In this document: positions 1 through 64,000 of the stretch, one piece after another
How the letters are laid out: every line of letters begins with the position of its first letter
Position numbering within the stretch: position 1 is the first letter of the stretch
Source of the DNA: Haliotis cracherodii
Lineage: Eukaryota
Direction: 5' to 3'
NCBI RefSeq assembly: GCF_022045235.1
Contig: NW_027266343.1
Location: forward strand, 56,792,001 to 56,856,000
Length of the DNA: 64,000 nt
Program-made: the position numbers and the translations under genes
Notes under the pieces: generated by a model
The model's input: the letters and a program-made list of their open reading frames with translations, nothing else
What the model was told of the DNA's origin: nothing
Database searches by the model: none

Positions 1-13925: not shown

Positions 13926-14033
13926 GGGCCCACTTGCACAAAGCGATCTTAGCGCTGAGATGATCGTAACTCCCATACTTTAATATAGACTTACGATAAT
14001 CTTAGCGCTAAGATGGCTTTGTGCAAGTTGGCC
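13926..14033. mobile_element. Short MITE, PIF/Harbinger-like ends
   Basis: GGCCCACTTGCACAAAGCGATCTTAGCGCT / AGCGCTAAGATGGCTTTGTGCAAGTTGGCC inverted ends. Confidence 0.6.
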
Positions 14034-14185
14034 TTGGCACCATAACTGTTTGATAGTGTTACAGAAATACATGCTTATGATGTTGTCAGAATCGTTCAAC
14101 TAACATATTCATATGTTTACGGAAATGGAATTGCCGCCTTTATTGATGCAGGCCTATTGAAGATTGGTTTTGTTATAGTGCAAAC

Positions 14186-17100
14186 CCCATCCTGGTGTGA
14201 ACCCACCATGATCCCACCTCATCCTGGTGTGGACCCACCATGATCCCACCTCATCCTGGTGTGAACCCACCTCATCCTCGTGTAAACCCACCACGATCTC
14301 ACCTCATGCCAGTGTGATTAAACCTCATCCTGGTGTGAACCAACCTTATCCGTATGTGAAACCTCGCAAACCTCATCCTGGTGTGATCCCACCTCATCCT
14401 GGTTTGAACCCACCTCATACTGGTGTGATCCCAGCTCATCCTGGTTTGAACCCACCTCATCCTGGTTTGAACCCACCATAATCTCACCTCATGCAAGTAT
14501 TATTAAACCTCATCCAGGTGTGAACCTACCTCATCCTGGTTTGAACCCACCTCATCCTGGTGTGATCCCACCTCATCCTGGTTTGAACCCACCTCATACT
14601 GGTGTGATCCCAGCTCATCCTGGTTTGAACCCACCATAATCTCACCTCATGCAAGTATGATTAAACCTCATCCAGGTGTGAACCTACCTCATCCTGGTGT
14701 GATCCCACCTCATCCTGGTTTGAACCCACCTCATCCTGGTGTGATCCCACCTCATCCTGGTTTGAACCCACCTCATACTGGTGTGATCCCACCTCATCCT
14801 GGTTTGAACCCACCTCATACTGGTGTGATCCCACCTCATCCTGGTTTGAACCCACCTCATCCTGGTGTGATCCCACCTCATCCTGGTTTGAACCCACCTC
14901 ATCCTGGTTTGAACCCACCATAATCTCACCTCATGCCAGTATGATTAAACCCCATCCCAGTGTGAACCCACCTCATCCCAGTGTGAACCCACCTCATCCC
15001 AATGTGAACCCACCTCATCCCAATGTGAACCCATCTCATCCCATTGTGAACTCAACTCATCCCAATGTGAACCCACCCCATCCCAGTGTGAACCCATCTC
15101 ATCCAAGTGTGAACTCAACTCATCCTGGTGTGAACCCACCTCATCCTGGTTTGAACCCACCTCATCCTGGCGTGATCGGGCATGATCCTGATGTGAACCC
15201 ACCTCAAACCAGTGTGATTCAACCTCATCCCAGTGTGATCCCAGATCATCCCAGTGTGATCCAACTTCATCCCTGTGTGATCCAACCTCATCTCAGTGTG
15301 ATCCAACTTCATCTCAGTGTGATCCAACCTCATCTCAGTGTGATCCAACCTCATCCCAGTGTGATCCAACCTCATCCCAGTGTGATCCAACCTCATCTCA
15401 GTGTGATCCAACCTCAACCCAGTGTGATCCCACCTCATCCCAGTGTGATCCAACCTCATCCCAGTGTGATCCCACCTCATCCCAGTGTGATCCAACCTCA
15501 TCTCAGTGGGATCCAACCTCATCTCTGTGTGATCCCACCACATCCCTGTGTGATCCAACCTCATCCCTGCGTGATCCCACCTCATCCCAGTGTGATAGCA
15601 CCTCATACCAGTGTGATCCGACCTCATCCCTGTGTGATCCAACCTCATCTCTGTCTGATCCCACTTCATCCCAGTGTGATCAAACCTCATCTCAGTGTGA
15701 TCCAACCTCATCCCAGTGTGATCCAACATCATCTCAGTGTGATCCAACCTCATCCCAGTGTGATCCAACATCATCTCTGTGTGATCCAACCTCATCCCAG
15801 TGTGATCCAACATCATCTCAGTGTGATCCAACATCATCCTAGTGTGATCCAATATCATCCCTGTGTGATCCAACCTCATCCCAGTGTGATCCAACCTCAT
15901 CCCAGTGTGATCCAACCTCATCCCAGTGTGATCCCACCTCATCTCAGTGTGATCCAACCTCATCCCAGTGTGATCCAACCTCATCTCAGTGTGATCCAAC
16001 CTCAACCCAGTGTGATCCCACCTCATCCCTGTGTGATCCCACCTCATCCCAGTGTGATCCAACATCATCTCAGTGTGATCCAGCCTCATCCCAGTGTGAT
16101 CCAACATCATCTCTGTGTGATCCAACCTCATCCCAGTGTGATCCAACATCATCTCTGTGTGATCCAACCTCATCCCAGTGTGATCCAACCTCATCCCAGT
16201 GTGATCCAACATCATCTCAGTGTGATCCAACCTCATCACAGTGTGATCCAACCTCATCCCAGTGTGATCCAACCTCATCCCAGTGTGATGCCACCTCATC
16301 CCAGTGTGATCCAACCTCATCCCAGTGTGATCCAACCTCATCCCAGTGTGATGCCACCTCATCCCAGTGTGATGCCACCTCATCCCTGTGTGTTCCAACC
16401 TCATCCCAGTGTGATCCAACCTCATCCCAGTGTGATGCCACCTTATCCCTGTGTGTTCCAACCTCATCCCAGTGTGATCCAACCTCATCCCAGTGTGATC
16501 CCACCTCATCCCTGTGTGATCCCACCTCATCCCTGTGTGATCCAACCTCATCCCAGTGTGATCCAACATCATCTCAGTGTGATCCAACCTCATCCCTGTG
16601 TGATCCAACCTCATCCCAGTGTGATCCCACCTCATCCCAGTGTGATGCCACCTCATCCCTGTGTGATCCAACCTCATCCCAGTGTGATCCCACCTCATCC
16701 CAGTGTGATGCCACCTCATCCCAGTGTGATCCAACCTCATCCCAGTGTGATCCCACCTCATCCCTGTGTGATCCCACCTTATCCCTGTGTTCCGACCTCT
16801 TCTCAGTGTGATCCCACATCATCCCAATGTGATCCAACCTCATCCCTGTGTGATCCCACCTCATCCCTGTGTGATCCCACCTCATCCCTGTGTGATCCCA
16901 CCTCATCCCAGTGTGATCCCACCTCTTCTCAGTGTGATCCAACCTCATCCCTGTGTGATCCAACCTCATCCCTGTGTGATCCAATATCATCCCAGTGTGA
17001 TTCAACCTCATCTCAATGTGATCCAACCTCATCCCTGTGTGATCCCACCTCATCCAAGTGTGATATCCCACATAATCCCAGTGTGATCCAACCTCATCTC

Positions 17101-20100
17101 AGTGTGATCCAACCTCATCCCAGTGTGATGCCACCTCATCCCAGTGTGATGCCACCTTATCCCTGTGTGTTCCAACCTCATCCCAGTGTGATCCAACCTC
17201 ATCCCAGTGTGATGCCACCTCATCCCAGTGTGATCCAACCTCATCCCAGTGTGATGCCACCTCATCCCAGTGTGTTCCAACCTCATCCCAGTGTGATCCA
17301 ACCTGATCCCAGTGTGATGCCACCTCATCCCAGTGTGATGCCACCTCATCCCAGTGTGATCCAACCTCATCCCAGTGTGATCCAACCTCATCCCAGTGTG
17401 ATGCCACCTCATCCCAGTGTGATGCCACCTCATCCCTGTGTGATGCCACCTCATCCCTGTGTGATCCAACCTCATCCCAGTGTGATCCCACCTCATCCCT
17501 GTGTGTTCCAACCTCATCCCAGTGTGATGCCACCTCATCCCAGTGTGATGCCACCTCATCCCTGTGTGATGCCACCTCATCCCTGTGTGATCCAACCTCA
17601 TCCCAGTGTGATCCAACCTCATCCCAGTGTGATCCAACCTCATCCCAGTGTGATCCCACCTCATCCCTGTGTGATGCCACCTCATCCCTGTGTGTTCCAA
17701 CCTCATCCCAGTGTGATCCCACCTCATCCCTGTGTGATGCCACCTCATCCCTGTGTGTTCCAACCTCATCCCAGTGTGATCCCACCTCATCCCAGTGTGA
17801 TGCCACCTCATCCCTGTGTGTTCCAACCTCATCCCAGTGTGATCCAACCTCATCCCAGTGTGATGCCACCTCATCCCAGTGTGATGCCACCTTATCCCTG
17901 TGTGTTCCAACCTCATCCCAGTGTGATCCAACCTCATCCCAGTGTGATGCCACCTCATCCCAGTGTGATCCAACCTCATCCCAGTGTGATGCCACCTCAT
18001 CCCTGTGTGTTCCAACCTCATCTCAGTGTGATCCAACCTCATCCCTGTGTGATCCAACCTCATCCCAGTGTGATCCCACCTCATCCCTGTGTGATGCCAC
18101 CTCATCCCTGTGTGATCCAACCTCATCCCAGTGTGATCCCACCTCATCCCTGTGTGATGCCACCTCATCCCTGTGTGATGCCACCTCATCCCTGTGTGTT
18201 CCAACCTCATCCCAGTGTGATCCAACCTCATCCCAGTGTGATCCCACCTCATCCCTGTGTGATGCCACCTCATCCCTGTGTGATCCAACCTCATCCCAGT
18301 GTGATCCCACCTCATCCCAGTGTGATCCAACCTCATCCCAGTGTGATGCCACCTCATCCCTGTGTGATCCAACCTCATCCCAGTGTGATCCAACCTCATC
18401 CCAGTGTGATCCAACCTCATCCCAGTGTGATCCAACCTCATCTCAGTGTGATCCAACCTCAACCCAGTGTGATCCCACCTCATCCCAGTGTGATCCAACC
18501 TCATCCCAGTGTGATCCCACCTCATCCCAGTGTGATCCAACCTCATCTCAGTGGGATCCAACCTCATCTCTGTGTGATCCCACCACATCCCTGTGTGATC
18601 CAACCTCATCCCTGCGTGATCCCACCTCATCCCAGTGTGATAGCACCTCATACCAGTGTGATCCGACCTCATCCCTGTGTGATCCAACCTCATCTCTGTC
18701 TGATCCCACTTCATCCCAGTGTGATCAAACCTCATCTCAGTGTGATCCAACCTCATCCCAGTGTGATCCAACATCATCTCAGTGTGATCCAACCTCATCC
18801 CAGTGTGATCCAACATCATCTCTGTGTGATCCAACCTCATCCCAGTGTGATCCAACATCATCTCAGTGTGATCCAACATCATCCTAGTGTGATCCAATAT
18901 CATCCCTGTGTGATCCAACCTCATCCCAGTGTGATCCAACCTCATCCCAGTGTGATCCAACCTCATCCCAGTGTGATCCCACCTCATCTCAGTGTGATCC
19001 AACCTCATCCCAGTGTGATCCAACCTCATCTCAGTGTGATCCAACCTCAACCCAGTGTGATCCCACCTCATCCCTGTGTGATCCCACCTCATCCCAGTGT
19101 GATCCAACATCATCTCAGTGTGATCCAACCTCATCCCAGTGTGATCCAACATCATCTCTGTGTGATCCAACCTCATCCCAGTGTGATCCAACATCATCTC
19201 TGTGTGATCCAACCTCATCCAAGTGTGATCCAACCTCATCCCAGTGTGATCCAACATCATCTCAGTGTGATCCAACCTCATCACAGTGTGATCCAACCTC
19301 ATCCCAGTGTGATCCAACCTCATCCCAGTGTGATGCCACCTCATCCCAGTGTGATCCAACCTCATCTCAGTGTGATCCAACCTCATCCCAGTGTGATGCC
19401 ACCTCATCCCAGTGTGATGCCACCTTATCCCTGTGTGTTCCAACCTCATCCCAGTGTGATCCAACCTCATCCCAGTGTGATGCCACCTTATCCCTGTGTG
19501 TTCCAACCTCATCCCAGTGTGATCCAACCTCATCCCAGTGTGATCCCACCTCATCCCTGTGTGATCCCACCTCATCCCTGTGTGATCCAACCTCATCCCA
19601 GTGTGATCCAACATCATCTCAGTGTGATCCAACCTCATCCCTGTGTGATCCAACCTCATCCCAGTGTGATCCCACCTCATCCCAGTGTGATGCCACCTCA
19701 TCCCTGTGTGATCCAACCTCATCCCAGTGTGATCCCACCTCATCCCAGTGTGATGCCACCTCATCCCAGTGTGATCCAACCTCATCCCTGTGTGATCCCA
19801 CCTTATCCCTGTGTTCCGACCTCTTCTCAGTGTGATCCCACATCATCCCAATGTGATCCAACCTCATCCCTGTGTGATCCCACCTCATCCCTGTGTGATC
19901 CCACCTCATCCCTGTGTGATCCCACCTCATCCCAGTGTGATCCCACCTCTTCTCAGTGTGATCCAACCTCATCCCTGTGTGATCCAACCTCATCCCTGTG
20001 TGATCCAATATCATCCCAGTGTGATTCAACCTCATCTCAATGTGATCCAACCTCATCCCTGTGTGATCCCACCTCATCCAAGTGTGATATCCCACATAAT

Positions 20101-23100
20101 CCCAGTGTGATCCAACCTCATCTCAGTGTGATCCAACCTCATCCCAGTGTGATGCCACCTCATCCCAGTGTGATGCCACCTTATCCCTGTGTGTTCCAAC
20201 CTCATCCCAGTGTGATCCAACCTCATCCCAGTGTGATGCCACCTCATCCCAGTGTGATCCAACCTCATCCCAGTGTGATGCCACCTCATCCCAGTGTGTT
20301 CCAACCTCATCCCAGTGTGATCCAACCTGATCCCAGTGTGATGCCACCTCATCCCAGTGTGATGCCACCTCATCCCAGTGTGATCCAACCTCATCCCAGT
20401 GTGATCCAACCTCATCCCAGTGTGATCCAACCTCATCCCAGTGTGATGCCACCTCATCCCTGTGTGATGCCACCTCATCCCTGTGTGATCCAACCTCATC
20501 CCAGTGTGATCCCACCTCATCCCTGTGTGTTCCAACCTCATCCCAGTGTGATGCCACCTCATCCCAGTGTGATGCCACCTCATCCCTGTGTGATGCCACC
20601 TCATCCCTGTGTGATCCAACCTCATCCCAGTGTGATCCAACCTCATCCCAGTGTGATCCAACCTCATCCCAGTGTGATCCCACCTCATCCCTGTGTGATG
20701 CCACCTCATCCCTGTGTGTTCCAACCTCATCCCAGTGTGATCCAACCTCATCCCTGTGTGATGCCACCTCATCCCTGTGTGTTCCAACCTCATCCCAGTG
20801 TGATCCCACCTCATCCCAGTGTGATGCCACCTCATCCCTGTGTGTTCCAACCTCATCCCAGTGTGATCCAACCTCATCCCAGTGTGATGCCACCTCATCC
20901 CAGTGTGATGCCACCTTATCCCTGTGTGTTCCAACCTCATCCCAGTGTGATCCAACCTCATCCCAGTGTGATGCCACCTCATCCCAGTGTGATCCAACCT
21001 CATCCCAGTGTGATGCCACCTCATCCCTGTGTGTTCCAACCTCATCTCAGTGTGATCCAACCTCATCCCTGTGTGATCCAACCTCATCCCAGTGTGATCC
21101 CACCTCATCCCTGTGTGATGCCACCTCATCCCTGTGTGATCCAACCTCATCCCAGTGTGATCCCACCTCATCCCTGTGTGATGCCACCTCATCCCTGTGT
21201 GATGCCACCTCATCCCTGTGTGTTCCAACCTCATCCCAGTGTGATCCAACCTCATCCCAGTGTGATCCCACCTCATCCCTGTGTGATGCCACCTCATCCC
21301 TGTGTGATCCAACCTCATCCCAGTGTGATCCCACCTCATCCCAGTGTGATCCAACCTCATCCCAGTGTGATGCCACCTCATCCCTGTGTGATCCAACCTC
21401 ATCCCAGTGTGATGCCACCTCATCCCAGTGTGATCCAACCTCATCCCAGTGTGATGCCACCTCATCCCTGTGTGATCCAACCTCATCCCAGTGTGATCCC
21501 ACCTCATCCCAGTGTGATCCAACCTCATCCCAGTGTGATCCCACCTCATCCCTGTGTGATGCCACCTCATCCCTGTGTGATCCAACCTCATCCCAGTGTG
21601 ATCCCACCTCATCCCAGTGTGATCCAACCTCATCCCAGTGTGATCCAACATCATCTCAGTGTGATCCAACCTCATCCCAGTGTGATCCCACCTCATCCCT
21701 GTGTGTTCCAACCTCATCCCAGTGTGATCCAACCTCATCCCAGTGTGATGCCACCTCATCCCAGTGTGATCCAACCTCATCCCAGTGTGATCCAACCTCA
21801 TCCCAGTGTGATGCCACCTCATCCCAGTGTGATGCCACCTTATCCCTGTGTGTTCCAACCTCATCCCAGTGTGATCCCACCTCATCCCTGTGTGTTCCAA
21901 CCTCATCCCAGTGTGATCCAACCTCATCCCAGTGTGATGCCACCTCATCCCAGTGTGATCCAACCTCATCCCAGTGTGATCCAACCTCATCCCAGTGTGA
22001 TGCCACCTCATCCCAGTGTGATCCCACCTCATCCCTGTGTGATCCAACCTCATCCCAGTGTGATCCAACCTCATCCCAGTGTGATCCAACCTCATCCCAG
22101 TGTGATCCCACCTCATCCCTGTGTGATCCAACCTCATCCCAGTGTGATCCCACCTCATCCCTGTGTGTTCCAACCTCATCCCAGTGTGATCCAACCTCAT
22201 CCCAGTGTGATGCCACCTCATCCCAGTGTGATCCAACCTCATCCCAGTGTGATCCCACCTCATCCCTGTGTGTTCCAACCTCATCCCAGTGTGATCCCAC
22301 CTCATCCCAGTGTGATCCCACCTCATCCCAGTGTGATGCCACCTTATCCCTGTGTGATCCAACCTCATCCCAGTGTGATCCCACCTCATCCCTGTGTGAT
22401 CCCACCTCATCCCAGTGTGATCCCACCTCATCCCAGTGTGATGCCACCTTATCCCTGTGTGATCCAACCTCATCCCAGTGTGATCCAACCTCATCCCAGT
22501 GTGATCCAACCTCATCCCAGTGTGATGCCACCTCATCCCAGTGTGTTCCAACCTCATCCCAGTGTGATGCCACCTTATCCCTGTGTGTTCCAACCTCATC
22601 CCAGTGTGATCCAACCTCATCCCAGTGTGATGCCACCTCATCCCAGTGTGATCCAACCTCATCCCAGTGTGATGCCACCTCATCCCTGTGTGATCCAACC
22701 TCATCCCAGTGTGATCCCACCTCATCCCAGTGTGATGCCACCTCATCCCAGTGTGATCCAACCTCATCCCAGTGTGATCCCACCTCATCCCTGTGTGATC
22801 CCACCTTATCCCTGTGTTCCGACCTCTTCTCAGTGTGATCCCACATCATCCCAATGTGATCCAACCTCATCCCAGTGTGATGCCACCTCATCCCTGTGTG
22901 ATCCAACCTCATCCCAGTGTGATCCCACCTCATCCCAGTGTGATGCCACCTCATCCCAGTGTGATCCAACCTCATCCCAGTGTGATCCCACCTCATCCCT
23001 GTGTGATCCCACCTTATCCCTGTGTTCCGACCTCTTCTCAGTGTGATCCCACCTCATCCCAGTGTGATGCCACCTCATCCCTGTGTGATCTTACCTCATC

Positions 23101-23795
23101 CCAGTGTGATCCCACCTCATCCCTGTGTGATCCCACCTTATCCCTGTGTTCCGACCTCTTCTCAGTGTGATCCCACATCATCCCAATGTGATCCAACCTC
23201 ATCCCTGTGTGATCCCACCTCATCCCTGTGTGATCTTACCTCATCCCTGTGTGATCCCACCTCATCCCTGTGTGATCCCACCTCATCCCAGTGTGATCCC
23301 ACCTCTTCTCAGTGTGATCCAACCTCATCCCTGTGTGATCCAACCTCATCCCTGTGTGATCCAATATCATCCCAGTGTGATTCAACCTCATCTCAATGTG
23401 ATCCAACCTCATCCCTGTGTGATCCCACCTCATCCAAGTGTGATATCCCACATAATCCCAGTGTGATCCAACCTCATCTCAGTGTGATCCAACCTCATCC
23501 CAGTGTGATCCAACCTCATCCCAGCGTGATCCAACCCCATCCCAGTGTCATTCAACCTCATCCCAGTGTGATCGAACCTCATTTCAGTGTGATCCAACCT
23601 CATCTCAGTGTGATTCAACCTCATCCCAGTGTGATCCAACCTCATCTCTGTGTGATCCAACCTCATCCCAGTGTGATTCAACCTCATCCCAGTGTGATCC
23701 AACCTCATCCCAGTGTGATCCAACCTCATCCCAGTGTGATTCAACCTCATCCCAGTGTGATCCAACCTCATTTCAGTTTGATCCCACATCATACC
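14186..23795. repeat. 21-bp minisatellite array (consensus CCTCATCCCAGTGTGATCCAA), about 9.6 kb, roughly 450 units, with a 3024-bp higher-order duplication
   Basis: Direct periodicity; identical variant blocks recur 3024 bp apart (e.g. 16787/19811, 17099/20123). Confidence 0.97.
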
Positions 23796-24252
23796 ATCTA
23801 AATACATTCCCCCAGCATGAAATGATGTTACAACTCGTTTACAACACTCGATTTATTAATAATTTTGTGCATCAGTTCTCTACATAACATCTTGATACTG
23901 ACCAGACTAGATAAATTCACTGCTCACCAAAAATGAGATTACAATATATAGATGGGATATTCTCTCTTCGTGACCAACTCGTCCCATTTTGGGACAAGCC
24001 TTGTATGTTACTGAAACATGCGAATGATGACAATGATATTCTCTGTGTAGAAGTTTGGAACAAATAATTTCCACACTTAAAAATACACAAACAACAAAGT
24101 AATCGTATTAAACCAATTATTTCCACTGGTACGTTAATGCTGGTAATAATCGTGTCTTGCAAAGGAAACAATCAATTAAGAACAGCTGCACAGTGATAAT
24201 TTCTTCCCAACAGAAAATCTGCCCATCCTGAGATGAGGTGTCATATGTGTTA

Positions 24253-24544
24253 GTGAGTGAGTGAGTGAGTGAGTGAGTTGGGTTTAACACCGCTTTCAAC
24301 AGTATTCCAGTTATATTGCGGCGTGTCACCTTAATGTGGGAGGAAAGCCCGAAGTGATGCAGGTCTCAGATGTTTACCACTTCAGTGAAACCCATGAGCA
24401 CGGGTATGGTGCTGACAAACCTAGAAACATAATCAGGGCAAACCAGGATTCGAACAAACAATCATAGGTTTCTGGCGTGCCCAAGGGACGCAACTCTGCA
24501 CAGCGAATGGCGGCACCTTAGACGACTGGGTCACCCGTGCCGCC
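24253..24544 (-). mobile_element. tRNA-derived SINE family C
   Basis: (GAGT)n tail; A-box-like GGTGACCCAGTCGTCTAAGG and B-box-like GTTCGAATCC on minus strand; related copies at 37028-37278, 56478-56680 and 56868-57620. Confidence 0.75.
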
Positions 24545-24779
24545 TACAGATGTTAACATGGGAGGATAACAATCCTTTCTCGAAACTCCCAGTACCTCAG
24601 CAAGCTGATTAGGGGTGGAGAGGTGTAAGGGTTCACAAAAAATTCAGTGCATTGCAACACCATGTCCGCAAAATGAATATCGTATCGTAGGTTGTGTATT
24701 GCTACAATATACAATATATACATAAAGAGGTGTGTAAAGTAGCACACCCATAAAGAAACTCACAAAATAATCTCACAAC

Positions 24780-24952
24780 ACAAACTGCTCTCTTACGTGT
24801 TTCAATTTTATCTTCAGGGAGAAGTGATAACCATTTTATCTTTGAGAAAAGTGATTACCGTTTTATCTTAGTAATGACTTCTCCCTAAAGACAAAGTGGT
24901 AATCACTTCTCCCTGAAGATAAAACTGAAACATATAGGAGACAATTTGTGAT
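24780..24952. mobile_element. Palindromic MITE
   Basis: TGTTTCAATTTTATCTTCAGGGAGAAGTGAT / ATCACTTCTCCCTGAAGATAAAACTGAAACA inverted arms. Confidence 0.65.
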
Positions 24953-24998
24953 TACAAACATATATATACTGGGTGATATGTAACAATAAAAATAACAT

Positions 24999-25410
24999 TA
25001 GGGATGTCACGATACAGCTGTCATATGTTTTTTCGATACGGCATATACAACATTTTGCGCCGAAAACACAGCCATTAGACTGAGAATTTTGTCTAGAGAT
25101 TCACTCATAAAGATAAAGGTCAACAGACAACTGACTGATGACACTGAAAGAAAATAATAAGAAATATACAATCAAATTTATGTATATGAAAGGCATCATT
25201 GAAAAAGATGGTCAGTCTTGTTATCGGGTCGGTTTCATGTCTGAAAGACGACCAAGAAAGTTATGAGGAGTATAAAAATAAATTGTATTTGTTATTGATA
25301 GCGAAGCGATAACAACATGGACAATCGATTTGGGGTTAAATGTGAATCAATGCCAAATTATATGTGTTCCTGATGAAGCACTGGTGTACTGGTGAATCGC
25401 GACATCACTA
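24999..25410. mobile_element. hAT-like MITE
   Basis: TIR TAGGGATGTCACGAT / ATCGCGACATCACTA. Confidence 0.55.
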
Positions 25411-25862
25411 CTATTCATTTCCCTGATGCATATGTTCCCATAACATGTTAAATGTCAAATTTCCATGTGTCACATGAGATATCACCGTTATATCAGTAAA
25501 TTGAAGTTCATTCATTCCAGAATACGTATCACAATATCACTTTTTCATGCTCGATATACTGGGTGATTTCAAATTGGGTTTTTCAACATGTGTTTAATGT
25601 TATAAACTTGCCAAATGCCTTCGATGCCCAGGAGCGAGCATCTATTGGAGCGAGCATTTATTGAATGAGTAAATATTATGTTGTACAATTATCTTATTTT
25701 GTTCAATTTATAAACTTCAGTTTGTGCCTTAATGTATCAGATTGCTTCTGAATTAAACATTTTGAATTATACAAAATATTGTGATACGTACCGCAATACA
25801 GCCTTGGGCATTGTAAAATATTGTGATACTCTTTAAACCTCCGATACCCATCCCTAAGAAGT

Positions 25863-26162
25863 GAGGTGAGGTGAGGTGAAATGGGGTTTAACGTCGCGTC
25901 CAAGATTATTGCACTTATATAGCGATGTGCATGCACGTGTATGTATGTGTGTGGCTGCTTGTACTAGACCGGACTGATGCCGATTTATAGTGCTAGCTCA
26001 CTGAGATACCATGCCGCAGTTTAACATGAATACCCCACTCAGACACAGTATACTGACTCCGAGCCGACCAGTCCTTGTTTTAGCCGTTGGTATGACGCGG
26101 TCGGGGATCGAACCTTCCGCTCTCCTGTCGGACGCTCTACCATTAGACCACGGAGGCGGTCC
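25863..26162 (-). mobile_element. tRNA-derived SINE with Meta-like central domain
   Basis: A box TGGTCTAATGG and B box GGTTCGATCCC on minus strand; core GGACTGGTCGGCTCGGAGTCAG..GAGTGGGG..AGCACTATAAA resembles the MetaSINE core; 11-bp TSD CCCTAAGAAGT. Confidence 0.8.
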
Positions 26163-26425
26163 CCCTAAGAAGTATTTCCTAGGAGACCAATTGCTATATC
26201 TCCCGTGGAAGCCTGTGGTAAACAGGTAAAGGGCATGGACCGCACAATGCTTCACAGTGGAATACAAGTATATGTACTTCATGTTTGTTCACAGTGAAGA
26301 ATGAGTGATACATTGTACAAACACATCCCAGTTGAACTAAAAGCTTATTTAATCGACGCTGACAAACGAAATAGGTATAAGTACACCGGTCTCAAACTGA
26401 TTGTTGAATACTTGAGGAACAAATA

Positions 26426-26600
26426 CAGTAAACTATGGTTATAACAAACACGCTTAAAACGAACTGACGGATATAACGAACTGACTTTTTGGTCCCGACT
26501 ATTTGCTGTAGTTGTGCTGTTTATATGCTTATAACGAATTACGGTTATAACGAACTAAAATTAGTAGTCCCTTTCAGTTCGTTATAACCGTAGTTTACTG
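26426..26600. mobile_element. Tc1/mariner (Tigger/pogo-like) MITE
   Basis: TA|CAGTAAACTATGGTTATAAC...GTTATAACCGTAGTTTACTG|TA. Confidence 0.85.
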
Positions 26601-26703
26601 TAACTCAATAAGACTTAAAAGAATTACAGTTGTTCTTTGGATTTTACAGATCTGCTGACCTTGGAAATTGAAAACTGGAGAACAAAATAATCTCAGTACT
26701 GGA

Positions 26704-26869
26704 GTGAGTGAGTGAGTGAGTTTGGTTTTACGCCGCTTTTAGCAATATTCCAGCAATATCACGGCGGGGGACACCAGAAATGGGCTTCACACATTGTACC
26801 CATGTCTGGAATCGAACCCGGGTCTTCAGCATGACGAGCGAACGCTTTAACCACTAGGCCACCCGCCCC
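26704..26869 (-). mobile_element. tRNA-derived SINE family B, full length
   Basis: A box GGTGGCCTAGTGGTTAAAG, B box GGTTCGATTCC, (ACTC)n tail, 12-bp TSD CTCAGT(A/C)CTGGA. Confidence 0.88.
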
Positions 26870-27143
26870 CTCAGTCCTGGAAGGGGGGAATAATGTTGCC
26901 AAGAATAAAAATCATTATGGTGCAAAAATAATCTCAAAATATTTGGCATTGATTGAAATACAGAAATTAAAAGCTCTGGGGACAAATTCTAGTTTCCCAG
27001 AATTATGACAGGACCAAAACCACTGACACGAGACTAATATGTATTTTGTGCTGCTAATTCAATTAAATCTCAAATGGAGAGTTATTTATCCTTTCAAGTG
27101 GTAATGAGTATCATTGTTCTATGACAATTTAACAGTACAACTT

Positions 27144-27706
27144 TCAGAATGATGTTGGACTGAACACATTGACATCCTTATTTTGCACATCCATTTTCTT
27201 TTTGCCACCAAATAACCACTGATTGAATTCCGATGTCATTGAAACTCTGGACAAATTCGCTTCATTATACTCATGTTCAGTTGTTAATGTCACAGATTTT
27301 TTTCCCATCTGATCAGACATTTTCTCTGCAGATGTCCTGGTCATTGTACCACTGTTGTTGGGCTCGACAACGGAGTTATCTCCCTTCAGCTGCAGTGCAC
27401 TTGCTACTGACTGGAACAGCGAGGATTCAGAGCCTCTGCGAAACATTCTTGCGTTTGGCAGAGACAGGTATCTGTTCACCTCAGCTTGATGAGCTTTTTG
27501 AAATAGCTGGACAGTTTCTACAGACGAGGGGTGTACTTCAATGCTCCCATGAGGGGAACTCCCATCAATACCAACTCTCTTGGAATCAGTCGATGTTGCA
27601 AGCTGTTGCTTCAGTCTCTCGCCGCTGATCTTGCAGGGATTTCTCAGGATTATTTTTGGTGCACCACATTCTGTCGACTGCAGCTGATACGATTGTTGGC
27701 CAACAT
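27144..27706 (-). CDS. KIAA1191: KIAA1191 / p33MONOX-like protein, last coding exon
   Basis: Acceptor ttttgtttctgaag at 27707; open frame to stop; C-terminus KDVNVFSPTSF resembles vertebrate KIAA1191 RDLNVLTPTGF; also SVETVQLF, SVASALQLK and QWLFG blocks; position next to ARL10. Confidence 0.72.
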
Positions 27707-27779
27707 CTTCAGAAACAAAAGAAAAACAATAAGATAGTTATCATATAACCATAGCAATAGTTAGCGCAATTTGACATAA

Positions 27780-27975
27780 NNNNNNNNNNNNNNNNNNNNN
27801 NNNNNNNNNNNNNNNNNNNNNNNNNNNNNNNNNNNNNNNNNNNNNNNNNNNNNNNNNNNNNNNNNNNNNNNNNNNNNNNNNNNNNNNNNNNNNNNNNNNN
27901 NNNNNNNNNNNNNNNNNNNNNNNNNNNNNNNNNNNNNNNNNNNNNNNNNNNNNNNNNNNNNNNNNNNNNNNNNNN
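27780..27975. other. Assembly gap (196 N)
   Basis: Run of N inside the KIAA1191-like intron. Confidence 1.
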
Positions 27976-29445
27976 GTGTCTGCATGTGCGTGTGTCTTGC
28001 TTTACGCTGCACTCAGCAATATTACAGTTATATGTCAACAGCCTGTAAGTAATTGAGTCTGGACCAGACAATCCAGTGATAGATATCAGGAGCAAAGATC
28101 TGGGAACGATGACATGCTATCAACCAAGTTACCCAATCTGACCATCCATTATGCCTTAAGATGACCATCAGATGTTATTCTAACCCAGAATCTAGCAGCA
28201 AATACTCATAAAACATCAAATACAGGAGTTCTATACTTAAGATTAAACATTTGATACACATTTTCAAATGGTAAATCCTGTTAGTGAGGCAGTTGTTGTT
28301 GTATTACCCTGGATGTAAATCACCTTGTCATGTGACAGATTAGAATGATGTCATGCGTATTGTTAGACAAACAGTTCCATGCAAAACAGTTACCATTCCA
28401 GTGGCAGAAACTAACATTATTAGCCCACTAGTCATTATAACGATAACACATAGCAAAACCCTTAAAATGACAATTTCTACAAGTTCTTATGATACCTTAA
28501 CTATTGGGCAGTTTGGCGAGACTATAGGACTAGTGCTAATTTCTAATGCTGTATTCCTGGAATACGCTTTGGTTATCATGTCAGAGACAGCATTATTCCA
28601 GTAACGGGGAAACAGAAGAACGTCCGCTGGTGTACATTCAAAGATATCATTTTCAAGAATTGATAGATATTTCGTATAAAGTTCTACGGTTTGAACAATC
28701 AAACGATTGTATTGGAAGACAAATGTTTTACCTTCAAATACAAACAAAACTATGAAGACACATATTGAGCAACCAAGTGACCTGAGGCATTGCAAGTAGC
28801 TGGGTTGATCATGACCCCAGGCTTCAACTGTAGCAGATTTACCAGGCTCGTCCCTAATTAGCCAGGGAATTCAGGATTTATCCAGCATTCAAAGTAAGTG
28901 TCTTTGGCAAGTATTTTGAGATATAAGAATCGTGATTTTGTTCCAAATTGGATATTTCAAGTGTTCATATTTTCGAAAATTCTGGCGAAATAAATGTTTA
29001 GATTAAATTGGGAATATTTACTGTCATTTGCTTGGGGGATGAACATCAGCCTCTTAGCAAGTCTACATAAGTCTGGTATTATATTTCACTTCTTTTGGTG
29101 CAAATACCCTGTACCCACTTGCTCAAATAGCTTTGTCTGATTCCAATTCAAATGAAGCTAAAAACAGCTGTCCAATCACATAACATCCATGTGCAAGAGA
29201 AATCCTATGCAAAGTTCATGATTAAACACTGCCCCTACACTGTTGGTCCGAGACAAGTGAAAACCTAGCAGGACTAGTTGTTTTCCCCAAGAACTGAGGA
29301 ATGTGACATTACCCAAAAGTGGGAATGGAAAAAAAATCACTGGACTGTCCAGGATTGACTAGACTAACGTATAGTCAATGAAATCTTAAATTACACAATA
29401 CGCTTCTCTCTAAAAGAATTTTTTTTTTTAAATTCTTATTTCCTA

Positions 29446-29716
29446 TAGCTATTACTATATTCATCAACAACCCGATCTGTGTTGAACCAATCAACTCAAC
29501 TTGAAAGGGTGCACAGGAATCACGTACCCATGAATACGGTGTTAGCGTTGGGCGTCTCAACGTGAGTGATTCCCGTGCACCATTTCGAGCTGAGTTGATT
29601 AGTTCAACTGTGTCATATGGCCCTGTGACGCAGGGGTAGCAGATGGCTGTTACAATGAAGGCTCGTTCCACCCGTGATGAACAGGTCTGGTTGTTGATGA
29701 AATATAGTGATAGCTA
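29446..29716. mobile_element. MITE with terminal and internal inverted repeats
   Basis: TAGCTATTACTATATTCATCAACAACC / GGTTGTTGATGAAATATAGTGATAGCTA plus an inner about 45-bp inverted pair. Confidence 0.7.
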
Positions 29717-30297
29717 AATAGACAGATTTTTTATTCATGCACTGATTGTCTTTAAATGTAATATCCAGTTATGCATGACTGTTTAATAATCTCATACCAA
29801 CTTTGACTGGAGTAGGTCCGATAGTCTTTCAGATATTGTAGTAAACGTTGGTACCTTAAATTACCTTCCAGACTATAGGTTAGCAGAAAAATATTGATGT
29901 TAAGGGTGACTACTACTCTTCAAACCTTAGAGGCCAAACCTTGTTGACAATTTCAACTATAATATTTATCAATAAAGTCATGAACGTGATCTAAAAAACA
30001 GATTAATGTCCTTGCACATTAATGATAGTAAAACACAAAACAGTATCAAATAACAAATTTTGGAACCAGAATTTTCATGTTAAATATGTGAGGTGGATGT
30101 TGGAAAATCCAAGATGGCTGTTACTGATGGTATACGGTCTCATATTAGGTCAGTAACAACCATCCTGGATTTTTACTGACGGTATACAGGCTCATGTGGG
30201 GTCATTAGCTCTGCTCTCTGATTGGTCAGTCTCATTTTGAGGCTTGTGAACCATGGCATCCAAAGTAGTTTGCTCGACTGAGATGAAAACATGTTGA

Positions 30298-30931
30298 AAC
30301 AAGACAAAAAGTGAGCAGGACTCACTAATTCCCCAGACTTCGACTCCAATATATTTCTAAGTTTAAAACATGAAAAAAGCAATATTTTCTCAGAAAATCA
30401 AATCATCAAAATCAAACTTTGCACTGCACCTCTCCTGTTATAGTAAAGAAACTGTACCCCCCATTCGAAAAAAATCCACACAGTAGTTTTGAAGTTATAG
30501 GTCACACAAATGTTGAAGTAAAAAAATATTCTACGTCCAAATCATGAAAAAAATCTTTCGTTTTTCAGAAAATTCCATTGTAATTAAACTTTGCACTGCT
30601 TTCTTCCGTTAGCATGGAAAAAGTTCCCTAAATTTGAAAAGAATCCATCAAGTAGTTGTCTAGTTATAGGTTGCACAAATGTGTCAGGAAAACAAAATTA
30701 AGTTAAAAGATAAAAATAGCTGTATTTTTTTCAGAAAAACAAACAAATATTGAAATCAAACATTGCACTGCACCTCTCCTATCGAAAAAAAATGTTCACC
30801 AATTTTGAAAAGAATCTACATAGTAGTTTTCAAGTTATAGGTCTCACACAAAAATGTCCTGGGAAGGACGGACGATGGACGGAATTCCTTGGTATAACTA
30901 TATATCCCCGCCATATTAGGTCGAGGTATAA
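30298..30931 (+). mobile_element. Helentron/HINE (DINE-1/pearl-like) non-autonomous element
   Basis: AACAAG start, three internal about 175-bp core repeats (..TTGCACTGCACCTCTCCT..AGTTATAGG..), GGAC microsatellite, terminal hairpin then TATAAT. Confidence 0.6.
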
Positions 30932-32094
30932 TAGTAAATATCCAATTCCTCAACACAAACCTCAGTAAATGTGCATTAATACTGCACTCCTGTCTGTGCT
31001 CCAAGGAATCACGCTTCAGTTAGACAACTGAAGTCACTTGTTCTCATAAATCTGAATCTTGATCATCACTGACTGTCCAATGTAATTTCTCTCCATCCCA
31101 AATGAGCTTGTGTGGACTTCTTGATTTCCACTAGTTCTTTGTACAGATCAACCCTTGAGCAACTGATTTGACCTCTTCCCAGGCATGCATGGCCAATTCT
31201 TAGGCAACCATGTTGCATAAGGTAGGCCAACTTGCATCATGCGATGTCACATCTTGTCAAGTTGTGCTTGCTTCAGAGGTAATGAGAATCTGATTGGCAA
31301 GTCACAAGCGTAATCTATTTACATGGCTCCCCAACTCACTGAATGAAGTAATATTTGTGCCTGCGTGATTGTGCAGTGTAGATCTCGACCCTGGCTAACA
31401 TTTAGCCCCATAAATAAAGTTATCTCTACCTAAAAATACATCAATAAAATCTGAATGGAGCCCAGAACAAAGCTTAGTTTCTGAGACAATGGGGCTGATG
31501 TAATCTAGACTTGCTGAATCAGTCTAGGCTTCAGTTGGATTCATATTTTAATGTATTCTCTGGGGTCTGGGAGATGGATTTATGACACCATGGCCAAGGC
31601 AAAATGATAGGAATTAGGAAATCTGCATCACTGATTAATTAGCAGTCAGCATGGATTCCCAGTTTAACTCCCACAACGTGTAACAAATTGTTATTTGACG
31701 CAGCACTCAGCAACATCCCATATGAAAGCAGCCTGTAAATACGAGTCTGGACCAGACAATCCAGTGATCATTATTGTGATCAATGATCCATGCTTTCAGG
31801 GTATGATGACATGCATTGAACAAGTCACTGAGCCTGACCAACCAATCCACTTAAATGGAAGCAAGCACAATCAGTGATAATGTAAGTCCTGGCTTCCAGT
31901 TGTCCGTAACTATCAGTGCTAATCCTGCTGATTACTGTAAAGTGTTGGCTTCCATTGTCTATTGCTAATCACCTATCAGCGCCAATTATCTGGTGGCTTC
32001 CCTTGTTAAGTTTCCGTCCTTTCTTATTGTATTACTTTTGTTGTTCTTACAGTACATATATAAGCTTCTTGCCTCATAGCATACATTCGTCCCA

Positions 32095-32565
32095 AGCACA
32101 TTCAGTTCGCTTGCCTGATGGTCAGTCAGTATTCACGGCTGAATTGGAGGCAATTCATCATGCACTCAAACTCATACCGAAACTTCCAGAAGCAAAGGCA
32201 GCAGTCTTATCAGACTCGCTAAGTGCACTTCAGGCCATCAGCGGCAGAAACTCAACCTCCAGGCCAAACACAGTCAACAATATTCTATACATATATACAA
32301 AACTATCGGACCAAGGGCAACAGGTCGGGCTGTGTTGGATCCCCTCTCACATAGATATACATGGAAATGAAAAAGCAGACTCAGTGGCAAAGCTAGCTGT
32401 AGACAAAGCGGAGATACAGCCTATTCCCTTAAGTAAACTAGAGATAAAAATCAAAATCAAAGCCTCTATTGCCCAAAGATGGCAAGCCCAATGGGACGCA
32501 AGTAAGATCGGCAGATGGCTATACAAAATTCAACCCGAGATCCAACAAAAGCCAAACTCATACTC
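32095..32565 (+). pseudogene. RNase H fragment of a non-LTR retrotransposon (I/Nimb-like)
   Basis: SVFTAELEAI, LSDSLSALQAI, WIPSHIDIHGNEKAD and WQAQWD motifs; no RT upstream; cut off by the element starting at 32566. Confidence 0.85.
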
Positions 32566-32996
32566 CAGAGCTACCGATAAGCTGCATATTTGCGTAAAAT
32601 ACTCCCCAAAAATATTTTAAACTCAATTACTTTCAATCATCTTGTGTACATAAACACGTGTATTAAATGAAAAACTCCAATGTATAAAAACAGCACGCGT
32701 AAAAACCCAATGAAGCTTTTTCAGCACGCGTACAACAGAGCTAATTTCCGAAACACAATTACGAGCTAATTTACCTCCCAAGTCAAGCCTATATTTAGAA
32801 CCATCATATACATCTAAAACTTTATTTAATTTTTTTTTAAATCTCAAAATGTTAACTCATTTTGGGAAAAACCTAATACAGTGATGATTAGATGATTAAA
32901 ATAATATAGGTTACCCAATGAAAAATGTAAAGACACAATTAAAATAGAAACCTGCGAGTAAAAACTCAATTGCTTGAAAAATTTATCTGGAGCTCT
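32566..32996. mobile_element. MITE family F (CAGAGCT termini)
   Basis: CAGAGCTACCGATAA...TTATCTGGAGCTCTG; reverse copy of 34855-35260. Confidence 0.8.
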
Positions 32997-33179
32997 GCAG
33001 TATTAAGTAACAGTGCCAGCTCGTGGATCGGGAACAGAGGACAACTCCTGAAGTCGAAACAATATCTGTAATATGTTTGTACGTGAGTGTAATTGTAAAG
33101 CCAAACAAAAGATTTTTAACAATGTTTGACTTCTAATCGATTCAGAATGTATCCAGCATATCGATTCTACAAGACAGGT

Positions 33180-34640
33180 GGATCATTATCTCTCATGGAC
33201 GATAGATTCAACCAACTTAGCATCTCTTTTAATGCTTCGTCGGAACCCTCAATCACTGTCTCGGTGATTGAATTGATAGGTTAAGATGAGAAGAGGAACA
33301 ATCGATGATACCCACAACCCAACAACACATGCCCAAAGCAGAGGTGAATGAATCGGGGATCCAGATTAGGACCACATCTTGAATCTTGAAGGTTGTTTGA
33401 TCGAACCTTTGAAGTATGGTCATCTGGGGAGGAGTCCTGATCCTTAGATGTATGTCGGGTCTGATCAGCGAACGCTAGAGTGTCGGTCCCAATCTCAGGA
33501 GCGTCGATCCTCAGACAATTGTGGATTAGAGTTAAGCGACCTACCTGTGGAAGCCACTTAATCCCCCGAATGCCAAGACTTCACAAGTCGATCCCTATCC
33601 GGGATAATAATAATAATAATCCACATGAGAATACTCTTGAGAGTGAGATCTTTGCGAATCTTTGTCGAGAGAACAGTCCAACAAATCTGTTCGGGAATCC
33701 TTTGACGACCAATCCCCAGGAATGCAACAAATCAGGGTTCTGGAAGGTCGCATTCTTGGGGATGCCTTCAGGTTGAAGCTTGACATTCTCAGTGGCCAAA
33801 GATGAAGGTCACGAACAAACAATACAATATCTGGTAGGCTATGTAACAGTAAGAGAGGTCGTGGTTGACTGTGAAGAAAAAACAGGTTCGGTCGGATCCA
33901 CATTCGCTGAAAGCACCTTCCGTACATCTAAGCCCATAGGCTGGTTCTCCGAAGCTGAAGAAAGTAGATTCTTTGAACTAGGTTGAGTGGTCAAGATGGC
34001 AATGTCCTCTGTCAAAAACCCATCGTAAACAACATCATCGCCGACAGATCATATGGGAAGTGCGTGGTTCCACGAACCCTCAATTGTCGAGAATGTAGAT
34101 AATTTTGCAGATCTTTTTTTTTCTTAGTTTTTGGCGTTTAGTCAGCTGCATATCCTGCTCTCGGCTCCGACATTTACGCAGGTTAATACTGAAGGATTCA
34201 GTAGGCAAATCAACACATTGTGCACAACGCACCGATGTACCACAACGCCTATGACAGTCAGAACACAACCGTCGGAACAAACATTGTGTGGGTCGAATGG
34301 AGAAAATATCTGTCTAAAACAGAGATACCCGGGACAACACGTGGACTATCCATCCATGATGAAAAACGACTAAGAAGAAATCGAAAACTGGCAAATTGAA
34401 GTGGGAAAATTGGAAAAAAGGGAAAAAAACATACAGATCCCCTTGGTGTATAAACACATCACCACAACATGGTCATTAGAGAATGAGTAGGCTGGGGAGA
34501 CCATGTGTTCAGTGCGTGTAGGTCATCGAGAAAAGCATGCATGACCCAGATTGTGGGGAGAAGTCCATGGTGATGCTAGGTGTGTTTGGGTGAATTGTTT
34601 TTTAAGAAGCTGGAAACCTTTGTTTAAGCACGTTTTCACT
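33180..34640. mobile_element. Degenerate interspersed element, class uncertain (possibly DIRS-like)
   Basis: 33185-33317 and (reverse) 34590-34640 both match 60820-60990; GC-richer decayed interior with no clean ORF. Confidence 0.3.
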
Positions 34641-34854
34641 TTGGATAGAAAGAAGAAACAGAAATGCACAGTGTACAGTGTGAGATAAGATAAGTTAAAA
34701 ATTGTATTTATTTATTATTCACAGGTTTATATATGTGTTTAGTAATCAGATAGTGTATTTATCATTGTTTCCAAAATATATTGATATATCACTCTAGTGA
34801 AACAACACTTTATCATAAAGTCTGAGTCAGCACTACTGTCATGCTGCCTAAATG

Positions 34855-35260
34855 CAGAGCTCCAGATAACTTTTTGAGCAATTGAGTTTTTACTCTAGGG
34901 CTTCTATTTAAATTGGGTTATTACATTTTTCATTGGGTAACCAATATTTTTTCGCTCATCTATTCATCATTCTATTAGGTATTTCCCAGATTTAAAAAAA
35001 ATTAAATAATGTTATAGAAGTACATAACCATGATAACTGTTCTAAATATATAGACATGACTTGGAAAATAAATTAGCTCATAATTGTGTTTCGGAAAATA
35101 GCTCCTTTGTACACATTGGGCATTTACTCGTACTGTTTTTATACATTTGAGTTTTTCATTTAATGCATGCGTTTCTGTACATAAGTTAAATGAAAGTTAT
35201 TGGGTTTTGAATATTTGTTACGGGTATTTTACGCAAATATGCTGCTTATCTGTAGCTCTG
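34855..35260. mobile_element. MITE family F
   Basis: TIRs CAGAGCTCCAGATAA / TTATCTGTAGCTCTG; 6-bp direct flank TAAATG. Confidence 0.8.
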
Positions 35261-35352
35261 TAAATGACACATTTATTTCCTTTTGTGACTTGACACAGTT
35301 CAGTTTCAGTCACTCGATGAGACAAGACTGTTATTTGACAAGAAAACATATA

Positions 35353-35641
35353 CCGTATTCGACATAATAAACGCCCAGGGCGCTCTCAAAATAAAAAAAA
35401 AACATAGTTGAAAGATAAATTTCGTGGATTATGCTGACAGCCTGAACTGTTTATATACGACAGATATATTTTCCAGAATTTAATTGCCCATAATTAAGGG
35501 TGCATATAACGCGAATAAATAAGTCTTGTGTACATTGGTCAATCGGAAGGGGTGCTAATGGGGATTGTTCACTAGCCAATATATTAGCAAATATCGCCGT
35601 GGGCGCTTATTAGAGCGGGGCGCTTATTACGTCGAATACGG
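35353..35641. mobile_element. Tc1/mariner-type MITE family D
   Basis: TA|CCGTATTCGAC...GTCGAATACGG|TA. Confidence 0.88.
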
Positions 35642-35667
35642 TAATGCCTTTTTCGTTTATCACATAC

Positions 35668-35872
35668 CTTTTATTTTTTCGTTCTCCTGCAGACTATGAA
35701 ATTTGCTTTTTCTTGGCTCAAACTTGATTGGTACTGGGAATTCGTGTGGCGGAGGAGAATGTGCAAGTATATCATCATCCTCAAACTGGCTGTACCGATC
35801 ACCTCCCCGACAAATGTTGAAAACGCTGCCAGTTGATTGGTCACTAGACGGCAGGCACCTGTTGTTACTCAT
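35668..35872 (-). CDS. KIAA1191: KIAA1191 / p33MONOX-like protein, first coding exon
   Basis: ATG 35872 after an in-frame stop; EDDDILAHSPPPHEFPVPIKFEPRKSKFHSL resembles the KIAA1191 D-rich/PPP/KYQHL block; donor AAAG|gtatgt is phase 1 and joins 27706 in frame (255 aa total); exon acceptor at about 36025. Confidence 0.7.
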
Positions 35873-36180
35873 TGTGACAGACTATTTCTGCATGCGTCAT
35901 AAGACCCTTGCGAGCAAGTACTCCCCGGAGCCCATCCCTCTACAGTCACCTGGATGTATTGCGGAGCATATTCTTGCTGTCATTTGCCTGATCTTGATTG
36001 TAGCTGTAGTTGGGGAGCTAAACTCTGCAAAAAGATCATCACATATCAGATTTATGAAGATGCAAACCTATGAATTGAATCTGACAGAATACATGTTTTA
36101 CACGATGCAGCACACATGCAGAAAAAATTAATGCGTCCTGGTGGAACCACAATGATATTCATTGTACCAACAATGAATCA

Positions 36181-36682
36181 CATCTTCTCGAGGCAAGGAC
36201 GTTAACGTACTATAAAAGTCCACTTTCCACCCTTGCCAAACTACTCTGGCATTCCATGCATAGTCTATAGGAGTCTTTGCATAGTCCAATCAAAATCGTG
36301 TTATGAACTAGACATCCGGTTCATAAACATTGATTTCAACATGCAGATTTCAGTCGACTGCAGGATTTGCAAAGCATGTGTACCGTCAACTGGGCATTGA
36401 CAGATATTTTCAAAATCTTTTCATGTTTTTAATTAAGTTGCTCAAGTGAACTGATGAATTTTGCAAAGATAAGGCCCATTTTATGACAATATAGATCTTT
36501 TTGACTGGGCGCCACCAATTTTGTTTGAAGCAAATGCAAGTGATATGAGAGATGGAATCTGATAGACCAAAAGGATGGACATACAAGGGACATAACTCAT
36601 AATAACCACTACGATCAAGGCTGGAAATTCCAGCAAAGGTGGAAAGTGGACTCTTATTTAAAGCCCTTGTCTCGGGAAGATG
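36181..36682. mobile_element. MITE family G (CATCTT..AAGATG ends), opposite orientation to 56940-57478
   Basis: Inverted ends; interior is the reverse complement of the 56940 copy. Confidence 0.7.
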
Positions 36683-37027
36683 AACGAATCTTTGACATTG
36701 TTAAGAGTGTTTGTTGTTGTTTCTTTGGAATAATCTTCACTAATTTACAACAGACTTGAATTAAATTTATAGATTCAGTCTGTAGTGCATGGCTGGAAAT
36801 GTCTGTTGATTTGCAGCATATTTAGTTTTCCGGTAACTACAAATACCTACAAAGACTGAGCCCTGGACCCCAGCCTTTCTCAGTCAAGGGGAACCCTGAA
36901 TGCGTATGTCCCTCTGAAGGAACTCAGGGTTACTGAACATTGTGACAATTGTTGCTTTACAAAGATAATAAAATATGGCGTTGAAAAACCTGGCAAGACG
37001 CTTCATAGAGAAATGCTAAAGATACAA

Positions 37028-37278
37028 GTGAGTGAGTGCATTCAGGTTATATCGCGGCATGTCAGCTTAATGTGGGAGGAAAGCCCGAAGTGATGTGTGT
37101 CTCAGATGTTTACCACTTCGGTGAAACACACGAGCATGAGTAGGTGCCGACAAACCTTGAAACATAATCGGAGGGAACCAGGATTCGAACCCACAATTAT
37201 AGTTTTCTGGTCTGCCCAAGGGACACAACTCTGCACAGCAAAATGCAGCACCTTAGACAACTGGGCCACCTGTGCCCC
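37028..37278 (-). mobile_element. SINE family C copy
   Basis: Similar to 24253-24544. Confidence 0.75.
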
Positions 37279-37962
37279 TCTATAGATACAAGACTCATAA
37301 CCCTAATTGAGGAAGAGGAAAAGAAGAATATTAGAAGAAAGTACACATGCATCAATGAGGATGAGGTGAACATGGTCATTGCTATCTGAAGCTGAGATTT
37401 ATATAGACCAGTTCAGAGGCTGATTGTCAGCAGAGATCAGTAAAAATTCCATAATGTGAATAAGAAATTTTCCAGTACTTATGTTATATTTATAGCTTTA
37501 CAGAAGTGACTTCTAGTTTATTGATAACAGGACCAACACAGAGAAAGTGTCTTTAATACTTAGTTTTACATAATTGTATTGAATACAATGTTAATATATT
37601 TCTGATTTTGAGAAAATAGAAACTTCAAAGAAATGCCAATTTTGAAAAAAATATCATTGTTTTTCCAATGTGCCTGCCAAAAGAACTTGTTTGGAATAAC
37701 AGAAAAAAAACCCTGCTGAAAGCATGGTAATATTCTCTAAGTCTTCAAATAGATCTTGATGTGATGAGAAAGTTCCATATAGACCTTGCATGTTACCACA
37801 GTATGATGTTTGATAACATTGAGGGCATGGATGGCCTCGTCATCAAAGGTGTCGCAATTTGCTGTGACGAGTTAAATTGTGTCCCTTGAACAAGCTATAA
37901 ACTTTTGATTGTGGGTTTCCAATTCCGGTTCACCCCAGTTATGTTTCTATGTTTGTCAGCAC

Positions 37963-38327
37963 TAGGGTTGGGACAATACACCAACTGTATGATCCAATAT
38001 GTACCATGATACCTTGCACACGATCCGATACGTATCGCGATACTTGCATGTGCACTTATCGGTGGTGCGTAAGCCATCCTTTTCATAGACAGGATTGCCA
38101 AATACCCGGCACACTAATGATTAACAGTTGGCAGTGTCGCATATGGTGCTATGGATGAAAATATTTACGTTTTCACTACTCATTTTCACTAGTAATTAGT
38201 GTTTGGTGAACACTCATTTAAGGTAAGAATCAATACTTTTTACTTAGTGTGTGACTGTGATTGATTCTTGCATCTAGAAGTAAATAATCGCAATCCACAT
38301 ATTTATCGGTTTATCATCCCACCACTA
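37963..38327. mobile_element. hAT MITE
   Basis: TAGGGTTGGGACAAT / ATCATCCCACCACTA ends with perfect 8-bp TSD GTCAGCAC. Confidence 0.85.
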
Positions 38328-40048
38328 GTCAGCACCATACCAATGGCCGTGGAATTCAACAATACACCCCCCCCCAGCCCCACCCCCCCCAAAAAAGACA
38401 CCGCCCGCCAGCATGCACTATATTTTCAAAAAAACATTACCTGAGAACCAATTCTTTTAATTTTTTTTAAGCCTTAGATGCAATTTCATATCAATTATCT
38501 ATAAACTACAGACACACTATAATGCTTTTATTTGTGCACGAACATACCCAATCTCTGAAATGTAAATAACCCACTGGGCTAGTTGATCCTCTTCATCTTT
38601 TTTATATACCATCGGCACTGTTTGCTTTATTTTATCACGGAACTCCAGAGAACTTTTTGAGCAATTGAGTTTCAAGTGTTGTCCTAGGTTCATGCATCAG
38701 GGTCACAACACTGTGCGAATGTTTCTTCCCGATCCACGAGCTGGACACTTTTACTTAATATTGCAGAGCTCCAGATAAATTTTTCGAGCAATTGAGTTTT
38801 TATTTGACGGTTTCTGTTTTAATCGGTTCATTATATTTTTCATTGGGTAACCAATATTTTTTTACTCATCTATTCATCACTCTATTGTGTTTATTAGTCA
38901 GCAAACAGTCGGAGTCACAAGAGACCAATTACAATTTTATTTACAACTGATATAAGAACACCAAACAATATCTTAAGTATAGATGAGGGTGACACAGAGC
39001 GTCGGTACAACCCTCTGGCTATGGGTGAGAGGTCTGCTTGGTTTGAGCGTCAAAACCCTCTGGCCTAACATCTTGCTTCTGTATGTATTTAACTAAAATT
39101 TAGAAGAAAAAAAAGGAATATCATTAGTTGTTGATACACAATGGGGTGTGCCCTTGGGTTAATGAATGGCTAGACAGAGGGGAATACATATTCCTGTTAG
39201 ACTGTCACTAATCTTGTTGACATATCTACTGGGTGCTTGGAAAGAGATAATGATATCACAATAGACAAGCTTGTGTGGGGCTAACCCTTAATGAGTCTAA
39301 ATTGAAGTATTTGCTGAATGTTATTCTAATATATAGGTGATGACAGATTTACTTTAATAAAATAGTTCAAGGCAATCTATAAAACTATCTACGCATAACT
39401 TTTGTTTTATTGAAAAGTATGTCTCAGAGATGCATTCTTGTTACCTTAGGCTACTATCTACCTAAAAGCTATAACTGAAACTACTAATATTTTGTATCTG
39501 TATTTTTCCTGGATCCTAATATGTATTAGTCACAGGGCTGTAGGGTGGGTGATTTAACTGTACAGCCCAGACTTAGCCCCCAGTTACTATTTCCTGTTCC
39601 GGCAAAAGAAATCTGCCCTACGTGGAAGATGCTTCCAGGATGACAAGGACAGAAAAGCTGCCACAGAGGTGTGGTGAGAGGGCCAATATAAAAGTGGTAT
39701 TAAAAGCTTGAAGGACAAATGGAATAAGTGTATTGAGGTGAATGGAGATTATATTGTAAAATAAAAGTGCCAAGATATTCTGCGACTTGGTCTTATATTG
39801 AAGTTGCAAAACTTATTGAACACCCCTCGTATATTAATTTCAATAAAATTTTATATGTTAAAATGAAAAGGAGATCTTTTATTGATTATTTTATAACAAT
39901 TGTCCACACTGAAGAATTTTGTAGTGCCACTGACAATATCAGAAACAGCTGAGTTGTCATGTCTTATCGGGAACCTAATTCTTGTTATACCGTTACATAG
40001 ATCTAGATACCTCCGTAGATTATACAAGGAAACTCTCATAACACTCAC

Positions 40049-41557
40049 CACACAAAAATGTCAAGATGCGGGATAAAAGGTGTTGCTGACTGGACGGAAC
40101 AAGGATCTTCTGTCGTAAGAAAGATGAGAACAGTCTTGGAATAAACTGCGACTTCCTATAAAAGCGTTTGCGTAGTGACTAAGCTGGGCTCCGTCTCTGG
40201 CGGTGACGGGGCCCAACTAACAGTAGTTTGACACAGGAACCAGTCTAAGCTAACAGTAATATAAGCTGAATCCCGGCTCTTGCCAAGCTCTATATTGTGA
40301 TATGAGAGACGGGGCCCAGCTTACTGTCTTCCTAGCAAAGTTCCGGTCAGGAACGAAGGAAAACCAGTCAAGACGGGTGCCCAGCTGAAGAACAATGTTC
40401 TCTGACTGTGTGATATAAAGTGCGTTCGAGTAGTATAATTTGAGTGACCCGAGTCAACCCAGGTTACCACCAGTCTGGCACCAGACACCATAAAATGATT
40501 TATTTTATGGTGTATGTTACCCCATGTTTGGTCAGTATCCAAAACAAAAAGCATAAAATGCAACCTTAGCTATAATGACGGCTACCAGGAGACGGAGAAA
40601 CACAACAAACATTTGCTGTAACATGAAAGGTTAACAAGTTGTTCATTGCTTGACAAAATTGCCATCGTACCATTTCTATTTAATGCATAAAAAATGACAA
40701 GTAACTTGAAAAAAATAACGCTTATAACATCAAACGACATGCAAAATCATCATCAAAATTGCATTAGTAATTAGTAATATCATCTTCCAGAGGCAAGTGA
40801 GTTAACTGACTGTAAAAGCCCAGTTTCCACTTTTTTAGATGAATTAATATTAAAAAAAGTATTTATGTCAACAATCGAAATACATTTATTCATGATTGAA
40901 TCTGCCCGTGAAGATCCGGGTTAGAAAATGCTTGCCATAAAAGGCGGCTATGCTTGTGGTAAGAGGCGACTAACGGGATCGGGTGGTCAGGATCACTGAC
41001 TTGGTTGATGCATGTCATCGATCCCAATGATGTGGTTCGATGCTCATGATTTCAATCACTGGATAGTCTGGTCCAGACTAGATTATTTACAGATCGCCGT
41101 CATATAGCTTGAATATTGCTGGATGCAGCGTTAAACAACAAACAAACATGATTGAATCAATAAATGAAGCTAAAGATCTGTACCGATGACGACACTTAAG
41201 CTGTTCACCAGTGCACAGCGCCCTCGGGGTTCAGTACGTATGGGCAACATATTTAGGTCAACCGAAGTATGACATAATAGATGCATTATGCTTAGCCCTG
41301 TTGGGAGCATTGACTGTTGGTATCGCTGTGGGGAGCTTACTGCACTTGCGGCGCGAGCAAACAGTTGAACCAGTTTATAATATTGCGTCATTATTTATTT
41401 TAAAACAAATATATTTTGCTTAAATGTTGATGTACATACTTAATGAAATAAACTCTCGAAAGAATCAAGGGGAATTAAGTATTAATGTTTATGAATATTG
41501 TGTTAGTGAAGTCACATGACCCGTTTGTGTTCTAATTATAACATTAGAGTTGTCAAC
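40049..41557. promoter_or_regulatory. Putative divergent promoter region KIAA1191-like (-) / ARL10-like (+), including a candidate non-coding first exon of KIAA1191
   Basis: Strong minus-strand donor TG|GTGAGT at 40049/40048; ARL10 ATG at 41558. Inference only. Confidence 0.45.
40905..41146 (+). mobile_element. SINE family A copy
   Basis: 12-bp TSD CATGATTGAATC (40891-40902, 41147-41158). Confidence 0.85.
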
Positions 41558-41713
41558 ATGGAGGTCGCTGGAGTACTGAAAAGCGCGCTGACTTCAAAAC
41601 CGGCTGCATATGTTATTGGTGGAACAACTACGCTAGCTGCAGCATATGGTCTTTATAAGTTGTGGCTGTATATGAGCGAAGAAGATGAATATTTTGAGAA
41701 ATTACACACGAGT
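41558..41713 (+). CDS. ARL10: ARL10-like (ARL9/10) small GTPase, exon 1 (N-terminal TM segment)
   Basis: aacATGg start; hydrophobic AAYVIGGTTTLAAAYGLYKLWLY then acidic EEDEY; donor AGT|gtgagt, phase 0. Confidence 0.75.
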
Positions 41714-43642
41714 GTGAGTACATTTGACACGAAATGATGTTGACGGTTGCAGAACTGTCAAATTGCATAGCAACCATTACAAGAAGCAATATCATAGGCT
41801 ACATACTGAGATAAGCGAGATGTTGAACATCTAGGCCTATTTCACGCCAATAGAGTTCATGTATGTATGTGATGCCTGCATCCAGTCTAAATTAAATTTG
41901 TAAAGACATGTTTGTGATCTGGAAAGGCGACATTGCATAATTACGCACAGTGTTGTTATACTATTGAGTATCAGGTTCCTTCATGGGTATTTGTATGCAA
42001 GAAACACAAAATAAATTGAGTGATTGTGATATATTTTGCACGTTTTATGCAAATATGATGCTTACAAGGGGCTCGATTTGTGCATACATCATGTAGTTCA
42101 TGTATTTCCTTTCTATCGTAGATTGTACTGATGCTTCTATAGGATGTTAGAAACATGATAAAGAAGTTGCATCTCCTATTGATTTGAGATTAATTCATAG
42201 CAGGAATGAGAACGAGCTTAACTGTCATCTTGCGTATGATGTCATTTGACAATTGGATTGCTCATCATCTCTTTCATGAGTCCGACATTTGGACACAAAT
42301 TAGAGTCTGAGACAATCCATACATCTGACTATAGATTTCTAAAACGATCTTGGAGCTAAGATTATTGTAAAGCTATCATATTAAGGAAGTCATCCCTATC
42401 TTTGAAACTACTGTAGACTTAAGATATTGTAAAAATGTCATAAATCTTAGAAGGATCCATACCTGTCGTAAGTTTACATTTCTATGTAATCTTTTCCCAA
42501 GATTGTGTCATACTTTGCCACATATATATTTAATAAGGATGGATTCACAGCTGTAGAAACAAACATTTTTAGTCCACTTGTCCTCATTATAAAAACATAT
42601 ATAGCAAAACCCTTAAAAACGACAAATTTCTACTAGTCCTTATGATGCTGTAACTATTGGGCAGGTTAGAAAGGACTACAGGACAAGTGCCAATTTCTAA
42701 CGCTGGGTCATAAGAAAACCAGTTCTTTGTCTTGATACACTGGATTGCTTCTCACTCTATCGAATGAACTGCCAAGCTTTAGTTCATTTTATTGAACTTT
42801 TAATCCTTCACTTCAGCGACAGGTTGAACGTTCATGTCCATTCACACCAGAAATCCAAGTACTTGTCACCCAAAGGGATGTTTTTAGTCAGAGCTGACCG
42901 GAATAAAGATCTTTGCAGCATTAGAAATTGGCCCATTTTAAGGGTTTTGCTATATGTTATCATTATAAGGACTAGTTGACAAAAACTGTTAGTTTCTAAC
43001 CCTGTCTTTGTAAGCCATGATTAAAATTTACTGTTGGTCTGGATTCTGATCTATTTAGAATTGTGTGGAAAGTCAGTCAAATAGATGCGTATTAAACATT
43101 GACCTGCTGACAATCATAAGCCGATCACTAATTTCCATGTTAGATCTTGCATGTTGATTTCTTGTCCATGTTTTTGTCTGCGGCTAGGAAATCCCTGTGA
43201 TGTCATTGGGAAACACCCAACGTTGTCTTCAACATAATTTCATAGTTATGATAAGTATCATAGCTTTGTAAAATTGCATGATATGTGACAAATTTAAGTT
43301 AGTTTAGAAGGTGTATCTTATCATATACTTAAAATAGCTTATCTTAAGGTGTACAGTGATTTTGACACAAAAAGTTGTATATATATGTCAATGTCTTAAA
43401 CCCCCCAAATTTGATAAGTCAATCGCAAATGTCAATAAGTCAAATCAACAAAAATGGAGGATGAACCATAACAATAAATCAATGCAATATAGTTTGTGAT
43501 TGGATGAGTATATGATCTGGCCAATGAACATCGTGATAACAAATGCACTTGACTAAGTCACCATAGCTCCTGACAGTGTGTCCCTACGATACAGAAAGTA
43601 TGATGCAAAGACATGTTTTGACTGATCTGTTTCTATATCCAG

Positions 43643-43817
43643 GAAGACCAAAGTGAGCGCCGAGTGTTGATCATCGGCCTTGATGGAGCAGGCAAAACCC
43701 GCTTTGCTCGATGTTTTTGTAAGGGCCGGCGGCGCCTCAGCACAACAGAGGAGACCACGATTGGCTTCTATGTCAACTCTGTGATGCTGGGATCAATCTA
43801 CCTCAACATGTGGGATG
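43643..43817 (+). CDS. ARL10: ARL10-like GTPase exon 2 (P-loop, switch I)
   Basis: RVLIIGLDGAGKT, TTIGF, LNMWD; ccag| acceptor and G|gtaaga donor. Confidence 0.9.
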
Positions 43818-44371
43818 GTAAGACAACTGTTTCTTTAACTTGCAATGCTGACCTCACAAAAGGATTCCTATCACTATTAAAGGTTTAAAAAATAAAAGAA
43901 TTGGATCTCAGGCAATTTTTTTTTTAAAATAAAGTCCGGGCGGGCGGTGTCTTTTTTTTGTTGTTGTTCGAACTAGTATGTAACCATTAAACAGTTGTGT
44001 GATCAATTAACAATTGTGTACAATCAGTCTGGGAGAGGGCCTCCATACATAAATGTATTCCTTGATGAGTAAAATACTGGAATACAGTATTTGACTACCG
44101 TTGGACTTGGAATATTTAATGATTTTTATTGTTGTATTTTTAAAAATGGAAATATAAACGAAACATGTGGCAAACTTAATGATCATGCGGGCGGTGCCTG
44201 CGAACCAAGACTATTATTTTTTTTTGCATAATCAGAAAGGTCAAATATGAAAGCACAGATTTGTTTTATCTCTGAATTGAATGAATGATAACAGTAATAA
44301 ATACAGCTAGGGATAAGACTTGGTTTCATAACAACTGATATATATCCAGAATGGAGTGTACAGTTGTGCAA

Positions 44372-44844
44372 TAGGCATGTCACAATAACTCGGAATATTG
44401 ATATATTGCTATTGGTAAGCACTTAAAGTCAATAAATCGATTGTTTAATCAGTTTCTGATCAATAGTATCAATTTCAGTTAGGAATATCAATAGTTTCGA
44501 TTGTATTTACCATATCATGCGATTGAGTCACCGAAACACGCTCGCGACTGAGCCGAGTGAGGATTAGAGTTAACTGCCCTTGATGTTTGGAAACCGGTCT
44601 TTCTTAAAGTAAAATGGCGGAGGGTGAAACTCAAGTGGAGTTTGTGGCAAACTTGGGTAGAAAATCAAGTGTTTGGAAATCTTTTGGCTATGTTAAAGAA
44701 AATAACAAGTTTGACAAGAAACGTGTTGGATGCCGAAAATCCACCTAAAATGATTCACTGAAAACTATCGATATCTATTGCAACAGTTGATTGCAATATC
44801 AATAGTTATCGCAGTAGTGATTTCCAGACCAATAGTCACCCCTA
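44372..44844 (+). mobile_element. Internally deleted hAT transposon with BED-finger start
   Basis: Perfect 8-bp TSD TTGTGCAA; 44614-44748 encodes MAEGETQVEFVANLGRKSSVWKSFGYVKENNKFDKKRVGCRK*. Confidence 0.8.
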
Positions 44845-44886
44845 TTGTGCAATCATCATGCCATGCTGAGGTTTCTCCTGTTGCAG

Positions 44887-45068
44887 TGGGAGGTTCCGAG
44901 ATGTGCCGGACCTACTGGAAGGAGTTCCTGCTGGACTTGGATGGAATCTGTTACGTTGTGGACTCGTCCGATGCATCCCGGCTAGTTGAGTCGAGACGGG
45001 AGCTGCACAGCTTCCTCACCCAGAAGGGAACAGAGAACATCCCTCTCATCATTGTGGCCACCAAACAG
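44887..45068 (+). CDS. ARL10: ARL10-like GTPase exon 3 (G3, G4)
   Basis: (V)GGSEMCRTYW, YVVDSSD, PLIIVATKQ; ttgcag| acceptor and CAG|gtagtg donor. Confidence 0.9.
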
Positions 45069-45530
45069 GTAGTGTGTCCTCCTCCCACACCACTGGCTGG
45101 TGTCTGGTGCAGTCTGGTACCGATGGAAATGATTTACGGGAACACATGGAACTATTGTAGAGTTTTGTTCAGTGATGTGTCCACAATTGTCATAGTAACA
45201 ATTGTGACTTAGTGTGATATATTATCATGATAGGGATCTAAGTATTTGATACATTGCTAAAATTTCATACCAAAGATTATATTGGCCATTTAGAATTCAT
45301 TACATCAGTACACATGTTATAAGATTTAATTAAAATTAAACCTTTCAACTTGTCATATCTGTTTAGAAATACTTTAAATATTTTCATGAAATTATGTTTC
45401 AGTAACCGAAGATTACATTCAACATCTTTTAGTGTTTCTGTTCATTGACTGGTCTCTCTTACAGACCCCAGAGCATTTATTTAAAACATTCACCTCTATT
45501 TCACTCTCATCCCTATTTCATAGCAGCCTA

Positions 45531-46113
45531 TATTAATCCGAATATCATTAAAATCAGATCTGAGTTCTCGCTGCCGCTAAACAAAGATCTGGGGACATCC
45601 CATTATGGGTCACGTCAGAACGACCATTTGCAAACTTTAACCGACCACTGAAGTGACTAACAAGAAATCGACATCAGCCAGTTAGAAAGCAGCTTTCTCA
45701 AGCTTTACGGCTCTTGTTTCAACCTACAGACTACGCTTGAAAAATATGTTGACACAGTTCTCGATTAAAATTTTGCAAACTGTACAAACAATCATTCTGG
45801 AATGTCTAATATATGGTTGAGATTGTATGGCAGTGCTTCCCACATACTGTTCAATGCCTCCTCCGTTCAAGTGTTTATCCCACTGAAGCGACAGATAGAC
45901 GATAATTTTGACGGAATCAGTCATACGGGTTGTAACTGTCGTTCAGAAAACCCAGTGTTGACGTTTTCGAGGTTGCATGCTTAGAAAACACATTCCGACT
46001 GTCACTTTCATGATCTGGTAAGCGACGCTGTGATTGGTCGGATAAAAGGTCGTTCAGATCTTTGTTTAGCGATAGCAAGAACTAAGATCTGATGTTAATG
46101 AGAATGATATTAA
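45531..46113. mobile_element. MITE with about 60-bp TIRs
   Basis: CATTAAAATCAGATCTGAGTTCT..CGCTAAACAAAGATCTG / CAGATCTTTGTTTAGCG..AGAACTAAGATCTGATGTTAATG. Confidence 0.65.
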
Positions 46114-46114
46114 T

Positions 46115-49100
46115 CCCTTCACAGTTCCAGCAGTCTGTATTCATCCCCTTTTCAGCTCCAACTGCCTATACTCATCCCCTTTTCAGCTCTAGCAGTCTGT
46201 ATTCATCCCCTTTTCAGGTCCAACTGCCTATACTCATCCCCTTTCAGCTCTAGCAGCCTATACTCATCCCCTTTCAACTCTAGCAGCCTATACTCATCCC
46301 CTTTTCAGCTCTAGCAGCCTATACTCATCCCCTTTCAGCTCTAGCAGCCTATACTCATCCCCTTTCAACTCTAGCAGCCTATACTCATCCCCTTTTCAGC
46401 TCTAGCAGCCTATACTCATCCCCTTTCAGCTCTAGCAGCCTATACTCATCCCCTTTCAGCTCTAGCAGCCTATACTCATCCCCATTCAGCTTTAGCAGCC
46501 TATACTCATCCCCTTTCAGCTCTAGCAACCTATACTCATCCCCTTTTCAGCTCTAGCAGCCTATACTCATCCCCTTTCAGCTCTAGCAGCCTATACTCAT
46601 CCCCTTTCAACTCTAGCAGCCTATACTCATCCCCTTTTCAGCTCTAGCAGCCTATACTCATCCCCTTTCAGCTCTAGCAGCCTATACTCATCCCCTTTCA
46701 GCTCTAGCAGCCTATACTCATCCTCATTCAGCTCTAGCAGCCTATACTCATCCCCTTTCAGCTCTAGCAACCTATACTCATCCCCATTCAGCTTTAGCAG
46801 CCTATACTCATCCCCTTTCAACTCTAGCAGCCTATACTCATCCCCTTTTCAGCTCTAGCAGCCTATACTCATCCCCTTTCAGCTCTAGCAGCCTATACTC
46901 ATCCCCTTTCAACTCTAGCAGCCTATACTCATCCCCTTTTCAGCTCTAGCAGCCTATACTCATCCCCTTTCAGCTCTAGCAGCCTATACTCATCCCCTTT
47001 CAGCTCTAGCAGCCTATACTCATCCCCATTCAGCTTTAGCAGCCTATACTCATCCCCTTTCAGCTCTAGCAACCTATACTCATCCCCTTTCAACTCTAGC
47101 AGCCTATACTCATCCCCCTTTCAGCTCTAGCAGTCTATACTCATCCCCCTTTCAGCTCTTGCAGCCTATACTCATCCCCTTTCAGCTCTAGCAGCCTAAA
47201 CTCATCCCCTTTCAGCTCTAGCAGCCTAAACTCATCCCCTTTCAACTCTAGCAGCCTAAACTCATCCCCTTTCAACTCTAGCAGCCTATACTCATCCCCT
47301 TTCAACTCTAGCAGCCTATACTCATCCCCTTTCAACTCTAGCAGCCTATACTCATCCCCTTTCAACTCTAGCAGCCTATACTTATCCCCTTTCAGCTCTA
47401 GCAGCCTATACCCATCCCCTTTCAGCTCTAGCAACCTATACTCATCCCCTTTCAGCTCTAGCAACCTATACTCATCCCTTTTCAGCTCTAGCAGCCTATA
47501 CTCATCCCCTTTCAACTCTAGCAGCCTAAACTCATCCCCTTTCAACTCTAGCAGCCTATACTCATCCCCTTTCAACTCTAGCAGCCTATACTCATCCCCT
47601 TTCAACTCTAGCAGCCTATACTCATCCCCTTTCAACTCTAGCAGCCTATACTTATCCCCTTTCAGCTCTAGCAGCCTAAACTCATCCCCTTTCAGCTCTA
47701 GCAGCCTAAACTCATCCCCTTTCAACTCTAGCAGCCTAAACTCATCCCCTTTCAACTCTAGCAGCCTATACTCATCCCCTTTCAACTCTAGCAGCCTATA
47801 CTCATCCCCTTTCAACTCTAGCAGCCTATACTCATCCCCTTTCAACTCTAGCAGCCTATACTTATCCCCTTTCAGCTCTAGCAACCTATACTCATCCCCT
47901 TTCAGCTCTAGCAACCTATACTCATCCCCTTTCAACTCTAGCAGCCTATACTCATCCCCTTTCAACTCTAGCAGCCTATACTCATCCCCTTTCAACTCTA
48001 GCAGCCTATACCCATCCCCTTTCAGCTCTAGCAACCTATACCCATCCCCTTTCAGCTCTAGCAACCTATACTCATCCCCTTTTCAGCTCTAGCAGCCTAT
48101 ACTCATCCCCTTTCAACTCTAGCAGCCTATACCCATCCCCTTTCAGCTCTAGCAACCTATACCCATCCCCTTTCAGCTCTAGCAACCTATACTCATCCCC
48201 TTTTCAGCTCTAGCAGCCTATACTCATCCCCTTTCAACTCTAGCAGCCTATACCCATCCCCTTTCAGCTCTAGCAACCTATACCCATCCCCTTTCAGCTC
48301 TAGCAGCCTATACTCATCCCCCTTTCAGCTCTAGCAGTCTATACCCATCCCCTTTCAGCTCTAGCAACCTATACCCATCCCCTTTCAGCTCTAGCAACCT
48401 ATACTCATCCCCTTTCAACTCTAGCAACCTATACTCATCCCCCTTTCAGCTCTAGCAGTCTATACTCATCCCCCTTTCAGCTCTAGCAGTCTATACTCAT
48501 CCCCCTTTCAGCTCTAGCAACCTATACCCATCCCCTTTCAGCTCTAGCAGCCTATACCCATCCCCTTTCAGCTCTAGCAACCTATACCCATCCCCTTTCA
48601 GCTCTAGCAGCCTATACTCATCCCCTTTCAGCTCTAGCAGCCTATACTCATCCCCTTTCAACTCTAGCAGCCTATACTCATCCCCTTTCAACTCTAGCAG
48701 CCTATACTCATCCCCTTTCAACTCTAGCAGCCTATACTCATCCCCTTTCAACTCTAGCAGCCTATACCCATCCCCTTTCAGCTCTAGCAGCCTATACTCA
48801 TCCCCTTTCAACTCTAGCAGCCTATACTCATCCCCTTTCAACTCTAGCAGCCTATACCCATCCCCTTTCAGCTCTAGCAGCCTATACTCATCCCCTTTCA
48901 ACTCTAGCAGCCTATACCCATCCCCTTTCAGCTCTAGCAGCCTATACTCATCCCCTTTCAGCTCTAGCAGCCTATACCCATCCCCTTTCAGCTCTAGCAG
49001 CCTATACCCATCCCCTTTCAACTCTAGCAGCCTATACTCATCCCCTTTCAACTCTAGCAGCCTATACTCATCCCCTTTCAACTCTAGCAGCCTATACTCA

Positions 49101-49238
49101 TCCCCTTTCAGCTCTAGCAGCCTATACTCATCCCCTTTCAACTCTAGCAGCCTATACTCATCCCCTTTCAGCTCTAGCAGCCTATACCCATCCCCTTTCA
49201 GCTCTAGCAACCTATACTCATCCCTTTTCAGCTCTAGC
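46115..49238. repeat. 30(-31)-bp minisatellite CTATACTCATCCCCTTTCAGCTCTAGCAGC, about 100 units, in ARL10 intron 3
   Basis: Direct periodicity. Confidence 0.97.
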
Positions 49239-49239
49239 T

Positions 49240-49790
49240 GTGGAGTTCGTCCATGCTTCCGTTAGTCTGTACATCCATCTGTCTGTCCATCCTTCCAAGG
49301 GCACAAGTTTTCTCAAAAACTATTTTAAATTAGAGAATTGAAGTTTACACACTGATATTACTGGTCATGATCTTAAATGAGTTCAATTTTTTACAGAGTT
49401 ATGGCCCTTGCTCCGAGCTTTTAAACTAATTACGTAGTGTCTGCAATTGGGACAAGTTTTCTCAGAAACTTCTGAAGTTATATGAATGATACTTTCCATG
49501 CTTATCTAAGAGATACTTAGACTGAGTTTGAAAATTGGTGCCAGTAATTATTTTTTACAGAGTTATGCTCCTTGCTTCATGCTTTTCAACTTTGTGCCTA
49601 GTGTCTGCAATTGGGATAAGTTTTGTCAGAAAGCACTGACGCTACATGAATGAAAGTTTGCATGCTTATCTATGAGATACTGTGTTCCAAAATTGGTCCT
49701 GTAAAATTATTTTTTGCAGAGTTACTTCCCTTGCTACATGTATTTTAGATTGTGAGGACAAGCCACTGTCAGTTAGGCGGGACATGAAAA
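49240..49790 (-). mobile_element. HINE-like non-autonomous element remnant
   Basis: TCCA/GTCT microsatellite followed by three core repeats containing AAGTTTTCTCAGAAA..CAGAGTTATG. Confidence 0.5.
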
Positions 49791-49802
49791 GACACAGTAA
49801 AG

Positions 49803-52010
49803 CTGTGTTCATGTTGACTACAGTGTGAAGCCCCACTCACTCACTGTGTGTTCATGTTGACTACAGTGTCAAGCCCCACTCACTCACTGTGTTCATGTTG
49901 ACTACAGTGTGAAGCCCCACTCACTCACTCTGTGTTCATGTTGACTACTGTGTGAAGCCCCACTCACTCACTCTGTGTTCATGTTGACTACTGTGTGAAG
50001 CCCCACTCACTCACTGTGTTCATGTTGACTACAGTGTCAAGCCCCACTCACTCACTCACTCTGTGTTCATGTTGACTACAGTGTCAAGCCCCACTCACTC
50101 ACTCTGTGTTCATGTTGACTACTGTGTGAAGCCCCACTCACTCACTGTGTTCATGTTGACTACAGTGTCAAGCCCCACTCACTCACTCTGTGTTCATGTT
50201 GACTACTGTGTGAAGCCCCACTCACTCACTCTGTGTTCATGTTGACTACAGTGTGAAGCCCCACTCACTCACTGTGTTCATGTTGACTACTGTGTGAAGC
50301 CCCACTCACTCACTGTGTTCATGTTGACTACAGTGTGAAGCCCCACTCACTCACTCTGTGTTCATGTTGACTACTGTGTGAAGCCCCACTCACTCACTCT
50401 GTTAATGTTGACTACAGTGTCAAGCCCCACTCACTCACTCTGTGTTCATGTTGACTACAGTGTCAAGCCCCACTCACTCACTCTGTGTTCATGTTGACTA
50501 CAGTGTCAAGCCCCACTCACTCACTGTGTTCATGTTGACTACAGTGTCAAGCCCCACTCACTCACTCTGTGTTCATGTTGACTACTGTGTCAAGCCCCAC
50601 TCACTCACTGTGTTCATGTTGACTACAGTGTGAAGCCCCACTCACTCACTGTGTTCATGTTGACTACAGTGTGAAGCCCCACTCACTCACTGTGTGTTCA
50701 TGTTGACTACAGTGTGAAGCCCCACTCACTCACTGTGTTCATGTTGACTACAGTGTGAAGCCCCACTCACTCACTGTGTTCATGTTGACTACAGTGTGAA
50801 GCCCCACTCACTCACTGTGTTCATGTTGACTACTGTGTGAAGCCCCACTCACTCACTGTGTTCATGTTGACTACTGTGTCAAGCCCCACTCACTCACTGT
50901 GTTCATGTTGACTACAGTGTGAAGCCCCACTCACTCACTGTGTTCATGTTGACTACAGTGTGAAGCCCCACTCACTCACTGTGTTCATGTTGACTACAGT
51001 GTGAAGCCCCACTCACTCACTGTGTGTTCATGTTGACTACAGTGTGAAGCCCCACTCACTCACTGTGTTCATGTTGACTACAGTGTGAAGCCCCACTCAC
51101 TCACTGTGTTCATGTTGACTACAGTGTGAAGCCCCACTCACTCACTGTGTTCATGTTGACTACTGTGTGAAGCCCCACTCACTCACTGTGTTCATGTTGA
51201 CTACAGTGTGAAGCCCCACTCACTCACTGTGTTCATGTTGACTACTGTGTGAAGCCCCACTCACTCACTCTGTGTTCATGTTGACTACTGTGTCAAGCCC
51301 CACTCACTCACTGTGTTCATGTTGACTACAGTGTGAAGCCCCACTCACTCACTGTGTTCATGTTGACTACAGTGTCAAGCCCCACTCACTCACTGTGTTC
51401 ATGTTGACTACTGTGTGAAGCCCCACTCACTCACTGTGTTCATGTTGACTACAGCGTCAAGCCCCACTCACTCACTGTGTTCATGTTGACTACAGTGTCA
51501 AGCCCCACTCACTCACTCTGTGTTCATGTTGACTACAGTGTCAAGCCCCACTCACTCACTCTGTGTTCATGTTGACTACAGTGTCAAGCCCCACTCACTC
51601 ACTCTGTGTTCATGTTGATTACAGTGTGAAGCCCCACTCACTCACTCACTGTGTTCATGTTGACTACAGTGTCAAGCCCCACTCACTCACTCACTCTGTT
51701 AATGTTGACTACAGTGTCAAGCCCCACTCACTCACTCTGTGTTCATGTTGACTACAGTGTCAAGCCCCACTCACTCACTCTGTGTTCATGTTGACTACAG
51801 TGTGAAGCCCCACTCACTCACTCACTGTGTTCATGTTGACTACAGTGTCAAGCCCCACTCACTCACTCACTGTGTTCATGTTGACTACAGTGTCAAGCCC
51901 CACTCACTCACTCTGTGTTCATGTTGACTACAGTGTCAAGCCCCACTCACTCACTCACTGTGTTCATGTTGACTACAGTGTCAAGCCCCACTCACTCACT
52001 CACTCACTCA
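49803..52010. repeat. 40-44-bp minisatellite GTGTTCATGTTGACTACAGTGT(G/C)AAGCCC(CACT)n, about 50 units, in ARL10 intron 3
   Basis: Direct periodicity; unit length varies through the CACT/CT tract. Confidence 0.95.
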
Positions 52011-52308
52011 CAGTCTGTTCTCCTTTCAGGACAAGCCACTATCAATCAAGTCAGACTTGGTGCACACCTGTGTTCATGTTGACCACAGTGTGAAGCCCCA
52101 CTCACTCACTCACTCACTCACTCACTCACTCACTCACAGTCTGTTCTCCTTTCAGGACAAGCCACTATCAATCAAGCCAGACTTGGTGCACACCTGTGTT
52201 CATGTTGACCAGAGTGTCATCCCACTCACTCACTCACTCACTCACTCACTCACTCACTCAGTGTCAAGCGCCTGTTCATTCACTCACAATAGTCTGTTCT
52301 CGTTGCAG

Positions 52309-52494
52309 GACAAGCCACTATCAATCACGCCAGACTTGGTGTACAGCTACATGCAAGTGGACAACTTTGCCAAGACCCGTCCAATCCACCTTGTCTCAGT
52401 CCAAGCACCAGACCGTGGCCAGCGCAAGGGATTCATGGAAACATATCGTATCTTTGAGAGTCTTCAGAAGAGGCGGAGACATAAGTCAGCTTGA
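52309..52494 (+). CDS. ARL10: ARL10-like GTPase exon 4 (last coding exon)
   Basis: Completes TKQ|D; DKPLSITPDLVYSYMQV..RPIHLVSVQA..GFMETYRIFESL*; four exons give 232 aa. Confidence 0.8.
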   Translation, partial: DKPLSITPDLVYSYMQVDNFAKTRPIHLVSVQAPDRGQRKGFMETYRIFESLQKRRRHKSA

Positions 52495-53304
52495 TCGTAT
52501 CGCTTTGACAAAAACAAGCACATACAGTTTATCCCATAGCTCTTTGACTCCATGAACAGTTTATCTCCTGTTGTCTTGTAAGCATGGTGCTTTTATTTAG
52601 TATGTTTAGTATACATTTAAATTTATATCCTGTTTATCTTTATAAGATGCAGTCTTTATGATAGTATTAACATTTTACATTTTAGATAATATTTACAAAA
52701 ATATTTCTGAATCCTTTTATGTGGATAATTTGCAATATTTATGGTTTTGCACCACTGCAAGTCACGTCAATGTATTTAGCAATTATTTATTTGAATACTT
52801 ATCATATTTTCAAAGATGTTTTTAATCTACATATTGGTTGTGATATAACATGGAGCTTTTGACATGTTTACACATACATCTGAAACGTGTGTTTACACAT
52901 ACAGCCTGGTCAATATTTGCTATCCAGTCGTACAGAAACTCAGTGCTGTAGTCTACAAACAGTATTTGTTGTACAACATTGTTTACCTATATTTCAAGGT
53001 GATGTGCTGTGTTTTATTATTTTTATGTTTTGTTATGTTTCTTGCCTTTTATTGCCTTTTGTTGGAAAAAACCTCTTGCAGATCCAGAGAGAAAATTCAG
53101 GGGTGCTCACGCCAACTTGTGATGCATACTTAAACATTTGTACATTCAGGAATTTTATGAAAGATCGGTTGTACAAAATGTAAACATGTAACAATGCTAT
53201 CACAAACTCATTCGTGAAATAATTTCAACAAAATTACATGATTATAAATGAACATGAATTGTTCAATCACAATTTGCACTTAAACCCGGGTACCTACTCA
53301 TGTG

Positions 53305-55050
53305 TAGTGAAAGAGGGGATCTACATGGTCCAGATCCTTCCCTATATCTAGTGAAAGAGGGGATCTACATGGTCCAGATCCTTCCCTATATCTAATGAAA
53401 GAGGGGATCTACATGGTCCAGATCCTTCCCTATATCTAGTGAAAGCGGGGATCTACATGGTCTAGGTCCTTCCCTATATCTAGAGAAAGAGGGGATCTAC
53501 ATGGTCCAGGTCCCTCCCTATATGTAGTGAAAGAGGGGATCTACATGGTCTAGGTCCCTCCCTATATCTAGTGAAAGAGGGGATCTACATGGTCTAGGTC
53601 CCTCCCTATATCTAGTGAAAGAGGGGATCTACATGGTCCAGGTCCCTCCTTATATCTAGTGAAAGAGGGGATCTACATGGTCCAGATCCCTCCCTATATG
53701 TAGTGAAAGCGGGGATCTACATGGTCTAGGTCCTTCCCTATATCTAGAGAAAGAGGGGATCTACATGGTCCAGATCCTTCCCTATATCTAGTGAAAGAGG
53801 GGATCTACATGGTCCAGATCCATCCCTATATGTAGTGAAAGAGGGGATCTACATGGTCCAGATCCATCCCTATATGTAGTGAAAGAGGGGATCTACATGG
53901 TCCAGGTCCCTCCCTACATGTAGTGAAAGAGGGGATCTACATGGTCCAGGTCCTTCCCTATATCTAGTGAAAGAGGGGATCTACATGGTCCAGATCCATC
54001 CCTATATGTAGTGAAAGAGGGGATCTACATGGTCCAGATCCATCCCTATATGTAGTGAAAGAGGGGATCTACATGGTCCAGGTCCCTCCCTACATGTAGT
54101 GAAAGAGGGGATCTACATGGTCCAGGTCCTTCCCTATATCTAGTGAAAGAGGGGATCTACATGGTCCAGATCCTTCCCTATATCTAATGAAAGAGGGGAT
54201 CTACATGGTCCAGATCCTTCCCTATATCTAGTGAAAGCGGGGATCTACATGGTCTAGGTCCTTCCCTATATCTAGAGAAAGAGGGGATCTACATGGTCCA
54301 GGTCCCTCCCTATATGTAGTGAAAGAGGGGATCTACATGGTCTAGGTCCCTCCCTATATCTAGTGAAAGAGGGGATCTACATGGTCTAGGTCCCTCCCTA
54401 TATCTAGTGAAAGAGGGGATCTACATGGTCCAGGTCCCTCCTTATATCTAGTGAAAGAGGGGATCTACATGGTCCAGATCCCTCCCTATATGTAGTGAAA
54501 GCGGGGATCTACATGGTCTAGGTCCTTCCCTATATCTAGAGAAAGAGGGGATCTACATGGTCCAGATCCTTCCCTATATCTAGTGAAAGAGGGGATCTAC
54601 ATGGTCCAGATCCATCCCTATATGTAGTGAAAGAGGGGATCTACATGGTCCAGATCCATCCCTATATGTAGTGAAAGAGGGGATCTACATGGTCCAGGTC
54701 CCTCCCTACATGTAGTGAAAGAGGGGATCTACATGGTCCAGGTCCTTCCCTATATCTAGTGAAAGAGGGGATCTACATGGTCCAGATCCATCCCTATATG
54801 TAGTGAAAGAGGGGATCTACATGGTCCAGATCCATCCCTATATGTAGTGAAAGAGGGGATCTACATGGTCCAGGTCCCTCCCTACATGTAGTGAAAGAGG
54901 GGATCTACATGGTCCAGGTCCTTCCCTATATCTAGTGAAAGAGGGGATCTACATGGTCCAGATCCATCCCTATATGTAGTGAAAGAGGGGATCTACATGG
55001 TCCAGACACCCCCCATGTGTAATTGGACAAGGGATCTACATGGTCCAGAT
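53305..55050. repeat. 44-bp minisatellite TAGTGAAAGAGGGGATCTACATGGTCCAGATCCTTCCCTATATC, about 39 units, with a 792-bp higher-order duplication
   Basis: Direct periodicity; the rare TCTAATGAAA variant recurs at 53391 and 54183. Confidence 0.97.
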
Positions 55051-56939
55051 CCTGCTGTGTGTGGTGTTTGTGTAAGTGAAGCAGATGGATCTGGGTGTTT
55101 GTGAAGTGTATGCAAGAGAGTGGTTAATGATTAAACCTTATGCCACAATAACTATACCAAAATTGCTCCCCAAAGTACCGGGCAATACATTGTTGAGGTA
55201 CATTTGTCAGTTTTATATGAACCATATCATAGTCAGCTTGTGTACTTAACAAACCGTATTACAGTGTTTCCTGACTTTATCAGGAGAAAAGAAAGAAGGG
55301 AACATCAGAACTGAAAAAGATTTACAGTTGTTAGTACAGTGAATATCAGTCACAGTGAAACATTAGTATCGAGAGATGGGTATTAGAGGTTTGAAGTGTA
55401 TCACAATATAAGACCTATGTGAAATAACCCTATATACCGAGCATTTAAACATATTATTGTGATATGTATCCTGGAAAAATTGAACCTCAATATTCTGATA
55501 TATCGGTAATACGTCTCACCCTTATTTGTATCAGGTTTGCACTCTGTCAAACACATGCTTGTCGTTCCCTTATGTCTTACATAATTATTCTGTATACACA
55601 ACAGAAGCATTGTCCTGTGAAAATCAATGATCAGACAATCATCCTATGGTGTTGTTACAGCATCCATGGCCTTGTGGGCAAAGCTTGTACCTGGTAGGTT
55701 GGTGGTTCAATCACCGGCCTCGTCATTCCGCAAGACGTTAAAATATGTTACACACACACATAAGTGCATGGCTGTCGCTTTATACCGTAAATGGGATAAT
55801 CTTGAACGTGTCATTAAACCCCATTTCCCACCTCATTGTTACTAGTTTATGCACAGTTTGTTACATGAGCAGCATTTATCCTGTTTTTACACTGTTATTG
55901 CATCAGCGTCCGTTGTGAATGTCACCAGTTTGTTACACTGTGATTCTGTCCAAAGGTGGACGTTGCTCCACTAGGACTTGTAGCATATAATGTAATAGTA
56001 TTTCAACATGTAAGAATAGGCATTTGTTTGGGTATCATTGTTAAAGGTCAGTAAGTTCACCACTTTTTTTTATACTTATCAAAACCTTGATGATTTTGAT
56101 TTACTGCAGTATTGTTCTGCTGTTCGTGAGTTGTGTCTAGCGCCGCTTTTAACAGTTTTCCAGTCATATCACGGCGTTGTTCTGCTGTTATAAGTGTATG
56201 TTTGTTTCCTTGTCTGTAAGTAAACCTTTTACCCATCTGGAACATTTGTTTTAAAAAAATGTATATGCCAAATGCCATTATGTAGAAACATTTGAAAAGC
56301 TCAAATGCATCAATTAATGCAGTCTACACGTCATCACTAGCATGTTGATAAGCTGAAAATAAAGATATTTGTTTAAAGTTTACTACCTTTATTTATTTTT
56401 CTAACAGGAATATTAGGACTGCAGGTCAAGTTGATCTTAGATTTGCCAACAGTCTGGGGTTTGCGAGTTTTGTTTAATGTGTCTTCGAGATGTTTGAACA
56501 GTATTCCAGTTACATCACGGTGTGTCAGTTTGATGTGGGAGCAAAGCCAGAAGTGATGCAGGACAGGGATGTGTACCACTTTGGGGAAACAAACAAGCAC
56601 AGATATGTCTCTGACAAACCAGGGAACATAATCAGGGCAAATCTGGGATTCAAACCCAAGGTCATAGATTTGTGGCAGGCATAAATGATACAACACATGA
56701 CACAGAGATTTGTAACACCTTATACAGCTTGTCTACCACTGATTGCCTCTCACAACCATCCACTTAGACTGTTGCATGATGTTCCAGCTATCATCCCCGG
56801 TAGGCTGTCCCAGATCACATCCCACAACCACCTGGGGCAAGGGTGGTCTGTTTTTATAAGGTCCCACAATTTGCTGTGCAGAGTTGTGTCCCTTGGGTTC
56901 ACCAGAGACCAAAGATTGTGGGCTTGAATCATGGTTCAC

Positions 56940-57478
56940 CCCATCTTCCCGAAGCAAGAGAGTTAACTGACTTTAACAGTCCAGTTTCCACCCTTGCCGA
57001 ACTAGGCTGGAATTCCTGGGCTAGATCATAGCGCCACCGTTGGCTGTTACGAGTTAAGTTCCTTCTATACCTCTCCTGTGGACCAATCAAATTCCACTTC
57101 GTATTCCACCTCGTATCACTCGTATTTGCTTCAAACAAAATGGTGGCGCCCAGACAAGACGATCTAATCGACAATCAAGATCTATATTGTTATAAAACGG
57201 GTCTTACATCGCGAGGTGCATCAAATTATGTGAGTACCTTGATTAAAAACTTGAAAAGATTTGGAAAATATCTGTTGACAACGAGTTGGCGGTGCACATG
57301 TTTTGCAAATCCTGCAATCGACTGAACTCTGCATGACAGTAAATGAACCAGATATTGATTCGACTATGCATAGACTTGTTATCCAGCCAAAGTCTAACTC
57401 CATAATACCAGCCTAGTTCGGCAAGGGTGGCAACTGGACTTCTATAGTCAGTTAACTCTCTTGCCTTGGGAAGATGGG
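56940..57478. mobile_element. MITE family G inserted in a SINE C copy
   Basis: About 70-bp TIRs CCCATCTTCCCGAAGCAAGAGAGTTAACTGAC.. ; 5-bp TSD TTCAC; SINE C halves on either side. Confidence 0.8.
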
Positions 57479-57938
57479 TTCACCCTGACTTCCAAGTTTG
57501 TCAGCACAAAACCTGAGATTCGCCAAAGTGGTAAAGGTAAAGCTGACACACCGTGATATAACTGGAATACTGTTCAAAGCAGCATAAAATCAAGCTCACA
57601 AAGCTACTCACCCACTCCCACTACCATCCAGTGGTAGCCTATCCCAGATAAGATGGCTTGCTGCTCCAGAATCAACCAAGGGCAGTTTGTCTCAGGTTAT
57701 CTATGTTCTCCCTATCAATCACTAATAAATAATTCATTGGTATATGTCACAAGGAAACGCAAGATGATATTGAACAGTTTATTGACATTTTGTAAACGTA
57801 ATACAGCAGGTTACGAAGTTATTTAACCTTTATCTGGGTTATAAATACCATCCAAAATACCATTACTTCACACTCAGAAACAATCACACTGTTATACTGG
57901 TTATAGATGATTTACTGAGGACAGTAATCCTTGACCTA

Positions 57939-58290
57939 CCGTATTCGACGTAAAAAGCGCCCCGCTCTAATAAGCGCCCACTTTCGAGATTTGTTAATAT
58001 ATTGGCTAGTGAACAATCCCAATTAGGACCCCTTCCGCCCCCTATTCGCATATAATGCGCACCGCTTCCTTCCCCTATTCATGTGAATACGCACTTGTGT
58101 TTATATGCACCCTTTATTATTGGTAATTAAATTCTGGAAAAAAATATACCTGTCGTACAACATTTCAGGCTGTCAGCATAAACAACGAAATTTATCTTTC
58201 AACTTTTTTTTTCACCAAAATAAAATTCTAATAAGAGCCCCCTATTTCTAATTTTGTGAGCGCCCTGGGCTCTTATTACATGGAATACGA
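57939..58290. mobile_element. Tc1/mariner-type MITE family D
   Basis: TA|CCGTATTCGACGTAA.. start; interior similar to 6554-6905. Confidence 0.8.
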
Positions 58291-59341
58291 TATTTCCTTT
58301 TCATATTGGTGTGATTGGTAAGTTTCTCATCTCGAGGCAACAGTGCCCTGACATTTCATTCAGGTCAACGAGGAGCAGTTGGTACAATGATTCTCATAAT
58401 GATGTGTAACAAAACATCCCTTTTTAACAATGTACATACACGTTTGACTATCACAGCACACATTTGAAAAACACTACATGGTTGCAATGGTTTGACTTAC
58501 GCAGTTAATTGTTCCCTCTTCTATTAGTCCTTAAAGTGCCTTGTAGAGACCATGTTGAACTTGCGTAAGACAATCAATACATGTATTACCCTTATCATTT
58601 TACTGATACAGACTAGAGGCAGAAACAGTTATCAGTGGAGGATGAAACAGCATGTGGTACCTCTTCTGAAGATATGTACTCAGTAATTTATTTACAAAGA
58701 TTGGACTACCAAATTATATACATTATTTCAAAATGTGAACTTATATCAAGGGCACACAAAAATTTATCAATAAATCAATCTTTGAGATATTGACAGGCCA
58801 CTGTAACCATGGTAATAGCATGTTACCACTACAAGGCTATATTAACAGTATTAAAAAAGGAACTGTGTTTGTTAAGGTTATCTGAACAAAGGTATCACAA
58901 ACATGAGACATGAGCATGATGAGTTATCTTTAATAAATCAAAATCACAACATTTCTTGATTTACTACAGTCAAAAGTCTCAATATACTATTTCAATATTC
59001 AACACATTTCGATGTGAAGTATTTGTTCAGTACTGGTGTAAGCCCTAATAACTCCACTTCACAGCACTTCTTGATTGAAGACAGTTAAATGCATAAAAGT
59101 ATTTTCATTTTATTTGATTAATGCTTCAATGTGAAGTATTTGATAGGTACCATTATTATTGAAAAAGATATTCTGTTGTACAGTTTAAAAATTAATGTTC
59201 TTATTTCTGAGCTGGACAACATGATAGAACTGCAAAACTAATCTGATCCAGCATAATGTTCAGAGCAGTCAGATCCCTTCACACAATGTTACATGCTTAC
59301 ACAGTTACACTTCTTTGATAGGCATTTAGAAGCCAGAGTAC

Positions 59342-59702
59342 TAAGTAAGGATAATAATTTATTGATGAACAACTTCTTTATTACAATTAAGAGCGACGTT
59401 ATGGTGTAGATTCTAACACCGTTATCAAGCAAGTGATCACGGTGTTGATAACGGTGTAGATTCTAACTCCGATATCAAGCAAGTGATCACGAAGTTGATA
59501 ACGATGTAGATTCTAACACCGTTATCAAGCAAGTGATCACTTGCTTGATAACGGTGTTAGAATCTACGACGAAATGTCGCTCTTAATTGTAATAAAGTAG
59601 TTGTTCGTCACTTGCTTGATAACGGTGTTAGAATCTACACTGAAACGTCGCTCTTAATTGTAATAAGGAAGTTGTTCATCCATAATTTCTAATCCTTACT
59701 TA
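59342..59702. mobile_element. Penelope-like pseudo-LTR remnant arranged as an inverted repeat, with minimal hammerhead-like motifs
   Basis: Arms are reverse complements; TTGATAA-C-GGTGT..ACACT-GAAA-CGTC followed by AATAA, the layout of PLE termini. Confidence 0.6.
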
Positions 59703-59940
59703 CATGCTTACACACCACTCTCTGCATGAACACACACTTTCTTTTTGTAATATATATTCTCAAAGTTATGGCTTGTTATAATACCAAGTCTATAAATTAC
59801 AATTACAAGCCCCTCTTCAATGCCAATATTCCATGTGTTTGTGTCAGGAATACTGTCTGTGTTTTAAAGCCCACATGAGAGGTGCAATGATTACGACCGC
59901 ACATCTACACACTGTGAACACTCTTGAACATCCATGTACA

Positions 59941-60119
59941 TCAGTTCGCAGGCTTCTTCTTGGCCTTCATGGCGCTGTAGAAGACCCCGCCCAACACAGC
60001 ACACAAAGTGAACCCTTGGGCACCAATCCTCATTCGCATCATGGTCTGTGATCGACGTGTGTTCCCGGTCTTCATTTGCCACAGACCATATGTTAGGGCA
60101 AGGGTTGTCAAGGCAACAC
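59941..60119 (-). CDS. HIGD2A: HIG1 domain family member 2A, exon 2
   Basis: GVALTTLALTYGL..GNTRRSQTMMRMRIGAQGFTL: HIG1 (Q)X3(R)XRX3Q motif; acceptor ttttcag. Confidence 0.93.
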
Positions 60120-62254
60120 CTGAAAACATTTGCCTTCATTAAATATCTACAAGTGTTGTTAATGTCCAAGTATCACAAAAAATGGTAATACTTTTTTTAC
60201 ATCATTATGTAGCCAGTATGATTTACAATACGATGGTCGAGGATTTATTTTGTGAAAACATAAACTTTGCACTCAATTCAAAGTACATATTTTGAGGTCT
60301 TTATTTGTGACAACCCAAGCGAATTTTAAAAGCGCTAACGCCAACCGTGCTCCAATGGTAGCACTATCATTCCTAAGTGATAATTGGGACCTATATCAAT
60401 CATGAATATTGATTCCATACATATAATGAATATAATTCTTTTGATATGAATATAACTTTAGACATGAGAGTGTCACACAGGCCTTTAAAACATGTGTCTC
60501 TTTGTGTCCTCGGCATTATCGTTGCTGGGATGTCTCCACATAGACACTGGCAAGATGTATGTAAGATGCTTTTCTCAGTATTGGTACCATGGAAAGATTT
60601 AGAAGAACATGAAGAATGTCTGTTAAAAAAATGACAAATTCATAAAAAATATCTAACATAATCAGCAATGATTATGGGGTATTTTGATAACTATTGAAAG
60701 ATAGATCTCCCTAAAAAGACTTGTGAGAAATCAATTGTTTTCTGGGACATTGAATTGTATATTTATATACTTATCCTATCTCACACTATGCATTTCTTCC
60801 TTCATGTTTCATCCTATTTGGAAAACATGCTTGAACAAGGTTTCCAGCTTCTAAAAACAAATCACTATCTCCCACAGACAATAGGGTGAGCCAGCTTGGC
60901 ATCTCTTTTAACGCTTCATCCAAGCTGTCAGTCATGCCTGTTGGATTGAATCAGGCTAAGACGAGAAGAGGAATGACTGACAATATCCACAAGAAGATCT
61001 TCAAGCTTATACCAGGCAGCACATGCCTAAAGCAGTGGTGTGCAGGTAAAAGGGTTTAGATACCATCAAAACAGCTGTGCCTTTATATGACTTTAATGTT
61101 GAAGACCGCAGTCTCTACAGATGAGTTACTTCACCTTTTACTGGCTACTGAGTCTGGGAACCCGAATAATGACAATAAACAAAGGAAGGACATTCAAATG
61201 ACTATTCTATATGTACAGGATACAGAGTACTGGGCTGCAGGTATCGTCTATCTGTTGTCAACCGTTGTGCCAGGATCAAGGGATTTAACTCGTGTAGATC
61301 CTGAACATCGGTTTTTGAGACATCATGTAGAAAGTGGGAAGCAAAGACAGTATCAGACTTAAAAAAACCACACCCCATAATAGTGAACAGAATATAATTG
61401 CTGTGCAGGGCCATGGTAGAGGCAATGACCCTCGTTTCACATGGATTGGATGTCACAGGAGGTGACAATCCAACAAAGGCTCAGAGGATGAAATATCACC
61501 AGCACATATTGAAAAAAGACTTACTGAAGCAAAATACTGCAGGCATTTACATATTAATCTTTATCTTACATACTGAACTTTGTTAACTATCAGCATGTCT
61601 TCCTTCATCATTGGTGTCACAAAGTGAATGATGGTTTAATTGACAAGCGAATTTGTGTTTGTATAACAATTACTCAAACATATAACAGGGTACAACACTG
61701 AAGAAGGGATATGAGGCAAGAATGCAGTATACCGTACACCTTCTGTCATTTTGGTAAGGGATGTGCATAAGCTTATTCCTTAGTCACGTTTTCTATGTTT
61801 TTCAGATGCCATTTTTGTCGCCTCACTAAAATAACTGGGGATTTTGGGGGGACCTGCCCCCGACAAAATGGCTTTAATCAAACTGTTTTGGTGTAAATGT
61901 AATGTTGAATTTCCAAAGTAGATACAAAATATGTGTTCGCTGAAATGTGGCCTGACCGGATGGATGTCACTGATGAGATTGTCGCACGTAATTATGGCTC
62001 GATTACTTTTTCAATGTTGATGTCCAATTTTTAACGTTTAGACATTGCTGTGATATTCAAATATACCATACAAATGCAAGTGGGGTCATTTTATTATGCT
62101 TATTTTGAGCTTTTCGCTCTAAATATATCAAAAAGTGATGATGTCGCGTGCGGCTTTATTAGTAGCATCAAGAAACATAGCAGATAGGTGTCCTGTGAAG
62201 TGGACACACAGCAACTGTACGCTTTGAATGATAGTGCCCACTAATGCAATATAC

Positions 62255-62408
62255 CTATAGGAACAAATGGATTGTCCTTCGTTTTCCTGATAAACTTCTC
62301 TTTCAAACCCTCTTGGTAATAGCCAAGTTCTTCTCTTGGTGGTGGTAAATATGCATATTCTTGAGGTGGAGGCTTCTGTACTATCTCTGACTCTGTAGAG
62401 GTCGCCAT
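62255..62408 (-). CDS. HIGD2A: HIG1 domain family member 2A, exon 1
   Basis: aaaATGg start; EGLKEKFIRKTKDNPFVPIG typical of HIGD2A; G|gtatat donor, phase 1; 110 aa total. Confidence 0.92.
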
Positions 62409-62923
62409 TTTAGAATACAAAGAAGTTGCACAGGAATAAGGATCCGGAAGTTATCCAGTTATGATTTCACAAAACCGGCATCTATCGGCTTATGATAAGC
62501 ATTGTGACATTGCTTTATGGTATTTTATGGAAAAAAATTGATTCAAAGTGTAAAAACCATACACCAATGTTTATACCATCAAGTATTACATTTGTTTCCA
62601 CCGCTGTACTGGTCTCACATTTTGATATTGTAAGATCATCGGAAACATCCGGTTGGAAAATAGTAAAAGGGATCATAGCGGTATTTGATTGTTATAAATA
62701 TGGATATATTTCTTTTGAGAATAAAAGTATGTTACAGTTAGATAGCGCTATCTTTGTTAAAATTTAAGCAGTATGATGTAACAGTCGTAGTTTGTTTAAC
62801 CTCAATTAAAACACTTAGTGTGTTTATTTGTTTCGGAAGTTATTCCATATTTTGTCATACCCATAGTCGCGTCCTTGAGCACGTGTTGATGTTTTGCTTG
62901 AAGAAATACTCTGTGACAGAACC
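62409..62923. promoter_or_regulatory. Bidirectional promoter HIGD2A / NOP16
   Basis: Start codons 515 bp apart, head-to-head; ETS-like CCGGAAGT (62444), ACATCCGG (62645) and TCGGAAGT (62833); YY1-like CGCCATTT over the HIGD2A ATG. Confidence 0.7.
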
Positions 62924-63024
62924 ATGACGAAAATACGAAAACAGAGCAGAAATAAGACTTACAACTATACCAAAGACCGGAAAAGAAGTTGGAAAAACAA
63001 AAACAAACTACAAAAAATAACATG
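62924..63024 (+). CDS. NOP16: Nucleolar protein 16, exon 1
   Basis: accATG; MTKIRKQSRNKTYNYTKDRKRSWKNKNKLQKIT(C), a basic N-terminus; requires the GC donor TG|gcaagg. Confidence 0.8.
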
Positions 63025-63317
63025 GCAAGGCTGTTAGAAATGTTTATGCAGTATAATTTACTATAAGTCAGGGCCTCATCGCAGGAGAACTTTATTTAAC
63101 GTGCTGAAGTAGGTACATATAGACGTCGTTCAGGCTAACTGAAAGACGAGTAGTGCACAATTTCAGTTAGAGCCACGTCCTTTAACTCTAGGAGTAGCAC
63201 TTCCAAAGATGAATGGATGAGGGGATATACAGGAGTTTGAACAAATGCTAAAATATTACAAAAAAACCAACTAAACGATGAAAAGTTAAAGATTCTTTAC
63301 CTCGATAGACGTGTCAT

Positions 63318-63584
63318 CCCGTGAAGATCCGATTTGGATTAGGCCATCAGCAACCCATGCTTGCTGTGAAAGGCGACTATTGTTGTCATAAAAGGCGACT
63401 AACGGGATTCGGTGGTCAGGCTTGCTGACTTTGATTGATGTATGTCATCGTGTCCCAGTTGCGTAGATCAATGCTCATGATGTCAATCACTGGATTAAAT
63501 TGTCTGGTCCACACTCGATTATTTTCAGACCGCCATCATATAGCTGGAATATTGCTGAGTGTGGCGTTAAACAACAAACAAACA
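63318..63584 (+). mobile_element. SINE family A copy in NOP16 intron 1
   Basis: CCCGTGAAGATCCG head and (AAAC)n tail. Confidence 0.85.
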
Positions 63585-63702
63585 ATTAGTTTTTCTGGTC
63601 AAATACCTGAAATGGGTTGACGAGAAATCAGTGTGTTTTGGCTTTGACTTTTTGGGGGCTGGGATGTCAGTTTATTTTGTATAATGTTCAAACATTTTTC
63701 AG

Positions 63703-63811
63703 TGAGACTGTAAGTGAAGCTTGGGATGAGAAGAAGTCTGTAGCACAGAACATGCAGGACATGGGGCTGTCAGCGGACTCCAACCAAACCATAAGGATCC
63801 CCAAAACTAAG
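63703..63811 (+). CDS. NOP16: Nucleolar protein 16, exon 2 (gene continues beyond the window)
   Basis: ETVSEAWDEKKSVAQNMQDMGLSADSN matches the Nop16 WD..S..QN...MGL..D.N signature; tttttcag| acceptor and AAG|gtgtgc donor. Confidence 0.9.
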
Positions 63812-64000
63812 GTGTGCTATTTTGTTGCTATGTGAGTTTTGAACACATTCTTCCATATAACATGTGTTGTATACCATGTTTTGTCAAAGGATGACATCTG
63901 TGTCCCCAATACACATGTATTCCTAGATCTGCTGTATAAGGGTATTGGGTGGTCATGATGGCTAATACATACAAATATTATGTCATGGGGGTCGAATGGT

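What the first reader, a model, noticed from the sequence alone, without database searches (positions are those of the whole stretch)
27144..63811. Four-gene block KIAA1191-ARL10-HIGD2A-NOP16 apparently conserved with human 5q35.2
Seen: KIAA1191-like(-), ARL10-like(+), HIGD2A(-) and NOP16(+) are consecutive, with no other host gene detected between them, as two head-to-head pairs. Recalled knowledge: in human the adjacent order is KIAA1191(-), ARL10(+), NOP16(-), HIGD2A(+). Both divergent pairs are kept and only the HIGD2A/NOP16 pair is inverted as a unit. Inference: if this is a mollusc, four unrelated genes have stayed linked since the bilaterian ancestor despite heavy repeat invasion. That suggests shared bidirectional promoters and possibly a co-regulated module linking mitochondrial proteins (ARL10, HIGD2A) with ribosome biogenesis (NOP16), and gives a guilt-by-association lead for the poorly understood KIAA1191. 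I do not know whether this block has been reported.
Basis: partly seen in the sequence, partly recalled or inferred. Interest (0 to 1): 0.85.

Follow-up and report, generated by a model that had tools for sequence, protein, structure and literature searches.

The report
Ancient gene neighbourhood kept in abalone
In black abalone, a mitochondrial-type small GTPase gene (ARL9/10), the back-to-back pair HIGD2A/NOP16 and a THEG gene sit side by side as their counterparts do in mammals, an ordinary case of deeply conserved gene order, while the fourth gene claimed (KIAA1191) could not be confirmed.

Summary
The window is Haliotis cracherodii, chromosome-scale contig C80.

Three are confirmed:
- An ARL9/10-type GTPase with four exons.
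- A type-2 HIG1 gene whose best match is human HIGD2A. The genome's only other HIG gene best matches HIGD1A.
- The genome's only NOP16 locus, which runs about 7 kb past the window end.

The fourth is a real, single-copy, two-exon gene for a 255-aa polar, low-hydrophobicity protein. No search links it to KIAA1191/P33MONOX. The resemblance is a few short motifs recalled from memory.

The assembly gap is intronic, 74 nt upstream of the exon-2 acceptor.

Spliced transcript contigs from four runs confirm the HIGD2A and NOP16 models. The two transcripts come within about 200-260 bp of each other (ATG to ATG 515 bp), which is bidirectional-promoter architecture. Human NOP16/HIGD2A is a listed divergent pair. 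The KIAA-like/ARL pair is 5.7 kb apart with CpG-depleted DNA between, so no shared promoter is indicated.

About 4 kb beyond NOP16 lies a THEG-repeat gene, one of two in the genome. In cattle and goat, ARL9 and THEGL are adjacent. This fits a neighbourhood that predates the vertebrate ARL9/ARL10 split.

Verdict: real ancestral microsynteny of a known kind. A co-regulated four-gene module is not supported.

The parts
27147..27706 (-). Gene 1 ('KIAA1191-like', NCBI model P0005, annotated as uncharacterized), coding exon 2, aa 69-255. Stop codon at 27144-27146.
   Evidence: tblastn of P0005 at 99.5% identity. Canonical AG acceptor at 27707-27708. Single copy in the genome.
27780..27975 (.). Assembly gap inside gene 1's intron, 74 nt upstream of the exon-2 acceptor. 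Not filled.
   Evidence: Gap coordinates and exon boundary.
31916..32620 (+). RNase H / RT-like retroelement fragment inside gene 1's intron.
   Evidence: Pfam RNase_H E 1.7e-8 and RVT_3 E 2.5e-5.
35669..35872 (-). Gene 1 coding exon 1, aa 1-68, ATG at 35872. It holds the most conserved N-terminal stretch among Haliotis species.
   Evidence: tblastn of P0005 at 100%. GT donor. Alignment A2.
35873..41557 (.). 5.7-kb spacer between the two divergent start codons of gene 1 and the ARL gene. Mostly CpG-depleted. One patch with little or no CpG depletion lies upstream of the ARL start codon (40900-41699); another (35300-35699) lies mostly in gene 1's intron 1, just inside the gene.
   Evidence: CpG observed/expected 0.0-0.7 across the middle, 0.87-0.99 at 40900-41699 and 1.41 at 35300-35699. 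No Pfam-recognisable ORFs.
41558..52494 (+). ARL9/10-type GTPase gene (P0001, 232 aa). Coding exons 41558-41713, 43643-43817, 44887-45068 and 52309-52491, followed by the stop codon. Intron 3 is filled with 30-bp and 41-bp satellite arrays.
   Evidence: tblastn at 100%. GT-AG boundaries. Pfam Arf E 8e-34. Nearest named Atlas clusters are ARL9 at 0.96 and ARL10 at 0.95. WDVGGS is invariant in six molluscs. Satellite arrays.
53305..55053 (.). 44-bp satellite array in the tail-to-tail spacer between the ARL gene and HIGD2A.
   Evidence: Tandem Repeats Finder.
59700..60119 (-). HIGD2A orthologue, exon 2. Coding part 59944-60119, stop codon 59941-59943. The 3' UTR reaches at least to 59700.
   Evidence: Pfam HIG_1_N E 1.1e-16. 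Best solved-structure match is human HIGD2A at E 9e-13, against HIGD1A at 6e-6. Transcript contigs.
62255..62633 (-). HIGD2A exon 1. Coding part 62255-62408, ATG at 62408. The 5' UTR reaches at least 62633.
   Evidence: The joint 60117/62253 (GT..AG on the minus strand) appears in all four runs, and contigs reach 62609-62633. Best match is human HIGD2A residues 32-52.
62634..62828 (.). Shared divergent promoter region. This is the part not covered by the listed transcript pieces of either gene, at most about 200-260 bp. It shows no CpG depletion.
   Evidence: Contig extents. CpG observed/expected 0.9-1.1 against 0.42 for the whole window.
62829..63024 (+). NOP16 exon 1. The 5' UTR starts at or before 62829. 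Coding part 62924-63024. The donor is GC, giving a GC-AG intron at 63025-63702.
   Evidence: The joint 63023/63702 appears in all four runs. Sequence. The junction codon reads Cys, followed by the conserved motif of exon 2.
63703..63812 (+). NOP16 exon 2. The gene continues past the window end to about C80:56863223.
   Evidence: Pfam Nop16 positions 27-59. Best solved-structure match is human NOP16 at E 1.9e-4. Later exons match Pfam positions 148-184 and 184-210. This is the only NOP16 locus in the genome.

Best explanation
This stretch is a surviving piece of an ancestral bilaterian gene neighbourhood: ARL9/10, then the pair HIGD2A/NOP16, then THEG. An unidentified disordered-protein gene sits on the ARL side.

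The core is the HIGD2A/NOP16 pair. The two genes are transcribed divergently from one short, CpG-undepleted promoter region. A breakpoint would have to fall within a few hundred bases and would damage one or both promoters, so the pair is hard to separate and has stayed together in both molluscs and vertebrates.

The flanking linkages (ARL to the pair, the pair to THEG) are most likely passive remnants of ancestral order in two slowly rearranging lineages. The pair has been inverted as a unit relative to the ARL gene.

In vertebrates the neighbourhood was duplicated. One copy (human 5q35.2) kept ARL10, NOP16 and HIGD2A. The other (human 4q12) kept ARL9 and THEGL.

Shown here: gene identities, order, orientation, splicing and the closeness of the two transcripts. 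Inferred: common ancestry of the order, promoter sharing as the cause of retention, and the duplication-and-loss history.
For: Species and gene models.

ARL9/10 identity:
- Pfam Arf E 8e-34.
- Nearest named Atlas clusters are ARL9 at 0.96 and ARL10 at 0.95; the next family scores 0.90.
- Ser replaces the catalytic Gln in an invariant WDVGGS, there is no Gly2, and the most hydrophobic segment is N-terminal. Published ARL10 traits match these.
- Vertebrate Arl9 and Arl10 are in-paralogues of one invertebrate Arl10.

HIGD2A identity:
- Both exons best match human HIGD2A, at E 9e-13 and 1e-3, contiguously at residues 52/53.
- The genome's only other HIG locus best matches HIGD1A.

NOP16 identity: collinear Pfam matches at one locus only, with human NOP16 as the best solved-structure match.

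Transcripts: spliced contigs in four runs show HIGD2A intron 60120-62254 and NOP16 intron 63025-63702. HIGD2A reaches at least 62633 and NOP16 starts at or before 62829. CpG observed/expected is about 1 there, against 0.42 for the window.

Mammals:
- NOP16/HIGD2A is a listed human divergent pair with TSS distance -15.
- Cattle order is ARL10, NOP16, HIGD2A, CLTB.
- A 297-kb human 5q35.2 segment holds all three genes.
- The rat Higd2a and Nop16 promoters were both among the five targets shared by SRY and SOX9.

THEG: Pfam E 1e-20, about 4 kb beyond NOP16, one of only two THEG loci in 1.18 Gb. ARL9 and THEGL are adjacent in cattle and goat.

General framework: conserved metazoan pairs are enriched in 5'-5' orientation and short spacers.
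Against: - Only two lineages are compared (one mollusc genus and mammals).
- A 64-species survey listed the NOP16/HIGD2A pair only for chicken, human and mouse, so it may be absent or undetected in many lineages.
- The runs are only guessed to be RNA, and contigs cannot show true transcript starts. Promoter sharing is therefore inferred from architecture, not measured.
- Clathrin light chain, the next gene in mammals, lies on another abalone contig.
- Mammalian gene order comes from gene lists in papers, and strands are from memory.
Confidence: 0.72

Rival explanations
1. All four genes (KIAA1191, ARL10, HIGD2A, NOP16) form one selectively maintained, co-regulated module with two shared bidirectional promoters, linking mitochondrial function to ribosome biogenesis.
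For: - Both pairs are head-to-head.
- HIGD2A/NOP16 has bidirectional-promoter architecture.
- ARL10 is mitochondrial in human cells and HIGD2A is mitochondrial (title).
- Conserved 5'-5' pairs often share regulation.
Against: - The fourth gene's identity is unproven.
- The start codons of gene 1 and the ARL gene are 5.7 kb apart. CpG-depleted DNA lies between two separate patches that show little or no CpG depletion.
- The human KIAA1191/ARL10 pair is not in the divergent-pair list that holds NOP16/HIGD2A.
- The HIGD2A/NOP16 pair is inverted relative to the ARL gene between lineages, so any regulation across the block has been rearranged without loss of the genes.
- No expression correlation was tested.
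Confidence: 0.1
2. Gene 1 is a true but very diverged KIAA1191/P33MONOX orthologue, so the conserved block has four genes on the 5q35.2 side (five with THEG). The protein keeps only short linear motifs.
For: - Position and orientation, head-to-head with the ARL gene, match my recollection of human KIAA1191(-)/ARL10(+).
- Size (255 aa) and a polar, low-hydrophobicity make-up.
- The protein evolves fast even within the genus: 65-66% identity to its H. rubra and H. asinina orthologues, against 91% for the ARL protein in H. rubra. A blank search is therefore expected.
- Four collinear short motifs are invariant in Haliotis (A2): 35690-35758, 27492-27521, 27204-27218 and the C-terminus at 27147-27176. 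They resemble, from memory only, motifs in the human protein.
Against: - No Pfam P33MONOX hit at E<=10 for three Haliotis proteins.
- The family was not detected in the genome.
- The exhaustive phmmer and word-seeded searches found only Haliotis proteins.
- The protein Atlas ranks Jupiter-like disordered proteins first, and no P33MONOX cluster was shown among its hits.
- The gene has two coding exons. I recall that the human gene has more.
- Using position as evidence is circular for a synteny claim.
Confidence: 0.5
3. The shared order is a chance or convergent re-association, not ancestral retention.
For: - Only two lineages were compared.
- The 2010 survey saw the NOP16/HIGD2A pair in amniotes only.
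- Genes on one ancestral linkage group can become neighbours again by chance.
Against: Three separate adjacencies coincide: ARL with the pair, HIGD2A with NOP16, and the pair with THEG through the ARL9 paralogue.

An order-of-magnitude estimate (my inference, with assumed numbers): take roughly 1,000-1,500 genes per chromosome. Each adjacency then has a chance of about 1-2 in 1,000, even if all the genes are confined to one chromosome. Over about 20,000 starting points, far fewer than one such block is expected per genome.

NOP16 is single-copy, and HIG and THEG have two loci each.
Confidence: 0.05

Closest known systems
Human and vertebrate NOP16/HIGD2A divergent gene pair (5q35.2)
   Same: The same two gene families, head-to-head, with a very short spacer. 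Human TSS distance is -15 bp in the divergent-pair list. In abalone the transcripts come within about 200-260 bp and the start codons are 515 bp apart.
   Different: Earlier surveys list the pair for chicken, human and mouse only. Here it is in a gastropod mollusc. The pair's orientation relative to the neighbouring ARL gene is reversed.
Conserved ancestral microsyntenic pairs of metazoans (Irimia et al. 2012, PMC3514665), for example HSPD1/HSPE1
   Same: Non-paralogous neighbours kept across phyla, enriched in 5'-5' orientation with short spacers, and explained by shared cis-regulation.
   Different: I could not check whether this pair or block is in their list, because the supplements are not held. 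Coexpression and multi-species presence were not tested here.
Metazoan Arl10 family, split into Arl9 and Arl10 in vertebrates (Vargova et al. 2021; Quirion et al. 2024)
   Same: Arf-family domain. An N-terminal hydrophobic segment instead of a myristoylated Gly2. Ser instead of the catalytic Gln. One gene in an invertebrate.
   Different: The hydrophobic segment is only moderately hydrophobic (Kyte-Doolittle 1.0-1.6). It is followed by an acidic DEYFE stretch, not the polybasic stretch described for human ARL10. The NKxD motif reads TKQD. No phylogeny was made.
P33MONOX / KIAA1191 family (Pfam PF15302)
   Same: A small, polar (probably disordered) protein encoded head-to-head with the ARL gene, with short motifs that resemble the human protein from memory only.
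   Different: No detectable sequence similarity by any tool used.
Mammalian ARL9-THEGL adjacency (human 4q12 region)
   Same: An ARL9/10-type gene and a THEG-repeat gene lie in one small neighbourhood.
   Different: In abalone HIGD2A and NOP16 lie between them. In mammals no such genes are listed between ARL9 and THEGL.

Membership tests
Arl10 (vertebrate ARL9/ARL10) subfamily of ARF GTPases | ARF-family GTPase domain | tested here: met
   Pfam Arf E 8.2e-34, residues 48-205 of P0001. Exons match the window at 100%.
Arl10 (vertebrate ARL9/ARL10) subfamily of ARF GTPases | N-terminal transmembrane or hydrophobic anchor instead of a myristoylated Gly2 (typical for Arl10; TM at residues 10-31 in human) | tested here: inconclusive
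   None of the six mollusc proteins has Gly2. In each, the most hydrophobic 19-mer is N-terminal (residues about 12-50), but its Kyte-Doolittle mean is only 0.98-1.61. No dedicated TM predictor was available.
Arl10 (vertebrate ARL9/ARL10) subfamily of ARF GTPases | Catalytic Gln of the G3 motif is missing (Ser in human ARL10) | tested here: met
   WDVGGS is invariant in six mollusc sequences.
Arl10 (vertebrate ARL9/ARL10) subfamily of ARF GTPases | Closer to ARL9/ARL10 than to any other ARF/ARL group | tested here: inconclusive
   Named Atlas clusters: ARL9 0.96, ARL10 0.95 (twice), next other family 0.90. This is a lead, not an alignment-based test. Database names of the mollusc homologues are uninformative. 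No tree was made because no vertebrate sequences were in hand.
HIGD2A / Rcf1-type (type 2) HIG1 proteins | HIG_1_N domain | tested here: met
   Pfam PF04588 E 1.1e-16 on exon 2.
HIGD2A / Rcf1-type (type 2) HIG1 proteins | Closer to HIGD2A than to HIGD1, with the paralogue showing the reverse | tested here: met
   Window exon 2: HIGD2A 50.9 bits against HIGD1A 29.5. Exon 1: 22.6 against 15.8. The only other HIG locus (C10): HIGD1A 31.7 bits against HIGD2A 19.9.
HIGD2A / Rcf1-type (type 2) HIG1 proteins | Q-x3-R-x-R-x3-Q motif of type 2 HIG1 proteins (recalled from the literature on Rcf1, not checked in a paper here) | tested here: met
   Exon 2 and human HIGD2A both show Q-x3-R-x-R-x3-Q in the alignment. 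The HIGD1A line and the C10 paralogue lack the first Q and the first R.
NOP16 (Pfam PF09420) | Match to the Nop16 profile, collinear over the gene | tested here: met
   Exon matches to profile positions 27-59 (23.6 bits), 148-184 (22.9) and 184-210 (28.0, over the 25-bit cut-off), in order on one strand. Human NOP16 is the best solved-structure match at E 1.9e-4. Exon 1 alone gave no hit, but four runs splice it to exon 2. Whole-protein scoring was left out because joined exons were not to be searched.
NOP16 (Pfam PF09420) | Single-copy orthologue | tested here: met
   All matches in the 1.18-Gb genome lie at this one locus.
P33MONOX / KIAA1191 (Pfam PF15302) | Match to the family profile | tested here: not met
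   No hit at E<=10 for P0003, P0004 or P0005. No match in the six-frame search of the genome. That search rang nowhere, the control genomes (all bacteria and archaea) included, so it is a weak negative.
P33MONOX / KIAA1191 (Pfam PF15302) | Detectable homology to vertebrate members by sequence search | tested here: not met
   Exhaustive phmmer search of the last exon returned one Haliotis cluster only. Word-seeded search of P0003 returned three Haliotis proteins only. The Atlas top hits are Jupiter-like.
P33MONOX / KIAA1191 (Pfam PF15302) | Shared short linear motifs with the human protein | not testable with these tools
   No tool returned a vertebrate KIAA1191 sequence. The resemblance rests on memory.
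THEG (Pfam PF14912) | THEG repeats | tested here: met
   E 1.1e-20, 74 bits, two repeats in L014:1289-1633. Three exon matches at C80:56867298-56870880 on the minus strand.
Conserved divergent (bidirectional-promoter) gene pair | 5'-5' orientation with a spacer under 1 kb | tested here: met
   For HIGD2A/NOP16: ATG to ATG 515 bp, transcript contigs 195-260 bp apart. For gene 1/ARL the feature is not met: 5.7 kb between start codons.
Conserved divergent (bidirectional-promoter) gene pair | The same pair in the same orientation in distant lineages | tested here: met
   Abalone (this window) and human. Also listed for chicken, human and mouse. Only two phyla are covered.
Conserved divergent (bidirectional-promoter) gene pair | Correlated expression or a shared functional promoter element | not tested
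   Contig depth cannot rank expression. No CAGE or ATAC data were available.

The most novel reading that the evidence does not exclude
The abalone locus preserves a five-gene neighbourhood that predates the vertebrate duplication: KIAA1191, ARL9/10, HIGD2A/NOP16 and THEG. Vertebrates split it by duplication and complementary loss into 5q35.2 (KIAA1191, ARL10, NOP16, HIGD2A) and 4q12 (ARL9, THEGL). On this reading, position identifies the first invertebrate orthologues of the fast-evolving disordered protein KIAA1191 and marks the few motifs that matter in it.
Probability: 0.4. Interest if true: 0.45.

Novelty: new member of a known kind. Interest (0 to 1): 0.3.

Why it matters
- It moves the age of the NOP16/HIGD2A divergent pair from vertebrates, where surveys list it, back to the common ancestor of molluscs and vertebrates. 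It is a clean, small example of how a shared promoter can lock two unrelated housekeeping genes together.
- The THEG link gives a concrete case of one ancestral neighbourhood resolved into two vertebrate paralogous regions.
- If gene 1 proves to be KIAA1191, position would supply an orthology that sequence search cannot. It would also point to four short motifs as the functional core of a poorly understood human protein.
- None of this changes current views. Hundreds of such conserved pairs and blocks are already known.

Tried and rejected
KIAA1191 identity. All of these came back blank or uninformative:
- Pfam on the last exon and on three full-length Haliotis proteins.
- PF15302 against the genome.
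- Exhaustive phmmer search of the last exon.
- Word-seeded search of P0003.
- The protein Atlas, which ranked Jupiter-like proteins first at 0.85 (a lead only) with no Pfam JUPITER hit to back it.

Gene-order survey in other animals:
- The one metagenome scan found only a contig of an unidentified GC-rich organism. There, the ORF head-to-head with HIG looks by eye like a short-chain dehydrogenase and no NOP16 was evident among its ORFs. The other hits were two short contigs.
- Supplements of Irimia 2012 and Simakov 2013 are not held.

Other points:
- Naming the ARL gene from database names failed. I set the E-value limit at 1e-10 and got only six mollusc proteins with uninformative names.
- Extending the block to clathrin light chain, the next gene in mammals, was rejected. 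It lies on contig C1.
- NOP16 exon 1 gave no Pfam or solved-structure hit on its own. Spliced contigs confirmed it instead.
- The human position of KIAA1191 next to ARL10 could not be read from a paper. It occurs in the same paper on a 1.86-Mb 5q35.2-q35.3 deletion as the others, but the gene table is not held.
The exons were searched one by one, by reference.
- Reads were laid on HIGD2A/NOP16, so the spacer between gene 1 and the ARL gene has no transcript evidence.

Full report
**Source.** The window is G000:C80:56792001-56856000, part of a 1.18-Gb assembly in 80 contigs. A protein encoded in it is 100% identical to an NCBI protein of Haliotis cracherodii on a 60.1-Mb contig.

**Assembly gap, tested first.** The NCBI model P0005 (255 aa, annotated as uncharacterized) maps to two coding exons on the minus strand: 35669-35872 at 100% and 27147-27706 at 99.5%. 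The boundaries are GT and AG. The gap at 27780-27975 starts 74 nt upstream of the exon-2 acceptor, so it is intronic and breaks no reading frame. I did not fill it. The two exons it separates occur in one protein in H. asinina and H. rubra, which fits the scaffold join. Whatever the gap hides, exon 1 and everything to its right are on the same side.

**Gene 1 ('KIAA1191-like').**
- It is a real gene and single-copy in the genome.
- Its product is polar with no hydrophobic segment.
- It evolves fast. The H. cracherodii protein is 65-66% identical to its H. rubra and H. asinina orthologues, against 91% for the ARL protein in H. rubra.
- No test links it to KIAA1191/P33MONOX:
  - No Pfam family at E<=10 for any of three Haliotis proteins.
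  - PF15302 was not found in the genome. This is a weak negative, because nothing rang anywhere.
  - An exhaustive phmmer search of the last exon against 1.8 billion proteins found one Haliotis cluster only.
  - A word-seeded search found three Haliotis proteins only.
  - The protein Atlas put Jupiter-like disordered proteins first at 0.85, which is only a lead.
- From memory, four collinear short motifs resemble the human protein: 35690-35758, 27492-27521, 27204-27218 and the C-terminus at 27147-27176. All are invariant in Haliotis. No tool gave me a vertebrate sequence, so this remains a lead. I put orthology at about even odds.

**ARL gene.**
- P0001 (232 aa) maps at 100% to four exons with GT-AG introns. 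Pfam Arf scores E 8e-34.
- Papers say that Arl10 is metazoan and typically has an N-terminal transmembrane region. Vertebrates duplicated it into Arl9 and Arl10. ARL9 and ARL10 lack the catalytic glutamine, which is Ser132 in human ARL10. Human ARL10 is anchored at mitochondria by its N-terminal segment.
- The abalone protein and five other mollusc homologues have an invariant WDVGGS and no Gly2. Their most hydrophobic segment is at the N-terminus, though it is only moderately hydrophobic.
- The nearest named Atlas clusters are ARL9 (0.96) and ARL10 (0.95). The next family scores 0.90.
- I file it as the single invertebrate Arl9/10 gene. No tree was made.

**HIGD2A.**
- Exon 2 carries HIG_1_N at E 1e-16.
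- Both exons best match human HIGD2A (9i6f_N), at residues 32-52 and 53-105, which are contiguous at the splice junction. The scores are about 7 and 21 bits above those for HIGD1A.
- The genome has one other HIG locus, on C10. It best matches HIGD1A. The two genes therefore sort reciprocally.

**NOP16.**
- Pfam Nop16 matches three exons in order on the plus strand. One is in the window and two lie up to 7.2 kb beyond it. There are no matches anywhere else in the genome.
- Human NOP16 is the best solved-structure match for exon 2.
- I inferred exon 1 (ATG at 62924) from the sequence. On its own it gave no hit.

**Transcript evidence.** Contigs from four runs were laid on 59700-64000. The runs are only guessed to be RNA, but the contigs skip introns. 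One run's listed pieces match the window without a single difference.
- All four runs show the HIGD2A joint 60117/62253, which is GT..AG on the minus strand.
- All four show the NOP16 joint 63023/63702. Shifted by one base, this is a GC-AG intron. The junction codon reads Cys, directly before the conserved motif of exon 2.
- HIGD2A contigs reach 62609-62633 and NOP16 contigs start at 62829-62900. The two transcripts therefore come within about 195-260 bp. The start codons are 515 bp apart.
- This spacer has CpG observed/expected of 0.9-1.1, against 0.42 for the window.
- Contigs cannot show true starts, so a shared promoter is inferred from architecture.

**The other divergent pair.** The start codons of gene 1 and the ARL gene are 5,686 bp apart. 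The DNA between is CpG-depleted. One patch with little or no CpG depletion lies upstream of the ARL start codon and another lies mostly just inside gene 1's first intron. There are no recognisable ORFs. I had no reads call left for this stretch. A shared promoter is not indicated.

**Between the genes.** No other Pfam-recognisable ORF was found. The spacers and introns hold satellites of 30, 41, 44 and 126 bp and an RNase H/RT-like fragment.

**Comparison with mammals.**
- Human NOP16 and HIGD2A are a listed divergent pair at 5q35.2 with TSS distance -15.
- Cattle show the order ARL10, NOP16, HIGD2A, CLTB, FAF2.
- A 297-kb human 5q35.2 segment of 11 genes holds ARL10, NOP16 and HIGD2A but not KIAA1191. 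That fits KIAA1191 lying just outside on the ARL10 side, which I know only from memory.
- The rat Higd2a and Nop16 promoters were both among the five targets shared by SRY and SOX9 in one ChIP study.
- Clathrin light chain is on another abalone contig, so the shared order ends there.

**New here: a THEG gene next door.**
- About 4 kb past the last NOP16 exon, on the minus strand, lies a THEG-repeat gene (Pfam E 1e-20).
- It is one of only two THEG loci in the genome.
- In cattle and goat, ARL9 and THEGL are adjacent.
- ARL9 and ARL10 are vertebrate in-paralogues. The abalone order ARL, HIGD2A, NOP16, THEG therefore looks like the arrangement before that duplication. One vertebrate copy kept ARL10, NOP16 and HIGD2A, and the other kept ARL9 and THEGL.

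**Chance.** Take roughly 1,000-1,500 genes per chromosome (my assumption). Each adjacency then has a chance of about 1-2 in 1,000, even if the genes are confined to one chromosome. Three coinciding adjacencies are expected far less than once per genome. I therefore take the shared order as ancestral. This rests on two lineages only.

**Mechanism.** The HIGD2A/NOP16 core is best explained by a shared short promoter, which makes separation both rare and harmful. This is the known logic of conserved 5'-5' pairs. The flanking links are probably passive. The pair is inverted as a unit relative to the ARL gene between abalone and mammals, so regulation spanning the whole block is unlikely. A functional module joining mitochondria and ribosome biogenesis is speculation.

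**What is known.** Conserved metazoan microsynteny and its enrichment in divergent pairs are established. A 64-species survey lists NOP16/HIGD2A for chicken, human and mouse only. I found no paper that mentions these genes together with microsynteny. Supplements of the main surveys are not held.

**Limits.**
- The metagenome scan gave nothing useful.
- Spliced models of HIGD2A and NOP16 were searched exon by exon, by reference.

**Verdict.** This is a real, ordinary example of ancient microsynteny. Three of the four claimed genes are confirmed. One further gene (THEG) is added. The fourth claimed gene is unproven.

Noticed in passing
window 14928-23796: An 8.9-kb array of a 21-bp unit (about 422 copies, 88% matches). 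It has strong negative GC skew (about -0.4), raised G+C (about 0.52), and ORFs of up to 2,701 aa open in several frames as a by-product. It separates gene 1 from the sulfotransferase gene.
   Followed up: no
window 8862-9998 (-): A 379-aa ORF without introns that encodes a galactose-3-O-sulfotransferase-like protein (Pfam Gal-3-0_sulfotr E 5.5e-47). I do not recall it as part of the mammalian 5q35.2 neighbourhood.
   Followed up: partly
window 49803-52260: A 41-bp satellite (52 copies) and a 126-bp repeat lie just upstream of ARL exon 4. A stretch at 52027-52095 translates to a 56%-identical copy of the start of exon 4. This matches two other first-reader notes about exon-derived repeats.
   Followed up: partly
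window 63025-63702: NOP16 intron 1 uses a GC donor (GC-AG intron). All four runs support the joint.
   Followed up: yes
window 63300-63587: An element inside NOP16 intron 1 draws enormous summed contig depth in all four runs, with thousands of contigs and many joints and loose ends. It looks like a very abundant, transcribed short interspersed repeat.
   Followed up: no
L017 and L018 (C80:56772001-56792000), minus strand: Several exons of a leucine-rich-repeat gene lie just left of the window (weak Pfam LRR hits). Its first large ORF ends at the window's left edge.
   Followed up: partly
G000:C1:70438263-70438766 (-): The genome's second THEG-repeat locus, with four repeats in one 198-aa open frame.
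   Followed up: no
L016:6200-8500 (C80:56892200-56894500), minus strand: ORFs that look by eye like retroelement integrase, RT and gag pieces lie about 20 kb right of the THEG gene. Not scanned against Pfam.
   Followed up: no
L010:2760-4307: In a 10-kb microbial-mat metagenome contig from an unidentified GC-rich organism, a type-2-like HIG gene with an intron lies head-to-head with an ORF that looks by eye like a short-chain dehydrogenase. No NOP16 was evident among its ORFs.
   Followed up: partly

What the first reader, a model, noticed from the sequence alone, without database searches (positions are those of the whole stretch)
52010..52350. Two duplicated, in-frame copies of the ARL10 exon-4 splice acceptor
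The boundary AGTCTGTTCTC(C/G)TT(T/G)CAG|GACAAGCCACTATCAATCA..CAGACTTGGTG occurs three times, with exon starts at 52030, 52156 and 52309. The offsets (126 and 153 nt) are both multiples of 3 with no stop codon. Using an upstream copy would keep TKQD intact and insert 51 or 93 aa of DKPLSIKPDLVHTCVHVD..(THSL)n into the GTPase. The decoys have a purer pyrimidine tract than the authentic site. This is either nascent alternative splicing born of tandem duplication or a case of strong splice-site discrimination.
Basis: seen in the sequence. Interest (0 to 1): 0.7.

Follow-up and report, generated by a model that had tools for sequence, protein, structure and literature searches.

The report
Abalone splice-acceptor "mirage" in ARL9/10-like gene
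The border between the last intron and last coding exon of an abalone small-GTPase gene has been copied twice recently and once long ago, yet the transcripts seen in related abalones join to the real, last copy, so the extra copies are likely harmless repeats of a kind already known from lancelets as "mirages".

Summary
In detail: exon-4 starts at 52030, 52156 and 52309, offsets 126 and 153, open frame. A fourth, older copy sits at 49757, at the head of a 52-copy 41-base array; these four are the only matches in the genome. DNA contigs of a relative from two studies hold a decoy copy, so it is no assembly artefact. In 6 of 6 RNA-like runs laid (relatives, six studies), contigs join exon 3 to 52309 (5 with 31+ letters on both sides). 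Four Haliotis annotations give only the 232-aa protein. Minor use is not excluded: contigs drop rare forms, and no own-species RNA was seen. The frame is fragile: one or two (CACT) units more or fewer break it. This is a small 'mirage' like amphioxus BflGb6, and works like human CBS 844ins68. The scan noted such repeats before in at least seven other invertebrate and fish windows. Whether the 41-base unit came from the old exon copy or from a dispersed-repeat end is a tie. Nascent alternative splicing is not supported.

The parts
41558..41713 (+). Coding exon 1 (ATG; hydrophobic N-terminal helix)
   Evidence: Spliced model = P0001, 232 aa; helix 14-39 predicted
43643..43817 (+). Coding exon 2 (G1 GLDGAGKT to G3 WD)
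44887..45068 (+). Coding exon 3, ends in TKQ; donor 45068|GT, phase 0
   Evidence: Pfam Arf E=8.6e-15; its end is the loose end of all spliced contigs
46122..49238 (+). 30-base array in intron 3, 103 copies, with 103 acceptor-like sites; no match to the coding sequence above shuffles
49737..49802 (+). Old, decayed copy of the exon-4 start (exon-like part begins 49757; GAG in place of CAG; 8 extra letters after +30; stop in frame after 23 codons)
   Evidence: 23/30 identical to the authentic start; one of only 4 genome hits; 52/78 with the first array unit once the 8 letters are left out
49803..52000 (+). 41-base minisatellite, about 52 copies, no acceptor in the unit; resembles both exon 4 (+38..+78) and the end of a dispersed repeat
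   Evidence: core pattern only here, 49 of 49 hits; 25/41 to exon 4, 27/41 to repeat majority
52012..52137 (+). Decoy 1: acceptor (exon start 52030), about 38 nt of exon 4, one array-type unit, (CACT)n; youngest copy
   Evidence: 73/74 to decoy 2
52138..52290 (+). Decoy 2: acceptor (exon start 52156), about 38 nt of exon 4, one array-type unit, (CACT)9.5 at 52223-52260
   Evidence: identical over 52132-52210 in DNA contig of run X20; same type of contig in X16
52291..52308 (+). Authentic acceptor of intron 3
   Evidence: used by all spliced contigs seen
52309..52494 (+). Coding part of terminal exon 4 (D of TKQD to stop); the transcript runs on at least to 53290
   Evidence: 100% to P0001 residues 172-232

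Best explanation
The intron-3/exon-4 border of this ARL9/10-like gene has been duplicated in tandem three times (an old decayed copy at 49757 and two young copies at 52030 and 52156), the spliced transcripts seen in related abalones use the last copy (52309), and the extra copies are likely neutral 'mirage' repeats that are skipped. Shown: the copies, their identities, the presence of a decoy in a relative's DNA, and the exon 3 to 52309 join. Inferred history: (1) an ancient duplication left the copy at 49757; (2) the 41-base array grew behind it; (3) unequal exchange or slippage between exon 4 (near +38) and an array unit, which it resembles in register, made decoy 2, before the exon changed AAG (K) to ACG (T) and before the window's lineage split from organism E; (4) a 126-nt tandem duplication made decoy 1. 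Inferred reason for the choice: the acceptor sequence does not decide, the context does. Only the last copy is followed by the full exon 4; each decoy keeps about 38 exon letters and then runs into UCAC-rich repeat, and its branch-point zone is pure (UCAC)n, the motif of Nova/Pasilla proteins, which silence when bound there. Loss of exon enhancers plus UCAC silencing is my most likely mechanism (about 0.6); it is untested.
For: Junction: contigs of X1, X6, X15 and X11, X12, X8, 6 of 6 RNA-like runs laid, six studies, carry the end of exon 3 as loose end at 52306 (CAG shared) and go on with the authentic exon; 5 of 6 have 31+ loose letters, X8 has 27. X11 does so at summed word depth near 377. 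Proteins: NCBI entries of H. cracherodii, rufescens, rubra and asinina are all 232 aa; no longer form among 6 hits from 347 candidates of 127-406 aa. Real DNA: 2 of 2 DNA-like runs laid (X16, X20; organism E, two studies) hold a decoy contig; X20 is identical over 79 letters. Age: rubra and asinina read DKPLAMKPDLV, the decoys keep this K, cracherodii and rufescens have T. Frame fragility: plus or minus 1 or 2 CACT units break the frame, plus or minus 3 keep it. YCAY in the first 100 nt: 11 and 11 in decoys, 3 in the authentic exon; in the 60 nt upstream 6, 10 and 5. Class: PMC3087553 and PMC3902484 passages; CBS 844ins68; Nova map passages.
Against: All RNA evidence is from contigs of relatives (about 1% different in the 3' UTR), which drop rare forms; no run was shown to be the window's own species. 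That organisms A-D carry the decoys is inferred (from E and from the K/T order), not seen. The decoys have better pyrimidine tracts (12/13 vs 10/13) and 5-9 branch-point-like motifs. The exon is terminal, so a longer in-frame mRNA would have no premature stop. The authentic acceptor also has YCAY upstream (5 in 60 nt, decoy 1 has 6), which weakens the silencing idea for the upstream side. Decoy 2 has 0 differences in 79 nt against organism E where about 1.5 are expected (P=0.22): not significant, but no sign of fast decay either.
Confidence: 0.8

Rival explanations
1. Minor or tissue-limited alternative splicing: the upstream acceptors are used at low level, or where a UCAC-binding repressor is scarce, giving 283- or 325-aa proteins with a low-complexity insert after G4.
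For: Intact acceptors with 12/13 pyrimidines and branch-point-like motifs; open frame and terminal exon; the insert would fall in the loop between strand 164-169 and helix 179-186 of the predicted fold.
Against: No positive sign: all spliced contigs seen use 52309; no longer protein on record; the frame depends on a 4-base microsatellite.
Confidence: 0.14
2. Assembly artefact at the end of a 2.2-kb tandem array.
For: Position beside a long array; decoy 1 and decoy 2 are 73/74 identical; only one decoy-type contig was laid in each DNA run, so decoy 1 itself has no outside support.
Against: Decoy contigs in DNA of organism E from two studies; decoys differ from the authentic copy at 5 of 58 places, one of them the ancestral K codon; the two decoys have different downstream units.
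Confidence: 0.03
3. Selected regulatory decoy: the copies trap U2AF/U2 or pair with RNA to tune splicing of intron 3.
For: Decoy 2 is shared and unchanged over 79 nt between two lineages.
Against: That sameness is expected by chance with P=0.22; local folds give the same pairing over the AG in all three copies (AG unpaired 0.16-0.21 and 0.01-0.08); the older copy decayed.
Confidence: 0.03
4. Side question, origin of the 41-base unit. (a) It is exon-born: the amplified 3' half of the old exon-4 copy (about 0.5). (b) It is the decayed end of a dispersed (ACTC)n-tailed repeat that lay before the acceptor and was duplicated with it (about 0.4). (c) Other (0.1). The confidence given is for (a).
For: (a) Decoy 1 +33..+77 matches exon 4 at 27/45 without gaps, 0 of 200,000 shuffles; +40..+77 22/38, p=4e-5; the old exon copy runs straight into the first unit (52/78); core 21/32 to the exon vs 18/32 to the repeat majority; the repeat's body is not found upstream; the unit core occurs only here.
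Against: (b) Unit vs majority of 30 repeat copies picked by their upstream part: 27/41 with a 9/9 tail, against 25/41 with a 4/9 tail for the exon; core shuffle p=2e-4. The repeat has 27,491 pattern hits. Against the whole 699-nt coding sequence, 1 of 60 shuffled units also reached 25/41. Mismatches by codon position are 7/5/6, so no trace of coding constraint.
Confidence: 0.5

Closest known systems
Amphioxus 'mirage' repeats, above all globin BflGb6 (PMC3087553, passages read; PMC3902484, passage read)
   Same: Tandem copies of the 3' end of an intron plus the 5' part of the next exon; BflGb6 units 150-160 bp, 3 or 6 copies, 81-100% alike; many keep the AG; normal splicing reported. Here 126-153 nt, 2 young copies.
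   Different: A mollusc; terminal exon; offsets happen to be in frame; copies of three ages, with an acceptor-less 52-copy minisatellite between the old and the young copies.
Human CBS c.844_845ins68 (PMC2630376, introduction and passages read; PMC1802585, passage read)
   Same: Duplicated intron/exon junction gives two near-identical acceptors; the distal one is strongly favoured and normal mRNA is made.
   Different: 68 bp, one extra copy, internal exon; G runs between the sites promote the distal choice there (PMC1802585), whereas here the sequence between is UCAC-rich and the mechanism is untested.
Human F7 intron-7 37-bp VNTR (PMC1557585, abstract and outline read)
   Same: A repeat that copies a splice border; the extra sites are functional in principle but silent.
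   Different: Donor side; every unit carries the site.
ARL9/ARL10 group of Arf-like GTPases
   Same: Arf domain, G1/G3/G4 motifs, N-terminal hydrophobic helix; nearest named Atlas clusters are ARL9 (0.96) and ARL10 (0.95).
   Different: Only 6 proteins at E<=1e-20, all molluscan; NCBI names differ between species; one-to-one orthology with ARL10 not tested.

Membership tests
Mirage repeats (PMC3087553) | Tandem repeats that span an exon-intron boundary | tested here: met
   Three copies at spacing 126 and 153
Mirage repeats (PMC3087553) | Unit = 3' end of intron + 5' part of exon, upstream of the authentic exon | tested here: met
   53/58 over -18..+39
Mirage repeats (PMC3087553) | Many, not all, units keep the AG signal | tested here: met
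   Young copies keep CAG; the old copy has GAG and 8/13 pyrimidines; 41-base units have no such acceptor
Mirage repeats (PMC3087553) | Regular splicing is not disturbed | tested here: met
   For the major form in relatives: 6 of 6 RNA-like runs join exon 3 to 52309; 232-aa annotations. Minor forms and own-species RNA not testable with contigs.
Mirage repeats (PMC3087553) | Copy-number instability between haplotypes | tested here: inconclusive
   One decoy-type contig per DNA run of organism E at 1.3-1.4 times flank depth against two copies in the window; contigs give no copy number
Arf/Arl GTPase family | Pfam Arf domain with G1, G3, G4 motifs | tested here: met
   Exon 3 alone E=8.6e-15; GLDGAGKT, WDVGG, TKQD conserved in alignment; best PDB hits ARL2/ARL3 at E about 4e-23
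ARL10 (orthologue) | Groups with vertebrate ARL10 in a tree | not tested
   No vertebrate ARL10 sequence was fetched; Atlas features point to ARL9 and ARL10 alike
Alternative 3' splice-site event | Junction reads to more than one acceptor | tested here: inconclusive
   Only the 52309 join was seen; contigs cannot show absence of rare forms
Nova/Pasilla-silenced splice site | YCAY cluster at branch point or in exon, bound by the protein, with de-repression on knock-down | not testable with these tools
   Clusters counted; binding and knock-down untested; an abalone Nova gene was not searched for

The most novel reading that the evidence does not exclude
The locus is a three-age series of one splice border: an ancient exon-4 copy seeded a 52-unit exon-born minisatellite, which later recombined back into the exon and made intact in-frame acceptors. 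Its UCAC repeats let Nova/Pasilla hold them silent, and in tissues with little of that protein they yield NMD-proof 283/325-aa GTPases, with the (CACT)n length setting the frame animal by animal.
Probability: 0.06. Interest if true: 0.6.

Novelty: new member of a known kind. Interest (0 to 1): 0.2.

Why it matters
Modest. It extends mirage repeats to abalones and gives a compact natural test of why an acceptor with a better pyrimidine tract loses to the authentic one in a terminal exon, where NMD cannot hide mis-splicing. The copies of three ages show the decay of such repeats. If the array unit proved exon-born, it would be a neat case of a coding sequence seeding an intronic minisatellite; that point is undecided.

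Tried and rejected
No RNA holder was on record as RNA in the run search; runs are RNA by guess and by their spliced contigs. Nothing was laid on decoy 2 in X11, X12, X8, and 51990-52267 was skipped as repeat: neither is counted as evidence. RNA structure as discriminator: same hairpin over all three acceptors, rejected. Coding constraint on the old copy: mismatches 7/5/6 by codon position, none seen. The piece just before the authentic acceptor as an exon remnant: shuffle p=0.40, fits array units instead. 30-mer and 44-mer units as exon-derived: within shuffle range. One search gave 24/29 for unit vs repeat, but those 20 copies were picked by a pattern built on the unit; replaced by the unbiased test. 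My first reading that the unit is clearly exon-born was lowered to a tie. Close paralogue as source: best other locus 43% over exon 3. Pfam hit of the extended exon (apicomplexan microprotein, E=0.024, below cut-off) is chance. The extended protein could not be folded, as no record gives it. Paper searches listed nothing on this abalone gene; PMC1914870 is not held. No supplements were read; those of PMC3087553 (alignments of BflGb6 mirages) may bear on the comparison.

Full report
Observation. The three copies are there, with exon starts at 52030, 52156 and 52309. The frame from 52030 is open to the stop at 52492-52494, so splicing of donor 45068 to a decoy would give 283 or 325 aa instead of 232. 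The decoys have 12/13 pyrimidines at -16..-4, against 10/13 for the authentic site and for the acceptors of exons 2 and 3. A degenerate 22-letter pattern has 4 hits in the 1.18-Gb genome, all in this intron.

The gene. Four coding exons (41558-41713, 43643-43817, 44887-45068, 52309-52494) give a protein identical to an NCBI entry named for Haliotis cracherodii. It is an Arf-like GTPase whose nearest named Atlas clusters are ARL9 and ARL10. 'ARL10' is thus approximate; no tree was made. In the predicted fold (mean pLDDT 74), TKQD (169-172) ends strand 164-169 and helix 179-186 follows, so an insert would sit in that loop.

Is it real DNA? I laid 8 of 22 listed runs. Both DNA-like runs (X16, X20; organism E, two studies; 18-19 other letters in about 1,000) hold a contig of the decoy type. 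X20 is identical to decoy 2 over 52132-52210. Only one such contig was laid per run, so decoy 1 has no outside support and may be limited to this lineage or variable. H. rubra and H. asinina read DKPLAMKPDLV; the decoys keep that K, while the authentic exon of cracherodii and rufescens has T. By parsimony the decoy is older than that change (inferred).

Which acceptor is used? In all 6 RNA-like runs laid (organisms A-D, six studies), contigs carry the end of exon 3 and go on with the authentic exon 4 from 52309. Five have 31 or more letters on the exon-3 side; X8 has 27. X11 has two such contigs at a summed depth near 377. Both end at 52358 and the next contig starts at 52329, which implies that they differ at 52328 and both continue in the authentic exon (the letter was not shown). 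Protein records of four Haliotis species are all 232 aa, and no longer form came up among 347 candidates of 127-406 aa. Limits: contigs drop rare forms, none of the runs was shown to be the window's species, and the decoys were seen directly only in E. So the major form is settled and a minor form is not excluded.

The in-frame argument is weak. Two offsets are both multiples of 3 one time in nine. The would-be insert holds a (CACT)9.5 microsatellite; one or two units more or fewer break the frame. The repeat has no stop in any frame, so the open frame costs little.

How the choice is likely made (inferred). The acceptors themselves favour the decoys, and local folds do not differ. What differs is context. 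A decoy keeps about 38 exon letters and then runs into repeat: 11 YCAY motifs in the first 100 nt against 3 in the authentic exon, and its branch zone is pure (UCAC)n. Nova and Pasilla bind YCAY clusters and silence when bound near branch points, splice sites or in exons (PMC3165201, passages). That exon sequence next to a duplicated site helps decide its use is recalled from classic duplicated-splice-site work, not read here. Against the silencing idea, the authentic site also has 5 YCAY in the 60 nt before it (decoy 1 has 6). Acceptor-like sites are cheap in this intron: 110 pass a simple rule, 103 of them in the 30-mer array.

The 41-base array. It fills 49803-52000 with about 52 copies, and its core occurs only here (49 of 49 hits). 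It matches exon 4 in the register set by the decoys (27/45, 0 of 200,000 shuffles), and the old exon copy runs into the first unit (52/78). It matches equally well the end of a dispersed repeat with 27,491 pattern hits: 27/41 to the majority of 30 copies picked by their upstream part, against 25/41 to the exon; core 18/32 against 21/32, tail 9/9 against 4/9. One likeness is probably chance, and I cannot say which (0.5 exon-born, 0.4 repeat end). Either way the likeness offers a register for the unequal exchange that likely made decoy 2.

Comparison with what is known. Tandem copies of an intron end plus exon start are described in amphioxus as mirages. BflGb6 has 3 or 6 units of 150-160 bp, many with AG, and splicing is reported as normal (PMC3087553, passages; PMC3902484, passage). 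Human CBS 844ins68 duplicates an intron/exon junction and the distal site is strongly favoured (PMC2630376, introduction; PMC1802585, passage). The F7 VNTR is the donor-side case (PMC1557585, abstract). The lead to the mirage papers came from earlier notes of this scan, which list similar repeats in other genomes; I read the passages myself. No note lay near this place. Searches listed no paper on this abalone locus.

Verdict. A real, small mirage in a mollusc, most likely silent and neutral: new member of a known kind, interest 0.2.

Noticed in passing
window 46122-49238 (+): The 30-base array in the same intron ends each unit in a pyrimidine run plus CAG, giving 103 acceptor-like sites; it shows no link to the coding sequence.
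   Followed up: partly
window 53305-55053 (+): A 44-base array of about 40 copies begins just past the part covered by spliced contigs (to 53290); the first ATTAAA/AATAAA after the stop is at 55130, so the 3' UTR may run into or through the array.
   Followed up: no
window 24310 (-), also 3767, 5506, 26753, 56509 (-), 57562, 63544 (+); L034-L063: Ends of abundant dispersed repeats, several with (ACTC)n tails; one family has 27,491 pattern hits genome-wide. Class not determined.
   Followed up: partly
window about 15200-21400: A long tandem array of roughly 21-base units showed up in the scan output; not examined.
   Followed up: no
run X11 on window 52306-53290: Two alleles, one about 4-9% different in parts of the 3' UTR and differing at 52328, the K/T codon position (inferred); a hybrid or pooled sample is possible.
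   Followed up: partly
window 49386-49681: A 164-base unit in 1.8 copies lies just before the old exon copy; it looks like part of a dispersed repeat (recalled, not tested).
   Followed up: no
L008 (G000:C12:54809842-54810021, -): Closest other Arf-like locus to exon 3, 43% identical; might be the other ARL9/ARL10-type gene.
   Followed up: no
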